Source of the DNA: Nemertoderma westbladi
Lineage: Eukaryota > Animalia > Xenacoelomorpha
Direction of reading: 5' to 3'
DNA: 64,000 nucleotides
NCBI GenBank assembly: GCA_032718475.1
Contig: JAUCBJ010002853.1
Coordinates: 1 to 64,000, forward strand
Shown: positions 1 through 64,000 of the stretch, one piece after another
How positions within the stretch are numbered: the stretch's first letter is position 1
Layout: each line of letters starts with the position of its first letter
The notes under the pieces: model-generated
Told to the model about the DNA's origin: nothing
Databases searched by the model: none
The model's input: the letters and a program-made list of their open reading frames with translations, nothing else
Made by a program: the position numbers and the translations under genes

Positions 1-3000
1 GCATCGCCCCCTTGTGCTTCGTATTTTTCTAAATCAATATAAACGCCCCAGGTTGAGTGCATGTAGCTAGCCGTATCTGTGCCTTGCCCACCGAACAGCG
101 TATCTGCGCCAGCACCGCCGGTTAAATGATTGTCGCCTGCGCCAGCTTCTAGGAAGTCATCGCCTGCGCCACCGTCTAAGGTGTCGTTTTGTTCACTACC
201 GATCAGTTCATCATGCCCATCCTGGCCGTAGAGTGAGATTGGGTGGTCATCTTGAGCGTATAGTTGATCATCCCCTGCGCCGCCATCAATGAAGTCAAGC
301 CCATCAAAGGCATGTATTTCATCGGCATAATATGAGCCAATAATGTGTTTAATGTCTTGAAAGCTGTCATGATGGGCGTCGCCCGCTTGATCAGCGGTAT
401 TATGATGTAGTTGATCATGTTGAAGGTCTTGTTGGGTTTGGATGTGAATTCCTGCTTGAGATTGTGAGTAATTAGCGACGTAATCGTCGTGATAATCCCC
501 TAGGTGCAGCACATGTGCATTCACATACTCAACGAGTTCTTGCGGGTTTAGGATGCTATCCAGTGTGGTGAGTTGATAGTGTTGATAGCGACTGCTCCAG
601 TTGTTAATAAATAGGCGCAGGTCATCGGCTAAGATCTGGAGTACATCGGGGTCGTTTTGGATAAAGTGCAGTTCTTCTAAGCGATATTGGTTTAGTCGTA
701 ATTGATCCTGATCAATCTGTTCATCTATCATGTCTTGAGGTTTTTCTATACCATGGATAATTACATTATCGCCTCGAAAAATTTGATAGGTATCACTGCC
801 CTCGCCACCGACTAAGATGTCGATTCCACCTCGACCGCCATTTAAGATATCGTCGCCCAAGCTACCGGCGAGGTAGTTGCTGTTGGTATCTCCAGTTATG
901 ACATCATTAAAAATGCTGCCCACAACGTTTTCAATGTGTTGGTAGGTATCGCCTTGAGCGTCTGCATGCTGTCCTTGATTGGTTGTAAGATCAACATGAA
1001 CGCCTTGGTTGGATACCCAATCACCGATAAAAACAAGGGTATCGCTGCCGTCTCCACCATCGATATCATCCGCGCCTTGGCCACCGTTTAAAGTGTCGTC
1101 GCCTGCTTGGCCTTGAAGTACATCATCCCCTTCACCCCCTGTGAGTGAGTCGGATGCATACCCGCCGATTAGGGTATCGTCTCCCCCCAAGCCATAGAAG
1201 GTATTGTTATGAGTTAGCTGGCCTTCAATGCGGTTGGCTTGTGTACTGCCATACACCCATCTATCGCTACTGAATTGAGCCTGTTCAAAGAGTTGGTTGT
1301 TAAGATCAAGATCAGGGTGGTCCGATTTTGACAGGTCAATGGATAGAATGGATTTTTCCAGTTCCTCATTGAGGATAAATTGAACGCCGTCTTGAGTTAA
1401 AAAGTAAAAGGCAGAGAGTTGTTCGCGTGCAAGGGAGACTTGGCTGGAGTGATCTCCCGATAGCCCAATAAGCACTCGGTTAGCTTCAATCGCTTGAATC
1501 TCAATGGCCTGATGATCAATATTGTTAAATACAATGTTGTGTAGTGGGCTAGGCGGCGCATCTTCACTGTTTTGTGCTGCATAATTGTTAATGTCGATGG
1601 TATTAAGCCCATCGCCTGGGTTGAGTAGTACAGTGGTATCCATATCATTCAGCAAAATATAGTCATCCCCTTGATTAGGGGTGACGAGTTTGGCTGATTG
1701 TAGGTTTAAAGTATCGTCCTGATCTGAACCATAAACTTGCAGGACAGATAGTTGAGAAAGTTGTGAGGTGGGGCTGGTAGCTGTTTCCCCATTTTTCGCT
1801 ACAAATTGATTCCAGATTTGTTGATCAAAGCTTACCACCTGAGCACTGGGCATGCCTTCATTGAATTTCACAACAAAGCTGACGCCATCGGCCGTCATAA
1901 AGGTGTAACCTTTTAGGTATGGATCGCGATGATCTATCCGCAGACTAGCCACAGTTTCGGCAAGATGAGGCCCGTTATTATAAATTGGGCCATCTTCGGC
2001 AAAGATACCCACAAGCAGTTCAGTACCAGAGAATCTAAAGACTTGAATATCCTTCCATGCAAAATCTTGAAATAATATGACGCTGGCTTCGCCGTCGTTG
2101 CCTGTATCTTCAATGATCGTTATACCATCATTGGCTTGTAGAATATAAGTGTCTTGTCCCGCTTTGCCATCCATGAAGTTGAGACCCCCCCCACCGATGA
2201 GTTGATCGTTGCCGGTGTGACCGATTAGGATGTCATATTTCTGATCGTTGTCGGTTCCAATGATGATGGCGCCTTCTTCAGGTAAGAAATTTGCATCGTA
2301 TGTGGGTGTGTCAAAGTCGTTCTCAGTGTCATTTTCAGGATCATTTGAAAATGACACTGTATCAGTGAGCTGATAAGAAAAGTTCGTTATACTGAGTGCG
2401 CCTTGAGCATCCATTTTAAGTTGATAGTTCACCCTATCTTTTGTTGTGAAAACATAGTCGACGAGTTCGCCTGCCGAAATATCAATGCTTAGGTTTTCAT
2501 CCACGGTCAGTTGAATTCGACGTTCACCCGCTTGGGTATCGTAGGCTTGATGGCTGATTGATTCATAGCTGTGGTTACTAAATTGTAAAGTGCGTTTAGT
2601 TCCGGCTTGTTGTGTGAGCGTAAAATGTCCCTTCGCATCGGCATCAAAGTCAATAATAAGGTCTTTATTTTCAAGTGAGGTGTTTGGAAGAGTCTGGCCA
2701 TGTTGAGCTTGCCAGAGCGAGGCAATGATACGGATATCAAGCATATCAACCGCCCCTGTTTCGGTTTGGCCTAGATGAAATAACACCCCATCTGTGGTCA
2801 GCAAGGGTAGGGTTTTTGCCGCATCTTGGGATAGGTGAATTGTGGTATTAAGGTTGTGATGATCTTTAACAACGTCAGCTTCAAATGTGAATACCTGCTG
2901 GGTTGCCCCCTGGATGTTCCATGTAAAATTGTTTATAGCAATATCATGATCAATATCATTGATGTGAAAGTCCAAACGCAATAGATCAGCATAGGTTTGC

Positions 3001-6000
3001 TCAGTATTCTCGGGGTTATTATTGTGATCATTCACAAATAACACTTCATTGCCCGCTTTAATAACATATTGAGTCCTTGAACCTGCTTGGCGTATCAGTG
3101 CGTCTTGTCCGCCCCCAAAGGTGATATATTGGGTGTTCTCGCCCGCTTTGATTACCTCTGTGCTGGCCGAGCCGTAAATGTTTTCAACCCCGTCAATATA
3201 GACTTGAAATGATTGGCTGGTTTGCGCGTTGTTGAGGTTTAAACGATGTTGGGCAAAATCAAGCTGATCACTGGATAGGGTTTGGATGATATTGCCGCTT
3301 TGTGAGGCATTAATATAGCGAATTCTGCCTTGTTGATCGTCGGCTTGAAAAACAATGCTGTCGTTATTGCTGGTATCTTCTGCAAGATTATTTTCGCCCC
3401 AAAAATGGTAGTTGCCGGCATTGCCTAACTGCAGGGTATCGGCTCCACTTCCACCTTCGATGTGATAGGTGAAGTGTTGATTGACATTGCCGGGGGTAAA
3501 GAAATTATTGTCTTTATCATTGCCGTAGACGGTGTGGGTGACGGGTTCGATTTTTTTAAGTTCCAAATGGTCTCTGACGGTGGGCTCAATTTCTTGTTCA
3601 GTGTATTGTGAGCTAGGCAGTGAGGGGTTGGGGGTGTAGGTTCTAGATTTTTCAATGTAGTAACGCTGTGCGCCTGACAGGATAATGTTATCAATTCGTT
3701 CACTATCTACAATTAATCTTTTATCTTCATAAGTGCCGTCGGAATACTGGTAAACCAGTGTTTCAACCGCGGCTGGATCTTCAAGTGCTGTCAGTCTGTC
3801 CCAATCAACGCCGCTGTCATCTAGGGTATATTCATCTTCTGAGAGTGGATTGGTCATTGTCCATTGGTAAGTAGCTGTATCGCCTCGAAGGTCTAAGGTG
3901 GTGTCGCCTATCATCAAGGGGGCTTGATTCTCTTTTGTGACCGGGATTAAATTGAAGGTGTTGTGTCTACCTTGGTGGTCGTCAATGGTATAGAGTTGAT
4001 GAATCTCAGTGGTTTTTTCCAGTAGTTCGCTATAGTAGGAAAATTCTTTGTTGTATTCAAAACTAGGGTCAAAGAGTTCTACAAAAGTATCCCCAATGCC
4101 TTCAAAAAAGCCTTTGAGGCCTAAATAGAACATTTCCCAGTCGTTGTGGGCATTTTGTTGTTCTTTGATAATGTCCGCGGTGATATTATCAATAAAGAGA
4201 CGTGCGGTGAGTAGCACCATAGCAGCTGCTTCAACAAAAGGCGCGGCCGGCCCGGTAAAGGGGGCGGCCATAAATAAGGCGGTATCGACTGAGTCAATAA
4301 CGGTATCGGCAATATCAAGGTTTTGTTGCCATTGGGGGGCGTTTGCGGCTTGATCCGCTTCAAGGGTTTGAACGTCGCCCGAGATCATTAGCCCACCAAA
4401 TACTGCGGCCATCACCGGGATGCGGGCGGCAATCTCCCCCACTCGGGCGGCGGTTTCTGCTTCCATACCAACCCTTGTTAGCACATGCCCCATCCCTTTG
4501 GCTAAAAAGGTATCTAGGGTTTCAATGGCGGCTTCACTGCCTTGAAGTTCTTTGAACATAATGCCGCCGAAGGCTTTGCCGATTTGATCGGTAATTAGTT
4601 TGTTGGTGCCGATTAAATCGCCCAGTCCATAGGCCGCAAATGCGCCAGAGGAGATGGCCGAGCTGATATCACCGTTGTTGAGTGAATCTAGCATGCCCTT
4701 AAAGCCTCGAAGTGTCATAAAAATACCGGTGGCTTTACCCACATAGCCCGATCCTTGGGCTAGTTTTTGTCTGTTTTCCCCCGGGACTTGGTTTAACCAG
4801 TTGTAGTATTTTTCAATCAAGCCGGGGGCTTTGTAGCCTTGGAAGTGATCTAGTTCGATGACGGTTTGATAAATAGTGCCTGAGGCATCGGGTGTAAATT
4901 CAACGCCTAGGGTGTGGTTGTCTTGGTCATAGATAATGGTGTTAATATCGGCTCTGGTTTGGCCACTGGCGTCACAGGCGGCTTGAATCCCTGTATCAAT
5001 TTGTTCCATGGTTTTTTGAAAGTCATATTGGGCAGCCGCTTGTAAGGTTTGCAGGGGCAGTTTGGGATCGCTTTGTTGTTCATGTTGTTGAAGAGGTTCT
5101 TGGGCAGCGCCAAGGATAGCTTGGTTGGTGCCTAAGAATGCATCCACTTGTGTTGGGGTCATAATCTCGCCGTGTTGGTCAAAGTAGGTGTAGGGGTTGC
5201 CTGCATTGACGGGCATTTCGCTGTGGGTGGGGAAGTCGTGGCTGATGACATCGCCGATTGGGTATTCTATTGGAGTTTCTAGGGGGTTGCCTGCATTGTC
5301 GAGCATTTCGGGGAGTTCGTAGTAGCTGAAGTTGTGGCTGATGACATCGCCGATTGGGTATTCTAGGGGGTTGTCTACAAGCGCATTGATTGCTGTGTGA
5401 GTGGATTCTTTATAATTATCAAGTGTAAAACCGATACATAAATCTCTGGCTTTTTCTCGATTTTTTCTAGCGTTATCATTCTCAACAAATACTGATGGAT
5501 GATCCATCATTAAAAATTGAAAGGCCTCAACCATGTCTTCTAGCTTGTATGTTTTTGTGTTGAAGCCTTCAGAAATAGTGCTGTATATTGCAGGATTACT
5601 TTCATCACTAAATAATTCATAGAATTTTTGGGCAAGTGGGTAAGCGCTCCCATCTACATTTATTGCATCGAAAATTTGTATATCTTCCATCATGCTGCCG
5701 AGTATTTGTTCGTTGAGTATTTGTGGGCCTTGGGATTCGATTTTGATATTCATGATTGTTACTCTGAAATCTCTCACAGTTCGATCAAATCCTAATAGAG
5801 TGGTGTCCTCAAAAGCTTTTAATTGTTGTTCTATATTATCTAAAATCACTAGTGCATTAGTGAATGTACCTGGATAAAAATAGGTTAATAGTTGTGCGCT
5901 ATATGTTATTAGTTGTTCTTTTGTTCCATTAAAATCTTCTAGCTTAGAAGATTCTAAAAAGCCTACTAAGGCGCTTACATTATTTTCTGTTAGGCTTTTA

Positions 6001-9000
6001 TGCAACTTGTCGCTTAATGTAAAATAAAGTTTAGTAGACGCAGTTAAATTATTGGTTGCGTCTACAATAGTTTTTTTCAGCCTAATAGGTTCATGTCCTG
6101 CTTCAGTGTAGTTTCGTGCCATGTTTTGTATACTTTCTTCAACCAATTCAACTGGAGCATGCTGATCTAATAGTTTTTCAAAGTTTTTCTTGGCTAAGAT
6201 GTATGAAAGCACTTTATATTGTTGAATATCTGTACTTCTAAATATATCAATGAGTTGTTGGCGTTTTTCGATAAGCATGGCGTCGAATCTATTGCTTCCA
6301 TTGCTCGGTATGAGCAGTTCTTGAATTAAGAGTAGGTTGTGATTAGGGTTATTTTTTATCCCTTGTAAAAATGCTTGATACTCATTGTCAGTTAAAGCAG
6401 TATTTTTAACTAAGCTGCTAACCATGGGCAAAATACTGATAATGGAATCCACGAATACTCTTTTTGTACTATCCAATTTATCTTGATGCGTTTTGATTTC
6501 TGCTAGCCTAACACTCCAAAGCCATGGTTTGTCTGCTATGATTGGGATGATTGTGCTTTGTTGGTTTGTCAGCATGTCTAATGTAATAGTTAGGTCAGGC
6601 TTGTACTGTTTGACAAAATGCTTTGCAAAAAAACTATCAAATCTTGAACCCAGTATCGATTGATAGGTTTCTAGAATAAATTCTATTTCTGGTGGTTTTT
6701 CAGCGTTAGATTTGTTACCTTCTAAAATATATTCCACAAAGTAACCAGTTTTATAGGCTATATTTTCTATTAATTCATTGCTTGGTGTCGCGTCAGACCG
6801 CAGTTGATGGGTCATTGCGTATAATCCCGCCAATACCCAAGCATTAGAGCCTGGTATACCTTTCATATTGTCAATGAATTGATGCTGAGCAAGGTGCATC
6901 ATCTCATGGGCAATTACTGCACACATTTTTTTTCTAAGCACCCCAGCCGTAGTAAGCCACTGATGTTGATTGAAAATATCGTTTTCTTCTATTGCGGAGG
7001 TACTGATTATCCTGTCTAAATAATTGTCTGTAAAATTAATTTGATAGGAGTTGTGCCGATAAGATGCTAGTGTTTGTGAACTCTCGCCTGTATGACTGTT
7101 ACTATCAAAAGTTACTGTGGGTTTTTGCACACCTAAACGTTCACTCATCCCCTTTATTATTTTGCGTATTTCATCTTCTATCAAAGATTTTAGAGCAGGG
7201 GTACTATCTTCTATACTTGGATGACCTTCTACTCCGTTGGAGACCAACCTCGCATATTGTTCTATAAAATGAACATCAAAACCTTCCAATAGAGGGTCTA
7301 TTACACTAGCCAGATAGGCATTTTTAAATTGCCTTTGCTCAATTGATAAATCTGGATTAAGAGAAATTAGGTCTATAGGTCTTTCAAAAAGCTGATCTAT
7401 TCTAACGTTTTCTATATTGCCAGAAAAATATAATGAGGCTAGAAGCCTTTCATCACTTAATGCATGATTTGATTCGTTCATGCGTGTTTTTAAATCGCTA
7501 AAATTAATAGTAGTATCACCTAAAATATCGTTAATAGAATTGGCAATAATTTGTTCTTCAGCTACCGATACATCATAAGATTCAGGCACCCAATTTAAAT
7601 ATGAATCTTCATTTTTACCATTTGCAAACTGCCTTAAATACTCTACAAAAGGCGAATTTGACAAATCCATGTCCCCAGGCGCGCCCCCTAAACCATAAGT
7701 ATTGCTGTGTATTCTCAAAAGTTTAACTTTTTGTGCAACAGGCATGCTGAAGGTTTCTAAGGCTTTAAGCACTTTGCTGGACTCTGCTTGATTGAGGGTT
7801 GATTGTGTTGCCTCAAAGGCCTGATTAATGGTATGCCAATCGTATTGGCCAATGGCTTGAGTAAATTCATTGGCTTGTTGTTCTGTGTTGTTGCTGATGG
7901 TTTGGCCAAAGGCTTTGATCAGTTGGGTGGCCTTATTGATGAGAGCTTGTTGGGGCGCCTCAATGATTTGATCGATTTGTTGGGTGACAAGCTCTGATAC
8001 TTGGCTTACTTTCAGCGCTTGCAGCGATGCGTTGAGATTTTCTCTTTGATTTTTGTTAAGCGTACCGAGTGGTTGCTGATTAATGATCTCTATGATATCA
8101 AGCATGCTGTATTGTTGTGTTTCCAGCCCTTGTTCAATTTCAGCCTGAATAGCGAGGTTGGGGCCATTTTGAGCCAAGTCTTGAAGCTGGTTGATTAGGG
8201 CTTGATTGGGGCTTAAGCCGGCTTCGGCACCTTGTGGTTCATCAACTTTTACCAGGAGATTTTCGCCTTGCGCTTGCGGTAGATAATTGTACAGATCATG
8301 GTAGGTACGCTGTTGCGGATTGCCCCCCATGTAATTGAGGCGCCCCTGATTGGTATTATTATAAAAGGGTTCAAAATAGTTATTTAATAAGGCATGGGTG
8401 GCCCCGGTGTGAATGATTTTATCGGCATAGAGGGTGTTAATTTCAGGCTGGTTGTTGAAGACATCTGCACTAGCGTGTTGAACCAGTTGTGTGGCGAGTC
8501 CTTGTCGTTGTTTGTTAGGGTCACTGACCAATGTGATTAAGTTAACGTTATTGTTTATTAGTTTCAGGCTAATGAGTAGGCCTGAGAGTTGATTGTTTTG
8601 ATATTGCAGGTAGAGGTGCATGTCTTTTCCTAACGGTAATGATGAGGATAGTCCGTAACGCTCATCTTCGCGTTGTTCCTTGTGAATACGTACCCATTGT
8701 TGGTAGGTATTTACAATTGCATCAAAGTTGGCATTTGGTATATGGCTGATCAAATATTGGTTGAGTTGTTCTGTATTGATTTGATTGATGTTATTTAAAT
8801 ACTGATTGATATCAACACTGATATAGTTGATGCCATCTGTCAGGGGAGCATTCGTGATATGTTGTTTGCCCGCTTCGGTGAGGATCAAGACAGGCTCGGT
8901 GATAGCAAGCGAGCTTTGTTCTAGGGCACGTTGATTGGCGCGGATAAATCGTTCGGACTCATCAAAGCCTAAGGTTTTGGCCAGTTCGGGCTTGTGGTCG

Positions 9001-12000
9001 AATAGGTAGTGCTTCCAGTCTTTAGGGAGGGTGTTGATGGTTTGTTTTAATTGAGGGTATTCGCTAACTTCAATTTCAGTGTCAGTTTTGTTGATCTGAG
9101 TCTCTAGGTAATGAAAGAATATTTTACTTGATAAAGGCAGCGATGGCTGAGCAAGAAGTTCTAGCAGTTCAGTGGTATTAAATATAGCATTGAGTGCGTC
9201 TAAACGGATTGTGATACTTGCATCAATATCTGGATCAGGCATTAATTTTGATTCCAGATGCAAAACGGCTAGGTGTTCAATGGTATGAGCTGAGCGTTCA
9301 GATAATTTGCTTGCATAAGGTAATTGGGGATTTTCAAGGCTTTCTTTCAGTAGTAAAACCGTGATGTAGTCCGCTGAGTTGATAGAAATTTCACCCCTAT
9401 TAAATCGGTCAAGGAGTTGGTATTGATGGGCATGGATCAGTTCATGGGTGATTTTTCCAACCATGTCATAAATATCCTCTATTTTAGTTAAATCAATGGC
9501 TATTTGATTCTTCTGATGATGGTAACTGGCTACCCCAAATTCACCCAGCTCGTTTTGTATGGGTTGTCCCACAATGTTTAATCGCGGGATTTTGTTAATC
9601 TTTAAAGCTAAAGCGATTTTTTCAATGATTTTGGCGATATAGCTATGGTATTGTTGGGGGTTTATAAATGTCTGATATTTAAGCGCTGCTTGTCCGTCTT
9701 GGACGAATTGTAAAAAGTTGGTTTGATTAAACAGGTTTTGAACGGTTTCAAGTAGATTGTGGTTATATTGGGTGAGTTGATAATCTAGTGCTAAAGGGAC
9801 CAGCAGGTCTTTTTTAAACGCATCTATTGTGGCTTGTCTTTTATTTTCAGGGATGAAATTAAAAAGATCGGGGTTGGCGTTTAGTAATTCAAGCACGGCT
9901 GTACTAATTTGGGCGGAGGTGCTATCTGGCATCGCGTTTTCTTGCAGTAGTTCAACAGTCCGTTGATACAGGGTTTGGGTTGAATTAAAATCAGGGTTAT
10001 TGAGATTGTTGATGATAGATGAAAGACCAGGGCCTTGATTGATGCTTTCCCAGAGTATGTGGATATTTTTTTGAAGTAGATTTGTTATTCGTTGGTACTC
10101 GGCAGATAGTACTGATGATTGTGCAATGGTTCGAGTTTGTGAATACGTTAATAATTTCGCCGTCGATTGGGTCAATAAGCGAACGGCTGAGGGTATTTTT
10201 GAGAGTATGGTGGGGAGGGCCAAGTTTTCCATCATTTGTACTAAATCATCTGGATGTATATCCGCCTGTTTTAAACTATCAAAATTCTCAACAGCAAAAG
10301 GAGCTAACCCCTCCAGATTATCTTTGATGTTGTCTGAAAGGCTTTCACGCAAGTCGCTGATTTCTTCATCGCTGATGTCTTCATCGCTGTATTCTTCATA
10401 CACCAAACACGCCGTGAGTACAGCGCGGTAAAAGCTAGTGTGTCGTGGATAATCGGGGAAGGTTTCGACTGCCCCCTCGATGCTTACGCCCCAGCGGGAA
10501 TTGTTTGTATCCGGGTTAATCAGCACCAGTTCAATAATTTGTTCGTTGCTGTCAGGGTTGTGGATGGAGTGATAAATTTGTTCGCCTTGACTGTTAACTT
10601 GTATTTGACCGTCTTTTTGAAAGAGGATGTTAATGGGGTAGTCGAAGTCTTCCACCTTCACCAACAGTTGGGGCAGCATAAGAGCAAGCTGGTTATCCCA
10701 CTGATTGTGGGTGGTTATTTTTGTAGCAAGTTGGTATAGGCGGAGTTTAGCGACATCTTCTATGGAGATTTCAGCTAGGGAGATTTCAGCTAGGGAGATT
10801 TCAGCAAGGTTAAACGGGGGTTCTACTTGATTGATAAGTCTTTGAACCTCCTCAACCAGGGGATCGAACGGTTCAAAAAGAGTAACTGGGGTGGCCAGGT
10901 TTTTTTTCAGAGCATCAACCAAATCTTTAAATTGTAATTGTAGGAGTGCAATTTTATAGTAGTTATCCCTTACCCAGCTATCATTTTCTGGTTCCGCGAT
11001 TGTGTTTAGGGTTTGTTTAAGTTGCGCTAGTTTCTTGTTTTGCTCCAGATTGACGTTGTTTTCCCCTGAGCTATACGCTTCTATCGCACCAATCAAGGTT
11101 TGCAGTTGAATGTGGGCTGTCAACAGGTTTTGGGTATTGGCATTCTCTATGAAGTCGATGACGTTAAATAGGGCGGTTTTGAATTCTGGGGAGTCGAGAT
11201 TATCAGCGATGCTCATGCCCGGGTTACGTCGAACCGCTTCGATAAAAGGGGCAAGTTTTCGGTATTCATCTACAAAGTTTTCAAGGGTTTGATCAGAATT
11301 AGTGAAGATATCGGTTAAATGCTGGGTGGCTGTGTCCAGCAGATGTTTGGTTTGCCCATCGTTTACATATAAGTAACGGTTGGTTTCAGGTGATATACTG
11401 ATAATAGCGGGGATGAGGTGTTGTTGTTTTTCTTTATTCCAGGTAGAAAAATGTTCCTCAAAAGTTAATGGAGGTTCTAGAGTAAGCATAAAAAAATTTT
11501 CCTGCCAAAATGCATCAAATTCAAAAGGCACAATAGATCGAACAAGCGCTTTAAAGTGTTTAAGTATATCCTCAGTGATTGGCAGGTCGAGGTATTTGGG
11601 TGGTTCCAAATCTATAATAACTTCTCTAATTTTAATTGCCTGTAGGTATTGAAAATCTGTGGGATCAGTGTGCCTCATCAGTATGTTACACAAATATTCT
11701 TTGCTTTTTTCGGACAGTGGAGCAGCTATTCGCCGGAAGGTTTCGATCAGCCTAAAAAAGTTGGCTCGATGGAAGATAGTGGTTAGTGGTGCGCTGAAGT
11801 TGTCGTTCTCAAATGCACTGCCTAGCTGTTTGGTGATCTGGTAATCTATCGCGTGTGCACTATTAAAAATACGGAACCCAACTGCTGTTTGTAAATTGTA
11901 GGCCAGTAATTCGTCTATGCTTTGGTAATAGAATGCTCCATTAGGAAGAGACTGTTCAATTGCCTGCAAATGTTTAACGAAAATAATTGCCAAATTGCCT

Positions 12001-12578
12001 AACAATTTCTCTTTATCGCTTAACCTAATAAAGGTTTCCTCAGGGTTCGTCACCACGCTCCAGAGGTGACGTAATTTGACATGTTGCATTTCATGGGCGA
12101 TGGTGGAAAATAGTGTCGCAGTAGAAAAATCAAAAACTCGATTTACAATGATAGTACAATGCCCTCCCTGCCATTGTGTTCTCATCCTAACCGTACGAGG
12201 CAGATTATCCGTATCCGTCGAAAGTCTCATCGTTACCTGCTGCTGTGACGTGGCAAAAGATGGGGTAATCTCTTCCAACATTTCTTGTGCAACTGCTAAC
12301 TTATTGTTATGTGTTTTATCTGTGTTGAATCGATCCTGCCAACTATTGAATTGATTTTCCCCAACATCATCCCGAATGCTATTTACAAGCCCATCTAAAA
12401 AAATGCCACTGTGCTGATCTACAGTATAAAAAAGGTCTTGTTGAAGGGAATTGATGAGCTTTATTTGAGCACTGCTTAACCGGTTGTCATCGCCTTGCGG
12501 CGATTCATCCAACGCTTTATCTAAAGTATCAATTTTTGTTTGAATGTTCTGTAATATCTGCTTTTCGCTAAGTAACAT
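1..12578 (-). CDS. Giant RTX-repeat (hemolysin-type Ca-binding) protein, probable multi-domain toxin; partial, 3' end beyond window start
   Basis: ATG at 12578 preceded by GAGGAC RBS (MLLSEKQILQNIQTKIDTLD...). The same frame is read at every point checked down to position 3, and the ORF track reports no closed long ORF here, consistent with no in-frame stop in the window. GGxGxDxL repeats at about 60-330, 790-880, 1040-1200 and 2160-2230; HExxH at 12081-12095, 9432-9446 and 6894-6908. Confidence 0.9.
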   Translation of the reverse strand, partial: MLLSEKQILQNIQTKIDTLDKALDESPQGDDNRLSSAQIKLINSLQQDLFYTVDQHSGIFLDGLVNSIRDDVGENQFNSWQDRFNTDKTHNNKLAVAQEMLEEITPSFATSQQQVTMRLSTDTDNLPRTVRMRTQWQGGHCTIIVNRVFDFSTATLFSTIAHEMQHVKLRHLWSVVTNPEETFIRLSDKEKLLGNLAIIFVKHLQAIEQSLPNGAFYYQSIDELLAYNLQTAVGFRIFNSAHAIDYQITKQLGSAFENDNFSAPLTTIFHRANFFRLIETFRRIAAPLSEKSKEYLCNILMRHTDPTDFQYLQAIKIREVIIDLEPPKYLDLPITEDILKHFKALVRSIVPFEFDAFWQENFFMLTLEPPLTFEEHFSTWNKEKQQHLIPAIISISPETNRYLYVNDGQTKHLLDTATQHLTDIFTNSDQTLENFVDEYRKLAPFIEAVRRNPGMSIADNLDSPEFKTALFNVIDFIENANTQNLLTAHIQLQTLIGAIEAYSSGENNVNLEQNKKLAQLKQTLNTIAEPENDSWVRDNYYKIALLQLQFKDLVDALKKNLATPVTLFEPFDPLVEEVQRLINQVEPPFNLAEISLAEISLAEISIEDVAKLRLYQLATKITTHNQWDNQLALMLPQLLVKVEDFDYPINILFQKDGQIQVNSQGEQIYHSIHNPDSNEQIIELVLINPDTNNSRWGVSIEGAVETFPDYPRHTSFYRAVLTACLVYEEYSDEDISDEEISDLRESLSDNIKDNLEGLAPFAVENFDSLKQADIHPDDLVQMMENLALPTILSKIPSAVRLLTQSTAKLLTYSQTRTIAQSSVLSAEYQRITNLLQKNIHILWESINQGPGLSSIINNLNNPDFNSTQTLYQRTVELLQENAMPDSTSAQISTAVLELLNANPDLFNFIPENKRQATIDAFKKDLLVPLALDYQLTQYNHNLLETVQNLFNQTNFLQFVQDGQAALKYQTFINPQQYHSYIAKIIEKIALALKINKIPRLNIVGQPIQNELGEFGVASYHHQKNQIAIDLTKIEDIYDMVGKITHELIHAHQYQLLDRFNRGEISINSADYITVLLLKESLENPQLPYASKLSERSAHTIEHLAVLHLESKLMPDPDIDASITIRLDALNAIFNTTELLELLAQPSLPLSSKIFFHYLETQINKTDTEIEVSEYPQLKQTINTLPKDWKHYLFDHKPELAKTLGFDESERFIRANQRALEQSSLAITEPVLILTEAGKQHITNAPLTDGINYISVDINQYLNNINQINTEQLNQYLISHIPNANFDAIVNTYQQWVRIHKEQREDERYGLSSSLPLGKDMHLYLQYQNNQLSGLLISLKLINNNVNLITLVSDPNKQRQGLATQLVQHASADVFNNQPEINTLYADKIIHTGATHALLNNYFEPFYNNTNQGRLNYMGGNPQQRTYHDLYNYLPQAQGENLLVKVDEPQGAEAGLSPNQALINQLQDLAQNGPNLAIQAEIEQGLETQQYSMLDIIEIINQQPLGTLNKNQRENLNASLQALKVSQVSELVTQQIDQIIEAPQQALINKATQLIKAFGQTISNNTEQQANEFTQAIGQYDWHTINQAFEATQSTLNQAESSKVLKALETFSMPVAQKVKLLRIHSNTYGLGGAPGDMDLSNSPFVEYLRQFANGKNEDSYLNWVPESYDVSVAEEQIIANSINDILGDTTINFSDLKTRMNESNHALSDERLLASLYFSGNIENVRIDQLFERPIDLISLNPDLSIEQRQFKNAYLASVIDPLLEGFDVHFIEQYARLVSNGVEGHPSIEDSTPALKSLIEDEIRKIIKGMSERLGVQKPTVTFDSNSHTGESSQTLASYRHNSYQINFTDNYLDRIISTSAIEENDIFNQHQWLTTAGVLRKKMCAVIAHEMMHLAQHQFIDNMKGIPGSNAWVLAGLYAMTHQLRSDATPSNELIENIAYKTGYFVEYILEGNKSNAEKPPEIEFILETYQSILGSRFDSFFAKHFVKQYKPDLTITLDMLTNQQSTIIPIIADKPWLWSVRLAEIKTHQDKLDSTKRVFVDSIISILPMVSSLVKNTALTDNEYQAFLQGIKNNPNHNLLLIQELLIPSNGSNRFDAMLIEKRQQLIDIFRSTDIQQYKVLSYILAKKNFEKLLDQHAPVELVEESIQNMARNYTEAGHEPIRLKKTIVDATNNLTASTKLYFTLSDKLHKSLTENNVSALVGFLESSKLEDFNGTKEQLITYSAQLLTYFYPGTFTNALVILDNIEQQLKAFEDTTLLGFDRTVRDFRVTIMNIKIESQGPQILNEQILGSMMEDIQIFDAINVDGSAYPLAQKFYELFSDESNPAIYSTISEGFNTKTYKLEDMVEAFQFLMMDHPSVFVENDNARKNREKARDLCIGFTLDNYKESTHTAINALVDNPLEYPIGDVISHNFSYYELPEMLDNAGNPLETPIEYPIGDVISHDFPTHSEMPVNAGNPYTYFDQHGEIMTPTQVDAFLGTNQAILGAAQEPLQQHEQQSDPKLPLQTLQAAAQYDFQKTMEQIDTGIQAACDASGQTRADINTIIYDQDNHTLGVEFTPDASGTIYQTVIELDHFQGYKAPGLIEKYYNWLNQVPGENRQKLAQGSGYVGKATGIFMTLRGFKGMLDSLNNGDISSAISSGAFAAYGLGDLIGTNKLITDQIGKAFGGIMFKELQGSEAAIETLDTFLAKGMGHVLTRVGMEAETAARVGEIAARIPVMAAVFGGLMISGDVQTLEADQAANAPQWQQNLDIADTVIDSVDTALFMAAPFTGPAAPFVEAAAMVLLTARLFIDNITADIIKEQQNAHNDWEMFYLGLKGFFEGIGDTFVELFDPSFEYNKEFSYYSELLEKTTEIHQLYTIDDHQGRHNTFNLIPVTKENQAPLMIGDTTLDLRGDTATYQWTMTNPLSEDEYTLDDSGVDWDRLTALEDPAAVETLVYQYSDGTYEDKRLIVDSERIDNIILSGAQRYYIEKSRTYTPNPSLPSSQYTEQEIEPTVRDHLELKKIEPVTHTVYGNDKDNNFFTPGNVNQHFTYHIEGGSGADTLQLGNAGNYHFWGENNLAEDTSNNDSIVFQADDQQGRIRYINASQSGNIIQTLSSDQLDFAQHRLNLNNAQTSQSFQVYIDGVENIYGSASTEVIKAGENTQYITFGGGQDALIRQAGSRTQYVIKAGNEVLFVNDHNNNPENTEQTYADLLRLDFHINDIDHDIAINNFTWNIQGATQQVFTFEADVVKDHHNLNTTIHLSQDAAKTLPLLTTDGVLFHLGQTETGAVDMLDIRIIASLWQAQHGQTLPNTSLENKDLIIDFDADAKGHFTLTQQAGTKRTLQFSNHSYESISHQAYDTQAGERRIQLTVDENLSIDISAGELVDYVFTTKDRVNYQLKMDAQGALSITNFSYQLTDTVSFSNDPENDTENDFDTPTYDANFLPEEGAIIIGTDNDQKYDILIGHTGNDQLIGGGGLNFMDGKAGQDTYILQANDGITIIEDTGNDGEASVILFQDFAWKDIQVFRFSGTELLVGIFAEDGPIYNNGPHLAETVASLRIDHRDPYLKGYTFMTADGVSFVVKFNEGMPSAQVVSFDQQIWNQFVAKNGETATSPTSQLSQLSVLQVYGSDQDDTLNLQSAKLVTPNQGDDYILLNDMDTTVLLNPGDGLNTIDINNYAAQNSEDAPPSPLHNIVFNNIDHQAIEIQAIEANRVLIGLSGDHSSQVSLAREQLSAFYFLTQDGVQFILNEELEKSILSIDLSKSDHPDLDLNNQLFEQAQFSSDRWVYGSTQANRIEGQLTHNNTFYGLGGDDTLIGGYASDSLTGGEGDDVLQGQAGDDTLNGGQGADDIDGGDGSDTLVFIGDWVSNQGVHVDLTTNQGQHADAQGDTYQHIENVVGSIFNDVITGDTNSNYLAGSLGDDILNGGRGGIDILVGGEGSDTYQIFRGDNVIIHGIEKPQDMIDEQIDQDQLRLNQYRLEELHFIQNDPDVLQILADDLRLFINNWSSRYQHYQLTTLDSILNPQELVEYVNAHVLHLGDYHDDYVANYSQSQAGIHIQTQQDLQHDQLHHNTADQAGDAHHDSFQDIKHIIGSYYADEIHAFDGLDFIDGGAGDDQLYAQDDHPISLYGQDGHDELIGSEQNDTLDGGAGDDFLEAGAGDNHLTGGAGADTLFGGQGTDTASYMHSTWGVYIDLEKYEAQGGD
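5193..5366. repeat. Imperfect internal duplication in RTX gene (two EYPIGDVISH..F...EM..NAGNP units)
   Basis: gtggctgatgacatcgccgattgggtattcta and ggggttgcctgcattg each occur twice about 90-100 bp apart. Confidence 0.85.
10764..10808. repeat. 15-bp tandem repeat x3 (encodes LAEIS x3)
   Basis: ggagatttcagctag ggagatttcagctag ggagatttcagcaag. Confidence 0.9.
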
Positions 12579-13269
12579 TGTTAAGTCCTCCGCTGGGTTT
12601 AACTAGTTGGGCTAGTCTTTTTCATTTCCCCTTACCCTTTACTGTCTTTATAAACTGCATGGGATATATATCAATATTTAAATATTATATTGATCAAATA
12701 AGTATAAATGCTTAAAGTCATCATAAGTATACATTCTTCTATCTTATACATCACATAATCTATAAAGCATCCAAATAAATAGTTTATTATTTGTTGCTGA
12801 TCAATGGGTTATATGTTGATGGAAAACAGCCAGACTTTTGTTCACGGGTAGGCTAACAGTTTATTTTTAAATGTCAAAAATTTTTTCAGGGTTGTTGTTT
12901 TTTAGGGTTAGGATGGGTGGTGAATTTGTAGGGCACAGAAAGAAACGAAAATAATAACAACCCAACAAAAACACCCTAACTCTAAACACACCAAAAAATT
13001 ACGGCGATTTTTTTATCTACACCTTTTAAAGTTTGTTTTGGAAAAAGCTTTCCATTTCTAACTAAAAATAACCTTAAAACTTTCCTTTTTGAGATAGTTT
13101 TGAACCACAAATGAAAAGAAAACAGAAAGAAAGTAGAAAGTTTTTAAAAAATTAAGAGGCGATTAATAACCTTTTAAATCGCTTTTAATCTTTAATTCTC
13201 AAACTGCTGAGTAGCCCCTTCCAAAATACCCCATCAACTGATCTTTCCTCTTTCTTTAAGATAGATCAT

Positions 13270-13821
13270 ATGAATACTTTACTCCCTCAAAATTCCACTA
13301 ATCTAGAAGTAATCGTTGATCAAACAACCCGAGGACGTTTAGATGGTTTGCCTATCACGCCTAAACATAACAAAAACCCATAGACCATTCCAGATCAACT
13401 CCTTCCATATCTTGCAAAAGAACTCAGTGTGGATTTTTGGAATGATGATTGGTCAGTTGAAAAGAAGCATTCTGTCATTTCTATATCAATTGATGCCCAT
13501 CGTCATAAAGGCACAATGCATGCCGTACGCACTGCCCTTAATGCCATCAACACAGACATTGAAATCACAGAGTGGTTTGACCAAAACCCACTCTCTGATC
13601 CAAACACAATGCAGGTCACCATTCTTGCTAAAGAAGGCTTGAGTGATTCAGTGGTGGATGAAGTCAAGGCTATTTTGGATACTACCAAACCCTTACATGT
13701 GCATTATGGAATTTCTTTTAAACAACTCTCAAGCGTTTTAATGAACTTAGCCAGTGCAGGAGTGATTCGTTTGAGAAAAAGTAGCCGAACAACTAAGAAA
13801 GAACATGAAATACCCCATTAA
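13270..13821 (+). pseudogene. Phage tail protein I (P2 gpI-like), interrupted by in-frame TAG at 13381
   Basis: MNTLLPQNSTNLE...NP*TIPDQLLPYLAKELSVDFWNDDW...HRHKGTMHAVRTAL...EWF...KPLHVH matches the Tail_P2_I pattern (LLP.N, LP.LA...VD.W, H..KGT..A). Confidence 0.8.
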
Positions 13822-14045
13822 AAATGCTGGGATTTAACACTAAATTAACAATGAATTAAAAAACACTTAAGTGGGCAAATCCGATCAAAGAACCACCCAC
13901 TTTAAGTAAAACCCGGGTAAGTGGAGATGAGTGAGATCACCTCCCCTTAAGCCAAACCACACAAACTGAATTTGTGCCATTTAACCGGTGACCCGTCACC
14001 AATCCAGCTGGAAAAGGATGTGGTCATTATATAAGAGAGAATTTA

Positions 14046-14855
14046 ATGCACAAACAACAACCCTATCCATCTAAACACAAACCCATCCTCCCTTGGATGG
14101 GGGGTAAACAAAGACTGGCCAAACACCTACTACCCTTATTTCCCAAACACACATGCTACACCGAACCATTTTGTGGAGGAGCAGCCCTTTTGTTTTTAAA
14201 AGAGCCCTCCAAGGTTGAGGTGATCAATGACATTAATGGAGAGTTAGTAAACCTGTATCGTATTGTTCAAAACCACTTAGAGGAATTCATCAGGCAGTTT
14301 AAATGGGCATTAAGCTCCAGACAAATCTTTGAGTGGGAAAAACAAAAAATACCTGACACACTCACCGACATCCAACGAGCAGCAAGGTTTTACTATTTAC
14401 AGAAGTTATGTTTTGGTGCAGTCATTTCCAATCAAACCTTTGGAACGGCTACCACATTTCCACCCCATCTAAATTTGTTGAGATTAGAAGAAGAGCTCTC
14501 TCAAGCGCATCTTCGGCTTTCTCGAGTATTCATTGAGAACTTGCCTTGGCAAAAGATCATTGAGAAATATGACAGACCACATACCCTGTTCTTCTGTGAC
14601 CCACACTACTTTGGGTTAACAGGCTATGGCGTTGATTTCAACCTAGATCAGTATCAACAGTTAGCTGATTTTGCATCAAACATCAAAGGCAAAATGATCA
14701 TCACCCTTAACAATCACCCTAAGATGCTTGAGTTGTTCAAAGACTTTCATATTCAAACCACACAAATAGAATATACAGTGAGTCGACAAAAAACAGGGAA
14801 GAAGAGTATGGAGTTGGTGATTAGTAATGTTGATGTAGGGGAGCATGATGGATGA
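14046..14855 (+). CDS. Phage-type DNA adenine methyltransferase (Dam/D12 family), catalytic motif reads DPHY
   Basis: PWMGGKQRLA, YTEPFCGGAA and EVINDINGELVNLY motifs; motif IV is GAC CCA CAC TAC (DPHY) at about 14598-14609. Confidence 0.88.
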   Translation: MHKQQPYPSKHKPILPWMGGKQRLAKHLLPLFPKHTCYTEPFCGGAALLFLKEPSKVEVINDINGELVNLYRIVQNHLEEFIRQFKWALSSRQIFEWEKQKIPDTLTDIQRAARFYYLQKLCFGAVISNQTFGTATTFPPHLNLLRLEEELSQAHLRLSRVFIENLPWQKIIEKYDRPHTLFFCDPHYFGLTGYGVDFNLDQYQQLADFASNIKGKMIITLNNHPKMLELFKDFHIQTTQIEYTVSRQKTGKKSMELVISNVDVGEHDG

Positions 14856-14979
14856 CAAATTGAATGAAATGTATTTAGAGGGGTTGGATGAGGTTGAGGA
14901 GAAACTTCAAAAGAAGGTTGAACAGGGGGATCAAAGTAATATTGAGGATGAGGGGGTTTGTGAGGGGTGTGTGTTGTGA
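14848..14979 (+). CDS. 43-aa acidic peptide ending in CEGCVL
   Basis: GGGGAG RBS at 14838-14843, start overlaps the methylase stop; MDDKLNEMYLEGLDEVEEKLQKKVEQGDQSNIEDEGVCEGCVL. Confidence 0.5.
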   Translation: MDDKLNEMYLEGLDEVEEKLQKKVEQGDQSNIEDEGVCEGCVL

Positions 14980-15125
14980 AATTTAAGGTGGTTTAGTTTT
15001 TAAGTTTGTTTTGGAATTTATTTTTCATTTCAAACTTAAAAAGTTTTCATTTCAAACTGCAACTTACACAAGGGGTGTGTGTTATAAAGTTTAAGGGTGA
15101 AAAATAGTGACATTGATTTTGGAAA

Positions 15126-15517
15126 TTATTTTTCATTTCTATTGTTAGTTGAATGTTTTGTTGAAAATAAATTGCGAACCACAATTGAATTTCTATCAAT
15201 TAACTTTTCAACAATAGGGGCTAAATTGTTGATCCACTGATCACACTCATAAACAACTTTATACAATTTTTCTTTATGGGCCTTATTTTAAACCACCTGA
15301 TCCAAACGTAAGTATTGCCATCCTCAGATGAATTCATTTCCCTTTTCCCATTTTGTAGGCAAAATTCATCCCGACTATTTACAATAAAACTGCCATGCAC
15401 CACCATGCCTTTTGAAATTTGACATGGGATAATTGTTTCATCTATCAATTTGACCCATTCTTCCATTTTGCCGTGAAATACTTGGTAAAATCTCAATTCA
15501 AAAAATGGATGCATCAT
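15126..15517 (-). pseudogene. NIPSNAP-family protein, frameshifted near 15290
   Basis: FFELRFYQV..GKMEEWVKL.DETIIP.QISKGMVV.GSF...YVWIRWF continues in another frame as KEKLYKVVYECDQWINNLAPIVEKLIDRNSIVV. Confidence 0.7.
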
Positions 15518-15570
15518 CTATCTCTCCAAACATTATTGCAAAACTCAATCAACCACTATATGGCAAAAAA

Positions 15571-17358
15571 TCATATACCACAGACTTTAACCGCTACTCC
15601 ACCGTTACTGAATAAGTTGGAACGGTGATTATAATTAACCCCTTCTTCCTTACCCTGTTTTAAGTCTTTTTTTTTACCCCTACCCTTTTGTAGATTTACA
15701 GTCTGGGTAGTGAGTTTACTTGACCCATCTTTGACAGAGTATCCCTTACTCTTGACATTTTTATCGTTGTAAACCAACTTATCACGAACAACAGGAACTC
15801 TAAAGACCACCTCAAATTTGTGTCCTATTTGCTTGATGTTTTTGTCTCTATCTTCCCCATATTCAACAAGAACAACAATCTTTCTAATCAGTCCATCTAA
15901 CCACTCTTTTTGGTTTTCAGTCGACGTTGAAACTTTGGTTTTTAAGTCATCCCCATATCTCTCTAACCAATCCAACCAGATTTTCTCTTCACTCAAATCT
16001 TCAATTTCAAGTTCAGTCTTTTTGAGTTCCTTCTTCAAGGTATCAAGTTCAACAGTAAGGTTCTTAATAATACCTTCTGTAATCTTCTTCTCTCTACGTC
16101 CTTGAACTAAATCTGTTTCCATCGAAATGATGTTTTCGTATGTCTGTTCTTGTCTACGAATAAGTTTTTTACACTTCTCCTCAAGTTTGGTTTCCCTCTC
16201 CTTGATATCTGCATCTTTATCAAATTTCTTACTCAGAACATCGTGCTTAAACTTCTCTTTCAAGATGACAGAATTGGAAACTACGTCTCTAATTCTCTCT
16301 ATTAGATAATCGTCTGCATTATCCATATTCATGGATTTTCGATTAGAACAATTGGTTTCTCTTACTTTCTTCCAATTTCTCTCTCTGGTTACACAAAAGT
16401 AGGACTTGGTATCAAAACTTGAACCGTCTTTTCTTGTACCAACCTTTACCCTTGAACCAATTTTCTCACCACACTCACAGACCATATACTCTCCAAAAAC
16501 GGTGGTGTGCTTCTTATTGTTGTCTTGGGTTTTACGTCTTTTATCCATCTCATTACGAACCTTAGTAAAGGTTGAACGAGATACGATTGAGGGGATGGTG
16601 TATGTAAAGGTTACATCTAGTTCCTTATCGTAGAATTCCTTTTCCCCAATGTAAGACCTGTTCCTTAGAATACTCTCCAGAGTACCTAAGTTCCAGTTCT
16701 TGTCTGATGTGCGTCTTGGGTGAATTCCGTCAGTCTTTCCATCTGTATCCAATGCTTTCTTGATGTCCATTGTGGACTTTCCCTCAAGGACTGAATTGAA
16801 GATAAACAGAACCCATTTACTCTCCAGTTCATCAACAGATAGGACACCATCAATTGACTTATATCCAAACAATACAGTTCCACCGTAATGACGGTTAGAA
16901 ACCCCTTGTCTTAACAAGTACCTCTTACCCTGTTTGGATTTATGACTTCGTTTCTCATTTTCGTATTGTTGCAACTTAGAAACGATATCGTATGTAAGTT
17001 TCTCTTCAAGACTATCAAAATTACAAAGGTTTCCACTTTCACCTTCGTAAAATCGTACATCGTATTTTTCTAAGTAATGCCGTCTGAATAGAACACTATC
17101 GGTTTCATCTCTGAATAAACGACTTCTATCAAACACCCACAGATGTTTGACCAAACCCTTTTCAATATCTTCCTTGATTTCCTCAAGTCGAGGACGAAAT
17201 CCTATTGTCGAACTTTTCGCACCTTCATCCCTTGCACGGAACTTGAGGTTGAGTTTCTTCGCAATCTTCTCTCCATACTCCTGCTGAGTATCCAGAGATT
17301 GACCCTTTGTCTGTTCCTGTGTCGAAACACGAAAATAACAATCAAGAAATTCAGTCAT
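15571..17358 (-). CDS. Large serine recombinase (integrase) of element B, integrated-state form
   Basis: YFRVSTQEQ catalytic Ser motif, DRSRLFR, recombinase domain, CECG..YFC..C zinc ribbon, coiled coil; ORF runs across the att junction. Confidence 0.93.
   Translation of the reverse strand: MTEFLDCYFRVSTQEQTKGQSLDTQQEYGEKIAKKLNLKFRARDEGAKSSTIGFRPRLEEIKEDIEKGLVKHLWVFDRSRLFRDETDSVLFRRHYLEKYDVRFYEGESGNLCNFDSLEEKLTYDIVSKLQQYENEKRSHKSKQGKRYLLRQGVSNRHYGGTVLFGYKSIDGVLSVDELESKWVLFIFNSVLEGKSTMDIKKALDTDGKTDGIHPRRTSDKNWNLGTLESILRNRSYIGEKEFYDKELDVTFTYTIPSIVSRSTFTKVRNEMDKRRKTQDNNKKHTTVFGEYMVCECGEKIGSRVKVGTRKDGSSFDTKSYFCVTRERNWKKVRETNCSNRKSMNMDNADDYLIERIRDVVSNSVILKEKFKHDVLSKKFDKDADIKERETKLEEKCKKLIRRQEQTYENIISMETDLVQGRREKKITEGIIKNLTVELDTLKKELKKTELEIEDLSEEKIWLDWLERYGDDLKTKVSTSTENQKEWLDGLIRKIVVLVEYGEDRDKNIKQIGHKFEVVFRVPVVRDKLVYNDKNVKSKGYSVKDGSSKLTTQTVNLQKGRGKKKDLKQGKEEGVNYNHRSNLFSNGGVAVKVCGI
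15594..15632 (-). other. att junction (element B arm + original glmS 3' end)
   Basis: Minus strand ATAATCACCGTTCCAACTTA-T-TCAGTA-AC-GGTGGAGTAG; the last 18 nt encode SVTVE*. Confidence 0.88.
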
Positions 17359-17362
17359 AAAT

Positions 17363-17423
17363 TAATCACCGTTTATTATACTTTCATTATAATCATTTTG
17401 ATGCATTAGTCAAACGGTGATTA
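17363..17423. promoter_or_regulatory. Inverted repeat TAATCACCGTTT...AAACGGTGATTA upstream of integrase B (copy of att arm; putative autoregulatory operator)
   Basis: Matches the TAATCACCGTT core of the element B att arms. Confidence 0.7.
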
Positions 17424-17528
17424 TTTGTTCTTAAAACAATTTAAGTCGTTGATTTTGCTTAGTTTTTATATTGACATTTTGCCATTTTTTTGGTAATATT
17501 CAATAAGATAAAGAAAGAGGTAATTATT

Positions 17529-18119
17529 ATGAAAGTTGCCATCTACGCAAGAATTTCAACAGACAATCTGGGACAAGATGTAGACCGTCAGTTACACGAG
17601 GTTCGTGCCTTTTGTGAAAGGATGGAATACGAGGTAGTTGATGAATATGTTGATGAAGGATTTGCAAGAACTACGAGAAACAGACCATCACTTGATAAAT
17701 TAATCAAAGATGCGAGACAAAGAAAATTCAAGATGGTGGTTAGTGACGAGTTGAGTAGATTTGCTGGAACACCTGCTCTGCTCCTCAATCTTCTTGAAGA
17801 ACTGAAACTCTGGAATGTGAATCTGGTGTCAGTAAAAGAAGGTATAGACACTTCAACACCTATGGGTGAAATGGTTGCAACGATGTTGTCTGCCATATCA
17901 AAAATGGAACTTTTCAATATCAGTCACCGTGTCAAATCTGGGATTTCAAATGCCAGACGTAAAGGTGACGGAAGTTGGGGAAAGAAATCAAACCTTACCA
18001 ATGAAGTGAAGGAACAAATCCTACAGAAACGAAATGAAGGATGGGGTTTTAGAAAACTAACCAAAGAGTTCAAGGTTTCTAACCAAACACTACGTAAGTT
18101 TTTACCAGAGTTTGCGTAG
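17529..18119 (+). CDS. Small serine recombinase (resolvase/invertase) of element B
   Basis: MKVAIYARIST, DELSRF, SVKEGIDTSTPMGE, C-terminal HTH; AGAGG RBS before ATG 17529. Confidence 0.9.
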   Translation: MKVAIYARISTDNLGQDVDRQLHEVRAFCERMEYEVVDEYVDEGFARTTRNRPSLDKLIKDARQRKFKMVVSDELSRFAGTPALLLNLLEELKLWNVNLVSVKEGIDTSTPMGEMVATMLSAISKMELFNISHRVKSGISNARRKGDGSWGKKSNLTNEVKEQILQKRNEGWGFRKLTKEFKVSNQTLRKFLPEFA

Positions 18120-18183
18120 GGTATCCGCCGATTGCGTATGATTTATCGCACTGTGCCGTAAGTCATATGAAAATCAACAATAT

Positions 18184-18191
18184 TATAAATA
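18184..18191 (+). promoter_or_regulatory. T4-type late promoter consensus TATAAATA (putative)
   Basis: Exact TATAAATA upstream of ORF 18305; a chance match is possible in AT-rich DNA. Confidence 0.35.
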
Positions 18192-18304
18192 TATGAATGA
18201 TAAGGATGAAAAGAATAGGAAACCTTGTTCGTCTTAATCTGTTTTCTAACGATAAGAAAAGGGGATGGAATAACTCCTTATCCATCCCCTTCAAGGAATA
18301 ACTT

Positions 18305-18754
18305 ATGAACATAAACCAAGAACATTCCCAACAAGTATTTATACAGATGAAGGATATTATTCTTTCGTCATGGACTACTGGTGACCCCATCGCAACCTAT
18401 GAAGAACTTGCTAATGAACTCACCCAGAACGGTATCACGAACTACTACGGACAACCCTACACCCACTGGACACTACGTAAGATGATACAACGCATGGATA
18501 AGGTTGATGAGGATTTAGACTTCAGACAAGAACACTATCCAATGATGCTGTATCTCAAGGACAGTAACATTGGACTAAAGACACCAACTCGTCCTGCCAA
18601 ACCTATTAAATCAAGAACTGCAAAGACAGTTGATGTGGATGAGGAACTGGATACCAGAGAGTTACAGGGACTCCATGACAGACATCAGTTCGCATTACCT
18701 AAATGGATGAGGGATAAAATTAAATTTCATCCAAGTGTCCAAAGTGTCCCATAA
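18305..18754 (+). CDS. Hypothetical protein with recombinase-domain-like HTH; homologue of 31396-31755
   Basis: ELANELTQNGITNYYGQPYT..TLRKMI...DLDFRQEH aligns with EIAEALQRIGVRNTVGNPYT..NLRQLV...DDDFRQDH. Confidence 0.65.
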   Translation: MNINQEHSQQVFIQMKDIILSSWTTGDPIATYEELANELTQNGITNYYGQPYTHWTLRKMIQRMDKVDEDLDFRQEHYPMMLYLKDSNIGLKTPTRPAKPIKSRTAKTVDVDEELDTRELQGLHDRHQFALPKWMRDKIKFHPSVQSVP

Positions 18755-18870
18755 ACCTTATAAGTACCTATGTAGAGGTTCAGATAAAGATAAGTCTAAC
18801 TTCTATTCATCCTAAAATAATCAATCATTTGAACCTTGCATCGTAGATGCAATCGTCCGTAGGACGAGAG

Positions 18871-21372
18871 TTAATCAGTAATTGAAGTTTCTGGTTCAAC
18901 ACCTTCACCCCAAACTTTGCTAATCCTATCTTGGATTTTTTGAGTGTAGTTGCTTGCTAATTGTTTGTTGCCGTCTATCAAAGTTCTTTCAGACGCAATT
19001 CTATTGATTATTGATTTCTGAATATCTGTGGTCGGAAGTGGTATTTTCACACCCTTAATGTCTGGATTATTAATAAGTGCCACACCTGCCGACTTTGATA
19101 TTGTTGTTAAATCGAAACCAGACATAAAATTAAACAGGTAGTCTGGTAACAGACGGTCGTTCGTAACTGTCAATGCCATACAATTATTGTCAATGACACA
19201 AGGGATTTTTGTAATTCTTTTCTTGTTTGTTGCTATTGCCGCACCCCTTTTGGGGAAGATGACAGACCCTTGTGGTAAAACATGTTTTTCATTGAATCGT
19301 GATGTGCTTACACAATTATTAGATGTAACAATCTCAACTTGGTTTTTTTCAAGGTTCATATCTGAAACCTTAATACCTGCTAAATCACCGTGCTCATCAA
19401 ATTCTGTTAGAGTGTTGCCATTATTTACACTGACCAACTCACCCAACTCAACCATTTCCCATGAGGGGTCAATGTCGATGGTAGGTTTGTAATTCTCAAC
19501 AACCTGTCTGCACCCATCAATAATGTTCTGATAACCCTCTAACTCATCAACAATCTGTTGTTGAACTTCGATGGGTGGGAGAGGAAAAGAGAAATCACTT
19601 AGGGTAGAAAAGGACAGGTTTGAGATATTCGTTGTGGTCTTTGAATTGTTGATAAAAAACTGCTTTGCTGCTTCACCATTTAGGACTGCATTTAGATACT
19701 TTGGATGAACAAACTCTTGTTTTGCCCTTATGACACCCATAAACGCACCAAAACATGTTTCAGAAGGTGCTGACCCAACAAAGGTGGTTCGTCCTACCAG
19801 TGACAAACTGTTTGCTAATGAAATAAGAATGTCATTGTCGATGAGAAATTTATCGAAGTTCTTGACCAGATTCTTTTCTATCAAGTAACAGTGTTCTTGA
19901 ACAATTCCATTCGATTGTGCTGCTTTTGTCGTAACAACGTTACAAGATGTATCAGTTTTCTCTTGAAGTTGGTCTCTTTTTGAAAAAGTGACACCCCGCA
20001 CAAACTCAGAGACTGATGATAATTTGACGGTCTCGAAATTGGATTTACTTTCAATCTGCTCAAGATAAAGGGATGATGAAAACGAGTTCTCTTTATGATT
20101 ACTTAAAGTCTCTTTTGATACGGTTTGAATGTCGGTTTCGATTCCTCTCAGAAACCTAGTTATGTCATCCTTTATTCTGGGGAGGTCATCTTTTGAGATT
20201 GCTGTCCTCTGTGCACCAAGACTGAACCCATCATTTTCAACTTTTGCAAAGAAAATACTGTCTGACTTTTGATTGAGTTCTTTATCCAAAACAAGAATTG
20301 AAGTTTTTACACCAGAATAAGGTTGAAAAACCCCTGCTGGAAGAGAAACAACCCCCACCAAACAATCCTCAACTAGTTTCTTTCTGAGAGTCTTATATGC
20401 AGTGCCTGTTTGGAAAATGATGCCCTCTGGAACAACGATGCCTGCACGACCAGTGGGTTTGAGATGTTCCATGATGTAATCAACGAACAGAACCTCTGCC
20501 CTTGTTGATTGCACCCCAAATCGTGAATGAGGTTGTATTCCACCTGTTGGAGAGAAAAACGGTGGATTCGCAAGAATGACATCATAGTATTCGTTCCACC
20601 TATCCTCAGATGACAGGGTGTCATATTCATGGATTTGAGGACTCGCAAATTGGTGTAGATACATATTCACCAGTGAGATTCGTGTCATATCTGGTGAAAT
20701 GTCATACCCAACGAGATTGTCACCAACTTGTTTACGGTCTGATGCATTGAGTTTGTCACCCAACTTCTTAACAGTGTTCTGAGACAGAATGTGCTTATAG
20801 GATGAAATCAAGAAACCTGCTGTGCCACATGCTGGGTCAAGGATGGTTTCATTCATTTGTGGGTTAACTATCTCAACAATGAAGTCGATGATGTGACGAG
20901 GAGTTCTAAACTGCCCTGCATCACCTTGTGCCCCCATGAATGACAGAAGATACTCAAACGCATCGCCTAATTTTTCTGAATGTGAATAGTGGAACTCGTT
21001 AATTTCCTTCAAAAACATATTGAGAGTTGAAGGGTCTTTGAATGGAAGAAATGAGTTTTTGAAAATCTCTCTAAACAGGGATGGTGCAGTGGGATTATTA
21101 TACATCCCCTCAATCGCATCACTATAAAGTTGCACCTTATCTGCACCCCCTAATTTTGTATCAAAGAGGTTCTTCCAAGAGTATTTTTCATAGTCACCAA
21201 CAAAGAAGGATGCGACACCACCCATCTCGACTGCTTCTTCGTCCATGTCATACATGAACTTGTAAATTAGTCCTGTAGTGATTTGCTCAACTTGACTCTG
21301 TGGACTTGGAATTTTGCCAACAAGAATATTTCTTAAATCATCTATGCGTTTCTTGGTGACACTATCTAACAT
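18871..21372 (-). CDS. Type I restriction-modification methyltransferase fused to specificity subunit (HsdM-HsdS)
   Basis: GQFRTPRHI, DPACGTAGF and ANPPF (N6 MTase), followed by two TRDs with PLPPIEVQQQIV and IPLPTTDIQKSII conserved repeats. Confidence 0.9.
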   Translation of the reverse strand: MLDSVTKKRIDDLRNILVGKIPSPQSQVEQITTGLIYKFMYDMDEEAVEMGGVASFFVGDYEKYSWKNLFDTKLGGADKVQLYSDAIEGMYNNPTAPSLFREIFKNSFLPFKDPSTLNMFLKEINEFHYSHSEKLGDAFEYLLSFMGAQGDAGQFRTPRHIIDFIVEIVNPQMNETILDPACGTAGFLISSYKHILSQNTVKKLGDKLNASDRKQVGDNLVGYDISPDMTRISLVNMYLHQFASPQIHEYDTLSSEDRWNEYYDVILANPPFFSPTGGIQPHSRFGVQSTRAEVLFVDYIMEHLKPTGRAGIVVPEGIIFQTGTAYKTLRKKLVEDCLVGVVSLPAGVFQPYSGVKTSILVLDKELNQKSDSIFFAKVENDGFSLGAQRTAISKDDLPRIKDDITRFLRGIETDIQTVSKETLSNHKENSFSSSLYLEQIESKSNFETVKLSSVSEFVRGVTFSKRDQLQEKTDTSCNVVTTKAAQSNGIVQEHCYLIEKNLVKNFDKFLIDNDILISLANSLSLVGRTTFVGSAPSETCFGAFMGVIRAKQEFVHPKYLNAVLNGEAAKQFFINNSKTTTNISNLSFSTLSDFSFPLPPIEVQQQIVDELEGYQNIIDGCRQVVENYKPTIDIDPSWEMVELGELVSVNNGNTLTEFDEHGDLAGIKVSDMNLEKNQVEIVTSNNCVSTSRFNEKHVLPQGSVIFPKRGAAIATNKKRITKIPCVIDNNCMALTVTNDRLLPDYLFNFMSGFDLTTISKSAGVALINNPDIKGVKIPLPTTDIQKSIINRIASERTLIDGNKQLASNYTQKIQDRISKVWGEGVEPETSITD

Positions 21373-23830
21373 TCTCTAATCTCTCCAAGTTCACATTGTC
21401 TTTTACATATAAGGGAATGCTCTGTTTTAACTCTTTTGGAAGTTTTCTGAACGCATCACCAGATGGATGAACACCTAATTCTGCGTATCGTTTGCTATCC
21501 ACGATATCTCTAAAATCATCATCGACTGCATATGCCTCAAATACTTCTCTTGCACTTCCATAGATTGCGTCATTTGGTTTGAGTACTTTGTCGAGTTTAT
21601 CAAACTCTTCATCCAGACACTCTCTTTGGGAAGGAATGTGTTCAATATGTCCAAAGATATGGAGAAGAAGTTCTGAAACGGTTAACTTTCTATCAAGACC
21701 CAACGATTTTCTGATTTTTTCAATTGTATAAAACTCTTGTGGTTTATCTAAAACATTGTCGTTCAGATAAGTCTCTGCTTCATCAAAATTCTGTTGAGAA
21801 ACTAAACCTTTAATGATTTCGTCCTCTGACACCTTCTTCTTGAAAGACCTGTAAAGATTTCTATCAATCTTCATACCTTGGTCAGAGAGGAGTATTTCCT
21901 TCAACTCTGCCAGAGGGTCTGGTGCAGTGCTGACCACCTCATCAATGTCTGGAGGGTTTATTGGAGGGTTTATTGGTGGTTCAGAAGGTTTTGAAGGAAG
22001 TTTTAGAACCTTATCGTAATCAAAATCTTTCTCAAAATATTCATAGTTTCCAAAGAAATCAAACAGAAGAAACTGTTCCTTTTGAGGTTCGACATGGTCT
22101 GGGATTTCTGATTTTGTAATCCATGATTGTGAGAAATCACATTTGCGAGTTCCACGACCTTTCATCTGAATAAATTCACTTGGTGAGTAGATAGGACGCA
22201 TCATGCAAATATTCAGAATATCCGTGCAGTCGTAACCAGTTGTCATCATTCCCACTGTCACACAAATACGTGTCTTCGATGTTCTGTAATGAAGGTTAGT
22301 TTTAGACTGTCCATTTAGAGAATTATTTCTGAAATCAATTGTCATTCGTTGCGAGTCTTGAACACTTGAAGTCACTTGGACTGCAAAGTCAGAACTGTAT
22401 TGTTTTGGATAAATTCTGTCTGCAAGTACATTTAGTATTTGAGTGACTTTTGCTGCGTGACTTTGCGAAACACAGAACACCAATGTTTTCCCCATCTCAC
22501 CTGTGTAAGGGTCTTGCATTGCGTGTTTTAGAAAAGTCTCACAAAAAATAGTATTGGTATTTTCTGAAAAGAACTTCTTTTCAAAATCCTTTTGAGTAAA
22601 TGTCTCCTCAAAGTCATTTCCTTCATCATCAACACCTTGAAATATATACCCCTGTTCAGAAAGAAGTTCGGTAGTGATTTCAGTTCGTGCATCAATGACT
22701 TTAGGATTAATGAGATAACCGTCCTTAACTCCATCTTCTAAGGAATATCGGAATGTTGGTTCCCCACTATCACACCCAAAGGTGGTGTAGGTGTCCAACA
22801 TCATTCGTTTCTCTAACTGTCTTGGGTCACTGCCTGCAATATTCTCAACATCTACTGATTTGAGATAGTCTTTAGGAGTTGCAGTGAGTCCTAACTTAAA
22901 TCCAATAAAATATTCAAAAACCTTTCGACTTCTTGCACCCAAAGAACGATGTGCTTCGTCCGAGATAACTAAGTCAAAGTGGTCTGGACGAAATACCTTT
23001 CGGTATTTGTTTCGACTGATAAATGACTGAACAGTAGATATGACAATCTCTGCCTTCGTCCAATCTGATTGATTTTCTTTCCAGACAACTGTCCTAAAGT
23101 CATTTTTGAGGACTTCATCGAACTCTTTCTGTGCCTGAGATTCCAATTCAAGACGGTCTACAAGAAAGAGAACTCTCTTTACTTTGTATAGACGGAGAAA
23201 CATTTTAATGATTGCTGATGAGGTAAGAGTTTTTCCTGTTCCTGTCGCCATCTCCAACAAGAACCTATCTTTGCCTTCTGCAATGCCACTTTGAACTGCT
23301 TTTACTGCCTTCAACTGGTAATCACGAAGAAGACGGAGTTTATTGTTTCTTAAAAACTCGTCTCTTTTTCTGTCATCAAGATAATCTGGATTTTGCTCAA
23401 ATTTAGGAAGTTGAGTTTGTGCAATATAGTCAACGTCAATTTCTTCGACTTCTTGTCGAGGTGGATTGAAGTTAATCTTTCTCAGTTCCAACTGTTCTTG
23501 TGATGGGAAAGTATCAACAATAGTCGGACTGCCTTGTTCAATATCCCAAAAATAATGAGAGACACCATTTGAAAGGATAACAAAACGACAATTCAGAGAT
23601 TCTGCATAACCTCGTGCTTGTTCCTTTCCTACCAATGGAGAAACCAGTTCTTTCTTTGCTTCAATGATGCATAAAGGGAAGTCAGAACTATCTTTAAGAA
23701 CGTAATCTGCAAAACCTGCCTGGTTCTGCATTTCCGTATCAACATTTACAACACCATCATCACCAGAGAGAACCCAGTCAGATTCTCTTAGTAATTTATC
23801 TATAATGATTCTTGCGTTTGCTTCTGACAT
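21362..23830 (-). CDS. hsdR: Type I restriction enzyme R subunit
   Basis: ADYVL..IEAK..QARGYA nuclease motif, MATGTGKT, DEAH, LTATP, TGYD, QMKGRGTR. Confidence 0.92.
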   Translation of the reverse strand: MSEANARIIIDKLLRESDWVLSGDDGVVNVDTEMQNQAGFADYVLKDSSDFPLCIIEAKKELVSPLVGKEQARGYAESLNCRFVILSNGVSHYFWDIEQGSPTIVDTFPSQEQLELRKINFNPPRQEVEEIDVDYIAQTQLPKFEQNPDYLDDRKRDEFLRNNKLRLLRDYQLKAVKAVQSGIAEGKDRFLLEMATGTGKTLTSSAIIKMFLRLYKVKRVLFLVDRLELESQAQKEFDEVLKNDFRTVVWKENQSDWTKAEIVISTVQSFISRNKYRKVFRPDHFDLVISDEAHRSLGARSRKVFEYFIGFKLGLTATPKDYLKSVDVENIAGSDPRQLEKRMMLDTYTTFGCDSGEPTFRYSLEDGVKDGYLINPKVIDARTEITTELLSEQGYIFQGVDDEGNDFEETFTQKDFEKKFFSENTNTIFCETFLKHAMQDPYTGEMGKTLVFCVSQSHAAKVTQILNVLADRIYPKQYSSDFAVQVTSSVQDSQRMTIDFRNNSLNGQSKTNLHYRTSKTRICVTVGMMTTGYDCTDILNICMMRPIYSPSEFIQMKGRGTRKCDFSQSWITKSEIPDHVEPQKEQFLLFDFFGNYEYFEKDFDYDKVLKLPSKPSEPPINPPINPPDIDEVVSTAPDPLAELKEILLSDQGMKIDRNLYRSFKKKVSEDEIIKGLVSQQNFDEAETYLNDNVLDKPQEFYTIEKIRKSLGLDRKLTVSELLLHIFGHIEHIPSQRECLDEEFDKLDKVLKPNDAIYGSAREVFEAYAVDDDFRDIVDSKRYAELGVHPSGDAFRKLPKELKQSIPLYVKDNVNLERLENVR

Positions 23831-23938
23831 TGAGTTCCGAAAATTAGTATAATCTACTGATTATTAATGAAATTTAAGTTTACAGTCAAAGTATGACAAT
23901 TATTTTTGTGATGTGCCAATACTTTCATATTCAATCCA

Positions 23939-23946
23939 TATAAATA
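23939..23946 (+). promoter_or_regulatory. T4-type late promoter consensus TATAAATA (putative)
   Basis: Exact TATAAATA 27 nt before ATG 23973, with AAGGA RBS in between. Confidence 0.45.
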
Positions 23947-23972
23947 CTTCTGAATTAAGTAAGGAAATACAT

Positions 23973-24173
23973 ATGGACATTCATCAAAACAAACAAAGAA
24001 TAGATGCATCGGGTAAGAAACTCGTTACTCTCGGTAACGAATACATCAAATCAAAAGATGCGATTGCCGCACGAAAAGTGCTGGTGAAGATGTTTGGTGA
24101 GATTTCTCAACAGACATTGCTGCTAGGTGAACAGAATGCTCAATTAGACAGAAACCTGAAAGGACTTAAATGA
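23973..24173 (+). CDS. Small coiled-coil hypothetical protein, close homologue of 30495-30698
   Basis: KQRIDASGKKLVTLGNEYIKSKD..ARKVLVKMF.E.SQQTLLL.EQNAQ.DRNL is shared with the element A copy. Confidence 0.75.
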   Translation: MDIHQNKQRIDASGKKLVTLGNEYIKSKDAIAARKVLVKMFGEISQQTLLLGEQNAQLDRNLKGLK

Positions 24174-24373
24174 AAATTACACACGATTATGCCGCAAGAA
24201 TTGATTACGACCTCTGGATGGACTGCCAGAGAGTGAAAGAGTTGGATGGTGCAACAACCTCTATCAACTCATTAGTAAATGAAGGACTGAAATTGGTTCG
24301 TGACAGAAAAATGCAAGAGATTTCATTGCAACGAAAACAACGGAACACACTTCAATCCATCGCAACTTGGTAA
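24170..24373 (+). CDS. Small hypothetical protein, possible ribbon-helix-helix DNA-binding protein
   Basis: ATGA overlap with upstream ORF; YAARID..LW....SINSLVNEGL pattern. Confidence 0.5.
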   Translation: MKITHDYAARIDYDLWMDCQRVKELDGATTSINSLVNEGLKLVRDRKMQEISLQRKQRNTLQSIATW

Positions 24374-24401
24374 GTTTTACCCACTAAAACTTCCAAAATA
24401 G

Positions 24402-24527
24402 GGTGTTGTTATTACCCTTCATTATCACTGACATTTGTTTTTCTATAAGTTATTGATTTTACTACGTTTTGTATTTTATGATTTTTACTGAGGATGCGTA
24501 GTCTAATACAGATGTAATAACAACACC
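24402..24527. repeat. 14-bp perfect inverted repeat GGTGTTGTTATTAC/GTAATAACAACACC flanking an AT-rich spacer with an IHF-like site
   Basis: Arms at 24402-24415 and 24514-24527; TAAGTTATTGATT at about 24446. Confidence 0.75.
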
Positions 24528-24636
24528 TCCCCCCTAAAACTGAACAGTAAGGTACCCATCAATCTATAGTTATACTTATGTGTAGATAGACAAATACCAC
24601 TCCCCCCAAATCGTAGTGAGAGTTGATTGCACTTCC

Positions 24637-25002
24637 CTATACAAATATTCGTTCCCACACTAACTCCATCGTACCAAATTCAATATCCGATGGTGTTTCT
24701 CTGACTTCTTCTCTGTCTAATTTTTGTTGATATCTTTTCAAGACTGAGAACACTTGAGTGTTTTTCCAAGTGTTTCCTCTTACAGTCTTTATACCTTTTT
24801 GATTAAGGTAATCTGCAATCTTCCTGTATCCCAAACCACTATCGTGCAAGGACTTAATCAAGTCGTGATTGCGTTGTTGTTCCTCAGTCCAGTTACGTTT
24901 GTTTATCCTGTGAGTGAGGTTAAACGAGGAAAAGGTTACTGAGAAACAGAGGAATTGTTGCCAGTTCTCTGAAAAATAATCACCGTTCCGACTTACTCGA
25001 CA
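24637..25002 (-). CDS. Detached C-terminal segment of integrase B (recombinase/HTH DNA-binding domain)
   Basis: Open frame from the att core: CRVSRNGDYFSENWQQF...GLGYRKIADYLNQKGIKTVRGNTWKNTQVFSVLKRY; in frame with 15571-17358 after circularisation. Confidence 0.8.
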   Translation of the reverse strand, partial: CRVSRNGDYFSENWQQFLCFSVTFSSFNLTHRINKRNWTEEQQRNHDLIKSLHDSGLGYRKIADYLNQKGIKTVRGNTWKNTQVFSVLKRYQQKLDREEVRETPSDIEFGTMELVWERIFV

Positions 25003-25030
25003 GTAACTGATTACTTCGGATTGGACAATT
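24976..25030 (-). other. Hybrid att junction between elements A and B
   Basis: Minus strand AATTGTCCAATCCGAA-GTAA-TCAGTT-AC-TGTCGAG-TAAGTCGGAACGGTGATTAT: A arm, SVTVE* copy, B arm. Confidence 0.9.
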
Positions 25031-26755
25031 TGAGTCCGCCCCTGAATTCATTTGTTTTTTTTTAGGTTTCCCGACTGACGCAGAAATGTCCAGTACCCCA
25101 CTCTTCTTTTTATTTCGTCCTGTTTTGATTTCATAACCAGAGGACTTCTCTGAGGTGTCTTTGTATTCCAACTTGTCACCGACAATCTTCATTTTGAACT
25201 GGACGGTGATGTTGTGACCATACTGGATTTGTTTACCATCCCTATCCTCTTCAAACTCAGGTGAGACAATAACCTTAGTAATCAAACCCTCTAACCATTC
25301 TCTGGTCTTCTTAGGCGTTGAAGTTTTCCTATTAATGAAATCACCGTACTGACTTAACCAATCCAACCATTGTTTTCTCTCGTCCAAATCTTCAATCTCT
25401 TGGACAAACCTTTGATATTCTCTTTCATAGTGTTCTTTCTCGTCCTCTAACCCTTTTAGGATGAGGTCTACAACCTTTGGGTCTTTTCTCCCCTGTATCC
25501 TTTCAATCTCAATCTTTGCGATGTTCTGGACTGTATTCTCCAAAGATTTGTGATTTCTGCGAACCTTGTCCTCTAATGATTTCTTCTGAATTTTTATCTC
25601 TTCATCGTCTGCAATTTTCGTTGCCAGGACTTCTGACTTAAATTGTTCTTTGAGTGATACGGAATCCTTAACAACTGACTTCACAAGTTTAACCACCGCC
25701 TTGTCGGTGAGACTTCTCTCACAAGACTTTTGATTGTTGCAATCATCGAGGTCTTCACCTCTCCACTTGCGAGACTTACTCACACAAAAATAAGTTTCGG
25801 TGGTCTTACCCGATGGTCTCTTCTTGGATGTGGAACTCATCCTCAAACCACAACAGCACTCCAACAATCCATCCAATAGACCGAAATGTTTCTTGTTATT
25901 GTCTGAGATACGTTGGTTCTGTTGCAGTCTCTTCTTAACCTTGCGGTAAAGCGATACTGAGATGATTTGTGGGATTTGATAAACGTATTCTTTTTCACTG
26001 TCCTTATCGAACCACCGTTTCAATCCAGTGTAGGATTCATTACCCAGCATTTTTTGGATTGTTCCAACGTTCCATAAACCAGTTCTGGTTCGTCTGGGTG
26101 GAATTCCGTTGGAGTCGAGTTGGTTCTTTATTTCGATAGTCTGCATTCCATCTGCATACTCACGAAACATCCATTTAACCCACTTAGACTCTTCCTTATC
26201 AATCACCCATCTTTTGTTTTCATTCCTGTATCCAAAGGTCGGAGTACCACCAAGAAATATTGGAACATCATCAGAGTGATTTTCCAATAGGTGTCTCTTT
26301 CCTCTAATACTGCGCCGTCTGATTTTTCTACTCTCGTTCTCATCCATGATTTGTTGGAATGCATAGAGGAGATTCACTTCCTCTTTCTTTCCAAACTTCC
26401 ATGGTTCAGAACTATCACCGACCCACATCTGGCAACCGTATTTCTCCAAATACAGTGATTCAAATGTGATGTGTTCAAGTCTGGTACGGAATAGTCTACT
26501 GGTTTCTACAATCCAGATATTTCGGACTTCTCCATCCTCAATGCCAGATTTGATTTCATCTAATTCATCTCTGACATTTTGACCCTTGGTGTTTTTAAGG
26601 GTTGAACTCTTTGCACCCTCATCGTGTGATCTAAGGATAAGTCCTAAACGCTCTGCGAGTTGTTCAGAAATCTTTCGCTGAGACTCCAATGAATGACCTT
26701 CGGTCTTCTGTCCTCTTGTGGAAACTCGATAATATGCGTCTAGGTACTTGTTCAT
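24980..26755 (-). CDS. Large serine recombinase (integrase) of element A, integrated-state form
   Basis: MNKYLDAYYRVST, ETSRLFR, CCCG..YFC..C zinc ribbon; clearly paralogous to 15571-17358. ATG 26755 chosen by alignment with integrase B. Confidence 0.93.
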   Translation of the reverse strand: MNKYLDAYYRVSTRGQKTEGHSLESQRKISEQLAERLGLILRSHDEGAKSSTLKNTKGQNVRDELDEIKSGIEDGEVRNIWIVETSRLFRTRLEHITFESLYLEKYGCQMWVGDSSEPWKFGKKEEVNLLYAFQQIMDENESRKIRRRSIRGKRHLLENHSDDVPIFLGGTPTFGYRNENKRWVIDKEESKWVKWMFREYADGMQTIEIKNQLDSNGIPPRRTRTGLWNVGTIQKMLGNESYTGLKRWFDKDSEKEYVYQIPQIISVSLYRKVKKRLQQNQRISDNNKKHFGLLDGLLECCCGLRMSSTSKKRPSGKTTETYFCVSKSRKWRGEDLDDCNNQKSCERSLTDKAVVKLVKSVVKDSVSLKEQFKSEVLATKIADDEEIKIQKKSLEDKVRRNHKSLENTVQNIAKIEIERIQGRKDPKVVDLILKGLEDEKEHYEREYQRFVQEIEDLDERKQWLDWLSQYGDFINRKTSTPKKTREWLEGLITKVIVSPEFEEDRDGKQIQYGHNITVQFKMKIVGDKLEYKDTSEKSSGYEIKTGRNKKKSGVLDISASVGKPKKKQMNSGADSNCPIRSNQLLSSKSER

Positions 26756-26759
26756 AATT

Positions 26760-26817
26760 TGTCCAATCAATGCATTCAAAGTAACCTATTTTTATCAAAG
26801 AGTAAAATGATTGGACA
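26760..26817. promoter_or_regulatory. Inverted repeat TGTCCAATCA...TGATTGGACA upstream of integrase A (copy of att arm; putative autoregulatory operator)
   Basis: Matches the TGTCCAATC core of the element A att arms. Confidence 0.7.
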
Positions 26818-26893
26818 TTATGATATTTCCTGAGGTGTCTCTATTGCATTTGTAGACTGCAAAATATTTTGAGAATAAAGGGGGGTGGGGCAA

Positions 26894-27283
26894 TTACTTC
26901 TTCACACCACCTTCATTCAGAGTAGATGCAATAAGTTCTAGTTGCACAGTGTTGAGGATGTTGATTGCATCTCTTGCCTTCTCATCGTTGTAACCAAAGT
27001 ATCTCTTAACAACTGATAGATATTTGACGGTCACTGCATCCCTCTTCTTCTTGGATTGTGCAACGTACTTCACGTTTTTAGGTAGGGAATGGAGTAAGAA
27101 CTTATAGTGTAATTCCTTATCCATAACCCTCTGATTTGCAGCATTCAAAATTCCCATTGCAGATGCATCGTCACTGAATAATCCTCTTTGAATTAGGTAA
27201 GGAGAATATGAACTTGGTTTCTCATCGTTCCAGATGTCCTTACCTGTGTTCTTAATCGTTGCGATGTATCTGCTGTAGGTCAT
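26894..27283 (-). CDS. T4-like phage clamp-loader small subunit (gp62-like)
   Basis: YSPYLIQRGL...N......LHYKFLLHSL.K...VKRYFGYNDEKARDAINIL...QLELI...LNEGG follows the gp62 pattern (Y.P..IN.., QY.FL.N.., VK.YYGYS.EKA..AL.IL..GG). Confidence 0.75.
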   Translation of the reverse strand: MTYSRYIATIKNTGKDIWNDEKPSSYSPYLIQRGLFSDDASAMGILNAANQRVMDKELHYKFLLHSLPKNVKYVAQSKKKRDAVTVKYLSVVKRYFGYNDEKARDAINILNTVQLELIASTLNEGGVKK

Positions 27284-27285
27284 TC

Positions 27286-27624
27286 TTATGCTACCTCCTT
27301 CTCAAAATACTCTGGATAAACTTGGTAGAGTTTCTTTGCTTCTCCAAACAAACCATTCAATGACTCAGTTAGAGTGTTACTCAGTTTGTCTTTTGAGTTG
27401 TCCCAACATTCATAACTATTAGTTCCGTTTTCCAAAGTTTTTGAGTAGTCGCAGACTTTATCCAAAACCTCGTTGATTTGTTTGTTAGTCAAACCCGAAT
27501 CCTTCATCGCTGTGAGGATGATATTGAACACCTGTTTGTGATGGTGATCTGCAACAAGTGTTTCCCAAGAAAATCCAAAAATGTCTTGGACGTTCAGTTC
27601 TTTTTTAGTCGTTTTGTTTGTCAT
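27286..27624 (-). CDS. Hypothetical protein
   Basis: 112-aa ORF with AAAGGAG RBS, directly upstream of the gp62-like gene. Confidence 0.65.
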   Translation of the reverse strand: MTNKTTKKELNVQDIFGFSWETLVADHHHKQVFNIILTAMKDSGLTNKQINEVLDKVCDYSKTLENGTNSYECWDNSKDKLSNTLTESLNGLFGEAKKLYQVYPEYFEKEVA

Positions 27625-27744
27625 TTTAGTTCTCCTTTATGACGTTTTTTAATCCAGAAAACAGAACCATTTCTCTTTTCTCATTACTTTTATATACTAC
27701 CCGAAATACCCCAGAAAGTCAATAAATATCAGACACTTAGTGCG

Positions 27745-27800
27745 ACCAATAGACGGTGGTATATACATCATTAGACGCAACCAATAGACGGTGCTATAAT
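27745..27800 (+). promoter_or_regulatory. 14-bp direct repeat ACCAATAGACGGTG x2 followed by TATAAT
   Basis: Copies at 27745-27758 and 27780-27793; -10 box at 27795-27800; ATG at 27807. Confidence 0.6.
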
Positions 27801-27806
27801 GGTGTT

Positions 27807-28397
27807 ATGAAAACTAGTAGATGGAACAGATACGATAAAAAGAGTGGGTTATGGATTCCATCGTCCAAACCCATCTACACATTCTGGTTCAAGTATCTCC
27901 AACACGCAGAGAAGGACACCACCAGAACGGTTGATTGGACAAAATATGATGGATGGGGTGGTGCAGACACAATCCTAAACACCAAGTTTGATGCTTGGTG
28001 GAAAACACATTGGAAAGACTTGTTTGGTTATGAACTGGATAAGACAGAACCAAAGTACCCTCTATCAACCATCAAACCTCAACTGGACGGTATCAAGTAC
28101 TCTCTACTGGTATATGAACTTAGGAAAGAGAACCCCTCCTTAGGGTATTGGGAACTCGCAAAAGAGATTGCCGCCAAAGAATATCCAAGACGCAGAGATA
28201 AAGGGAAACGTGACACTAACTTCAAACCCGAACAATGGAGTTTCAATATCGCCCGCCCTGCCGTGGGAAGAGAACTTTGGAGAAAAGACAAAAGAGAGTT
28301 TGGAGAACAGAAACGAGTGTTGAGTTCTCGCATGGGTAGATATCAAAAAAGTGCAGAGAAACACTTGGACAACGTGTGTCGGGGTGTATTTCCGTGA
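27807..28397 (+). CDS. Hypothetical basic, Trp-rich protein (possible DNA-binding regulator)
   Basis: 196-aa ORF, YTFWFKYLQ...FDAWWKTHWKDLF; ATG 6 nt after TATAAT. Confidence 0.7.
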   Translation: MKTSRWNRYDKKSGLWIPSSKPIYTFWFKYLQHAEKDTTRTVDWTKYDGWGGADTILNTKFDAWWKTHWKDLFGYELDKTEPKYPLSTIKPQLDGIKYSLLVYELRKENPSLGYWELAKEIAAKEYPRRRDKGKRDTNFKPEQWSFNIARPAVGRELWRKDKREFGEQKRVLSSRMGRYQKSAEKHLDNVCRGVFP

Positions 28398-28570
28398 GGG
28401 TTAGAACCAAAGACTGTTATGTCTGTAATGACGCAAAGGAAGTCCTGTATCGGTGCCGATACCATGAGTTGAAGGATTGGGTGTTTCTCTGTGGAAAGTG
28501 TCTGACGGACGTTAAATCACGATTTGAGGACACCTATCAATATGGTGGAACCTGGAAGAGTAAGAAGTGA
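28394..28570 (+). CDS. Small zinc-finger-like protein
   Basis: GTGA overlap with upstream stop; CYVC...LYRCR...W.FLCGKC...YQYGGTWK. Confidence 0.6.
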   Translation: MRVRTKDCYVCNDAKEVLYRCRYHELKDWVFLCGKCLTDVKSRFEDTYQYGGTWKSKK

Positions 28571-28639
28571 GTTTTTGAATAATAATGATAAAATGTAGAA
28601 TTGAAGATTTTTGCGATGTGAGCGGGCAGGAGTAAGAAA

Positions 28640-28837
28640 ATGGAAAACCGTTTAATGAGAGCATTAGAGAGTGTACTTTTTATTGCAATATTTTTGGGTA
28701 TCTATTGGGTTATAGGTTTTTTCTGTAAATCAACATTTGATTTCGAGATACGTAGCAACAGAGGTTATACAATCGTTGTATTTGCGGCAATTGCGTTCAA
28801 AATAGTTTTGACTAAGATGTTGTTGGGAGAATTTTGA
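28640..28837 (+). CDS. Small membrane protein
   Basis: AGGAG RBS; two hydrophobic segments. Confidence 0.5.
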   Translation: MENRLMRALESVLFIAIFLGIYWVIGFFCKSTFDFEIRSNRGYTIVVFAAIAFKIVLTKMLLGEF

Positions 28838-29166
28838 TGGATTTTGCAAAGAAATTTCTATTGGGGGATTATTCCTTAACCAAAACCTTTTGGATTATTT
28901 ACTTCATTCCAACCATTTCATACACAATAATCCGTACATTATTAGTAGAGTTCGATGAAACTTACAGTAGTCCTTGGATCATCGTCATCTTATTTATGGT
29001 GTTCAAAATTGTATGTTATGTTGCGATTTGGAATAGTTCAGCAAAATATACTGGTAAGAAAAGATGGTTTTATTTGGTAAGAGTTTATCTAGCATTTGAG
29101 GTTGTGGCATTTTTTGTACGGTTAATAAATCTCATACCTCTTTTACTTGTCGTACTATCTAAATAA
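28837..29166 (+). CDS. Membrane protein (about 3 TM)
   Basis: GDYSLTKTFWI...AIWNSSAKYTGKKRW, hydrophobic helices. Confidence 0.6.
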   Translation: MDFAKKFLLGDYSLTKTFWIIYFIPTISYTIIRTLLVEFDETYSSPWIIVILFMVFKIVCYVAIWNSSAKYTGKKRWFYLVRVYLAFEVVAFFVRLINLIPLLLVVLSK

Positions 29167-29277
29167 TATAGTTCTGTATTCTGCAAAGCAACGACTGCGA
29201 GTTTACACTGGTAACATTGTCAGTGTGAAAAAAAGTAATTAAGAGTGCGTCCTTTGGATGGTCTTTGCGAATCATCC

Positions 29278-29394
29278 TGTCTCAAAAGACTGTACCCTGT
29301 GAGGACATTTCTATGAGACACTATTACTGTCTCAATAGGGTTTGTTATTGACTTATGAGGCACTTTCCTGTAAGGTCTAGAAGTAAATGAGACA
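29278..29394. promoter_or_regulatory. res site (resolvase binding subsites)
   Basis: TGTCTCA at 29278 and 29328; TGAGACA at 29314 and 29388; TGAGGCA at 29356; directly upstream of a resolvase gene. Confidence 0.75.
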
Positions 29395-29409
29395 GTACAG
29401 GAGAAAATA

Positions 29410-29952
29410 TTGAAATACGGATATGCAAGAGTTTCTACTACCGACCAAGACCTCACAATCCAGATAGACGCACTCAAATCTGTGGGATGTGAAACCATTC
29501 GACAGGAGAAGGTGTCTGGAACATCTATCCAAGATCGAGATGAACTAAACACTCTTTTAGAATTTATGCGTGAAGGTGATGAACTCGTTGTCACAAGGGT
29601 GGATCGTCTCGCACGTTCTATTCGTGACCTGCAAAACATCGTCTATGACCTCAACAAAAAGGGTGTAACGATATCTGCAACAGAACAACCTATTGATACC
29701 AAAACAAGTGCTGGGAAGTGTTTCCTAGATATGTTGGGTGTCTTTGGTGAGTTTGAGACAAACCTTCGCAAAGAACGTCAGATGGAAGGTATCGCAAAGG
29801 CAAAAGAGAAAGGTGTCTATAAGGGAAGAAAACCCTCTGTGGACGTTCAGAAGGTCAAGGAACTGCGTGATAGTGGAATGGGTGCATCTGCAATCGCAAA
29901 GGAACTGGGGATAGGTCGTGCATCTGTCTATCGTGCATTGGAGTGTCATTGA
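29410..29952 (+). CDS. Serine resolvase (Tn3/Pin-like) of element A
   Basis: KYGYARVST.DQ, EKVSG, VTRVDRLARS, YKGRKP, HTH ASAIAKELGIGRASVYR. Confidence 0.93.
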   Translation: MKYGYARVSTTDQDLTIQIDALKSVGCETIRQEKVSGTSIQDRDELNTLLEFMREGDELVVTRVDRLARSIRDLQNIVYDLNKKGVTISATEQPIDTKTSAGKCFLDMLGVFGEFETNLRKERQMEGIAKAKEKGVYKGRKPSVDVQKVKELRDSGMGASAIAKELGIGRASVYRALECH

Positions 29953-30125
29953 TATATCAAACACTAGAAGAAGCGATAATCGCCGCAGAATGCATGATAG
30001 AATCTTTTGATGATGATTATTACGACCTCATCAAGAACCCCACCAGAGATTGGGTCAAGATTACCGCAGTAGAAGGTTGGGGTTTTGAACTCTTTGGTCA
30101 TGGCGATGTGGTCAAAATAATTTGA
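29943..30125 (+). CDS. Small acidic hypothetical protein
   Basis: 60-aa ORF overlapping resolvase end. Confidence 0.4.
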   Translation: MSLIYQTLEEAIIAAECMIESFDDDYYDLIKNPTRDWVKITAVEGWGFELFGHGDVVKII

Positions 30126-30202
30126 CTTGTCGATGCATAACAGTATCGGAAGAAGTCAGCACACCATTTTCTTAAACCTTTTTTTAGATTTTCCGCAGAC
30201 AT

Positions 30203-30240
30203 AAAAAAACGCACTTAGAGGGAGTTCTAAGTGCGTTTTT
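30203..30240. terminator. Bidirectional intrinsic terminator
   Basis: AAAAAACGCACTTAGA-GGGAGT-TCTAAGTGCGTTTTT between convergent genes. Confidence 0.75.
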
Positions 30241-30267
30241 GCATAACGAGTTAAGGAATTCACTCTG

Positions 30268-30498
30268 TCAAACTGGGCGTCCTGATGTTCTGCGGATGAA
30301 ATCCTTGTATTCATCGGGATAATCACCGCCCCTCTTACGCACTTCTGCATACGCATCAGTCATGTTAGGGATTTGGGAGTGGGTCGTGGTGGTTCGTTTA
30401 TCAAGTGTTGCGTACTCTCTCGCACGAATCTCTTGTTCTTTTCGTTGTTGTTCTCTGTCCAATTTATCTTGGTAAAGAACGGCATCTGTTATTTTCAT
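30268..30498 (-). CDS. Hypothetical protein
   Basis: 76-aa ORF, ATGA-coupled to upstream ORF. Confidence 0.6.
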   Translation of the reverse strand: MKITDAVLYQDKLDREQQRKEQEIRAREYATLDKRTTTTHSQIPNMTDAYAEVRKRGGDYPDEYKDFIRRTSGRPV

Positions 30499-30698
30499 CG
30501 CATCCCTCTCAAATTTCTATCCATCTGAGCGTTCTGTTCTGCGAGCAGTAATGTCTGTTGAGAACTTTCACTAAACATCTTCACCAGCACCTTTCGTGCA
30601 GATACTTCATCCTTTGCACGAATGTATTCGTTTCCAAGTGTTGCAACCTTCTTTCCAGATGCATCTATGCGTTGTTTGAGTTGGTTTATGTCGGACAT
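30495..30698 (-). CDS. Small coiled-coil hypothetical protein, homologue of 23973-24173
   Basis: High visible identity to the element B copy. Confidence 0.75.
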   Translation of the reverse strand: MSDINQLKQRIDASGKKVATLGNEYIRAKDEVSARKVLVKMFSESSQQTLLLAEQNAQMDRNLRGMR

Positions 30699-30699
30699 A

Positions 30700-30885
30700 T
30701 CAGACACCAACTGGATAGAATTTTGGTTCTAAACCGTGTTTTTGCATATCATCGAGAAGGCATCTTTGAACTGAGGTGCGGATATAATCACTCTCATTCA
30801 CCCGAAATGTGTCACAAATTTCTTGCAAGGATTCCTTTACTGGTTCTGAAAACCGCACACTTCTTTGATATTCAAACTTCTTCAT
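30700..30885 (-). CDS. Ribbon-helix-helix-like small regulator
   Basis: YQRSVRFS...KESL..IC....NESDYIR pattern; AAAGGAG RBS; CATAAATA at 30924-30931 upstream. Confidence 0.55.
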   Translation of the reverse strand: MKKFEYQRSVRFSEPVKESLQEICDTFRVNESDYIRTSVQRCLLDDMQKHGLEPKFYPVGV

Positions 30886-31046
30886 AAAAATAACTCCTTT
30901 GGTTTGTGTTCCGTTGATGCATCTATTTATGCGTCAGAACATCCGCACATTAGGGTTTCAAAGGAGTTCCATGGGTGTTGAGAAGGGTTAGAGGTATCAT
31001 CCTACTGCGGCAGCATAAAACCTCTTGGTCGTCTCTGGTCGCAGTT

Positions 31047-31086
31047 AAAAAAATAGGCGTAGAGCAGTCGGACTCTACACCTATTT
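31047..31086 (-). terminator. Intrinsic terminator
   Basis: Hairpin AAATAGG.GTAGAG...CTCTAC.CCTATTT with T-run on the minus strand. Confidence 0.65.
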
Positions 31087-31121
31087 CATCATTATTTAGT
31101 TACTCATGGAGAAAAGAGTTA

Positions 31122-31394
31122 TCACCAGAACCAATCCCTTAGTTCTTCATCACTTGGTTCAATTGAAGAATTTGATGCATCTAAGTATTCTTGAAAATCC
31201 AGATCATTTCTAAACTTTTGAAGGTATCTATCAAACTCACGTTGTGGTGATAAATCACCACAAGTTTCACCAGTTCTATTGATGTGTTTTATTGCAGTAG
31301 TGAATCCATCAATGAAGTTACTAATTTCTAAATCAGCAATCCAAATATCTGATTCATCATATCTGAACCCCTGCATAGCAGATTTATAATCCAT
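31122..31394 (-). CDS. Acidic hypothetical protein
   Basis: 90-aa ORF starting 1 nt after the upstream stop. Confidence 0.55.
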   Translation of the reverse strand: MDYKSAMQGFRYDESDIWIADLEISNFIDGFTTAIKHINRTGETCGDLSPQREFDRYLQKFRNDLDFQEYLDASNSSIEPSDEELRDWFW

Positions 31395-31395
31395 G

Positions 31396-31755
31396 TTAGA
31401 CTTGCATTAGGGTTGGGTTGAAAAAATTATGATATTTCTCAACATCAACAGAACTAATAAATGGTTCATCAGGACTTCTTGCAGTCACTTCCTCTTCGTC
31501 ATGTATCACCCTTCTGGACTGTGGTAGATAGATGTCGATGTGATCCTGTCGAAAATCATCATCTTCCGATAATTGATTCCACTTATGAACCAACTGTCTC
31601 AGGTTGTTTGGTGTGTATGGATTTCCAACTGTATTGCGAACTCCAATGCGTTGGAGTGCCTCTGCAATCTCGTTGATGGTTGTGCATCCAAAGAAAAGGA
31701 CGCATTTGCACATATCGTGAAATACGTCTTGATTGTGTTTTTTGTTCTTATTCAT
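31396..31755 (-). CDS. Hypothetical protein with recombinase-domain-like HTH; homologue of 18305-18754
   Basis: AGGGAG RBS before ATG 31755; shared motif with the element B gene. Confidence 0.65.
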   Translation of the reverse strand: MNKNKKHNQDVFHDMCKCVLFFGCTTINEIAEALQRIGVRNTVGNPYTPNNLRQLVHKWNQLSEDDDFRQDHIDIYLPQSRRVIHDEEEVTARSPDEPFISSVDVEKYHNFFNPTLMQV

Positions 31756-31867
31756 ATTAAATACTCCCTTTATGAATTCGGGAATATTTAGACATCCTGT
31801 AACCCCGATGAGGTTCAACAGGGGTATCGAATTAAAAGAAAGTCAGTTCTGATTAAGTGACCATTGG

Positions 31868-32226
31868 TCATTTAGTGAATTCGATCCACATCTGTCCACG
31901 TTGCAATGGATACTTCTTGTTTCTTAGTTTGATTCTCTCTTCTCTTTCTCTGTACCGCTTCAAAACACTGTAAACGTATTGAGTACCCCACTGACTTCCA
32001 CCGTGGGTCGTTATCTTCCTGTCATTTAGGAAATAGGCAATCCGCCTGTATCCAATACCTCTCTGATGAAGAGAATTTATCAGTCGATATATTTGGAATT
32101 GGTTTTCTGAATATCTGGTTGGGTTCTGTTCTGGTTGAAGATAATTGAACCTTTTGGACACCTCAAAAAAGAGGAAATTTGAGTACTCATTCGCCCTCGT
32201 AATTGTCCAATCCGAACTATTCCACG
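31868..32226 (-). CDS. Detached C-terminal segment of integrase A (recombinase/HTH DNA-binding domain)
   Basis: Open frame from the att core: WNSSDWTITRANEYSNFLFFEVSKRF...GIGYRRIAYFLNDRKITTHGGSQWGTQYVYSVLKRY; in frame with integrase A after circularisation. Confidence 0.8.
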
Positions 32227-32234
32227 GTCACTGA
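32201..32234 (-). other. att junction at glmS 3' end (glmS + element A arm)
   Basis: Minus strand TCAGTG-AC-CGTGGAATAG-TTCGGATTGGACAATT. Confidence 0.9.
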
Positions 32235-34049
32235 CTTTGCCAAATTCCTTGGGTGGTCGACATCAATCCCCTTAAAAAGAGCCACCTCATAAGCCAAGTA
32301 CTGCAAAAGCACTGTCACGCTTAAAGGAAATAAATACGAACCACTACTAGGCACTTCAAGCACTTCACACTGGGTGTACAAATCGCCCAAATCAACGCCT
32401 TGCTCATGAATAATATAAACCGAAGCCCCACGGCTTTTTATTTCATTAATATTAGCACACATCTTCTGGGCACCCTGTTTGGCCACCAAACATACCACTG
32501 GCACATTAGGCTCCACCAATGCCAACGGGCCATGCTTTAGTTCACCCCCCGGGTAGGCGTCAGCATAAATATAGGTAATTTCTTTTAACTTAAGTGCCCC
32601 TTCAAGGGCAATGGGGTAGCATTCACCCCGACCGATAAAAATCATATAAATACTGTTTTGAATCACCTTAGCCCATGGCTTTATTTGTGACCGAAAACCA
32701 AGCACATCAATCAATTGCTTGGGATAAGCCTTTAGGCTATCCATATAATCATTTAACTGATCAACCGTTAATCGGCTCCGTATTTTCCCAGCCACATGCG
32801 CTAAAAATACCAACAACAACAGTTGGGTAAAAAATGTTTTAGTCGCTGCCACACTAATTTCAAAACCACTGTGCATCAATACAACTGCATCACTTAAATT
32901 GGCCAAGGCACTTTGTGACACATTAGTCATTGCCACCATAAAAGGCTTGCTAGGTAACTTTTTGCAATAGCGAGCAGCTTTAAGGGTATCGGCTGTTTCA
33001 CCCGACTGAGAAATAAAAATACACATTGTGTGATCAGGTAGGGTCGGCCTTATGTCATTAAAATGGCTGGCATAATCAACAAAAACGCACACCCTCATCA
33101 GGCTTGATAAATATGTTTTTGCAAACAAACCAGCATGATAACTACTGCCACAGGCAATAATTTGTATATGCTCAATATGGGGTAAATGACTGATTAGCGC
33201 AGGGGGGAAAAAATGTTCATTTAATGAATGAGTACTAGACACAAACTGGTCAATCAAGCGTTTTGAAATACCCATCTGCTCCATAATTTCTTTTTCCATG
33301 TAGTATGGATACCCTTCTAAATTTGAGACTGCCCCCCTCTCAACCATCGAATGCGAAGTTAAGGTCACGGGTTTAAATGACTGATCATATACCACATAAC
33401 CCGCTGGACTAACCTTGAGCGAAAAGCCTGAGGGAATGATAAAAAACTCATCCACCCATTGCCCAATGGCGTAAATATCTGAACACAAATAATAACCGTT
33501 TTGACCAACCCCTAATACCAGTGCGCTATTAGACGTTGTGGCAACGACTTGATCAGGCTGGTTGGCATTTAAAAGTAAAAAGGCGTATTGACCCTTTAAA
33601 GTATTTTGCACTTGTTGAAGACTATCTAGCACATGCCCACAACCTTTAACGGCTTGGTCAATTAGCACCAACAGCCGTTCGGTATCTGTTTGTGACTCAA
33701 ACGTGTAACCAACTGATGGATCAACAAGGGTTTGATAATTCTCAATAATACCATTGTGCACAATCCCCAAACGATTTGACACCTGATGAGGGTGTGCATT
33801 TTCAACACTAGGTTTTCCATGGGTTGCCCAACGGGTATGGCCAATACCAACCAATGCGTTGGATTGATCAGAACTGATTGGTTTTTCAAGCCCCCCAACC
33901 CGACCACAAACCCTGTAACGCACCAGCCCTTTTTTAGTGCTAAGCATGATGCCTGATGAATCATAGCCACGATATTCTAAATTTTTTAGTCCTTGAAATA
34001 ATTGAGGGGCGACTAAATTTTTAGAAACAATACCGATAATCCCACACAT
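32217..34049 (-). CDS. glmS: Glutamine--fructose-6-phosphate aminotransferase
   Basis: MCGIIG, LEYRGYDS, GHTRWATHG, SQSGETADT, PRNLAKSVTVE. Confidence 0.98.
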   Translation of the reverse strand: MCGIIGIVSKNLVAPQLFQGLKNLEYRGYDSSGIMLSTKKGLVRYRVCGRVGGLEKPISSDQSNALVGIGHTRWATHGKPSVENAHPHQVSNRLGIVHNGIIENYQTLVDPSVGYTFESQTDTERLLVLIDQAVKGCGHVLDSLQQVQNTLKGQYAFLLLNANQPDQVVATTSNSALVLGVGQNGYYLCSDIYAIGQWVDEFFIIPSGFSLKVSPAGYVVYDQSFKPVTLTSHSMVERGAVSNLEGYPYYMEKEIMEQMGISKRLIDQFVSSTHSLNEHFFPPALISHLPHIEHIQIIACGSSYHAGLFAKTYLSSLMRVCVFVDYASHFNDIRPTLPDHTMCIFISQSGETADTLKAARYCKKLPSKPFMVAMTNVSQSALANLSDAVVLMHSGFEISVAATKTFFTQLLLLVFLAHVAGKIRSRLTVDQLNDYMDSLKAYPKQLIDVLGFRSQIKPWAKVIQNSIYMIFIGRGECYPIALEGALKLKEITYIYADAYPGGELKHGPLALVEPNVPVVCLVAKQGAQKMCANINEIKSRGASVYIIHEQGVDLGDLYTQCEVLEVPSSGSYLFPLSVTVLLQYLAYEVALFKGIDVDHPRNLAKSVTVE

Positions 34050-34060
34050 CAAAAAAACCG

Positions 34061-36100
34061 TTATTTGACTTGTTTAAACATAATGCGACGCCTTGCCCAA
34101 TCAATGTAGTCAAGCTCAACTTCAAGCATTTGGCCTCTATTATACGCTAGATCATTTGTTGAAAAACGCCTAGGCAATGCCCCTTCAATCAGTGGATTTT
34201 TAACCTGAACAAATACACTGCTGTGGTTCATCCCTGAGATCACGCCTTGCATTTTTTGACCGATTTTGTTTTTCATATAAACACATTGATAAAAGGCTTC
34301 GGCTTCCCAAGTAGCTTGGTTGGCAGCACGTTCAGTAGCTGAACAATGTTTAGCGGTATTTTCAAGGGTTTTTTGAGTGTAAGTTGGGCGAGATTTTTTG
34401 TTCATTGCTTTTAGTAAGCGATGCACTACCAAATCTGGGTAGCGACGAATGGGCGAGGTAAAATGAGTATAGTGAGGGTAGTTTAGGCCAAAGTGCCCTA
34501 AATTATTAGTTGAATAAATAGCCCGCTGCATGGTTCTAAGCACTTGCATTTGCAATATGTTGATGCAAGGATGATCACGATTTTGTGTTAATAACGTTTG
34601 AAAATCAGCTAATGTTTTAATCGCCACCCGCTTGATACCAAGCTCGTCTAAGGTATCTTTGAGCGTCTCCAGGCTTTCTTGTGACGGCTGATCATGCACT
34701 CGATAAATGGCAGGTGACTGGCTAAGTGCAGATGCCGCACATACATTGGCCAGCAACATGGATTCTTCAATTAACTGATGGGCGGTTAAATGAGGAGTGG
34801 ATTCAATGCCTACCACCTGCTGATTTTTAAAAAGTACTTTTATTTCATTGCTTTGAATGTCAAATACCCCGCGTTTTTCTCGAAAAGCTCGCAAGCGTTT
34901 GTGTAAATTTGAGAGCGCAGTTAAAGGGTTCGATAAAAATGTTTTGTCTTGATCCAAGGGTTTTCCAGATAAAAACGATTCTACCTGCCCATAGGTTAGC
35001 CGACATTTTGAAAGAATAACCCCTTCATAAAACTGATACGACTCTACCTTTCCACTTTTTTCATTCCAATATAGATCACACACCATCACCGCCCGTTTCA
35101 CCTTGGGGTTTAGCGAACATAGGTCATTGGATAACACTTCAGGCAACATTGGTACCACAAAATTGGGTAAATACACAGAGTTTCCTCGCAGGTACGCTGC
35201 CTCATCCAGCATGGTGTCTTTTTTGACGTATGAGCTGACATCCGCAATGGCTACCATTAAATGCCATAGGCCCCCATCTTTTTGCTCACAAAATACAGCA
35301 TCGTCGAAGTCTTTGGCATCGTCTCCATCAATGGTGACAAAATTAAAGGCCGTTAGGTCAATGCGTTTTTGATCATTGATCAGTTTTTGGTGAATGGACT
35401 TATAATCATCTAATTTGTTAGACACCCCTTCTGGCCAATCCCTTGAGATACCAAATTCTGAGAGAATAAAAAACAGCTCATCGGTAAAATGATAAGCTGC
35501 TGAAAGTACCTGCAGTTTGTGGGCATAACAGTGCCTGAAATCTTTTTTATCCACCACCAAGCGTGCCTCAATTAACTGACCCACTTTAATACCTTGATAA
35601 GCTTTGATGGGAAACCGATGATTCGACTGCCGACCCCGCCCCACTAGGTAATATTTTTTATCTTTCTTAAGCACCTCACCGATCATGGTATCAGACTGCC
35701 TTTCTAGCAAATTCAACACATGACCGACTGATCCACTCTTTCGTTGCCTGTCCTTTTTTAGCATAATTAAGAGGCGATCATTTGCGAACAAACCGCGAAC
35801 CTGATCAGGCGGTAAAAATACATCGTCCTGTCGACCCTCACAGGCACAAAAACCAAACCCTTTTGGGTTAAGTTCAAGCACCCCCTCAAGCACCAAAGAT
35901 GAATGCACGTAACAATCCTCCACGTTACGCACTTTTTTATCCTGCACCAATTGATTTAACAGTTGAGTTAAATGCTTGCGGGCTGATAAATTCTGAACCC
36001 TAAATGCTTTGAGCAATTGCCGCCAATAAAAAGGGCCTGATTGCAATTTTTTTAATACTTGATCTAGTGTGGGTTGAGTCGTTTTTGATGAGCCTTTCAT
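34061..36100 (-). CDS. rnr: Ribonuclease R
   Basis: TIDGDDAKDFDDA, IEESMLLAN, HFTSPIRRYPDL, C-terminal S1 domain. Confidence 0.95.
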   Translation of the reverse strand: MKGSSKTTQPTLDQVLKKLQSGPFYWRQLLKAFRVQNLSARKHLTQLLNQLVQDKKVRNVEDCYVHSSLVLEGVLELNPKGFGFCACEGRQDDVFLPPDQVRGLFANDRLLIMLKKDRQRKSGSVGHVLNLLERQSDTMIGEVLKKDKKYYLVGRGRQSNHRFPIKAYQGIKVGQLIEARLVVDKKDFRHCYAHKLQVLSAAYHFTDELFFILSEFGISRDWPEGVSNKLDDYKSIHQKLINDQKRIDLTAFNFVTIDGDDAKDFDDAVFCEQKDGGLWHLMVAIADVSSYVKKDTMLDEAAYLRGNSVYLPNFVVPMLPEVLSNDLCSLNPKVKRAVMVCDLYWNEKSGKVESYQFYEGVILSKCRLTYGQVESFLSGKPLDQDKTFLSNPLTALSNLHKRLRAFREKRGVFDIQSNEIKVLFKNQQVVGIESTPHLTAHQLIEESMLLANVCAASALSQSPAIYRVHDQPSQESLETLKDTLDELGIKRVAIKTLADFQTLLTQNRDHPCINILQMQVLRTMQRAIYSTNNLGHFGLNYPHYTHFTSPIRRYPDLVVHRLLKAMNKKSRPTYTQKTLENTAKHCSATERAANQATWEAEAFYQCVYMKNKIGQKMQGVISGMNHSSVFVQVKNPLIEGALPRRFSTNDLAYNRGQMLEVELDYIDWARRRIMFKQVK

Positions 36101-36770
36101 CCACCCATCATACCCTAGAACATAATCTGTCAGCTAAGATAGCCTTTCAACTTGTAAGAAATATTATATTTGATGATAATATACTTGCTGGAAATATTTG
36201 AGAAATTTGGAAGAGTTTTGAAAAACATCATTTGGTTTGCCTTAAAAACACTTGGGTAGCTTGTTGCACATATCCCATTAATTTCAGACTGATAAAAACA
36301 ATTACCTACCGAGCTTGCAGCACAATGACAGCCAGGACCCTTTGGTTTATGGTCGACTTTACCTGTACAGAAAAACTACATGAACAAGGCTCTGTTGGAG
36401 AATATGTTAGCTTAGCAATGATAAAAATTTCAAAAACATTAGCGCAACAATATCAACATATTAATACCCTTGAATTTGTGATAAGTCTATTTGCAGAAAG
36501 TCCAGCTATGAAACACAACCTATTTGGTTGCTTGATTGGCAAAATGGTTACCTATGATGCCTTCTCACAATTGATACCAACCTGCTGCTTTCAGCTAATA
36601 TTTATAACGCAAGCACCTTATAAAACTATGGCATTGAGTTAATAGAAAAACTACTTGACAAAACTTTTCGTACAAAAACACATTCAGTGAACCTAAAACA
36701 AAACCTGCTTGTTGGCCCAATATAACAACAATAGATATAATTTGGTTTTCTCAAGAGAATAGAGGGTGCA

Positions 36771-37232
36771 ATGAAAAATGAGGGTAGGACGATTCAGTTC
36801 ATGATCATATTGTTTTGGGTGCTTTTTTGGCTATTGAATTCAATTGATAAATTTATTAACACCCCCATGTTTTTGTGGAAAGGGAAAGACCGTATCACCC
36901 AACTTCAAAATTACTTTTCATCCATTGGTATACAAAACGAAAGCATCAGTATGGGTTTTTTGATATTAATTACCATTGCTGAAATTATTGCATTTGTCTA
37001 CCTTGCCGTTGCCTTGTGGCATTTTTATAAGAAAAATACAAAAAAAATGGATCAATGCTTTTTTATGGGCACAATTAGTGGTATGGCAATATTTACATTT
37101 TTTACGATTGGGGATCAAATATTTGGTGATCGTCTTGAACTGTTAGAGCATGACAATTATTGGACATTTTTATTGGTTTCTTTGGTGGTATATCACTATT
37201 TTCCCACAGCAAAAAAACCAAAAAGCAATTGA
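36771..37232 (+). CDS. Membrane protein (DoxX-like topology)
   Basis: Four hydrophobic segments, N.IDKF and GDQIFGDRLELLEH; GAGGG RBS. Confidence 0.7.
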   Translation: MKNEGRTIQFMIILFWVLFWLLNSIDKFINTPMFLWKGKDRITQLQNYFSSIGIQNESISMGFLILITIAEIIAFVYLAVALWHFYKKNTKKMDQCFFMGTISGMAIFTFFTIGDQIFGDRLELLEHDNYWTFLLVSLVVYHYFPTAKKPKSN

Positions 37233-37249
37233 GTAAAAACACCGATTGG

Positions 37250-37560
37250 GATGACTGGTAAAAAAACTTCACTTGCTCGTTCCCAAATTGACATTAACCT
37301 ATCTAGCCACTCATACCAACCCACCTTCACTCCAACATGTTTGATATTAACTTTTGATGCCCATAAAACTTGCAACTGCAAAACCCGAATTTAGCACCAT
37401 CTTAATAAACAATTGTGAGCCGATGCCCCTGCCTTGGCATTTTAGCTTAGCCATCAAACGACCCAATATAACCAATACCCTATTTTTTTTCGGCCAGCAA
37501 CAAACCGACTATTAATTTATACTTAACATATTTTAGAACAACTAAGCCATTTTTATATTA
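37250..37560 (-). pseudogene. Degraded GNAT acetyltransferase remnant
   Basis: Fragments IVGLLLAEKK* and CQGRGIGSQLF (motif A) in broken frames; boundaries approximate. Confidence 0.35.
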
Positions 37561-38266
37561 AGCCTTTAAATAATTGACTGTTTAATGAAATAGCCGAACT
37601 ACCTAGGGTGATAAACCACTTTGAAGCGTGCATATCAGCTTAAATCATCAAATTTTACCAAGGCAATGAGGCTCACTCAATATTGTCAATAACTATTGTC
37701 GATAGCGACTAATAGCTGTTGCAAATATTGGAAAATTATTGTGTGGATCATCTTTTAACAAAGCACTAAGCGTAAAAATTAAATAATAATCACCTTCCTT
37801 ACCATACGCCACATACTCAAAATTCCCCTGTTCTTTAGGCGCAAAAGACAACACCTTGGGTACTTGGCCACTCTCTGTGTTGAAAGGTCTTTTTCTTGCT
37901 TGATCACAACCTCAAACCTCGCGTGAAATGCCTCTACATCCGCTTGCATCAATGCTTTTACACCTTTTATGGTCGGTCGGCTTGGCTTATAACCCGTGCA
38001 TAAATAACAGCCTCGGGGCGGTTAAAGGTAGACCCGTTGGGAATATTAATATTTGCCCCAAACGAAAACTTGATTCACGATCAAACCCCCAACCTTTGAT
38101 CGCTGGCAATTTAGGCCACGCATAAAAACATATTTTTTGCTCACAAGGTAGGGCTTGTTTTTCAATTTCCGCCCACATTGGCAGCGTAAACGCAATCAAA
38201 ATAATGAGCGCTAACTGTATTAGATGACAGCCCTTAACAATTAAACTCATCAAAATAATACAACTG

Positions 38267-39410
38267 TTAGCTAATTTTATGATCCTCATTTTGCGAAACA
38301 ATAAACTTTGCCCTTTCATAAAGCTCGTTGTACGTCACTATATCAACATTTCTAGAGTCTCGACGAAATAACTCAAAGGTTTTTTCCTTGCTGGTCGCTA
38401 CCCCTTTATCGTCTCCCTTCATTTGATCCCAATTTCCAATGATAAGAATTGTTTTTGAATCATATGACCTTTGCTCAATTTTATGACCAAACTCATCAAA
38501 AAGCGCTTTGGTGGTTTCTATTTTAATTTGACCACTGGCTTTTTACTCAAGTATTTGTGAGTAGGCTTCAATCAGTTGTGTTGATAACCTCCCTGATCAT
38601 GATCTATTTTGAGGTTACCAAATATTGATGTATTGGGCAGTTTAATCTCCACAAAAGTGGTAAAATGTTTATCCCCCAGCAAATAATCACCAATGACAGT
38701 ATCGCGACCAGAGGCGGCAGAATCCGACGCGTGGAATTCATCCTGAAGAATACCTTCAAACCGATAGTCTAGACCATAGCCGAATAGCCATTGATTTTTC
38801 CTAAAAAAGTGTTGCTAAACCTTCTCATCCTGCGCGCTTTGTAAACCTACTCCAGATTTATAGGTTGGTAAATAATTTTTAGTTAACAACTTTTCAAATA
38901 TGGCTAGTTGCTGTTTTCGATGCCCAGTATTCACCAAATCTTGGCTAGTTACTATGCCCTTTGATAAAAGCTCTGAAATAACCTCACCATCAGAATCGCC
39001 TGATAGTAGAGTAAAGATTTTCTTTTTAGTGTCTATGTCTAGGGTGCTGGGAGTGTCGCCAGATAAGCAAATTCTTCTACTACTGATGCCCTTCAGATCA
39101 AGGCTATTTATAAAATCTAAAAAACTTCTAAGCTGCGCAAAATTAAATTTACTAAATTTAATACGCTGTTTTTCTGCGCCTGCAACTACTTTTCAACCTC
39201 GAACCCTTCAATATCATCTTTTTGTTTCAAATACACCCCCTTCATTAAGGTGCGCGGTGCTAGCTTAATATGAGTTTCTTTTTCATCTTGAAATACAATC
39301 TGAAAAAAGCGATTATCATCAAACTCATGGCTATAAAGGTGCGCCGGCTTTGAGTTCAAAATAATCTTCTCCTCAGAGGGTTTTTGTTCACTGTTCATTT
39401 CTCGACTCAC
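38267..39410 (-). pseudogene. Shedu (SduA/DUF4263) anti-phage nuclease pseudogene
   Basis: Q.FF.KNQWLFGYGL, GDYLL...TFVEIKLPNT, AYSQIL, LIIG and FELFRRDSRNVDIVTYNELYERA, with several in-frame stops and a frameshift near 39170. Confidence 0.8.
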
Positions 39411-39456
39411 TTTTGCAAACTACCCCCAAAACTAAAATGTTAAAGCCTTCTAAACC

Positions 39457-41989
<2,533 letters not shown>

Positions 41990-42023
41990 AAATCAATCGC
42001 ATTAAGATGAAGTCAAAAACTAT

Positions 42024-42905
42024 TTACGGACTCTTTTGAGTAGAATCAAGTAATTGAAAATAATTGCTTTTTGAATCCAAAATCAACACATTTTTCTGAG
42101 GGCTATCAACAAAAGACTTCACATAAGACTGTAGCGTCCGTTGATAGTTATAAAAATCAATATCTTGATTATAAGCGTTGGCATAAGTTTCAAGGGCGAT
42201 CGCATCACCCTCACCGCGTAAAATTTCAGAATCCTTATAGGCATTTGACAATGTTTCAATGCGTTTTCTATCGGCAGCGGCTTTAATTTTTTCAGCTTGC
42301 TCGGCACCGCGTGAGCGAAAATCTTTTGCAACCCGTTGCCGCTCGGCTGACATTCGTCTGTAAATTGAATTGCTAACCTCAAATGATAATTCAATTCGAT
42401 TAATCCGAAAATCAACCACCTCAATGCCGAAGCGATCCAGCGATTTTTTGGCAGCATTTCGGATATCGATCATCACCTGCTCACGGTCTTTATTGATAAG
42501 TTCTTGTATGCCTCGAACACCAAAAGCAGTTCGAAGGCCATCTTGAATAATTTGGCTCAAACGGCGATTGGCCTGAGAAATTCGACCCCCTGTGGTGGTG
42601 TAAAAATCAATGGGGTTTTTAATACGCCAGGTGGTGTAAGAGTCGACCACAACTTTCTTTTTCTCTTTGGTTAAATAACTTTGTGGAACAGCATCTAAGG
42701 TTTGAAGCCTGATATCAAATAATTGAATCGTTTCAATAAAGGGATATTTAAAATGAAGCCCTGGCTTGTAGTCGGTTGATACCACTTGACCTAAACGAAG
42801 CTTAATACCCGTTTCTCGTTCATCAATTATAAATAAAGACTGACTACCTAAAAATAAAACAACCGCTAAAACGGCAAAAAAAATGGTGGATCGATAGCTT
42901 TTCAT
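42024..42905 (-). CDS. hflC: FtsH modulator HflC
   Basis: SPFH domain, PGLHFKYPF, RMSAERQRVA..FRSRG, RGEGDA. Confidence 0.95.
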   Translation of the reverse strand: MKSYRSTIFFAVLAVVLFLGSQSLFIIDERETGIKLRLGQVVSTDYKPGLHFKYPFIETIQLFDIRLQTLDAVPQSYLTKEKKKVVVDSYTTWRIKNPIDFYTTTGGRISQANRRLSQIIQDGLRTAFGVRGIQELINKDREQVMIDIRNAAKKSLDRFGIEVVDFRINRIELSFEVSNSIYRRMSAERQRVAKDFRSRGAEQAEKIKAAADRKRIETLSNAYKDSEILRGEGDAIALETYANAYNQDIDFYNYQRTLQSYVKSFVDSPQKNVLILDSKSNYFQLLDSTQKSP

Positions 42906-42912
42906 ATCAACA

Positions 42913-44079
42913 TTATCTCCCGATGCGGTTTCTATCTCGTAAATTAATCACCGAATTATCTCTAAAGCGGCTGGGTGTTTGGTTAAAATCTTGATTAGGT
43001 GTTTTTTCAGTCAATGATGAATCACCTAAAGTAGGCCTTGTGTAACGACTGCCGATTAAACCATCTAGTGGCAACAACACATGGTTACTTTGCCCTGCAC
43101 CACTCCCCAAAAGTACTTTATCGTTGGATGAATACACTTGTTCAAGGGCTTCAATGCGTAAACGAATTTTAGTGGCTTTAGGCGAAAGCTTATATTTTTC
43201 TAAAATGCTTTTAAAGCGGCTGGCCTCACCTTGGGCATTGGCGATGACTTGTTGTTGGTAGGCTTTAGCCTCTTCAACCACACGGGCTGCTTTACCACGG
43301 GCACGGGGGAGTATGTCGTTTGAATAGGCTTGGGCTTCATTAATTTGGCGCTGCAAGTCTTCACGAGCCTTAACAGCATCATCATAAGCGGCTTTAACTT
43401 GCGAGGGGGGTTTAACATCTTGTACATTTAAACTAATCGCCTCTAAACCTATTTGATAATCATTTAATAATTTTTGCAATTCATTTTTAGCTCGAAGCGC
43501 GACTTCAGCAGGTTGTTGAATAATATCGTCCATCTTCGATTGCCCCACGGCTTTTCGCATCGCACTTTCTAAGGCCTCAGCTAAAATAAACTGAGGGCGA
43601 TCGACTTTAAATAAATATTTCACAGGGTCGTTAATTCGGTATTGAACAACAAATTTCATTTCAATAATATTTTCATCTGATGTCAGCATGATGGTTGGGT
43701 TGCTATCCCGACCCCGCATATCACCAAATGAGGTGGCGAGTATTTCTTCAGTATTAATTTTGGTGACTTTATCGAATAAAGAGGGCAGTTTTATATGGGG
43801 GCCAGGCGATGTAACGCGCAAATACTTCCCGAAGCGTTGTTCAATACCACGCTCAGCCGGGTCAATAATGTAGAACATGTCAAACAAAAAAACGAAAACG
43901 GCAATAAAAAACAACAAAACAGTAATAACCCCTTTTGAAAAAATAGGGGGCATGTTGGGTGAGCCGTTACCTGAGCTGTCAGAATTTTTGCCACCCCTAT
44001 TAAACTTTTTTTTGAAGCGATCAAAAATTTCATCTAAATTGGGGGGGAGTTCTTGAAACAGGCCAAAAATATTTTTCAT
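42913..44079 (-). CDS. hflK: FtsH modulator HflK
   Basis: PPNLDE, MLTSDENI, PPSQVKAAYDDA, PRARGKA. Confidence 0.95.
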   Translation of the reverse strand: MKNIFGLFQELPPNLDEIFDRFKKKFNRGGKNSDSSGNGSPNMPPIFSKGVITVLLFFIAVFVFLFDMFYIIDPAERGIEQRFGKYLRVTSPGPHIKLPSLFDKVTKINTEEILATSFGDMRGRDSNPTIMLTSDENIIEMKFVVQYRINDPVKYLFKVDRPQFILAEALESAMRKAVGQSKMDDIIQQPAEVALRAKNELQKLLNDYQIGLEAISLNVQDVKPPSQVKAAYDDAVKAREDLQRQINEAQAYSNDILPRARGKAARVVEEAKAYQQQVIANAQGEASRFKSILEKYKLSPKATKIRLRIEALEQVYSSNDKVLLGSGAGQSNHVLLPLDGLIGSRYTRPTLGDSSLTEKTPNQDFNQTPSRFRDNSVINLRDRNRIGR

Positions 44080-44140
44080 TAAACGAATGCGACTGAATTG
44101 ATAAAATACATAGGTGCTATAATAACACAGTTGCTAAAAA

Positions 44141-45259
44141 CTATAAGTCCAAATCAGATAAATCATCATCTAGGGAGGCATCCACCGCCCCCACTAAATA
44201 CGAGGTAATTTCTGACTCTTGGGGCGCGACTTGCACATGGTCACTTTTCAGCCAATTGTTAACCCACGGAATGGGGTTGGTTTTGACATTAAACATCGGC
44301 TTTAAATTAACTGCCTTTAGTCGAATATCAGCCAAATGCTCAATATAGCTTGATAAAATCTGCTCATTTAGACCCACCATGGAACCATGGCTAAATAGGT
44401 AATTTGACCAATGTTTTTCTTCTTCCACAGCTGTTTTAAAAATAGCGTAGGTTTCTTGTTCAGATGATTGTATGACAGATTGCATTTGAGGGTCGGATTC
44501 ATCTGTACGAAGCAAGTTCAACATATGTTGTGTGCCTGAAAGATGAAGGGCTTCATCCCTTGCAATTAAGCGAATAATTTTGGCATTGCCTTCCATAAGT
44601 TGGCGTTCAGCAAATGAAAAACTACAAGCAAAACTTGCATAAAACCGCAAGGCTTCCAACACATTAACTGACACCAATGCCAAATATAGGGCTTTTTTAA
44701 TTTCAACCGGATCAACACCCATCGCGTTTGCCGAACTTTTAAAGCCATGAAGCATGTAGCAGCTATTTAATTGAATAAGCTGGTCATAATAGTTACTAAT
44801 ACTACGGGCTCGGTTTAGTATTTCTTGGTCACCCACAATTTGGTCTAGCACCTCAGAGGGGTTTGAAAACAGGTTTTGCATAATATGACTGTAGCTCCGA
44901 GAGTGAATGGTTTCACTAAACGACCATACCTCAATCCATGTTTCAAGCTCTGGTAAAGATACAATCGGTAAAAACGCTAGGTTGGGCGAACGGCCTTGAA
45001 TGCTGTCTAAAAGGGTTTGGTATTGTAAATTAAGAATAAAAATCTTTTGCTCAGCACAAGAGAGGGATAAAAAATCAGACCGATCTTTGGTTAAATCAAT
45101 CTCTTCAGGCCGCCAAAAATAAGAGAGTTGGCGCTCAATTAATTTTTCAAATATTTCATAGCGCTGTACATCAAAGCGGGAAACACTAACCGACTCTCCC
45201 AAAAACATGGGCTGAACCAAAGGCGTCCTTGAATTTGAATTAAAAACGCTATAGTGCAT
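44141..45259 (-). CDS. nrdB: Ribonucleotide reductase class Ia beta subunit
   Basis: MFLG, FWRPEEIDL, SETIHSRSY, EALRFY, IARDEALH, VAPQESEITSY; start placed at ATG 45259 after the nrdA stop. Confidence 0.96.
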   Translation of the reverse strand: MHYSVFNSNSRTPLVQPMFLGESVSVSRFDVQRYEIFEKLIERQLSYFWRPEEIDLTKDRSDFLSLSCAEQKIFILNLQYQTLLDSIQGRSPNLAFLPIVSLPELETWIEVWSFSETIHSRSYSHIMQNLFSNPSEVLDQIVGDQEILNRARSISNYYDQLIQLNSCYMLHGFKSSANAMGVDPVEIKKALYLALVSVNVLEALRFYASFACSFSFAERQLMEGNAKIIRLIARDEALHLSGTQHMLNLLRTDESDPQMQSVIQSSEQETYAIFKTAVEEEKHWSNYLFSHGSMVGLNEQILSSYIEHLADIRLKAVNLKPMFNVKTNPIPWVNNWLKSDHVQVAPQESEITSYLVGAVDASLDDDLSDLDL

Positions 45260-45266
45260 GGATAAC

Positions 45267-47480
45267 TTAATCCTCCCCTGCCCCATCACGGGTATTATGA
45301 TAATACAAAGTTTTAATGCCAAACCGATAGGCAAATAAAATGTCTCGTACAATTTGTTTAAGGGGAATTTTTTGGTTGGCAAAATGTTGTGGATTGTAGC
45401 TCACATTGGTTGAAATGGACTGATCAACAAACTTTTGCATAATCGCGACTAGTGATAAATACCCCTCGTTGCTTTTGAGATCCCACAACAGGTCATAGTT
45501 TTGTTTAAGTTTTTCATAGTCAGGCACCACCTGCTTCAATACGCCGTCTTTACTGGATTTTACACTCACGTAAGCCCGAGGTGGCTCAATGCCATTGGTG
45601 GTGTTGGCAATTTGACTAGAGGTTTCACACGGCATAATGGCTGTTAGTGTGCTGTTTCTCAAACCATGTTGTTTAATAGATGCACGCAAGGCTTCCCAAT
45701 CATATAAAAGGGGGGTGTTGGTGAGCAAATCTACTTCCTTTTTATAATGATCAATCGGTAATAGCCCTTTTGCATATTTGGTTTGATCAAACCATGTACA
45801 TGCCCCCTTTTCTTTTGCCAACTCATTGGAGGCTTGCAACAAATAGTATTGAATGGATTCAAACAACTCATGGGTCAGCTTGCGGCCTAAGGCACCGTTA
45901 TAATGCGCCCCATTTTTGGCTAAATAATAGGCAAAGTTGGTCACACCAATCCCTAAAGGGCGCCTTTTTTGAGTGGAAATTCGAGCTGCCTCTACAGGGT
46001 AATCTTGATAATCCAATAAATTATCCAATCCTTGCACCAACATGTGGGCTCGTTTTTGAATATCGCCCAAACTTTCAACTTCGCCCAAATTAAGGGCTGA
46101 TAATGTACAAAGCGCAATTTCCCCCTGCTCATCCGCAATATTTTTCAGTGGTTTAGTGGGCAAGGTAATTTCCATGCACAAGTTTGACTGGCGAATGGGG
46201 GCAAGTTTTGAGTCAAACGATGAATGGGTATTGCAATGATCGACATTTTGAATATAAACCCGACCCGTGCTAGAACGCTCAATACACAGCAAGGCAAACA
46301 ATTCTTTAGCAGGTAATGTTTTTTTGCGGATGCTGGGGTCTTTTTCATAACTCTCATACAACTTTTTAAATTGGGCTTGATCCCCAAAAAACGCATCATA
46401 CAGATCGGTAACATCTGAAGGACTAAACAAGGTAATTGATTGGTTGTGAATTAAGCGCTCATAAAACAGCTGGCTAATTTGTACCCCATAATCCATATGG
46501 CGCACACGGTTCTCTTCAATGCCCTTATTGTTTTTAAGCACCAAGAGCGATTCTACTTCTAAATGCCAAATCGGATAAAAAAGTGTGGCCGCCCCGCCAC
46601 GCACTCCACCTTGTGAACAGCTTTTGACTGCACTTTGAAAATGCTTGTAAAAAGGAATACACCCCGTGTGGTAGGTCATACCCCCTCGAATCGGGCTACC
46701 CAACGCACGAATACGCCCCGCATTAATGCCAATACCAGCCCGTTGGCTCACATATTTAACAATGGCGCTACTAGCAGCGTTGATCGAATCAAGCGAATCA
46801 CTTGACTCAATTAATACGCAAGAACTAAACTGGCGAATGGGGGTTCTAACCCCCGCCATCAAAGGGGTGGGTAGTGAAATTTGACCCAGTGAAGCAAGGC
46901 GATAAAACTCGCTAATCTGCTCAATACGCTTATTTTTTTCAACGGTACTAAATAAACACATGGCTGTGAGCATGTAGGCAAATTGAGGGGTTTCAAACAC
47001 GGTTTTTTTGACACGGTCTTGTACTAAATATTTGCCTTCAAGTTGCTTAACCGCTGCATAGGTAAAACGCATATCACGCTTGTGGTCAATTACTTGCTCT
47101 AATTTTCCAAATTCTGACACACTGTAATCGGTTAAAATTTGGGAGTCATACCAGCCCAATTTTGTCATGCGCTTAACATGTGCCAGTAATGGGGGGGGAT
47201 CAAACTGGCCATACGCGCATTTTCGAAGGTGAAAAATAGCCAAACGCGCTGCTAAATATTGATAATTGGTATTCTCCTCACTAATTAAGTCAGCTGCTGA
47301 TTTAATTAGCATTAAATGGATGTCGCTGGTCGACACCCCATCATAAAAATTTAGCTTTGCATTGAGTTCAACCTGCGATACTGAAACCCCCTCCAAATCT
47401 TGCGCCGCCCAAAAAATAACCCGATGAATTTTTTCATAATCAATGGGTTCTTGGCGCCCATTTCGTTTAACAATTTGCAT
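45267..47480 (-). CDS. nrdA: Ribonucleotide reductase class Ia alpha subunit, lacking the C-terminal Cys pair
   Basis: ATP cone, QFSSCVL, QSNLCMEI, IALCTL, KTLYY; ends NTRDGAGED*. Confidence 0.96.
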   Translation of the reverse strand: MQIVKRNGRQEPIDYEKIHRVIFWAAQDLEGVSVSQVELNAKLNFYDGVSTSDIHLMLIKSAADLISEENTNYQYLAARLAIFHLRKCAYGQFDPPPLLAHVKRMTKLGWYDSQILTDYSVSEFGKLEQVIDHKRDMRFTYAAVKQLEGKYLVQDRVKKTVFETPQFAYMLTAMCLFSTVEKNKRIEQISEFYRLASLGQISLPTPLMAGVRTPIRQFSSCVLIESSDSLDSINAASSAIVKYVSQRAGIGINAGRIRALGSPIRGGMTYHTGCIPFYKHFQSAVKSCSQGGVRGGAATLFYPIWHLEVESLLVLKNNKGIEENRVRHMDYGVQISQLFYERLIHNQSITLFSPSDVTDLYDAFFGDQAQFKKLYESYEKDPSIRKKTLPAKELFALLCIERSSTGRVYIQNVDHCNTHSSFDSKLAPIRQSNLCMEITLPTKPLKNIADEQGEIALCTLSALNLGEVESLGDIQKRAHMLVQGLDNLLDYQDYPVEAARISTQKRRPLGIGVTNFAYYLAKNGAHYNGALGRKLTHELFESIQYYLLQASNELAKEKGACTWFDQTKYAKGLLPIDHYKKEVDLLTNTPLLYDWEALRASIKQHGLRNSTLTAIMPCETSSQIANTTNGIEPPRAYVSVKSSKDGVLKQVVPDYEKLKQNYDLLWDLKSNEGYLSLVAIMQKFVDQSISTNVSYNPQHFANQKIPLKQIVRDILFAYRFGIKTLYYHNTRDGAGED

Positions 47481-47678
47481 GGATGAATAAATTAATTTTT
47501 GAACAATACGCACCCCTTGCTAATTTACTAAAGGGTGGTGAGGGCTAATTATTATACATAGAATACAAAAATTTTAGCGCTTAGCCCAATTGTTAAAAAT
47601 ACCAAACAATTGTTCAGCACGACGACTTAGCAAATGCAACAAAAGCTGCGCGTATTGGGAAATAAATTAGATAAACAA

Positions 47679-47930
47679 TTAACGCTTCTTATTTGATTGA
47701 GAAAGGGTAGAACCCGCTAATTTTTTAGTTGCTTTAGCATATTTAGGGCTTTTTAATACTTTTGATGCCTGCGCTTCCACTGCTTTGCCTGTTTGCTTAT
47801 TTGTATTCGCTTGGGATAGGGCTGAGGCTGCTAATGATTTTTGAATATCACTGGCGTTTGGATCTCGAAGCATTTTTGATGCCTGAGTGGCCACACGACT
47901 TGAGGTTTGTTTTTTATTTTTAGACACCAC
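47679..47930 (-). CDS. Small basic protein with two internal repeats
   Basis: KQTS..VA.QASK.L......KSLAASALSQ repeated twice. Confidence 0.7.
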   Translation of the reverse strand: MVSKNKKQTSSRVATQASKMLRDPNASDIQKSLAASALSQANTNKQTGKAVEAQASKVLKSPKYAKATKKLAGSTLSQSNKKR

Positions 47931-48193
47931 AACAATATATGTTAATTCAGCTAATTATAACTGAAAAAATCACATTTACCCACATAACTCATACAAACAT
48001 CAGTATTTCCCCCCACCCAATCATCACATGTCAAAAGACATGCCCATATCACTTAGAAAATAAGCCACCACTTCCCATCCCACATTGACACACAACCTAG
48101 TCACACAAAACACATCAAAATATTCTTAGGTGTTTTTCACGGTGAATCACTGTATAATTCAGGCTCTTTTTTTAACAGCACTCAAAATACCCC

Positions 48194-50017
48194 ATGGAGC
48201 ATACCAACAAAAGCTTGCGTAACATTGCCATAATCGCCCATGTGGATCATGGCAAAACCACCTTGGTGGATCAACTCCTTCGGCAATCAGGCACCTTGGA
48301 TCGTAACAGCCAAGGGCAAGAGCGAATCATGGATTCAAACGACCAAGAACGCGAACGCGGTATTACCATTTTGGCGAAAAACACCGCCATTAACTGGAAA
48401 GATTATCGAATCAATATTGTCGACACCCCAGGCCATGCCGATTTTGGGGGCGAGGTTGAACGCGTGCTTTCAATGGTAGACTCTGTGCTGCTTTTAGTCG
48501 ACGCCACCGACGGCCCCATGCCCCAAACCCGCTTTGTCACCCAAAAAGCCTTTGAATACGGCCTACGTCCCATTGTGGTCATCAATAAAGTGGATAAACC
48601 CAGTGCCCGATGCGACTGGGTAATGGACCAAGTATTTGAACTGTTTGACAAACTAGGCGCCACTGATGCGCAACTAGATTTCACCACCCTTTACACAAGC
48701 GCCATCCAAGGCATTGCAGGTATTGATGAAAACGACTTGGCGGGTGACATAACCCCCTTATTTGAAACCATTGTAAGCAATGTATCCCCACCACAGGTAA
48801 ATGCCGATGGCCCCTTTCAAATGCAAATAAGTGCCCTTGATTACTCAACTTATGTGGGCGTTATTGGTATTGGCAGAATCAGTAGAGGGTCTGTCAAGCC
48901 GAACCAAAGCGTTGCCATTATTGACCGAGACGGCAAAACATCGCGCGGGCGAATTTTACAAGTGATGGGCTATTTAGGCCTTGATCGAGTCGAAGCACAA
49001 AACGCCCAAGCAGGCGATATTGTTTGTATTACCGGCATTGAAAACTTACATATCAGCGACACCTTATGCGCACCCGATCACCCTGAACCCCTTAAACCGC
49101 TACGTGTGAATGAACCCACCATCAGCATGACATTTCAGGTCAATACCTCGCCCTTTTCAGGGCAAGACGGCCAATTTTTAACCTCTAGGCAAATCAAAGA
49201 ACGACTAGAAAAAGAACTACTGCATAACGTGGCACTGCTTGTTGAGCCACAAGAAGGCACTGAAAAATTCACTGTCTCTGGCCGTGGGGAACTTCATTTA
49301 TCAGTTCTGATTGAAAACATGCGCCGAGAAGGTTTCGAGCTTTCCGTATCCCGACCTGAAGTGATCATTCGAGAAATTGACGGCCAAAAGCAAGAACCTT
49401 ACGAGCAACTCATTGTTGATTGTGAAGAAACACACCAAGGCAGCATCATCGAAATTTTAGGTACACGAGGCGGGCAGCTTAAAAATATGACACCCGACGG
49501 GCATGGCCGCGTGCGGCTTGAATACATCATCCTGTCTAAATCGCTGATCGGTTTTCGCTCCCAGTTTTTAACCCTGACATCAGGCAGTGGGATTATGACC
49601 ACTGTGTTCGACCACTACGGCGCACTACAACCTAGCGATCAAACCAAACGCTCTGAAGGGGTGCTAATTGCCATGGCAACCGGCAAAGCATTGGGCTATT
49701 CTTTGTTCACCTTGCAAGAGCGCGGCAAGCTATTGATTGGCCATGGTGAGCAAGTGTACGAGGGCATGATTGTGGGCATTCATTCGCGCGCAAACGACTT
49801 AGTCGTCAACCCCACCAAAGCCAAAAAGGTCGATAACATGCGCGCCTCTGGATCTGATGAAAATATTATTTTAACCCCCCCTATCCAACTCACTTTGGAG
49901 AGTGCCTTATCATTTATTGATGATGATGAGCTGGTGGAAATTACCCCCAAAAATATTCGTGTTCGCAAAAAATACCTCACTGAAAATGAGCGAAAGCGAC
50001 ATACTCGAAAAAATTGA
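48194..50017 (+). CDS. typA: Translational GTPase TypA/BipA
   Basis: [39 protein letters not shown]. Confidence 0.98.
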
Positions 50018-50269
50018 TCTGTGGATGCCAGTCACAAAAATAATTATTTAGAGAAATGAGGGAATTATTAGCTTCATTTCTCTAGCAATTTCTGCAATCT
50101 ATTCTTGGGAAGTTTAGTGAGCTTGCTATCATTGAAAACTAAAAGTTTTGTGGGGAGAAATGGTTATCAAAGGTAGATGCAATCAATTGGTATGGCTAGG
50201 TATTTTGACTGGATGGATTTTGATGCTCATAGTATCATATGGGATGTTTATTAATAGTTAGGCTTTTAT

Positions 50270-50633
50270 ATGAAAAATTTAACTTTTGTGATTATTATAA
50301 ACCTGTTTTCTTTCAGTGTTTTCGCAGAAACAATAGTTTGTGACAAGAATTTCACAATGTCTTCTGCTGTAGGTATTAAAAAAGGATTTAATGGTACAGA
50401 TATGTACAATTATAGCGATGGAATACTTCAAGAAATTTTTGATGGAAAAGCTATCTGGACATACAGCCATGTTACTGAGAAAAATGGATTTGGTAGCCAC
50501 TTTGAGGCAAAATAAATACCCTAATGATGTAAATATAATAACTATTGATCGTTTAACCAATAAACTGTACAAAACGGTCATACAGGGTGAATTAAAATAT
50601 ACATCTATAGGTGAATGTACATTTACAAAATAA
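50270..50633 (+). pseudogene. Cassette-borne secreted protein, frameshifted near 50510
   Basis: Signal-peptide-like MKNLTFVIIINLFSFSVFA; coding continues in another frame (IITIDRLTNKLY...SIGECT). Confidence 0.55.
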
Positions 50634-50865
50634 AATTATTAAGCCAATAAACCTGAATCTGATCAACCAATTATAGATGTATTTAATTAAGGACATATTT
50701 TGAAAAAAATCTTAATGTATATAATTGCAGCTCTATCTGGTCCGTTGTTAGTTCTAGCTACTTTGCCCTTATACAGTTAGTCTTTGATTGGAGGCATATG
50801 TTCAATGTGCGTTATTTCATTTGTTGCTGTTAAAAGTATTTGGCAAGGTGAAAATAAAAAGTAAA

Positions 50866-50963
50866 GCCTAACAAGCTGTTCAAGCGGGACAAATAACAGT
50901 TGGCTGTTTCGCTCCGCTCACATTATAGCCAACTACAATTTGCCCCTTAACAGGGCGTTAGGC
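50866..50963 (+). other. attC site
   Basis: GCCTAACAAGCTGTTCAAGCGGGAC...GCCCCTTAACAGGGCGTTAGGC; RYYTAAC...GTTRRRY with internal imperfect palindrome. Confidence 0.88.
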
Positions 50964-50969
50964 GACCGA

Positions 50970-51362
50970 ATGTCCAACGTATGCTGCCAAAATATGCTGG
51001 AAGTCTTATCGCAACATAGATCAACATTCCGCAAGGAAAAGCAATTGATCTATCTATCAACACAAACACAAAATGACTATGTGGTAGAGCAAGCTTTAGA
51101 ATACTGTCCATTTTGTGGGTCGAGCATTGCAGTCGAGAATACGCATCAATTGGAACACGTCCTTAGCCAACCTCTTGAATTTTTGATTCGGTTTTCTGAT
51201 GGTGAAAATCACTTTACAAATTGTAGTCAAATAGACTATTCAATCTACCAAGAGGTAGGTGGATGGTCCTGTGAAAGTAAGCAAGGATTAGTGGATATCT
51301 ATGAAAAAGATATTCACCAAGTTCTAAATGCCACAACAGGTGAGGTTTTGTATGAGAAGTGA
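50970..51362 (+). CDS. Cassette hypothetical protein with Cys motifs
   Basis: MSNVCCQNM...YCPFCG; lies exactly between two attC sites. Confidence 0.7.
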   Translation: MSNVCCQNMLEVLSQHRSTFRKEKQLIYLSTQTQNDYVVEQALEYCPFCGSSIAVENTHQLEHVLSQPLEFLIRFSDGENHFTNCSQIDYSIYQEVGGWSCESKQGLVDIYEKDIHQVLNATTGEVLYEK

Positions 51363-51443
51363 GCCTAACAAGGCCATGAAAAACCGCGTATTTCATACGC
51401 CGGACTCACAACAAGTTGCTCGCCTTTTATGGCGGCGTTAGGT
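51363..51443 (+). other. attC site
   Basis: GCCTAACAAGGCCATGAAAAACCG...CCTTTTATGGCGGCGTTAGGT. Confidence 0.85.
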
Positions 51444-51455
51444 TTACAGCAAGCC

Positions 51456-51990
51456 ATGAATAAATTTCAAGGTATATATTCACCTATTGCAGGTATTACT
51501 GGGGATAGTTTTTATTGTTGCTAGTTTTTGGGGAGATTATTTCCTAATTTCAACACCAGATAAATCCGTATTAACGGTAGTTTCTGTTGAAATTGATTGG
51601 GTTACAGGAGCAAGTAAAAGTTAGGTTACAACAAGAGTAGGCAAAACAAGTGGAGATGTTAGATTCAAAATTAAAGGGCAAGGTGAATACGTACACAGTG
51701 GCTACGGTGCAGCTTTATCTAAAGAAATATATAACTCTTTAATTCAAAAAGGCGCAGTTGTGGAAGTGTACGCGGATCTATCAGAAACCCGGAAGCCCTA
51801 TTTTCATGAATTTAGTTATAATCCCGTATATGAAATTAAAGTAAATGGTAAAACCATATTTTCTTACGAGGAAAACACGGATAGTGATGAACGATTTCTT
51901 TATATATTGCCTTGGTTGGGTATATTTTTAATATTTATGTCTCTATACCAATACTGGAAATATAAAAAACAATATTGGTTTAAAACCTAA
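51456..51990 (+). pseudogene. Cassette membrane protein, disrupted
   Basis: N- and C-terminal hydrophobic segments in broken frames; ends in ACCTAAC of a truncated attC. Confidence 0.5.
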
Positions 51991-52087
51991 CAAATGTATC
52001 AAATTGACACCCTGCTTTAAGGGCAACTTCTATCCCTTCTAACCGATGAGGACAGAGATAAGCAAACCTACCTGACCTACACCCCCA

Positions 52088-64000: not shown

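Follow-up and report, generated by a model that had tools for sequence, protein, structure and literature searches.

In the 64-kb window, i.e. the whole stretch of DNA that was analysed, the 3' end of glmS, a bacterial target gene, is occupied by two tandem mobile elements, A and B (Table 1). The final codons and the stop of glmS are supplied by the P' arm of element A, and the original end of the gene is displaced to positions 15594-15603, within the attR junction. Removal of both elements in silico leaves the glmS end intact. No tmRNA or tRNA was found in the window, glmS being the target of the elements.

Table 1. Features of elements A and B and of their glmS target, in window coordinates
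Feature	Position	Strand	Remarks
Element A	25004..32227		7,224 nt; junction "goes back 7224" in runs X3, X8, X13; circular relative L047
Element B	15605..25003		9,399 nt; based on arms and core
Host glmS, target gene	32217..34052	-	GATase and SIS Pfam domains; rebuilt attB yields an intact glmS end
attL junction	32201..32228	-	AC core 32227-32228 and P' arm of A; inverted repeat with 25009-25030
Shared junction	24976..25030	-	P arm of A 25005-25030, AC core 25003-25004, P' arm of B 24976-25002
attR junction	15594..15632	-	P arm of B 15606-15632, AC core 15604-15605
Large serine integrase A, short (integrated) form	24980..26755	-	591 aa from ATG; reads through its own P arm and core
Large serine integrase B, short (integrated) form	15571..17358	-	595 aa
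Distal domain of A	31868..32227	-	Frame of 119 aa, recombinase-type HTH; continues the frame of integrase A through attP; under purifying selection
Distal domain of B	24637..25002	-	Frame of 121 aa; in frame with integrase B across attP
A9 run, integrase A	25055..25063	-	Three Lys codons; likely slippage site
A9 run, integrase B	15667..15675	-	Three Lys codons; likely slippage site
T4-type clamp-loader small subunit homologue	26894..27283	-	phrog_225, E 1e-19; immediately upstream of integrase A
Small serine resolvase/invertase with HTH_7, cargo of A	29410..29952	+	Pfam
Small serine resolvase, cargo of B	17490..18119	+	Divergent from integrase B; Pfam
Type I restriction-modification, cargo of B	18871..23830	-	HsdR-like 21362-23830; fused HsdM-HsdS 18871-21372; Pfam

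The attP arms are inverted repeats about the AC core, all three cores being read on the minus strand. At zero shift, 18/19 outer positions pair in B and 17/19 in A, and pairing reaches at most 7/19 at any shift of 1-4 nt, so that attP is symmetrical only about AC. The first-pass annotation of this DNA had placed the crossover at AC, and both the arm symmetry and the exact 7,224-nt junction length of element A agree with this position. The resulting 2-bp core within an inverted-repeat attP of ~ 50 bp is the configuration expected of serine integrases.

Both integrases match PF00239 (N-terminal resolvase catalytic domain) followed by PF07508 (Recombinase), each above cut-off. PF13408 gave no Pfam match in the window proteins; a zinc ribbon with an inserted coiled coil is indicated by Cys pairs conserved in the alignment and by a long helical pair (residues 366-460) in the predicted model, where a linker at 561-596 is disordered. 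The fold matches the SPbeta, phiC31, Bxb1 and LI integrases (Foldseek E 1e-20 to SPbeta integrase). All of the canonical domains (catalytic, recombinase, zinc ribbon and coiled coil) are retained in the short form.

Joining the ends of each element at AC yields an open frame, as had been claimed: 706 aa instead of 595 in B and 703 aa instead of 591 in A, with the junction peptides quoted in the annotation. The frames cross the core differently, AC occupying codon positions 2-3 in B and 3-1 in A. In-silico circularisation, proposed as a check, places each attP inside its own integrase gene and recovers the long frames of A and B. Integration cuts off a conserved C-terminal HTH module, which is encoded only by the joined-end form. 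The idea that the recombination state rewrites the enzyme is in this respect confirmed, with a short form in the integrated element and a longer frame on joined ends.

Natural counterparts of the long forms were found in independent assemblies. One is a 703-aa protein, 99% identical to long A, encoded by a circularly assembled 10-kb contig; in a contig junction, a circle and a head-to-tail repeat look alike. Public reads were searched for the predicted attP junction, and the exact 7,224-nt junction of element A is present in 3/8 sequencing runs examined (X3, X8 and X13), belonging to three studies; the joined-end form occurs in seawater virus-fraction DNA. The run that may be the source of the window did not show this junction. 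A single-protein query found no relatives of integrase B in IMG/VR, and only 5-8% of words were present in RNA runs. Databases also contain chimeric long forms, in which an integrase is fused to the distal domain of another element, and a strict division of long and short forms by recombination state is too simple.

The added segment had been described as a second recombinase-type HTH. This is supported by PF07508 matches in both distal frames (28.1 and 21.2 bits, cut-off 21.1), and the two domains are 38% identical over 96 aa. A sequence search disclosed no solved structure resembling the distal domain, and distal A had no match among GenBank phages. Fold comparison returned HTH matches at Z 5-7 only, including the SPbeta and Bxb1 recombinase domains, as well as equally weak resemblance to a small terminase and numerous regulators. 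When residues 290-560 of integrase A were modelled together with distal A, the predicted complex scored 0.73 (best control 0.00), on a scale whose mark is reached by 51/78 solved pairs and 2/108 mismatched pairs, and which split-gene halves may pass through likeness to solved folds. Contacts common to runs amount to at least 52%, with a partner pLDDT of at least 72, and the interface takes in residues 343-361, adjoining the coiled coil. The second DNA-binding domain, at the coiled-coil base, is thus the predicted docking place of the distal module. A free C-terminal fragment, suggested earlier, finds no support in the window: no ATG, GTG or TTG precedes the conserved first strand in either distal frame, and the first available starts would remove part or all of the predicted docking strand.

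Judged by its codon changes, the distal domain is under purifying selection. Distal A differs from its counterpart in L046 by six synonymous changes and one replacement, and dS/dN in three other pairs is 0.49/0.10, 1.09/0.21 and 0.88/0.13. The close pair L020/L024, with 0 synonymous and three replacement changes, is a counter-example, and stops are present in some chromosomal distal frames (L001, L089 and L094).

We have also addressed the frame relationship in 22 related elements with matching arms, a tally that omits L029 (arms 7/20), L026+L102 (non-matching arms) and seven tandem non-matching junctions. The distal domain is in frame in 12 elements and in the -1 frame behind a slippery site in nine; the single exception has a 29-nt duplication. 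This link (21/22) holds for either core orientation and in three codon phases, and it recurs in several lineages on the integrase tree. In a wider set, 47 of 51 distinct distal frames sit 37-84 nt behind a core. None of the 47 has a stop between the core and the distal frame, with ~ 0.39 expected for each according to shuffling of 21 forward-core cases; 21/47 are without a canonical start, and ATG is available in only four. Because the frame links are accompanied by natural long proteins and by the circle junction in public runs, we agree with the first-pass annotation in favouring selection over chance, and the comparison supports the view that access from the integrase frame to the distal domain is maintained by selection.

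Each of the 18 integrases that end ahead of the core has a slippery heptamer close by (background 0.21 per equal window), and A-runs of at least eight near the core occur in 30/47 integrases (background 0.009). A conserved slippery heptamer or A9 run combined with an overlapping -1 frame is characteristic of programmed -1 frameshifting or transcriptional slippage, and an A9 run is found in both window genes. These A9 runs would probably also yield the short product from the circle. The earlier scheme of a long form on the circle and a short one after integration is accordingly right about the long joined-end form and too simple in leaving out such short products.

Two further arrangements were observed among relatives. 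In a third layout, inversion of the integrase gene joins the distal domain; no circle-type attP with matching arms was found in flipping layouts, and at the invertible Terasakiella locus no far end with a matching arm was detected within ~ 60 kb. Relatives also form arrays of small integrase-less cassettes at one site, each with its own recombination arms. Among such cassettes with matching arms, the distal domain is open in 4/6, and two cassettes of 426 nt are without it. A start of its own on the cassette circle is a mixed feature, with an ATG on the P side in 2/4 matching-arm cassettes. In the window elements, small ORFs of A or B gave no match to an RDF family in Pfam or PHROGs, but RDFs have neither sequence nor fold in common (PMC12286644). 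No ParB, Mom or RecF-like module genes were present among the scanned element ORFs, and promoter and terminator signals in 24400-27300 were at or below chance.

The first-pass annotation knew of no equivalent among large serine recombinases, and here it has to be corrected. In Dehalococcoides, dsiB overlaps attL at its 3' end, and the authors suggest that the gene may be whole only on the circle or where a neighbouring island follows it (McMurdie et al. 2011, PMC3146451). Elements A and B resemble these ssrA islands in the overlap of the integrase 3' end with att, in tandem insertion at one essential gene and in a small serine recombinase, and differ in targeting glmS and in being without the ParB/Mom/RecF module; the available text of that account mentions neither an appended domain nor a frame test, and neither a slippery site nor an inversion, and "frameshift" has 0 matches in it. 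The archaeal SSV1, pTN3 and pT26-2 integrases likewise have attP in the integrase gene, are split on integration and form inter-element chimeras, and the accessible part of a review terms such suicidal integrases exclusively archaeal (PMC8371274). They use tyrosine chemistry and lose the catalytic domain in the split (PMC8371274), whereas the window integrases have a serine resolvase domain, keep it with all canonical domains and lose an extra one. In domain order, fold, 2-bp core and symmetric attP of ~ 55 bp, they are like phiC31, Bxb1, SPbeta SprA/SprB and LI/A118 integrases (PMC11722253, in the text available). Searches of main texts outside subscription journals yielded only the DsiB remark, and no account of a glmS-targeting serine integrase, an appended domain or a frameshift.

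Integrons are cassette arrays at one site. The arrays described here are similar in their small integrase-less cassettes with own arms at one site, and differ in using serine chemistry, in having double-stranded att arms and in that the cassettes include part of the integrase. In IS transposases and dnaX, programmed frameshifting on a slippery run lets one gene encode both a long and a short product, and in the mycobacteriophage BPs repressor and the Mx8 integrase attP cuts the gene and integration alters the C-terminus; the present case differs in that a single serine integrase is subject to slippage and recombination together. The direction of serine integrases is generally ascribed to separate RDF proteins, and to our knowledge no RDF is known for many integrases. 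Differences from RDF systems are the natural recombination-dependent fusion, the recombinase-type HTH module and the lack of an identified separate RDF. Engineered integrase-RDF fusions, in which a C-terminal flexible linker to the cofactor changes direction, are comparable to what is proposed below (PMC5737554, available text).

We propose, with about an even chance of being right, that the distal module is a built-in integration cofactor of glmS-targeting serine integrase elements and that the long form favours integration. Both long and short subunits would be made from the excised circle: window circles would give long by default and short through A9 slippage, and relatives of the -1 type short by default and long through a -1 shift. 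The module would extend the sheet in the second DNA-binding domain by one beta-strand at the coiled-coil base and give an extra DNA contact, and efficient attP x attB recombination would need tail-bearing subunits. After insertion short subunits alone would be made, locking the element in until the long form is resupplied by a free circle, an in-phase tandem neighbour or a flip of the integrase gene, as in the third layout. An integration role is favoured because excision of a single copy cannot be initiated by a module whose synthesis has to await that excision; the open domain in most matching-arm integrase-less cassettes also speaks for it. Engineered integrase-RDF fusions, moreover, are poorer at integration (PMC5737554), yet the long form is the default product of window circles. 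Against a cofactor stand the presence of all canonical domains in the short form, the short default product of the -1 type, the 426-nt cassettes without the domain, the stops in some chromosomal distal frames, the changes in L020/L024 and the lack of the junction in the possible source run. Canonical domains suffice for integration in the serine integrases studied. The predicted interface lies near the SPbeta RDF-binding region, which fits an RDF-like role equally; in the available text of PMC11722253, the SPbeta RDF binds the general region next to the coiled coil, a comparison made without superposition.

In such a role, the module would be a tethered RDF-like factor that blocks re-integration of the circle, favours excision and leaves the element free for packaging, with short slippage subunits performing integration. 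We regard this as rather unlikely, even though the predicted docking beside the coiled-coil base falls where RDFs act (PMC11722253), engineered fusions work via a flexible linker (PMC5737554) and the model linker is disordered at 561-596, the conserved slip guarantees short subunits and junctions occur in virus-fraction runs. The first excision of a single copy could not be triggered, the long form is the default in 12 in-frame elements that must integrate in a new host, and the window offers no start codon from which a free fragment could be made.

Less probable still is a module without a role in direction, i.e. a circle-specific DNA-binding arm tethering the integrase for autoregulation, replication or packaging. 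The weak fold likeness to many regulators and a small terminase, the clamp-loader-like gene adjoining integrase A and the lack of the domain in some cassettes are consistent with it, although the fold is also like integrase recombinase domains, docking is predicted on the domain controlling synapsis, and flipping layouts retain the fusion, though without a matching-arm circle-type attP found there. That the long form alone is active and the short form dead for both reactions, as in suicidal tyrosine integrases such as SSV1 and pTN3 (PMC8371274), seems improbable. Chimeric long forms in arrays would then rescue excision, as the available text suggests for DsiB (PMC3146451), but the short form keeps the catalytic serine with every canonical domain, and a conserved slip making short subunits on the circle would be wasteful. 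A chance frame link or an assembly artefact, to which the lack of the junction in the possible source run might point, has practically no likelihood and is refuted by the 21/22 links, long proteins in independent assemblies, the 7,224-nt junction in three studies and purifying selection.

On a broader level, it is possible, if doubtful, that members of a widespread glmS-targeting family determine their own direction and need no separate RDF. Whether the enzyme carries an integration-licensing HTH module would depend on the attP junction, on a slippery site and, in some lineages, on inversion of the integrase gene, and integrase-less cassettes bearing the module would complete or retune the resident integrase in an integron-like array run by a modular serine recombinase. 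Mining of integrated elements can return integrases that are incomplete, and the system may offer a natural one-shot or switchable integrase for genome engineering. The family represents a serine system aimed at the conserved glmS end in at least four phyla; the enzyme is altered by the very DNA that recombination produces, with fusion, frameshift and inversion as three routes to the same long protein.

On the minus strand, glmS is followed by element A, element B and the original, displaced glmS end. Past each of the three AC cores, the sequence encodes the terminal GlmS residues and then stops, and in-silico removal of both elements restores an intact glmS end. Each element opens with its P' arm and the distal open frame and closes with the integrase gene, which reads through its own P arm and over the core. 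Inverted-repeat pairing of the arms is centred on AC, with 18/19 and 17/19 outer positions paired at zero shift and at most 7/19 at any other. Domain and fold matches identify integrases A and B, 37% identical to each other, as large serine recombinases. As cargo, element B carries a resolvase along with a type I restriction-modification pair; element A also has a resolvase, together with small ORFs and a homologue of a clamp-loader subunit. The flanking genes are ordinary host genes (purA, hflKC, nrdA, typA, miaA, rnr).

Joining the element ends in silico at AC, i.e. reconstituting attP, reproduced the open frames proposed in the first-pass annotation: the integrase continues into its distal domain as a long form of 706 aa instead of the integrated 595 aa in element B, and of 703 aa instead of 591 aa in element A. 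As also proposed there, the two integrases cross the core in different codon phases, each in frame with its own distal ORF, and the added part is a second recombinase-type domain, matching PF07508 (Pfam). Similarity between distal A and distal B begins at residue 17, upstream of any start codon. The recombination state decides whether the integrase gene can encode this module.

Homologues of about 700 aa, anticipated from this arrangement, do occur. Querying longer proteins with distal A disclosed one of 703 aa that shares 99% identity with long A; its 90% cluster mixes long members (703-711 aa) with short ones (585-591 aa). The cluster of integrase B is composed likewise (706 aa and 586-601 aa), and in both clusters short members diverge from long ones solely past the core. 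The predicted attP junction was found for element A. Contig L047 (10,388 nt, with a 123-nt terminal repeat and without glmS) carries both ends of A joined at attP with 96-97% identity, and a joint with a step back of exactly 7,224 nt, matching A in length, is present in three of eight public runs (X3, X8 and X13, viral metagenomes from three studies). This joint was not seen in the run that may be the window's own source, nor was any joint for element B in the eight runs. A circle is the simpler reading of the joined ends than a head-to-tail repeat, two states that contigs cannot separate.

Scans with integrase-derived patterns detected 29 genome and 44 metagenome loci in Pseudomonadota, Bacteroidota, Verrucomicrobiota and Bdellovibrionota. 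Relatives of the distal domain form 886 clusters at 50% identity (E up to 1e-10), and the core, read backwards, is still present as a short motif in 29 of the best 150. Among 51 distinct distal frames in the loci, 47 sit 37-84 nt behind a glmS-type core, with no intervening stop in any (0/47). The expectation that homologues keep the distal ORF in frame with the integrase stood in 12 of 22 elements with matching arms; in nine it overlaps the end of the integrase in the -1 frame, and the sole exception, L050, has it in the +1 frame with a 29-nt tandem duplication within the overlap. Frame states are scattered over the tree of integrases and occur with the core in either orientation, in rows that are related and not all independent. 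Purifying selection on the distal domain was observed in most pairs compared, one close pair excepted. Two homologous integrases, P0033 and P0055, end in the terminal residues of GlmS, reading across the core in the frame of glmS and stopping there in both states.

A slippery heptamer (A-run or G-GGA-AAG) lies within 45 codons of the core in all 18 integrases that stop before it. A-runs of at least 8 occur near the core in 30/47 integrases, compared with 0.009 per window of equal size in other parts of these genes. Both window integrase genes carry an in-frame run of nine A (A9), 57 and 68 nt upstream of the core, a feature that is absent from the first-pass annotation and emerged in the present analysis. 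Slipping at A9 would give a protein end at 565-581 aa; the databases include variants with lengths of exactly 565 and 568 aa, which may represent slipped DNA or assembly error. In the family's Bacteroidota members (L015, L019, L020, L022, L024-L026), the integrases are ~630 aa long and seem to have an extra HTH-like stretch ahead of the slippery site.

In five loci the integrase gene is flanked by inverted repeats (263-313 nt, 97-100% alike), and these integrases have no slippery site. The outcome of flipping the gene was computable in three cases, and the long form came out in frame each time (658, 660 and 647 aa); inversion would toggle short and long forms. Both orientations of the segment were found among the loci, although assemblers may orient such segments unreliably. 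Integron-like arrays in SAR116-like genomes consist of core-bounded cassettes of 0.4-2.8 kb, many combining a distal domain with one or two membrane-protein-like cargo ORFs; the open distal frame is kept in 4/6 cassettes with matching arms and absent from two. The same integrase body is linked to different distal domains in the proteins P0044/P0071, P0089/P0082, P0006/P0094/P0095 and P0040/P0121, showing that a neighbour in the array can complete an integrase. In the window the phase difference between A and B precludes this for integrase A.

Among other features, the clamp-loader homologue adjoining integrase A and the virus-fraction runs hint at a phage satellite. The small-ORF pair common to A and B, abundant in viromes, is a candidate for regulators or an RDF. 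One further small ORF per element matched no family in Pfam, NCBIfam or PHROGs. The first 14 kb of the window, with longest open stretches of at most 145 codons, are probably decayed genes; their outermost part has what we take to be the look of RTX-type glycine/aspartate repeats. Downstream, a segment has a depth of 175-420, compared with 25 for the elements, in the run possibly representing the window's source; the segment is therefore either multi-copy or the amplified end of a prophage.

Coordinates of features in the window and in related loci
Feature	Location	Strand	Remark
AC core	32227-32228	-
AC core	25003-25004	-
AC core	15604-15605	-
Clamp-loader homologue	26894-27283	-	T4-type, small subunit
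Shared small ORF	23913-24373	+	206-nt inverted repeat, 75%, with next
Shared small ORF	30495-30885	-
Further small ORF	18305-18754	+	recombinase-type HTH look by eye
Further small ORF	31396-31818	-	recombinase-type HTH look by eye
Decayed genes (probable)	1-14000
RTX-like repeats (presumed)	first 600 nt	-
Tail gene fragment (P2-type), Dam-like methylase, then short repeats	13429-15145
High-depth segment	14500-15040
Integrase gene between inverted repeats	L009:9714-11628		repeats copy gene's own 3' end
Same	L014:1091-3025		same
Same	L017:9644-11588		same
Same	L006:9637-11640		same
Same	L021:108-2052		same
Integrase-less cassette array behind glmS	L002:11736-16182		SAR116-like
Same	L090:14517-16547		same
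Same	L092:514-6286		same

The AlphaFold2 model of P0070, a natural long form 99% identical to long A (mean pLDDT 83.6), shows a canonical integrase, a disordered linker (561-596) containing the A9-coded and attP-coded residues, and a confident domain (600-702) with a strand-helix-helix-helix-strand fold. The isolated distal domain has weak fold likeness to HTH proteins, including the recombinase domains of SPbeta (Z 6.4) and Bxb1 (Z 5.6). ESMFold2 docking of distal A with integrase residues 290-560 scored 0.73 (best control 0.00), with contact agreement of at least 52% and partner pLDDT of at least 72; the mark was passed by 51/78 solved and 2/108 mismatched pairs. The model supports binding of distal A to this region, in a test that the two parts of a split gene may also satisfy by resemblance to solved folds. 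In the predicted interface, strand 16-32 of distal A pairs with integrase strand 511-524, with contacts at 343-361, ahead of the coiled coil.

Circles would make both long and short subunits, and integrated copies short ones only. We give about an even chance to the module licensing integration. This reading is favoured on three grounds: a module that arises only once the element has been excised cannot initiate that step; the long form is the default product in the window type, yet a circle has to integrate when it reaches a new host; and fusions of an integrase to an RDF show poor integration (PMC5737554). An RDF-like factor is a less likely alternative; consistent with it, the short form by itself makes up a full canonical integrase, and the docking interface is predicted near the region bound by the SPbeta RDF (PMC11722253).

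An attP within the integrase gene, as in A and B, is established for archaeal tyrosine integrases (PMC8371274). The first-pass annotation knew of no equivalent for large serine recombinases; here it was preceded by McMurdie et al. 2011 (PMC3146451), who noted an overlap between dsiB and attL and suggested that the gene may be complete only in the circular form or when it lies in front of a neighbouring island. DsiB is a serine enzyme and, as in A and B, its gene overlaps the att site. In the main-text literature searched, passages of integrase-mining and satellite papers included, we met with no description of the appended domain, slip, inversion or glmS target. The observation is real, and elements of the A/B type are a variant of serine integrase elements.

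Follow-up and report, generated by a model that had tools for sequence, protein, structure and literature searches.

The window, the whole 64,000-nucleotide stretch of DNA that was analysed, carries an intact glmS gene encoding 611 aa (32217..34052, minus strand; Pfam SIS and GATase), behind which lie two integrative elements in tandem: element A (25005..32228, minus strand; 7,224 bp, 39.8% GC) and element B (15606..25004, minus strand; 9,399 bp, 38.0% GC). Their boundaries are marked by three 18-mers that each encode SVTVE*, at 32217–32234, 24993–25010 and 15594–15611. These copies had been picked out in an earlier sequence-only reading of the window, and on inspection each is unique, lies at exactly these coordinates and is on the minus strand. 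SVTVE* occurs nowhere else in the six frames of the window; 1,000 base shuffles yielded a mean of 0.001 occurrences and a maximum of 1, which, with the arm-match comparison below, rules out chance as the origin of the copies or of the arm symmetry. Only the copy at 32217–32234 codes for GlmS, the SV half of the other two being attP sequence that was never part of GlmS.

Each copy holds a junction with an AC core. J1 (32217..32234, minus strand; core 32228–32227) is attL of A and joins the left half of the glmS site to P′ of A. J2 (24993..25010, minus strand; core 25004–25003) joins P of A to P′ of B, so that A is bounded by J1 and J2, and B by J2 and J3. J3 (15594..15611, minus strand; core 15605–15604) is attR of B and joins P of B to what we infer to be the original glmS end; neither an arm partner nor an integrase tail was found after it. 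The last codons of the present glmS, from the AC of the Thr codon onward, would then come from element A.

In both elements the tail is encoded at the opposite end from the integrase gene. In A, integrase A (24980..26779, minus strand; Pfam Resolvase and Recombinase) has a short, integrated form of 599 aa from a TTG, or 591 from an ATG at 26755, with an A9 run that forms an in-frame slippery heptamer near its end (25055..25063, minus strand). The P arm (25015..25030, minus strand) pairs as a perfect inverted repeat with the 16-bp P′ arm (32201..32216, minus strand), and the integrase tail, about 118 codons for a DBD1-like helix-turn-helix (31868..32226, minus strand), shares a frame with integrase A only across attP. 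Between them lie a phage clamp-loader-subunit-like open reading frame (ORF) (26894..27283, minus strand; phrog_225, E 1e-19), a small serine resolvase (29410..29952, plus strand; Pfam Resolvase and HTH_7), a 71-aa ORF for which no function was found (30495..30710, minus strand) and a 140-aa small HTH-like ORF (31396..31818, minus strand).

Element B has integrase B (15571..17358, minus strand; 595 aa in the short, integrated form; Pfam Resolvase and Recombinase), an A9 run at its end (15667..15675, minus strand), P and P′ arms that are inverted-repeat partners (15613..15632 and 24976..24995, both minus strand) and an integrase tail of about 121 codons (24637..25002, minus strand), again in frame only across attP. 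Domain searches identified a small serine resolvase (17490..18119, plus strand) and, as cargo, a type I restriction subunit, HsdR (21362..23830, minus strand), and a type I methyltransferase-specificity fusion, HsdMS (18871..21372, minus strand). By sequence match, the ORF at 23913–24173 is 75% identical to the 71-aa ORF of A, and a 149-aa ORF (18305..18754, plus strand) is the homologue of the 140-aa ORF of A (37% over 82 aa, E 2e-14); judged by sequence, this HTH-like pair offers a lead, and no more, to a regulator or directionality factor. The small ORFs of A and B matched no known recombination directionality factor (RDF) family, and most matched no family at all. A search of both elements for replication or capsid-hijacking genes returned the clamp-loader-like ORF of A and neither a primase nor a packaging gene.

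Scans of the window for tRNA genes and Rfam families gave zero matches, and promoter and terminator scans gave counts below the shuffled expectation. TnsD of Tn7 binds the coding end of glmS, and a Tn7-like transposon was considered and rejected: a scan of 23 ORFs from 13.4 to 37.2 kb returned zero Tns-family matches and no tnsABCD, in keeping, over that interval, with the earlier remark that tns genes are absent, and the centre of symmetry is the Thr codon within glmS, not a point downstream of its stop.

Joining the element ends restores attP and a longer integrase

When the ends of each element are joined in silico, a symmetric attP is rebuilt, with 16-bp perfect arms at a spacing of 10+2+10 in A and arms at a spacing of 7+2+7 in B, as the sequence-only reading had proposed. 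Over positions 11–26 the cognate arms match at 16/16 positions in A and 15/16 in B, compared with 9 and 8 in the A/B cross pairings. Both integrase ORFs run across their own attR. That the terminal bases serve both glmS and the integrase frame had also been recognized, correctly but incompletely: because the integrase frame runs on through attP into a conserved tail of about 110 aa, the dual coding is not incidental, and integration therefore splits the integrase gene. On the rebuilt circles integrase A has 711 aa (TTG) or 703 aa (ATG) and integrase B 706 aa.

Such joined forms exist in nature. The joint 32217→24994, which connects the ends of A, is present in 3 of the 8 runs examined (X11, X13 and X19, labelled as viral metagenome in their records, under three study codes). 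The joined form also occurs in a viral-collection contig (L001) and in a contig that closes into a circle and encodes a 703-aa integrase. A relative of A (L007; 96–97% identical to the integrase and tail regions of A) is a contig of 10,388 nt that has a terminal repeat of 123 nt and an intact attP. The joined A form could be a head-to-tail concatemer instead of a closed circle. Full-length integrases are also on record as proteins, P0001 at 703 aa and 99% being joined by P0012, P0025, P0036 and P0039; the tail of A is fused in P0001, L001, L007 and L008. A joined B form was found in none of the 8 runs, and a run that is possibly the source of the window (contigs only) held neither circle nor empty site. 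A joint that skips both elements was absent from runs X2–X5, X11, X13 and X19, which carry no long pieces of the host's glmS. The C-terminal 180 aa of GlmS reached 53% identity at best against 400 sampled genomes of one class (that of G002), and no host relative was found.

Integrases A and B are 37% identical and share the catalytic domain (PF00239) and the DBD1 recombinase domain (PF07508, E 3e-16 and 7e-10); the Pfam zinc-ribbon model matched neither. Across 45 alignment rows the catalytic residues Y8, R10, S12, R87 and R90 and the DBD2 cysteines C300, C302, C324 and C339 are invariant. The best Foldseek match of the integrase model is 9dxd_A (E 1.8e-20, 562 columns), and before the split point the model retains the catalytic domain, DBD1, the four invariant cysteines and a coiled coil formed by long helices at 366–459.

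The tail, as modelled, resembles a DBD1-like helix-turn-helix domain. Its model aligns with the DBD1 domain of two serine integrases, 9dxd (Z 6.3) and 9iu2 (Z 5.6), a middling match that ties with unrelated HTH proteins, the best of which is a terminase (Z 6.7), and Foldseek returned nothing under E 0.5. When the whole protein is modelled, the tail does not pack against the rest of it (pTM 0.36, linker pLDDT under 50). In 9/9 pairs of tails pN is below pS; for A and L001 the values are 0.007 and 0.085.

One integrase family at the glmS terminus of bacteria

The family, whose loci are bacterial, occurs in Alpha- and Gammaproteobacteria and in Bacteroidota, and L004, L033, L048 and L052 are relatives of element B. 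Across it, what had been proposed from the window was upheld: elements of large serine integrases (LSRs) target the end of glmS, cross over at the AC of the Thr codon with TVE* restored, and stack in tandem. First, of the 66 homologous integrase ends that could be tested, 63 lie at a TVE* site, in both orientations, against a background of 10/1,714 windows; the other three (L066, L067 and L079) do not have the motif. Tandems recur, in the window, L002 and L004, and all 28 unoccupied glmS ends examined have the same core.

Second, the tail keeps its frame. The 53 distinct junctions include 18 symmetric attP sites, 16 of which reach the tail; in these the tail is in frame 0 in 7 and in frame −1 behind a slippery heptamer in 9, and never in frame +1. 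The 9 rebuilt attP sites, too, are all symmetric, and their tails are in frame 0 or −1. An in-frame X XXY YYZ heptamer precedes 50/53 junctions, against 102/708 in the background, and is missing from three; A9 or longer runs occur at 35/53 and 0/708, respectively. In the −1 class the −1 frame is open from heptamer through tail (9/9, one of them to the contig end), and in the frame-0 class it stops before the core (7/7). The class varies between sister rows of the tree. Chimeric fusion at tandem junctions was rejected: integrase A cannot reach the tail of B even by slippage, as the frame opens only at 25047, and none of 6 further hybrid junctions with a tail behind them gave a fusion.

Third, a search for tails in about 1,200 unselected genomes found them directly behind the glmS stop in 11. 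With 5 more at a TVE* junction and 3 without one, tail matches occur in 19 of these genomes, marking glmS as a little-noticed island hotspot.

In large serine integrases the DBD2 motif is expected 4–5 bp nearer the core in attB than in attP. Here a shift of 4 bp gives the best fit of the attP arms to the glmS half of the site (z 7.7), a shift of 5 bp gives z 0 and side peaks come near z 4, by a statistic that ignores relatedness.

A proposed in/out switch

The identification of the element, its target and the split gene is one we hold with high confidence. The explanation as a whole, that is, one LSR family with the AC of the glmS Thr codon as target, attP within the integrase gene and a tail removed by integration, is very probable. 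Integration would cut a helix-turn-helix tail of about 110 residues from the integrase, and since the tail can be attached only when the element ends are joined, a built-in in/out switch is the likely consequence. Slippage at the heptamer is, from its sequence and conservation, probably functional; every circle would then make long and short forms, with the default set by the frame class, and an integrated copy short forms only. The long form, made from joined ends only, is likely to be the integrating enzyme, and the short form to serve residence and excision. That the tail itself promotes integration we propose tentatively, at slightly less than an even chance.

The tail might instead block re-integration, like a fused directionality factor, or repress the integrase gene on an excised circle kept free for packaging, with integration left to the short form made by slippage. 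We regard this as rather unlikely. It draws on the HTH-like fold of the tail, on the frequency of joined forms in viral-fraction data, on the short forms that slippage would yield on every circle and on engineered C-terminal integrase–RDF fusions, which favour excision in the available sections of PMC12286644 and PMC11722253; but in the −1 class the long form would be the minor product and make a weak block, the likeness of the tail is to DBD1 and not to a known RDF, and an excision-type factor made only after excision cannot start excision.

Tails behind glmS carry stop codons in at least 5 of the 11 cases, with no integrase match in 18 kb around two and in 10 kb around a third. Such tails would be expected of trapped remnants if the integrase were suicidal in the archaeal sense, with an inactive short form and exit only with the help of an incoming circle, a rescue described for archaeal tyrosine integrases in the part of PMC8371274 at hand. 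Yet the short form retains all canonical LSR domains, and in the −1 class it would be the default product even on the circle, and we consider this reading improbable.

It is very improbable that the tail is a separate small gene, such as an RDF expressed from the glmS transcript, with its frame relation a by-product: gene callers do annotate it as a stand-alone 'recombinase' of 70–170 aa and in sense elements it follows the glmS stop directly, but antisense elements carry it at the end far from glmS, there is no conserved start (no in-frame start within the first 24 codons in 15/24 tails, and ATG in 1), frame 0 or −1 behind the heptamer holds in 16/16 observed and 9/9 rebuilt attP sites with +1 never seen, and fused proteins of 694–717 aa are on record.

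The target would work in different phyla by virtue of its coding constraint: the Lys-Ser and Glu-stop codons impose a pseudo-dyad, with GA.T at positions 5, 6 and 8 to either side of the core, as a motif for DBD1 to read.

Order of arrival

The glmS-side half of the site survives each insertion and the other half holds no information past the stop; newcomers are therefore likely to enter adjacent to glmS, and B quite probably arrived first. The reverse order, in which A came first and B then inserted into attR of A, all else being equal, yields the same three junctions. It is nevertheless unlikely: the left half of J2 scores −2.4 on the glmS-half profile, against 23.9 for J1; in G069 a B-type P′ arm lies directly behind glmS; and in L004 an intact B-type integrase is proximal and a decayed tail distal.

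Comparison with known systems

Like large serine integrases such as 9dxd, PhiC31, Bxb1 and LI, these enzymes have a catalytic domain, DBD1, a four-Cys DBD2 with coiled coil, a 2-bp core and a dyad attP of about 50 bp without long att homology. The 4-bp best arm shift, given its side peaks and with relatedness ignored, may correspond to the one reported for SPbeta in the available portions of PMC11722253 and PMC12286644. Unlike in known members, the integrase ORF itself contains attP, a further DBD1-like domain is added only across attP, a slippery heptamer is conserved, the target is glmS, and no RDF was identified.

SCC insertion rebuilds the last codons of rlmH. SCC and SCCmec elements with CcrAB at rlmH share with A and B the use of large serine recombinases, the stacking of cassettes behind a single core gene, excised circles and anti-phage cargo (here the type I restriction–modification genes of B), going by the accessible sections of PMC11470126. 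By comparison with that account, the present elements differ in target (glmS, not rlmH), in having one self-splitting integrase per element and no Ccr operon, in each having its own arms, in size (7–10 kb) and in occurring in three bacterial classes.

The suicidal integrases of SSV1, pTN3 and pT26-2 likewise have an att site within the integrase gene, which integration splits, and the part of the review available to us (PMC8371274) describes self-splitting integrases as exclusive to archaea; self-splitting in serine enzymes contrasts with this exclusivity to archaeal tyrosine enzymes. Unlike those, as that part presents them, the enzyme here is a bacterial serine integrase, the target is a protein gene and not a tRNA gene, and the split removes an accessory tail alone, leaving the canonical domains on one piece. 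Tn7 at attTn7 also uses the conserved glmS end across many taxa without inactivating the gene, but transposes downstream of it into the terminator through TnsABCD, according to excerpts of PMC3273789, whereas here recombination is conservative and takes place inside the third-last codon.

Marine VEIMEs and tycheposons are, in the passages available from PMC9618062 and bioRxiv 10.1101/2020.12.28.424599, small integrative elements of marine virus fractions, some with serine recombinases, that stack at one site, newcomers pushing residents inward; the joined form of A, too, was found in viral-labelled DNA, the fraction being as given in the record labels. Unlike A and B, tycheposons target tRNA genes, mostly with tyrosine integrases, according to the same passages of the latter source.

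Our literature search found no serine integrase at glmS and none split by attP, and island catalogues (TIGER/Islander) may list the target. The word 'glmS' does not appear in the main text of PMC10083194, PMC9618062, bioRxiv 2020.12.28.424599, PMC12884075 or PMC13626063, and a gene-name search of 8 supplements of PMC10083194 was empty. Six TVE* 12-mers, covering part of the codon variants, gave one match in these supplements. It lies in the margin of an attB, some 35 nt away from the centre, has a different codon before it and was judged unrelated.

Annotation gives the proteins of this family in truncated form, and a mining effort that starts from the integrated ORF would clone it without its tail. 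Genome engineering relies heavily on serine integrases, whose use is held back because an attB must first be installed and because their directionality factors are not known. The site of this family is fixed by the C-terminal codons of GlmS and stays reusable after insertion. It is possible, and somewhat less than evenly probable, that this widespread bacterial family needs no separate factor to set its direction: which protein can be made would follow from the recombination product, through gain or loss of a third DNA-binding domain, with the −1 slip tuning the mix of long and short forms and the reusable glmS end serving as attB. If so, it would offer stackable integration by a single protein, free of a landing pad, at the safe site of Tn7, with an attB in most bacteria.

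Tandem elements at the glmS end

The sequence-only reading had proposed that serine-integrase elements target the last codons of glmS and stack in tandem. As far as it reached it was correct: the phenomenon is genuine, and the system is more than was described. Each of the three SVTVE* 18-mers on which it drew occurs once, on the minus strand, at J1, the attL of element A (32234–32217), J2, the A/B junction (25010–24993), and J3, the attR of element B (15611–15594); 1,000 shuffles, as a chance control for the window, gave a mean of 0.001 such motifs. The glmS gene is intact (611 aa) and terminates in J1. The symmetry claimed for both attP sites also held. The rebuilt attP(A), which takes its left half from J2 and its right half from J1, is a dyad whose arms match perfectly over 16 bp at a spacing of 10+2+10; attP(B), put together likewise from J3 (left) and J2 (right), is a second dyad, spaced 7+2+7. 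Arm matching is element-specific, with cognate arms agreeing at 16/16 and 15/16 positions and crossed arms at 9 and 8, and symmetry in the reconstructed empty site is confined to the core (9/35 positions).

Integration splits the integrase gene

Integration separates the integrase from a C-terminal tail, and end-joining reunites both. First, in the rebuilt circles the integrase ORF continues through attP into the opposite element end with no stop at the site, so that integrase A grows from 599 aa when integrated to 711 aa and integrase B from 595 to 706 aa; the extra ~110 residues match Pfam Recombinase. Second, a 703-aa database protein (P0001) has 99% identity to integrase A and ends in the tail of A. 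Third, a homologous locus, L007 (viral-collection contig L001; length 10,388 nt, terminal repeat 123 nt), holds an intact attP and the full-length ORF. Fourth, position 32217 is joined to 24994 in contigs of three of eight sequencing runs (X11, X13 and X19, from three study codes), two of them compared at 85% likeness. These contigs fit either a closed circle or a concatemer; no joined form of B was seen in the contigs of the eight runs. The joined form of element A itself in virus-fraction data is new.

A model of the 703-aa protein (mean pLDDT 78, pTM 0.36) has canonical domains as far as residue ~550, then a disordered linker over the att sequence and three tail helices, and its top Foldseek matches are serine integrase complexes (9dxd_A, E 1.8e-20). 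Modelled alone (pLDDT 84), the tail forms a three-helix HTH with strands on its flanks. It aligns with DBD1 of 9dxd (Z 6.3 over 71 residues, rmsd 4.1) and with that of Bxb1 (Z 5.6), on a par with unrelated HTH proteins. The tail is thus predicted to be, and likely is, a DNA-binding domain, and by sequence and modelled structure the enzyme appears to behave as a large serine integrase.

Element content

Elements A (7,224 bp) and B (9,399 bp) each terminate in a Resolvase+Recombinase ORF that crosses its own attR, the two integrases sharing 37% identity. Both carry a small resolvase and a common ORF of 71/86 aa, and the cargo of B is a type I restriction-modification pair. Homologous small HTH-like ORFs at 31396–31818 (A) and 18305–18754 (B) weakly resemble the tail, have homologs in at least 8 of at least 85 loci and are candidates for a regulator or RDF. 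Upstream of integrase A lies a homolog of a phage clamp-loader subunit (26894–27283), also carried by at least 5 loci, which could interfere with or use a T4-like helper phage. The elements also have in common a 206-nt inverted repeat (23976–24181 and 30487–30692, 75%); opposite-strand joins of both places in viral-run contigs suggest that a module with this repeat moves between elements.

Two frame classes in the family

An alignment of 28 integrases yielded at least 85 loci (3 viral, 3 genome and at least 79 metagenome), glmS sequence being present in at least 15. Among the matches listed were 70 integrase 3′ ends, 4 of which were dropped as too near a contig end; a TVE* site lies within 260 nt of the integrase end in 63 of the remaining 66, compared with 10 of 1,714 other windows. 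Merging near-identical junctions left 53 among the matches listed, 40 with the integrase in the glmS sense and 13 antisense, convergent on glmS. In 50 of these 53 the integrase has an in-frame X XXY YYZ heptamer before the site (background 102/708), and 35 have a run of at least nine A there (background 0/708); in one antisense clade the heptamer is G GGA AAG, immediately before the stop.

By a criterion of at least 19/30 positions, 18 of the 53 listed junctions are symmetric attP sites. Two stop at a contig edge and the other 16 lead into a tail, which is in frame in 7, in −1 in 9 and in +1 in none. The −1 frame stays open past the heptamer and across the tail in the −1 class and is closed by a stop before the core in class 0. 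Where an integrated element had both of its ends (nine elements), the rebuilt site is likewise symmetric; the tail is in frame 0 in 3 of these and in −1 in 6. In a 25-row tree restricted to rows with known frame class, the class differs between the supported sisters L010/L021 and L002a/L002b, and antisense elements appear at three places. Related integrases at L066, L067 and L079, whose ends have no TVE*, are possibly a sister clade with a different target.

We propose that the circle would yield long and short integrase forms via slippage and the integrated copy short forms only. In our preferred reading the long form carries out integration, because it would exist only when integration comes next and because attB has one informative half. 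Alternatively, the tail might block, or the short form might be dead. A third reading makes the tail an independent small gene. The tail has pN < pS in 9/9 pairs and no conserved start codon.

Target choice, order of arrival and host

Among 28 unoccupied glmS ends, the codons impose GA.T at positions 5, 6 and 8 on both core sides, and the right side holds no information beyond position 10. The attP left halves, which are never GlmS-coding, retain these bases, so the 'SV' in J2 and J3 probably reflects recognition, not coding. Between the attP arms and the glmS half the fit is best when they are offset by 4 bp (z 7.7, a statistic that ignores relatedness); a 4-bp shift is reported for SPbeta in the text cited (PMC11722253).

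The three-junction structure is by itself compatible with either order of arrival. If the glmS half specifies attB, the glmS-proximal junction alone would stay usable, and B would have arrived first. In agreement, genome G069 has a B-type P′ arm immediately behind glmS, and at L004 the decayed element is the distal one. L004, an alphaproteobacterial MAG, carries B-type integrase DNA at 89% identity; together with a window host that we take from its gene set to be gammaproteobacterial, this suggests a wide host range. Host GlmS is only 35–38% identical to the GlmS of related loci over its full length, and its C-terminal part at most 53% identical among 400 genomes, pointing to a deep-branching lineage. 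A gene that we take to be RNase R-like, not glmU, precedes the host glmS.

Tails and stacking in unselected genomes

Tail-profile matches occurred in 5/400 genomes of the class of G002 (Gammaproteobacteria), 10/401 of that of G001 (Alphaproteobacteria) and 7/401 of that of G003 (a Spirosomataceae record), or 19 genomes with the three centre genomes excluded. The tail lies immediately 3′ of the glmS stop in 11/19; 5/19 have a TVE* junction with no glmS within the 1.5-kb flank, and 3/19 a short HTH-only match without a junction. Several tails have stops and no integrase nearby, so remnants are common.

Tandem stacking recurs: L002 has two complete elements behind glmS, and hybrid junctions followed by another element's tail account for 6/35 among the matches listed. 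Genome G350 has four consecutive TVE* copies behind glmS (L147, G350:C4, 11330–15340; spacings 839, 1,147 and 2,024 nt) and no integrase match across 18 kb, and L146 (G012:C46, 6762–7657) has two copies with 895 nt between; we read both as small cassette arrays. At L136 and L143 (G944:C1) the 3′ part of glmS occurs twice, with ~5 kb between the copies and the same junction and tail behind both. At L006 (9576–11717), an antisense integrase fragment comes after glmS, and beyond it a second integrase points away and terminates at a TVE* site in inverted orientation; the arrangement may be due to an inversion or to a nested insertion.

Relation to known systems

As far as the cited texts describe them, SCC cassettes at rlmH (PMC11470126) and archaeal suicidal integrases (PMC8371274) are parallels to which the family does not belong, and Tn7 (PMC3273789) shares its choice of glmS, although the family is not Tn7. 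We found no published description of a serine integrase that uses glmS as its target or whose gene is split by its own attP; island catalogues may list the target. The division into two frame classes, with its counts and controls, the occurrence of both orientations and the frequency in unselected genomes are also new.

Elsewhere in the window

A single minus-strand open frame of more than 4,200 codons (3–12602) runs past the window start. It has RTX calcium-binding repeats close to its end (PF00353, E 3.5e-33) and no Pfam match in its first 2,600 residues, and its product appears to be a giant secreted protein of the RTX type. A P2 tail-I remnant and a D12 adenine methylase occupy 13384–15145, within which 14500–15145 is likely a multicopy host repeat, given a contig depth of up to ~420 versus 24.8 in run X1.
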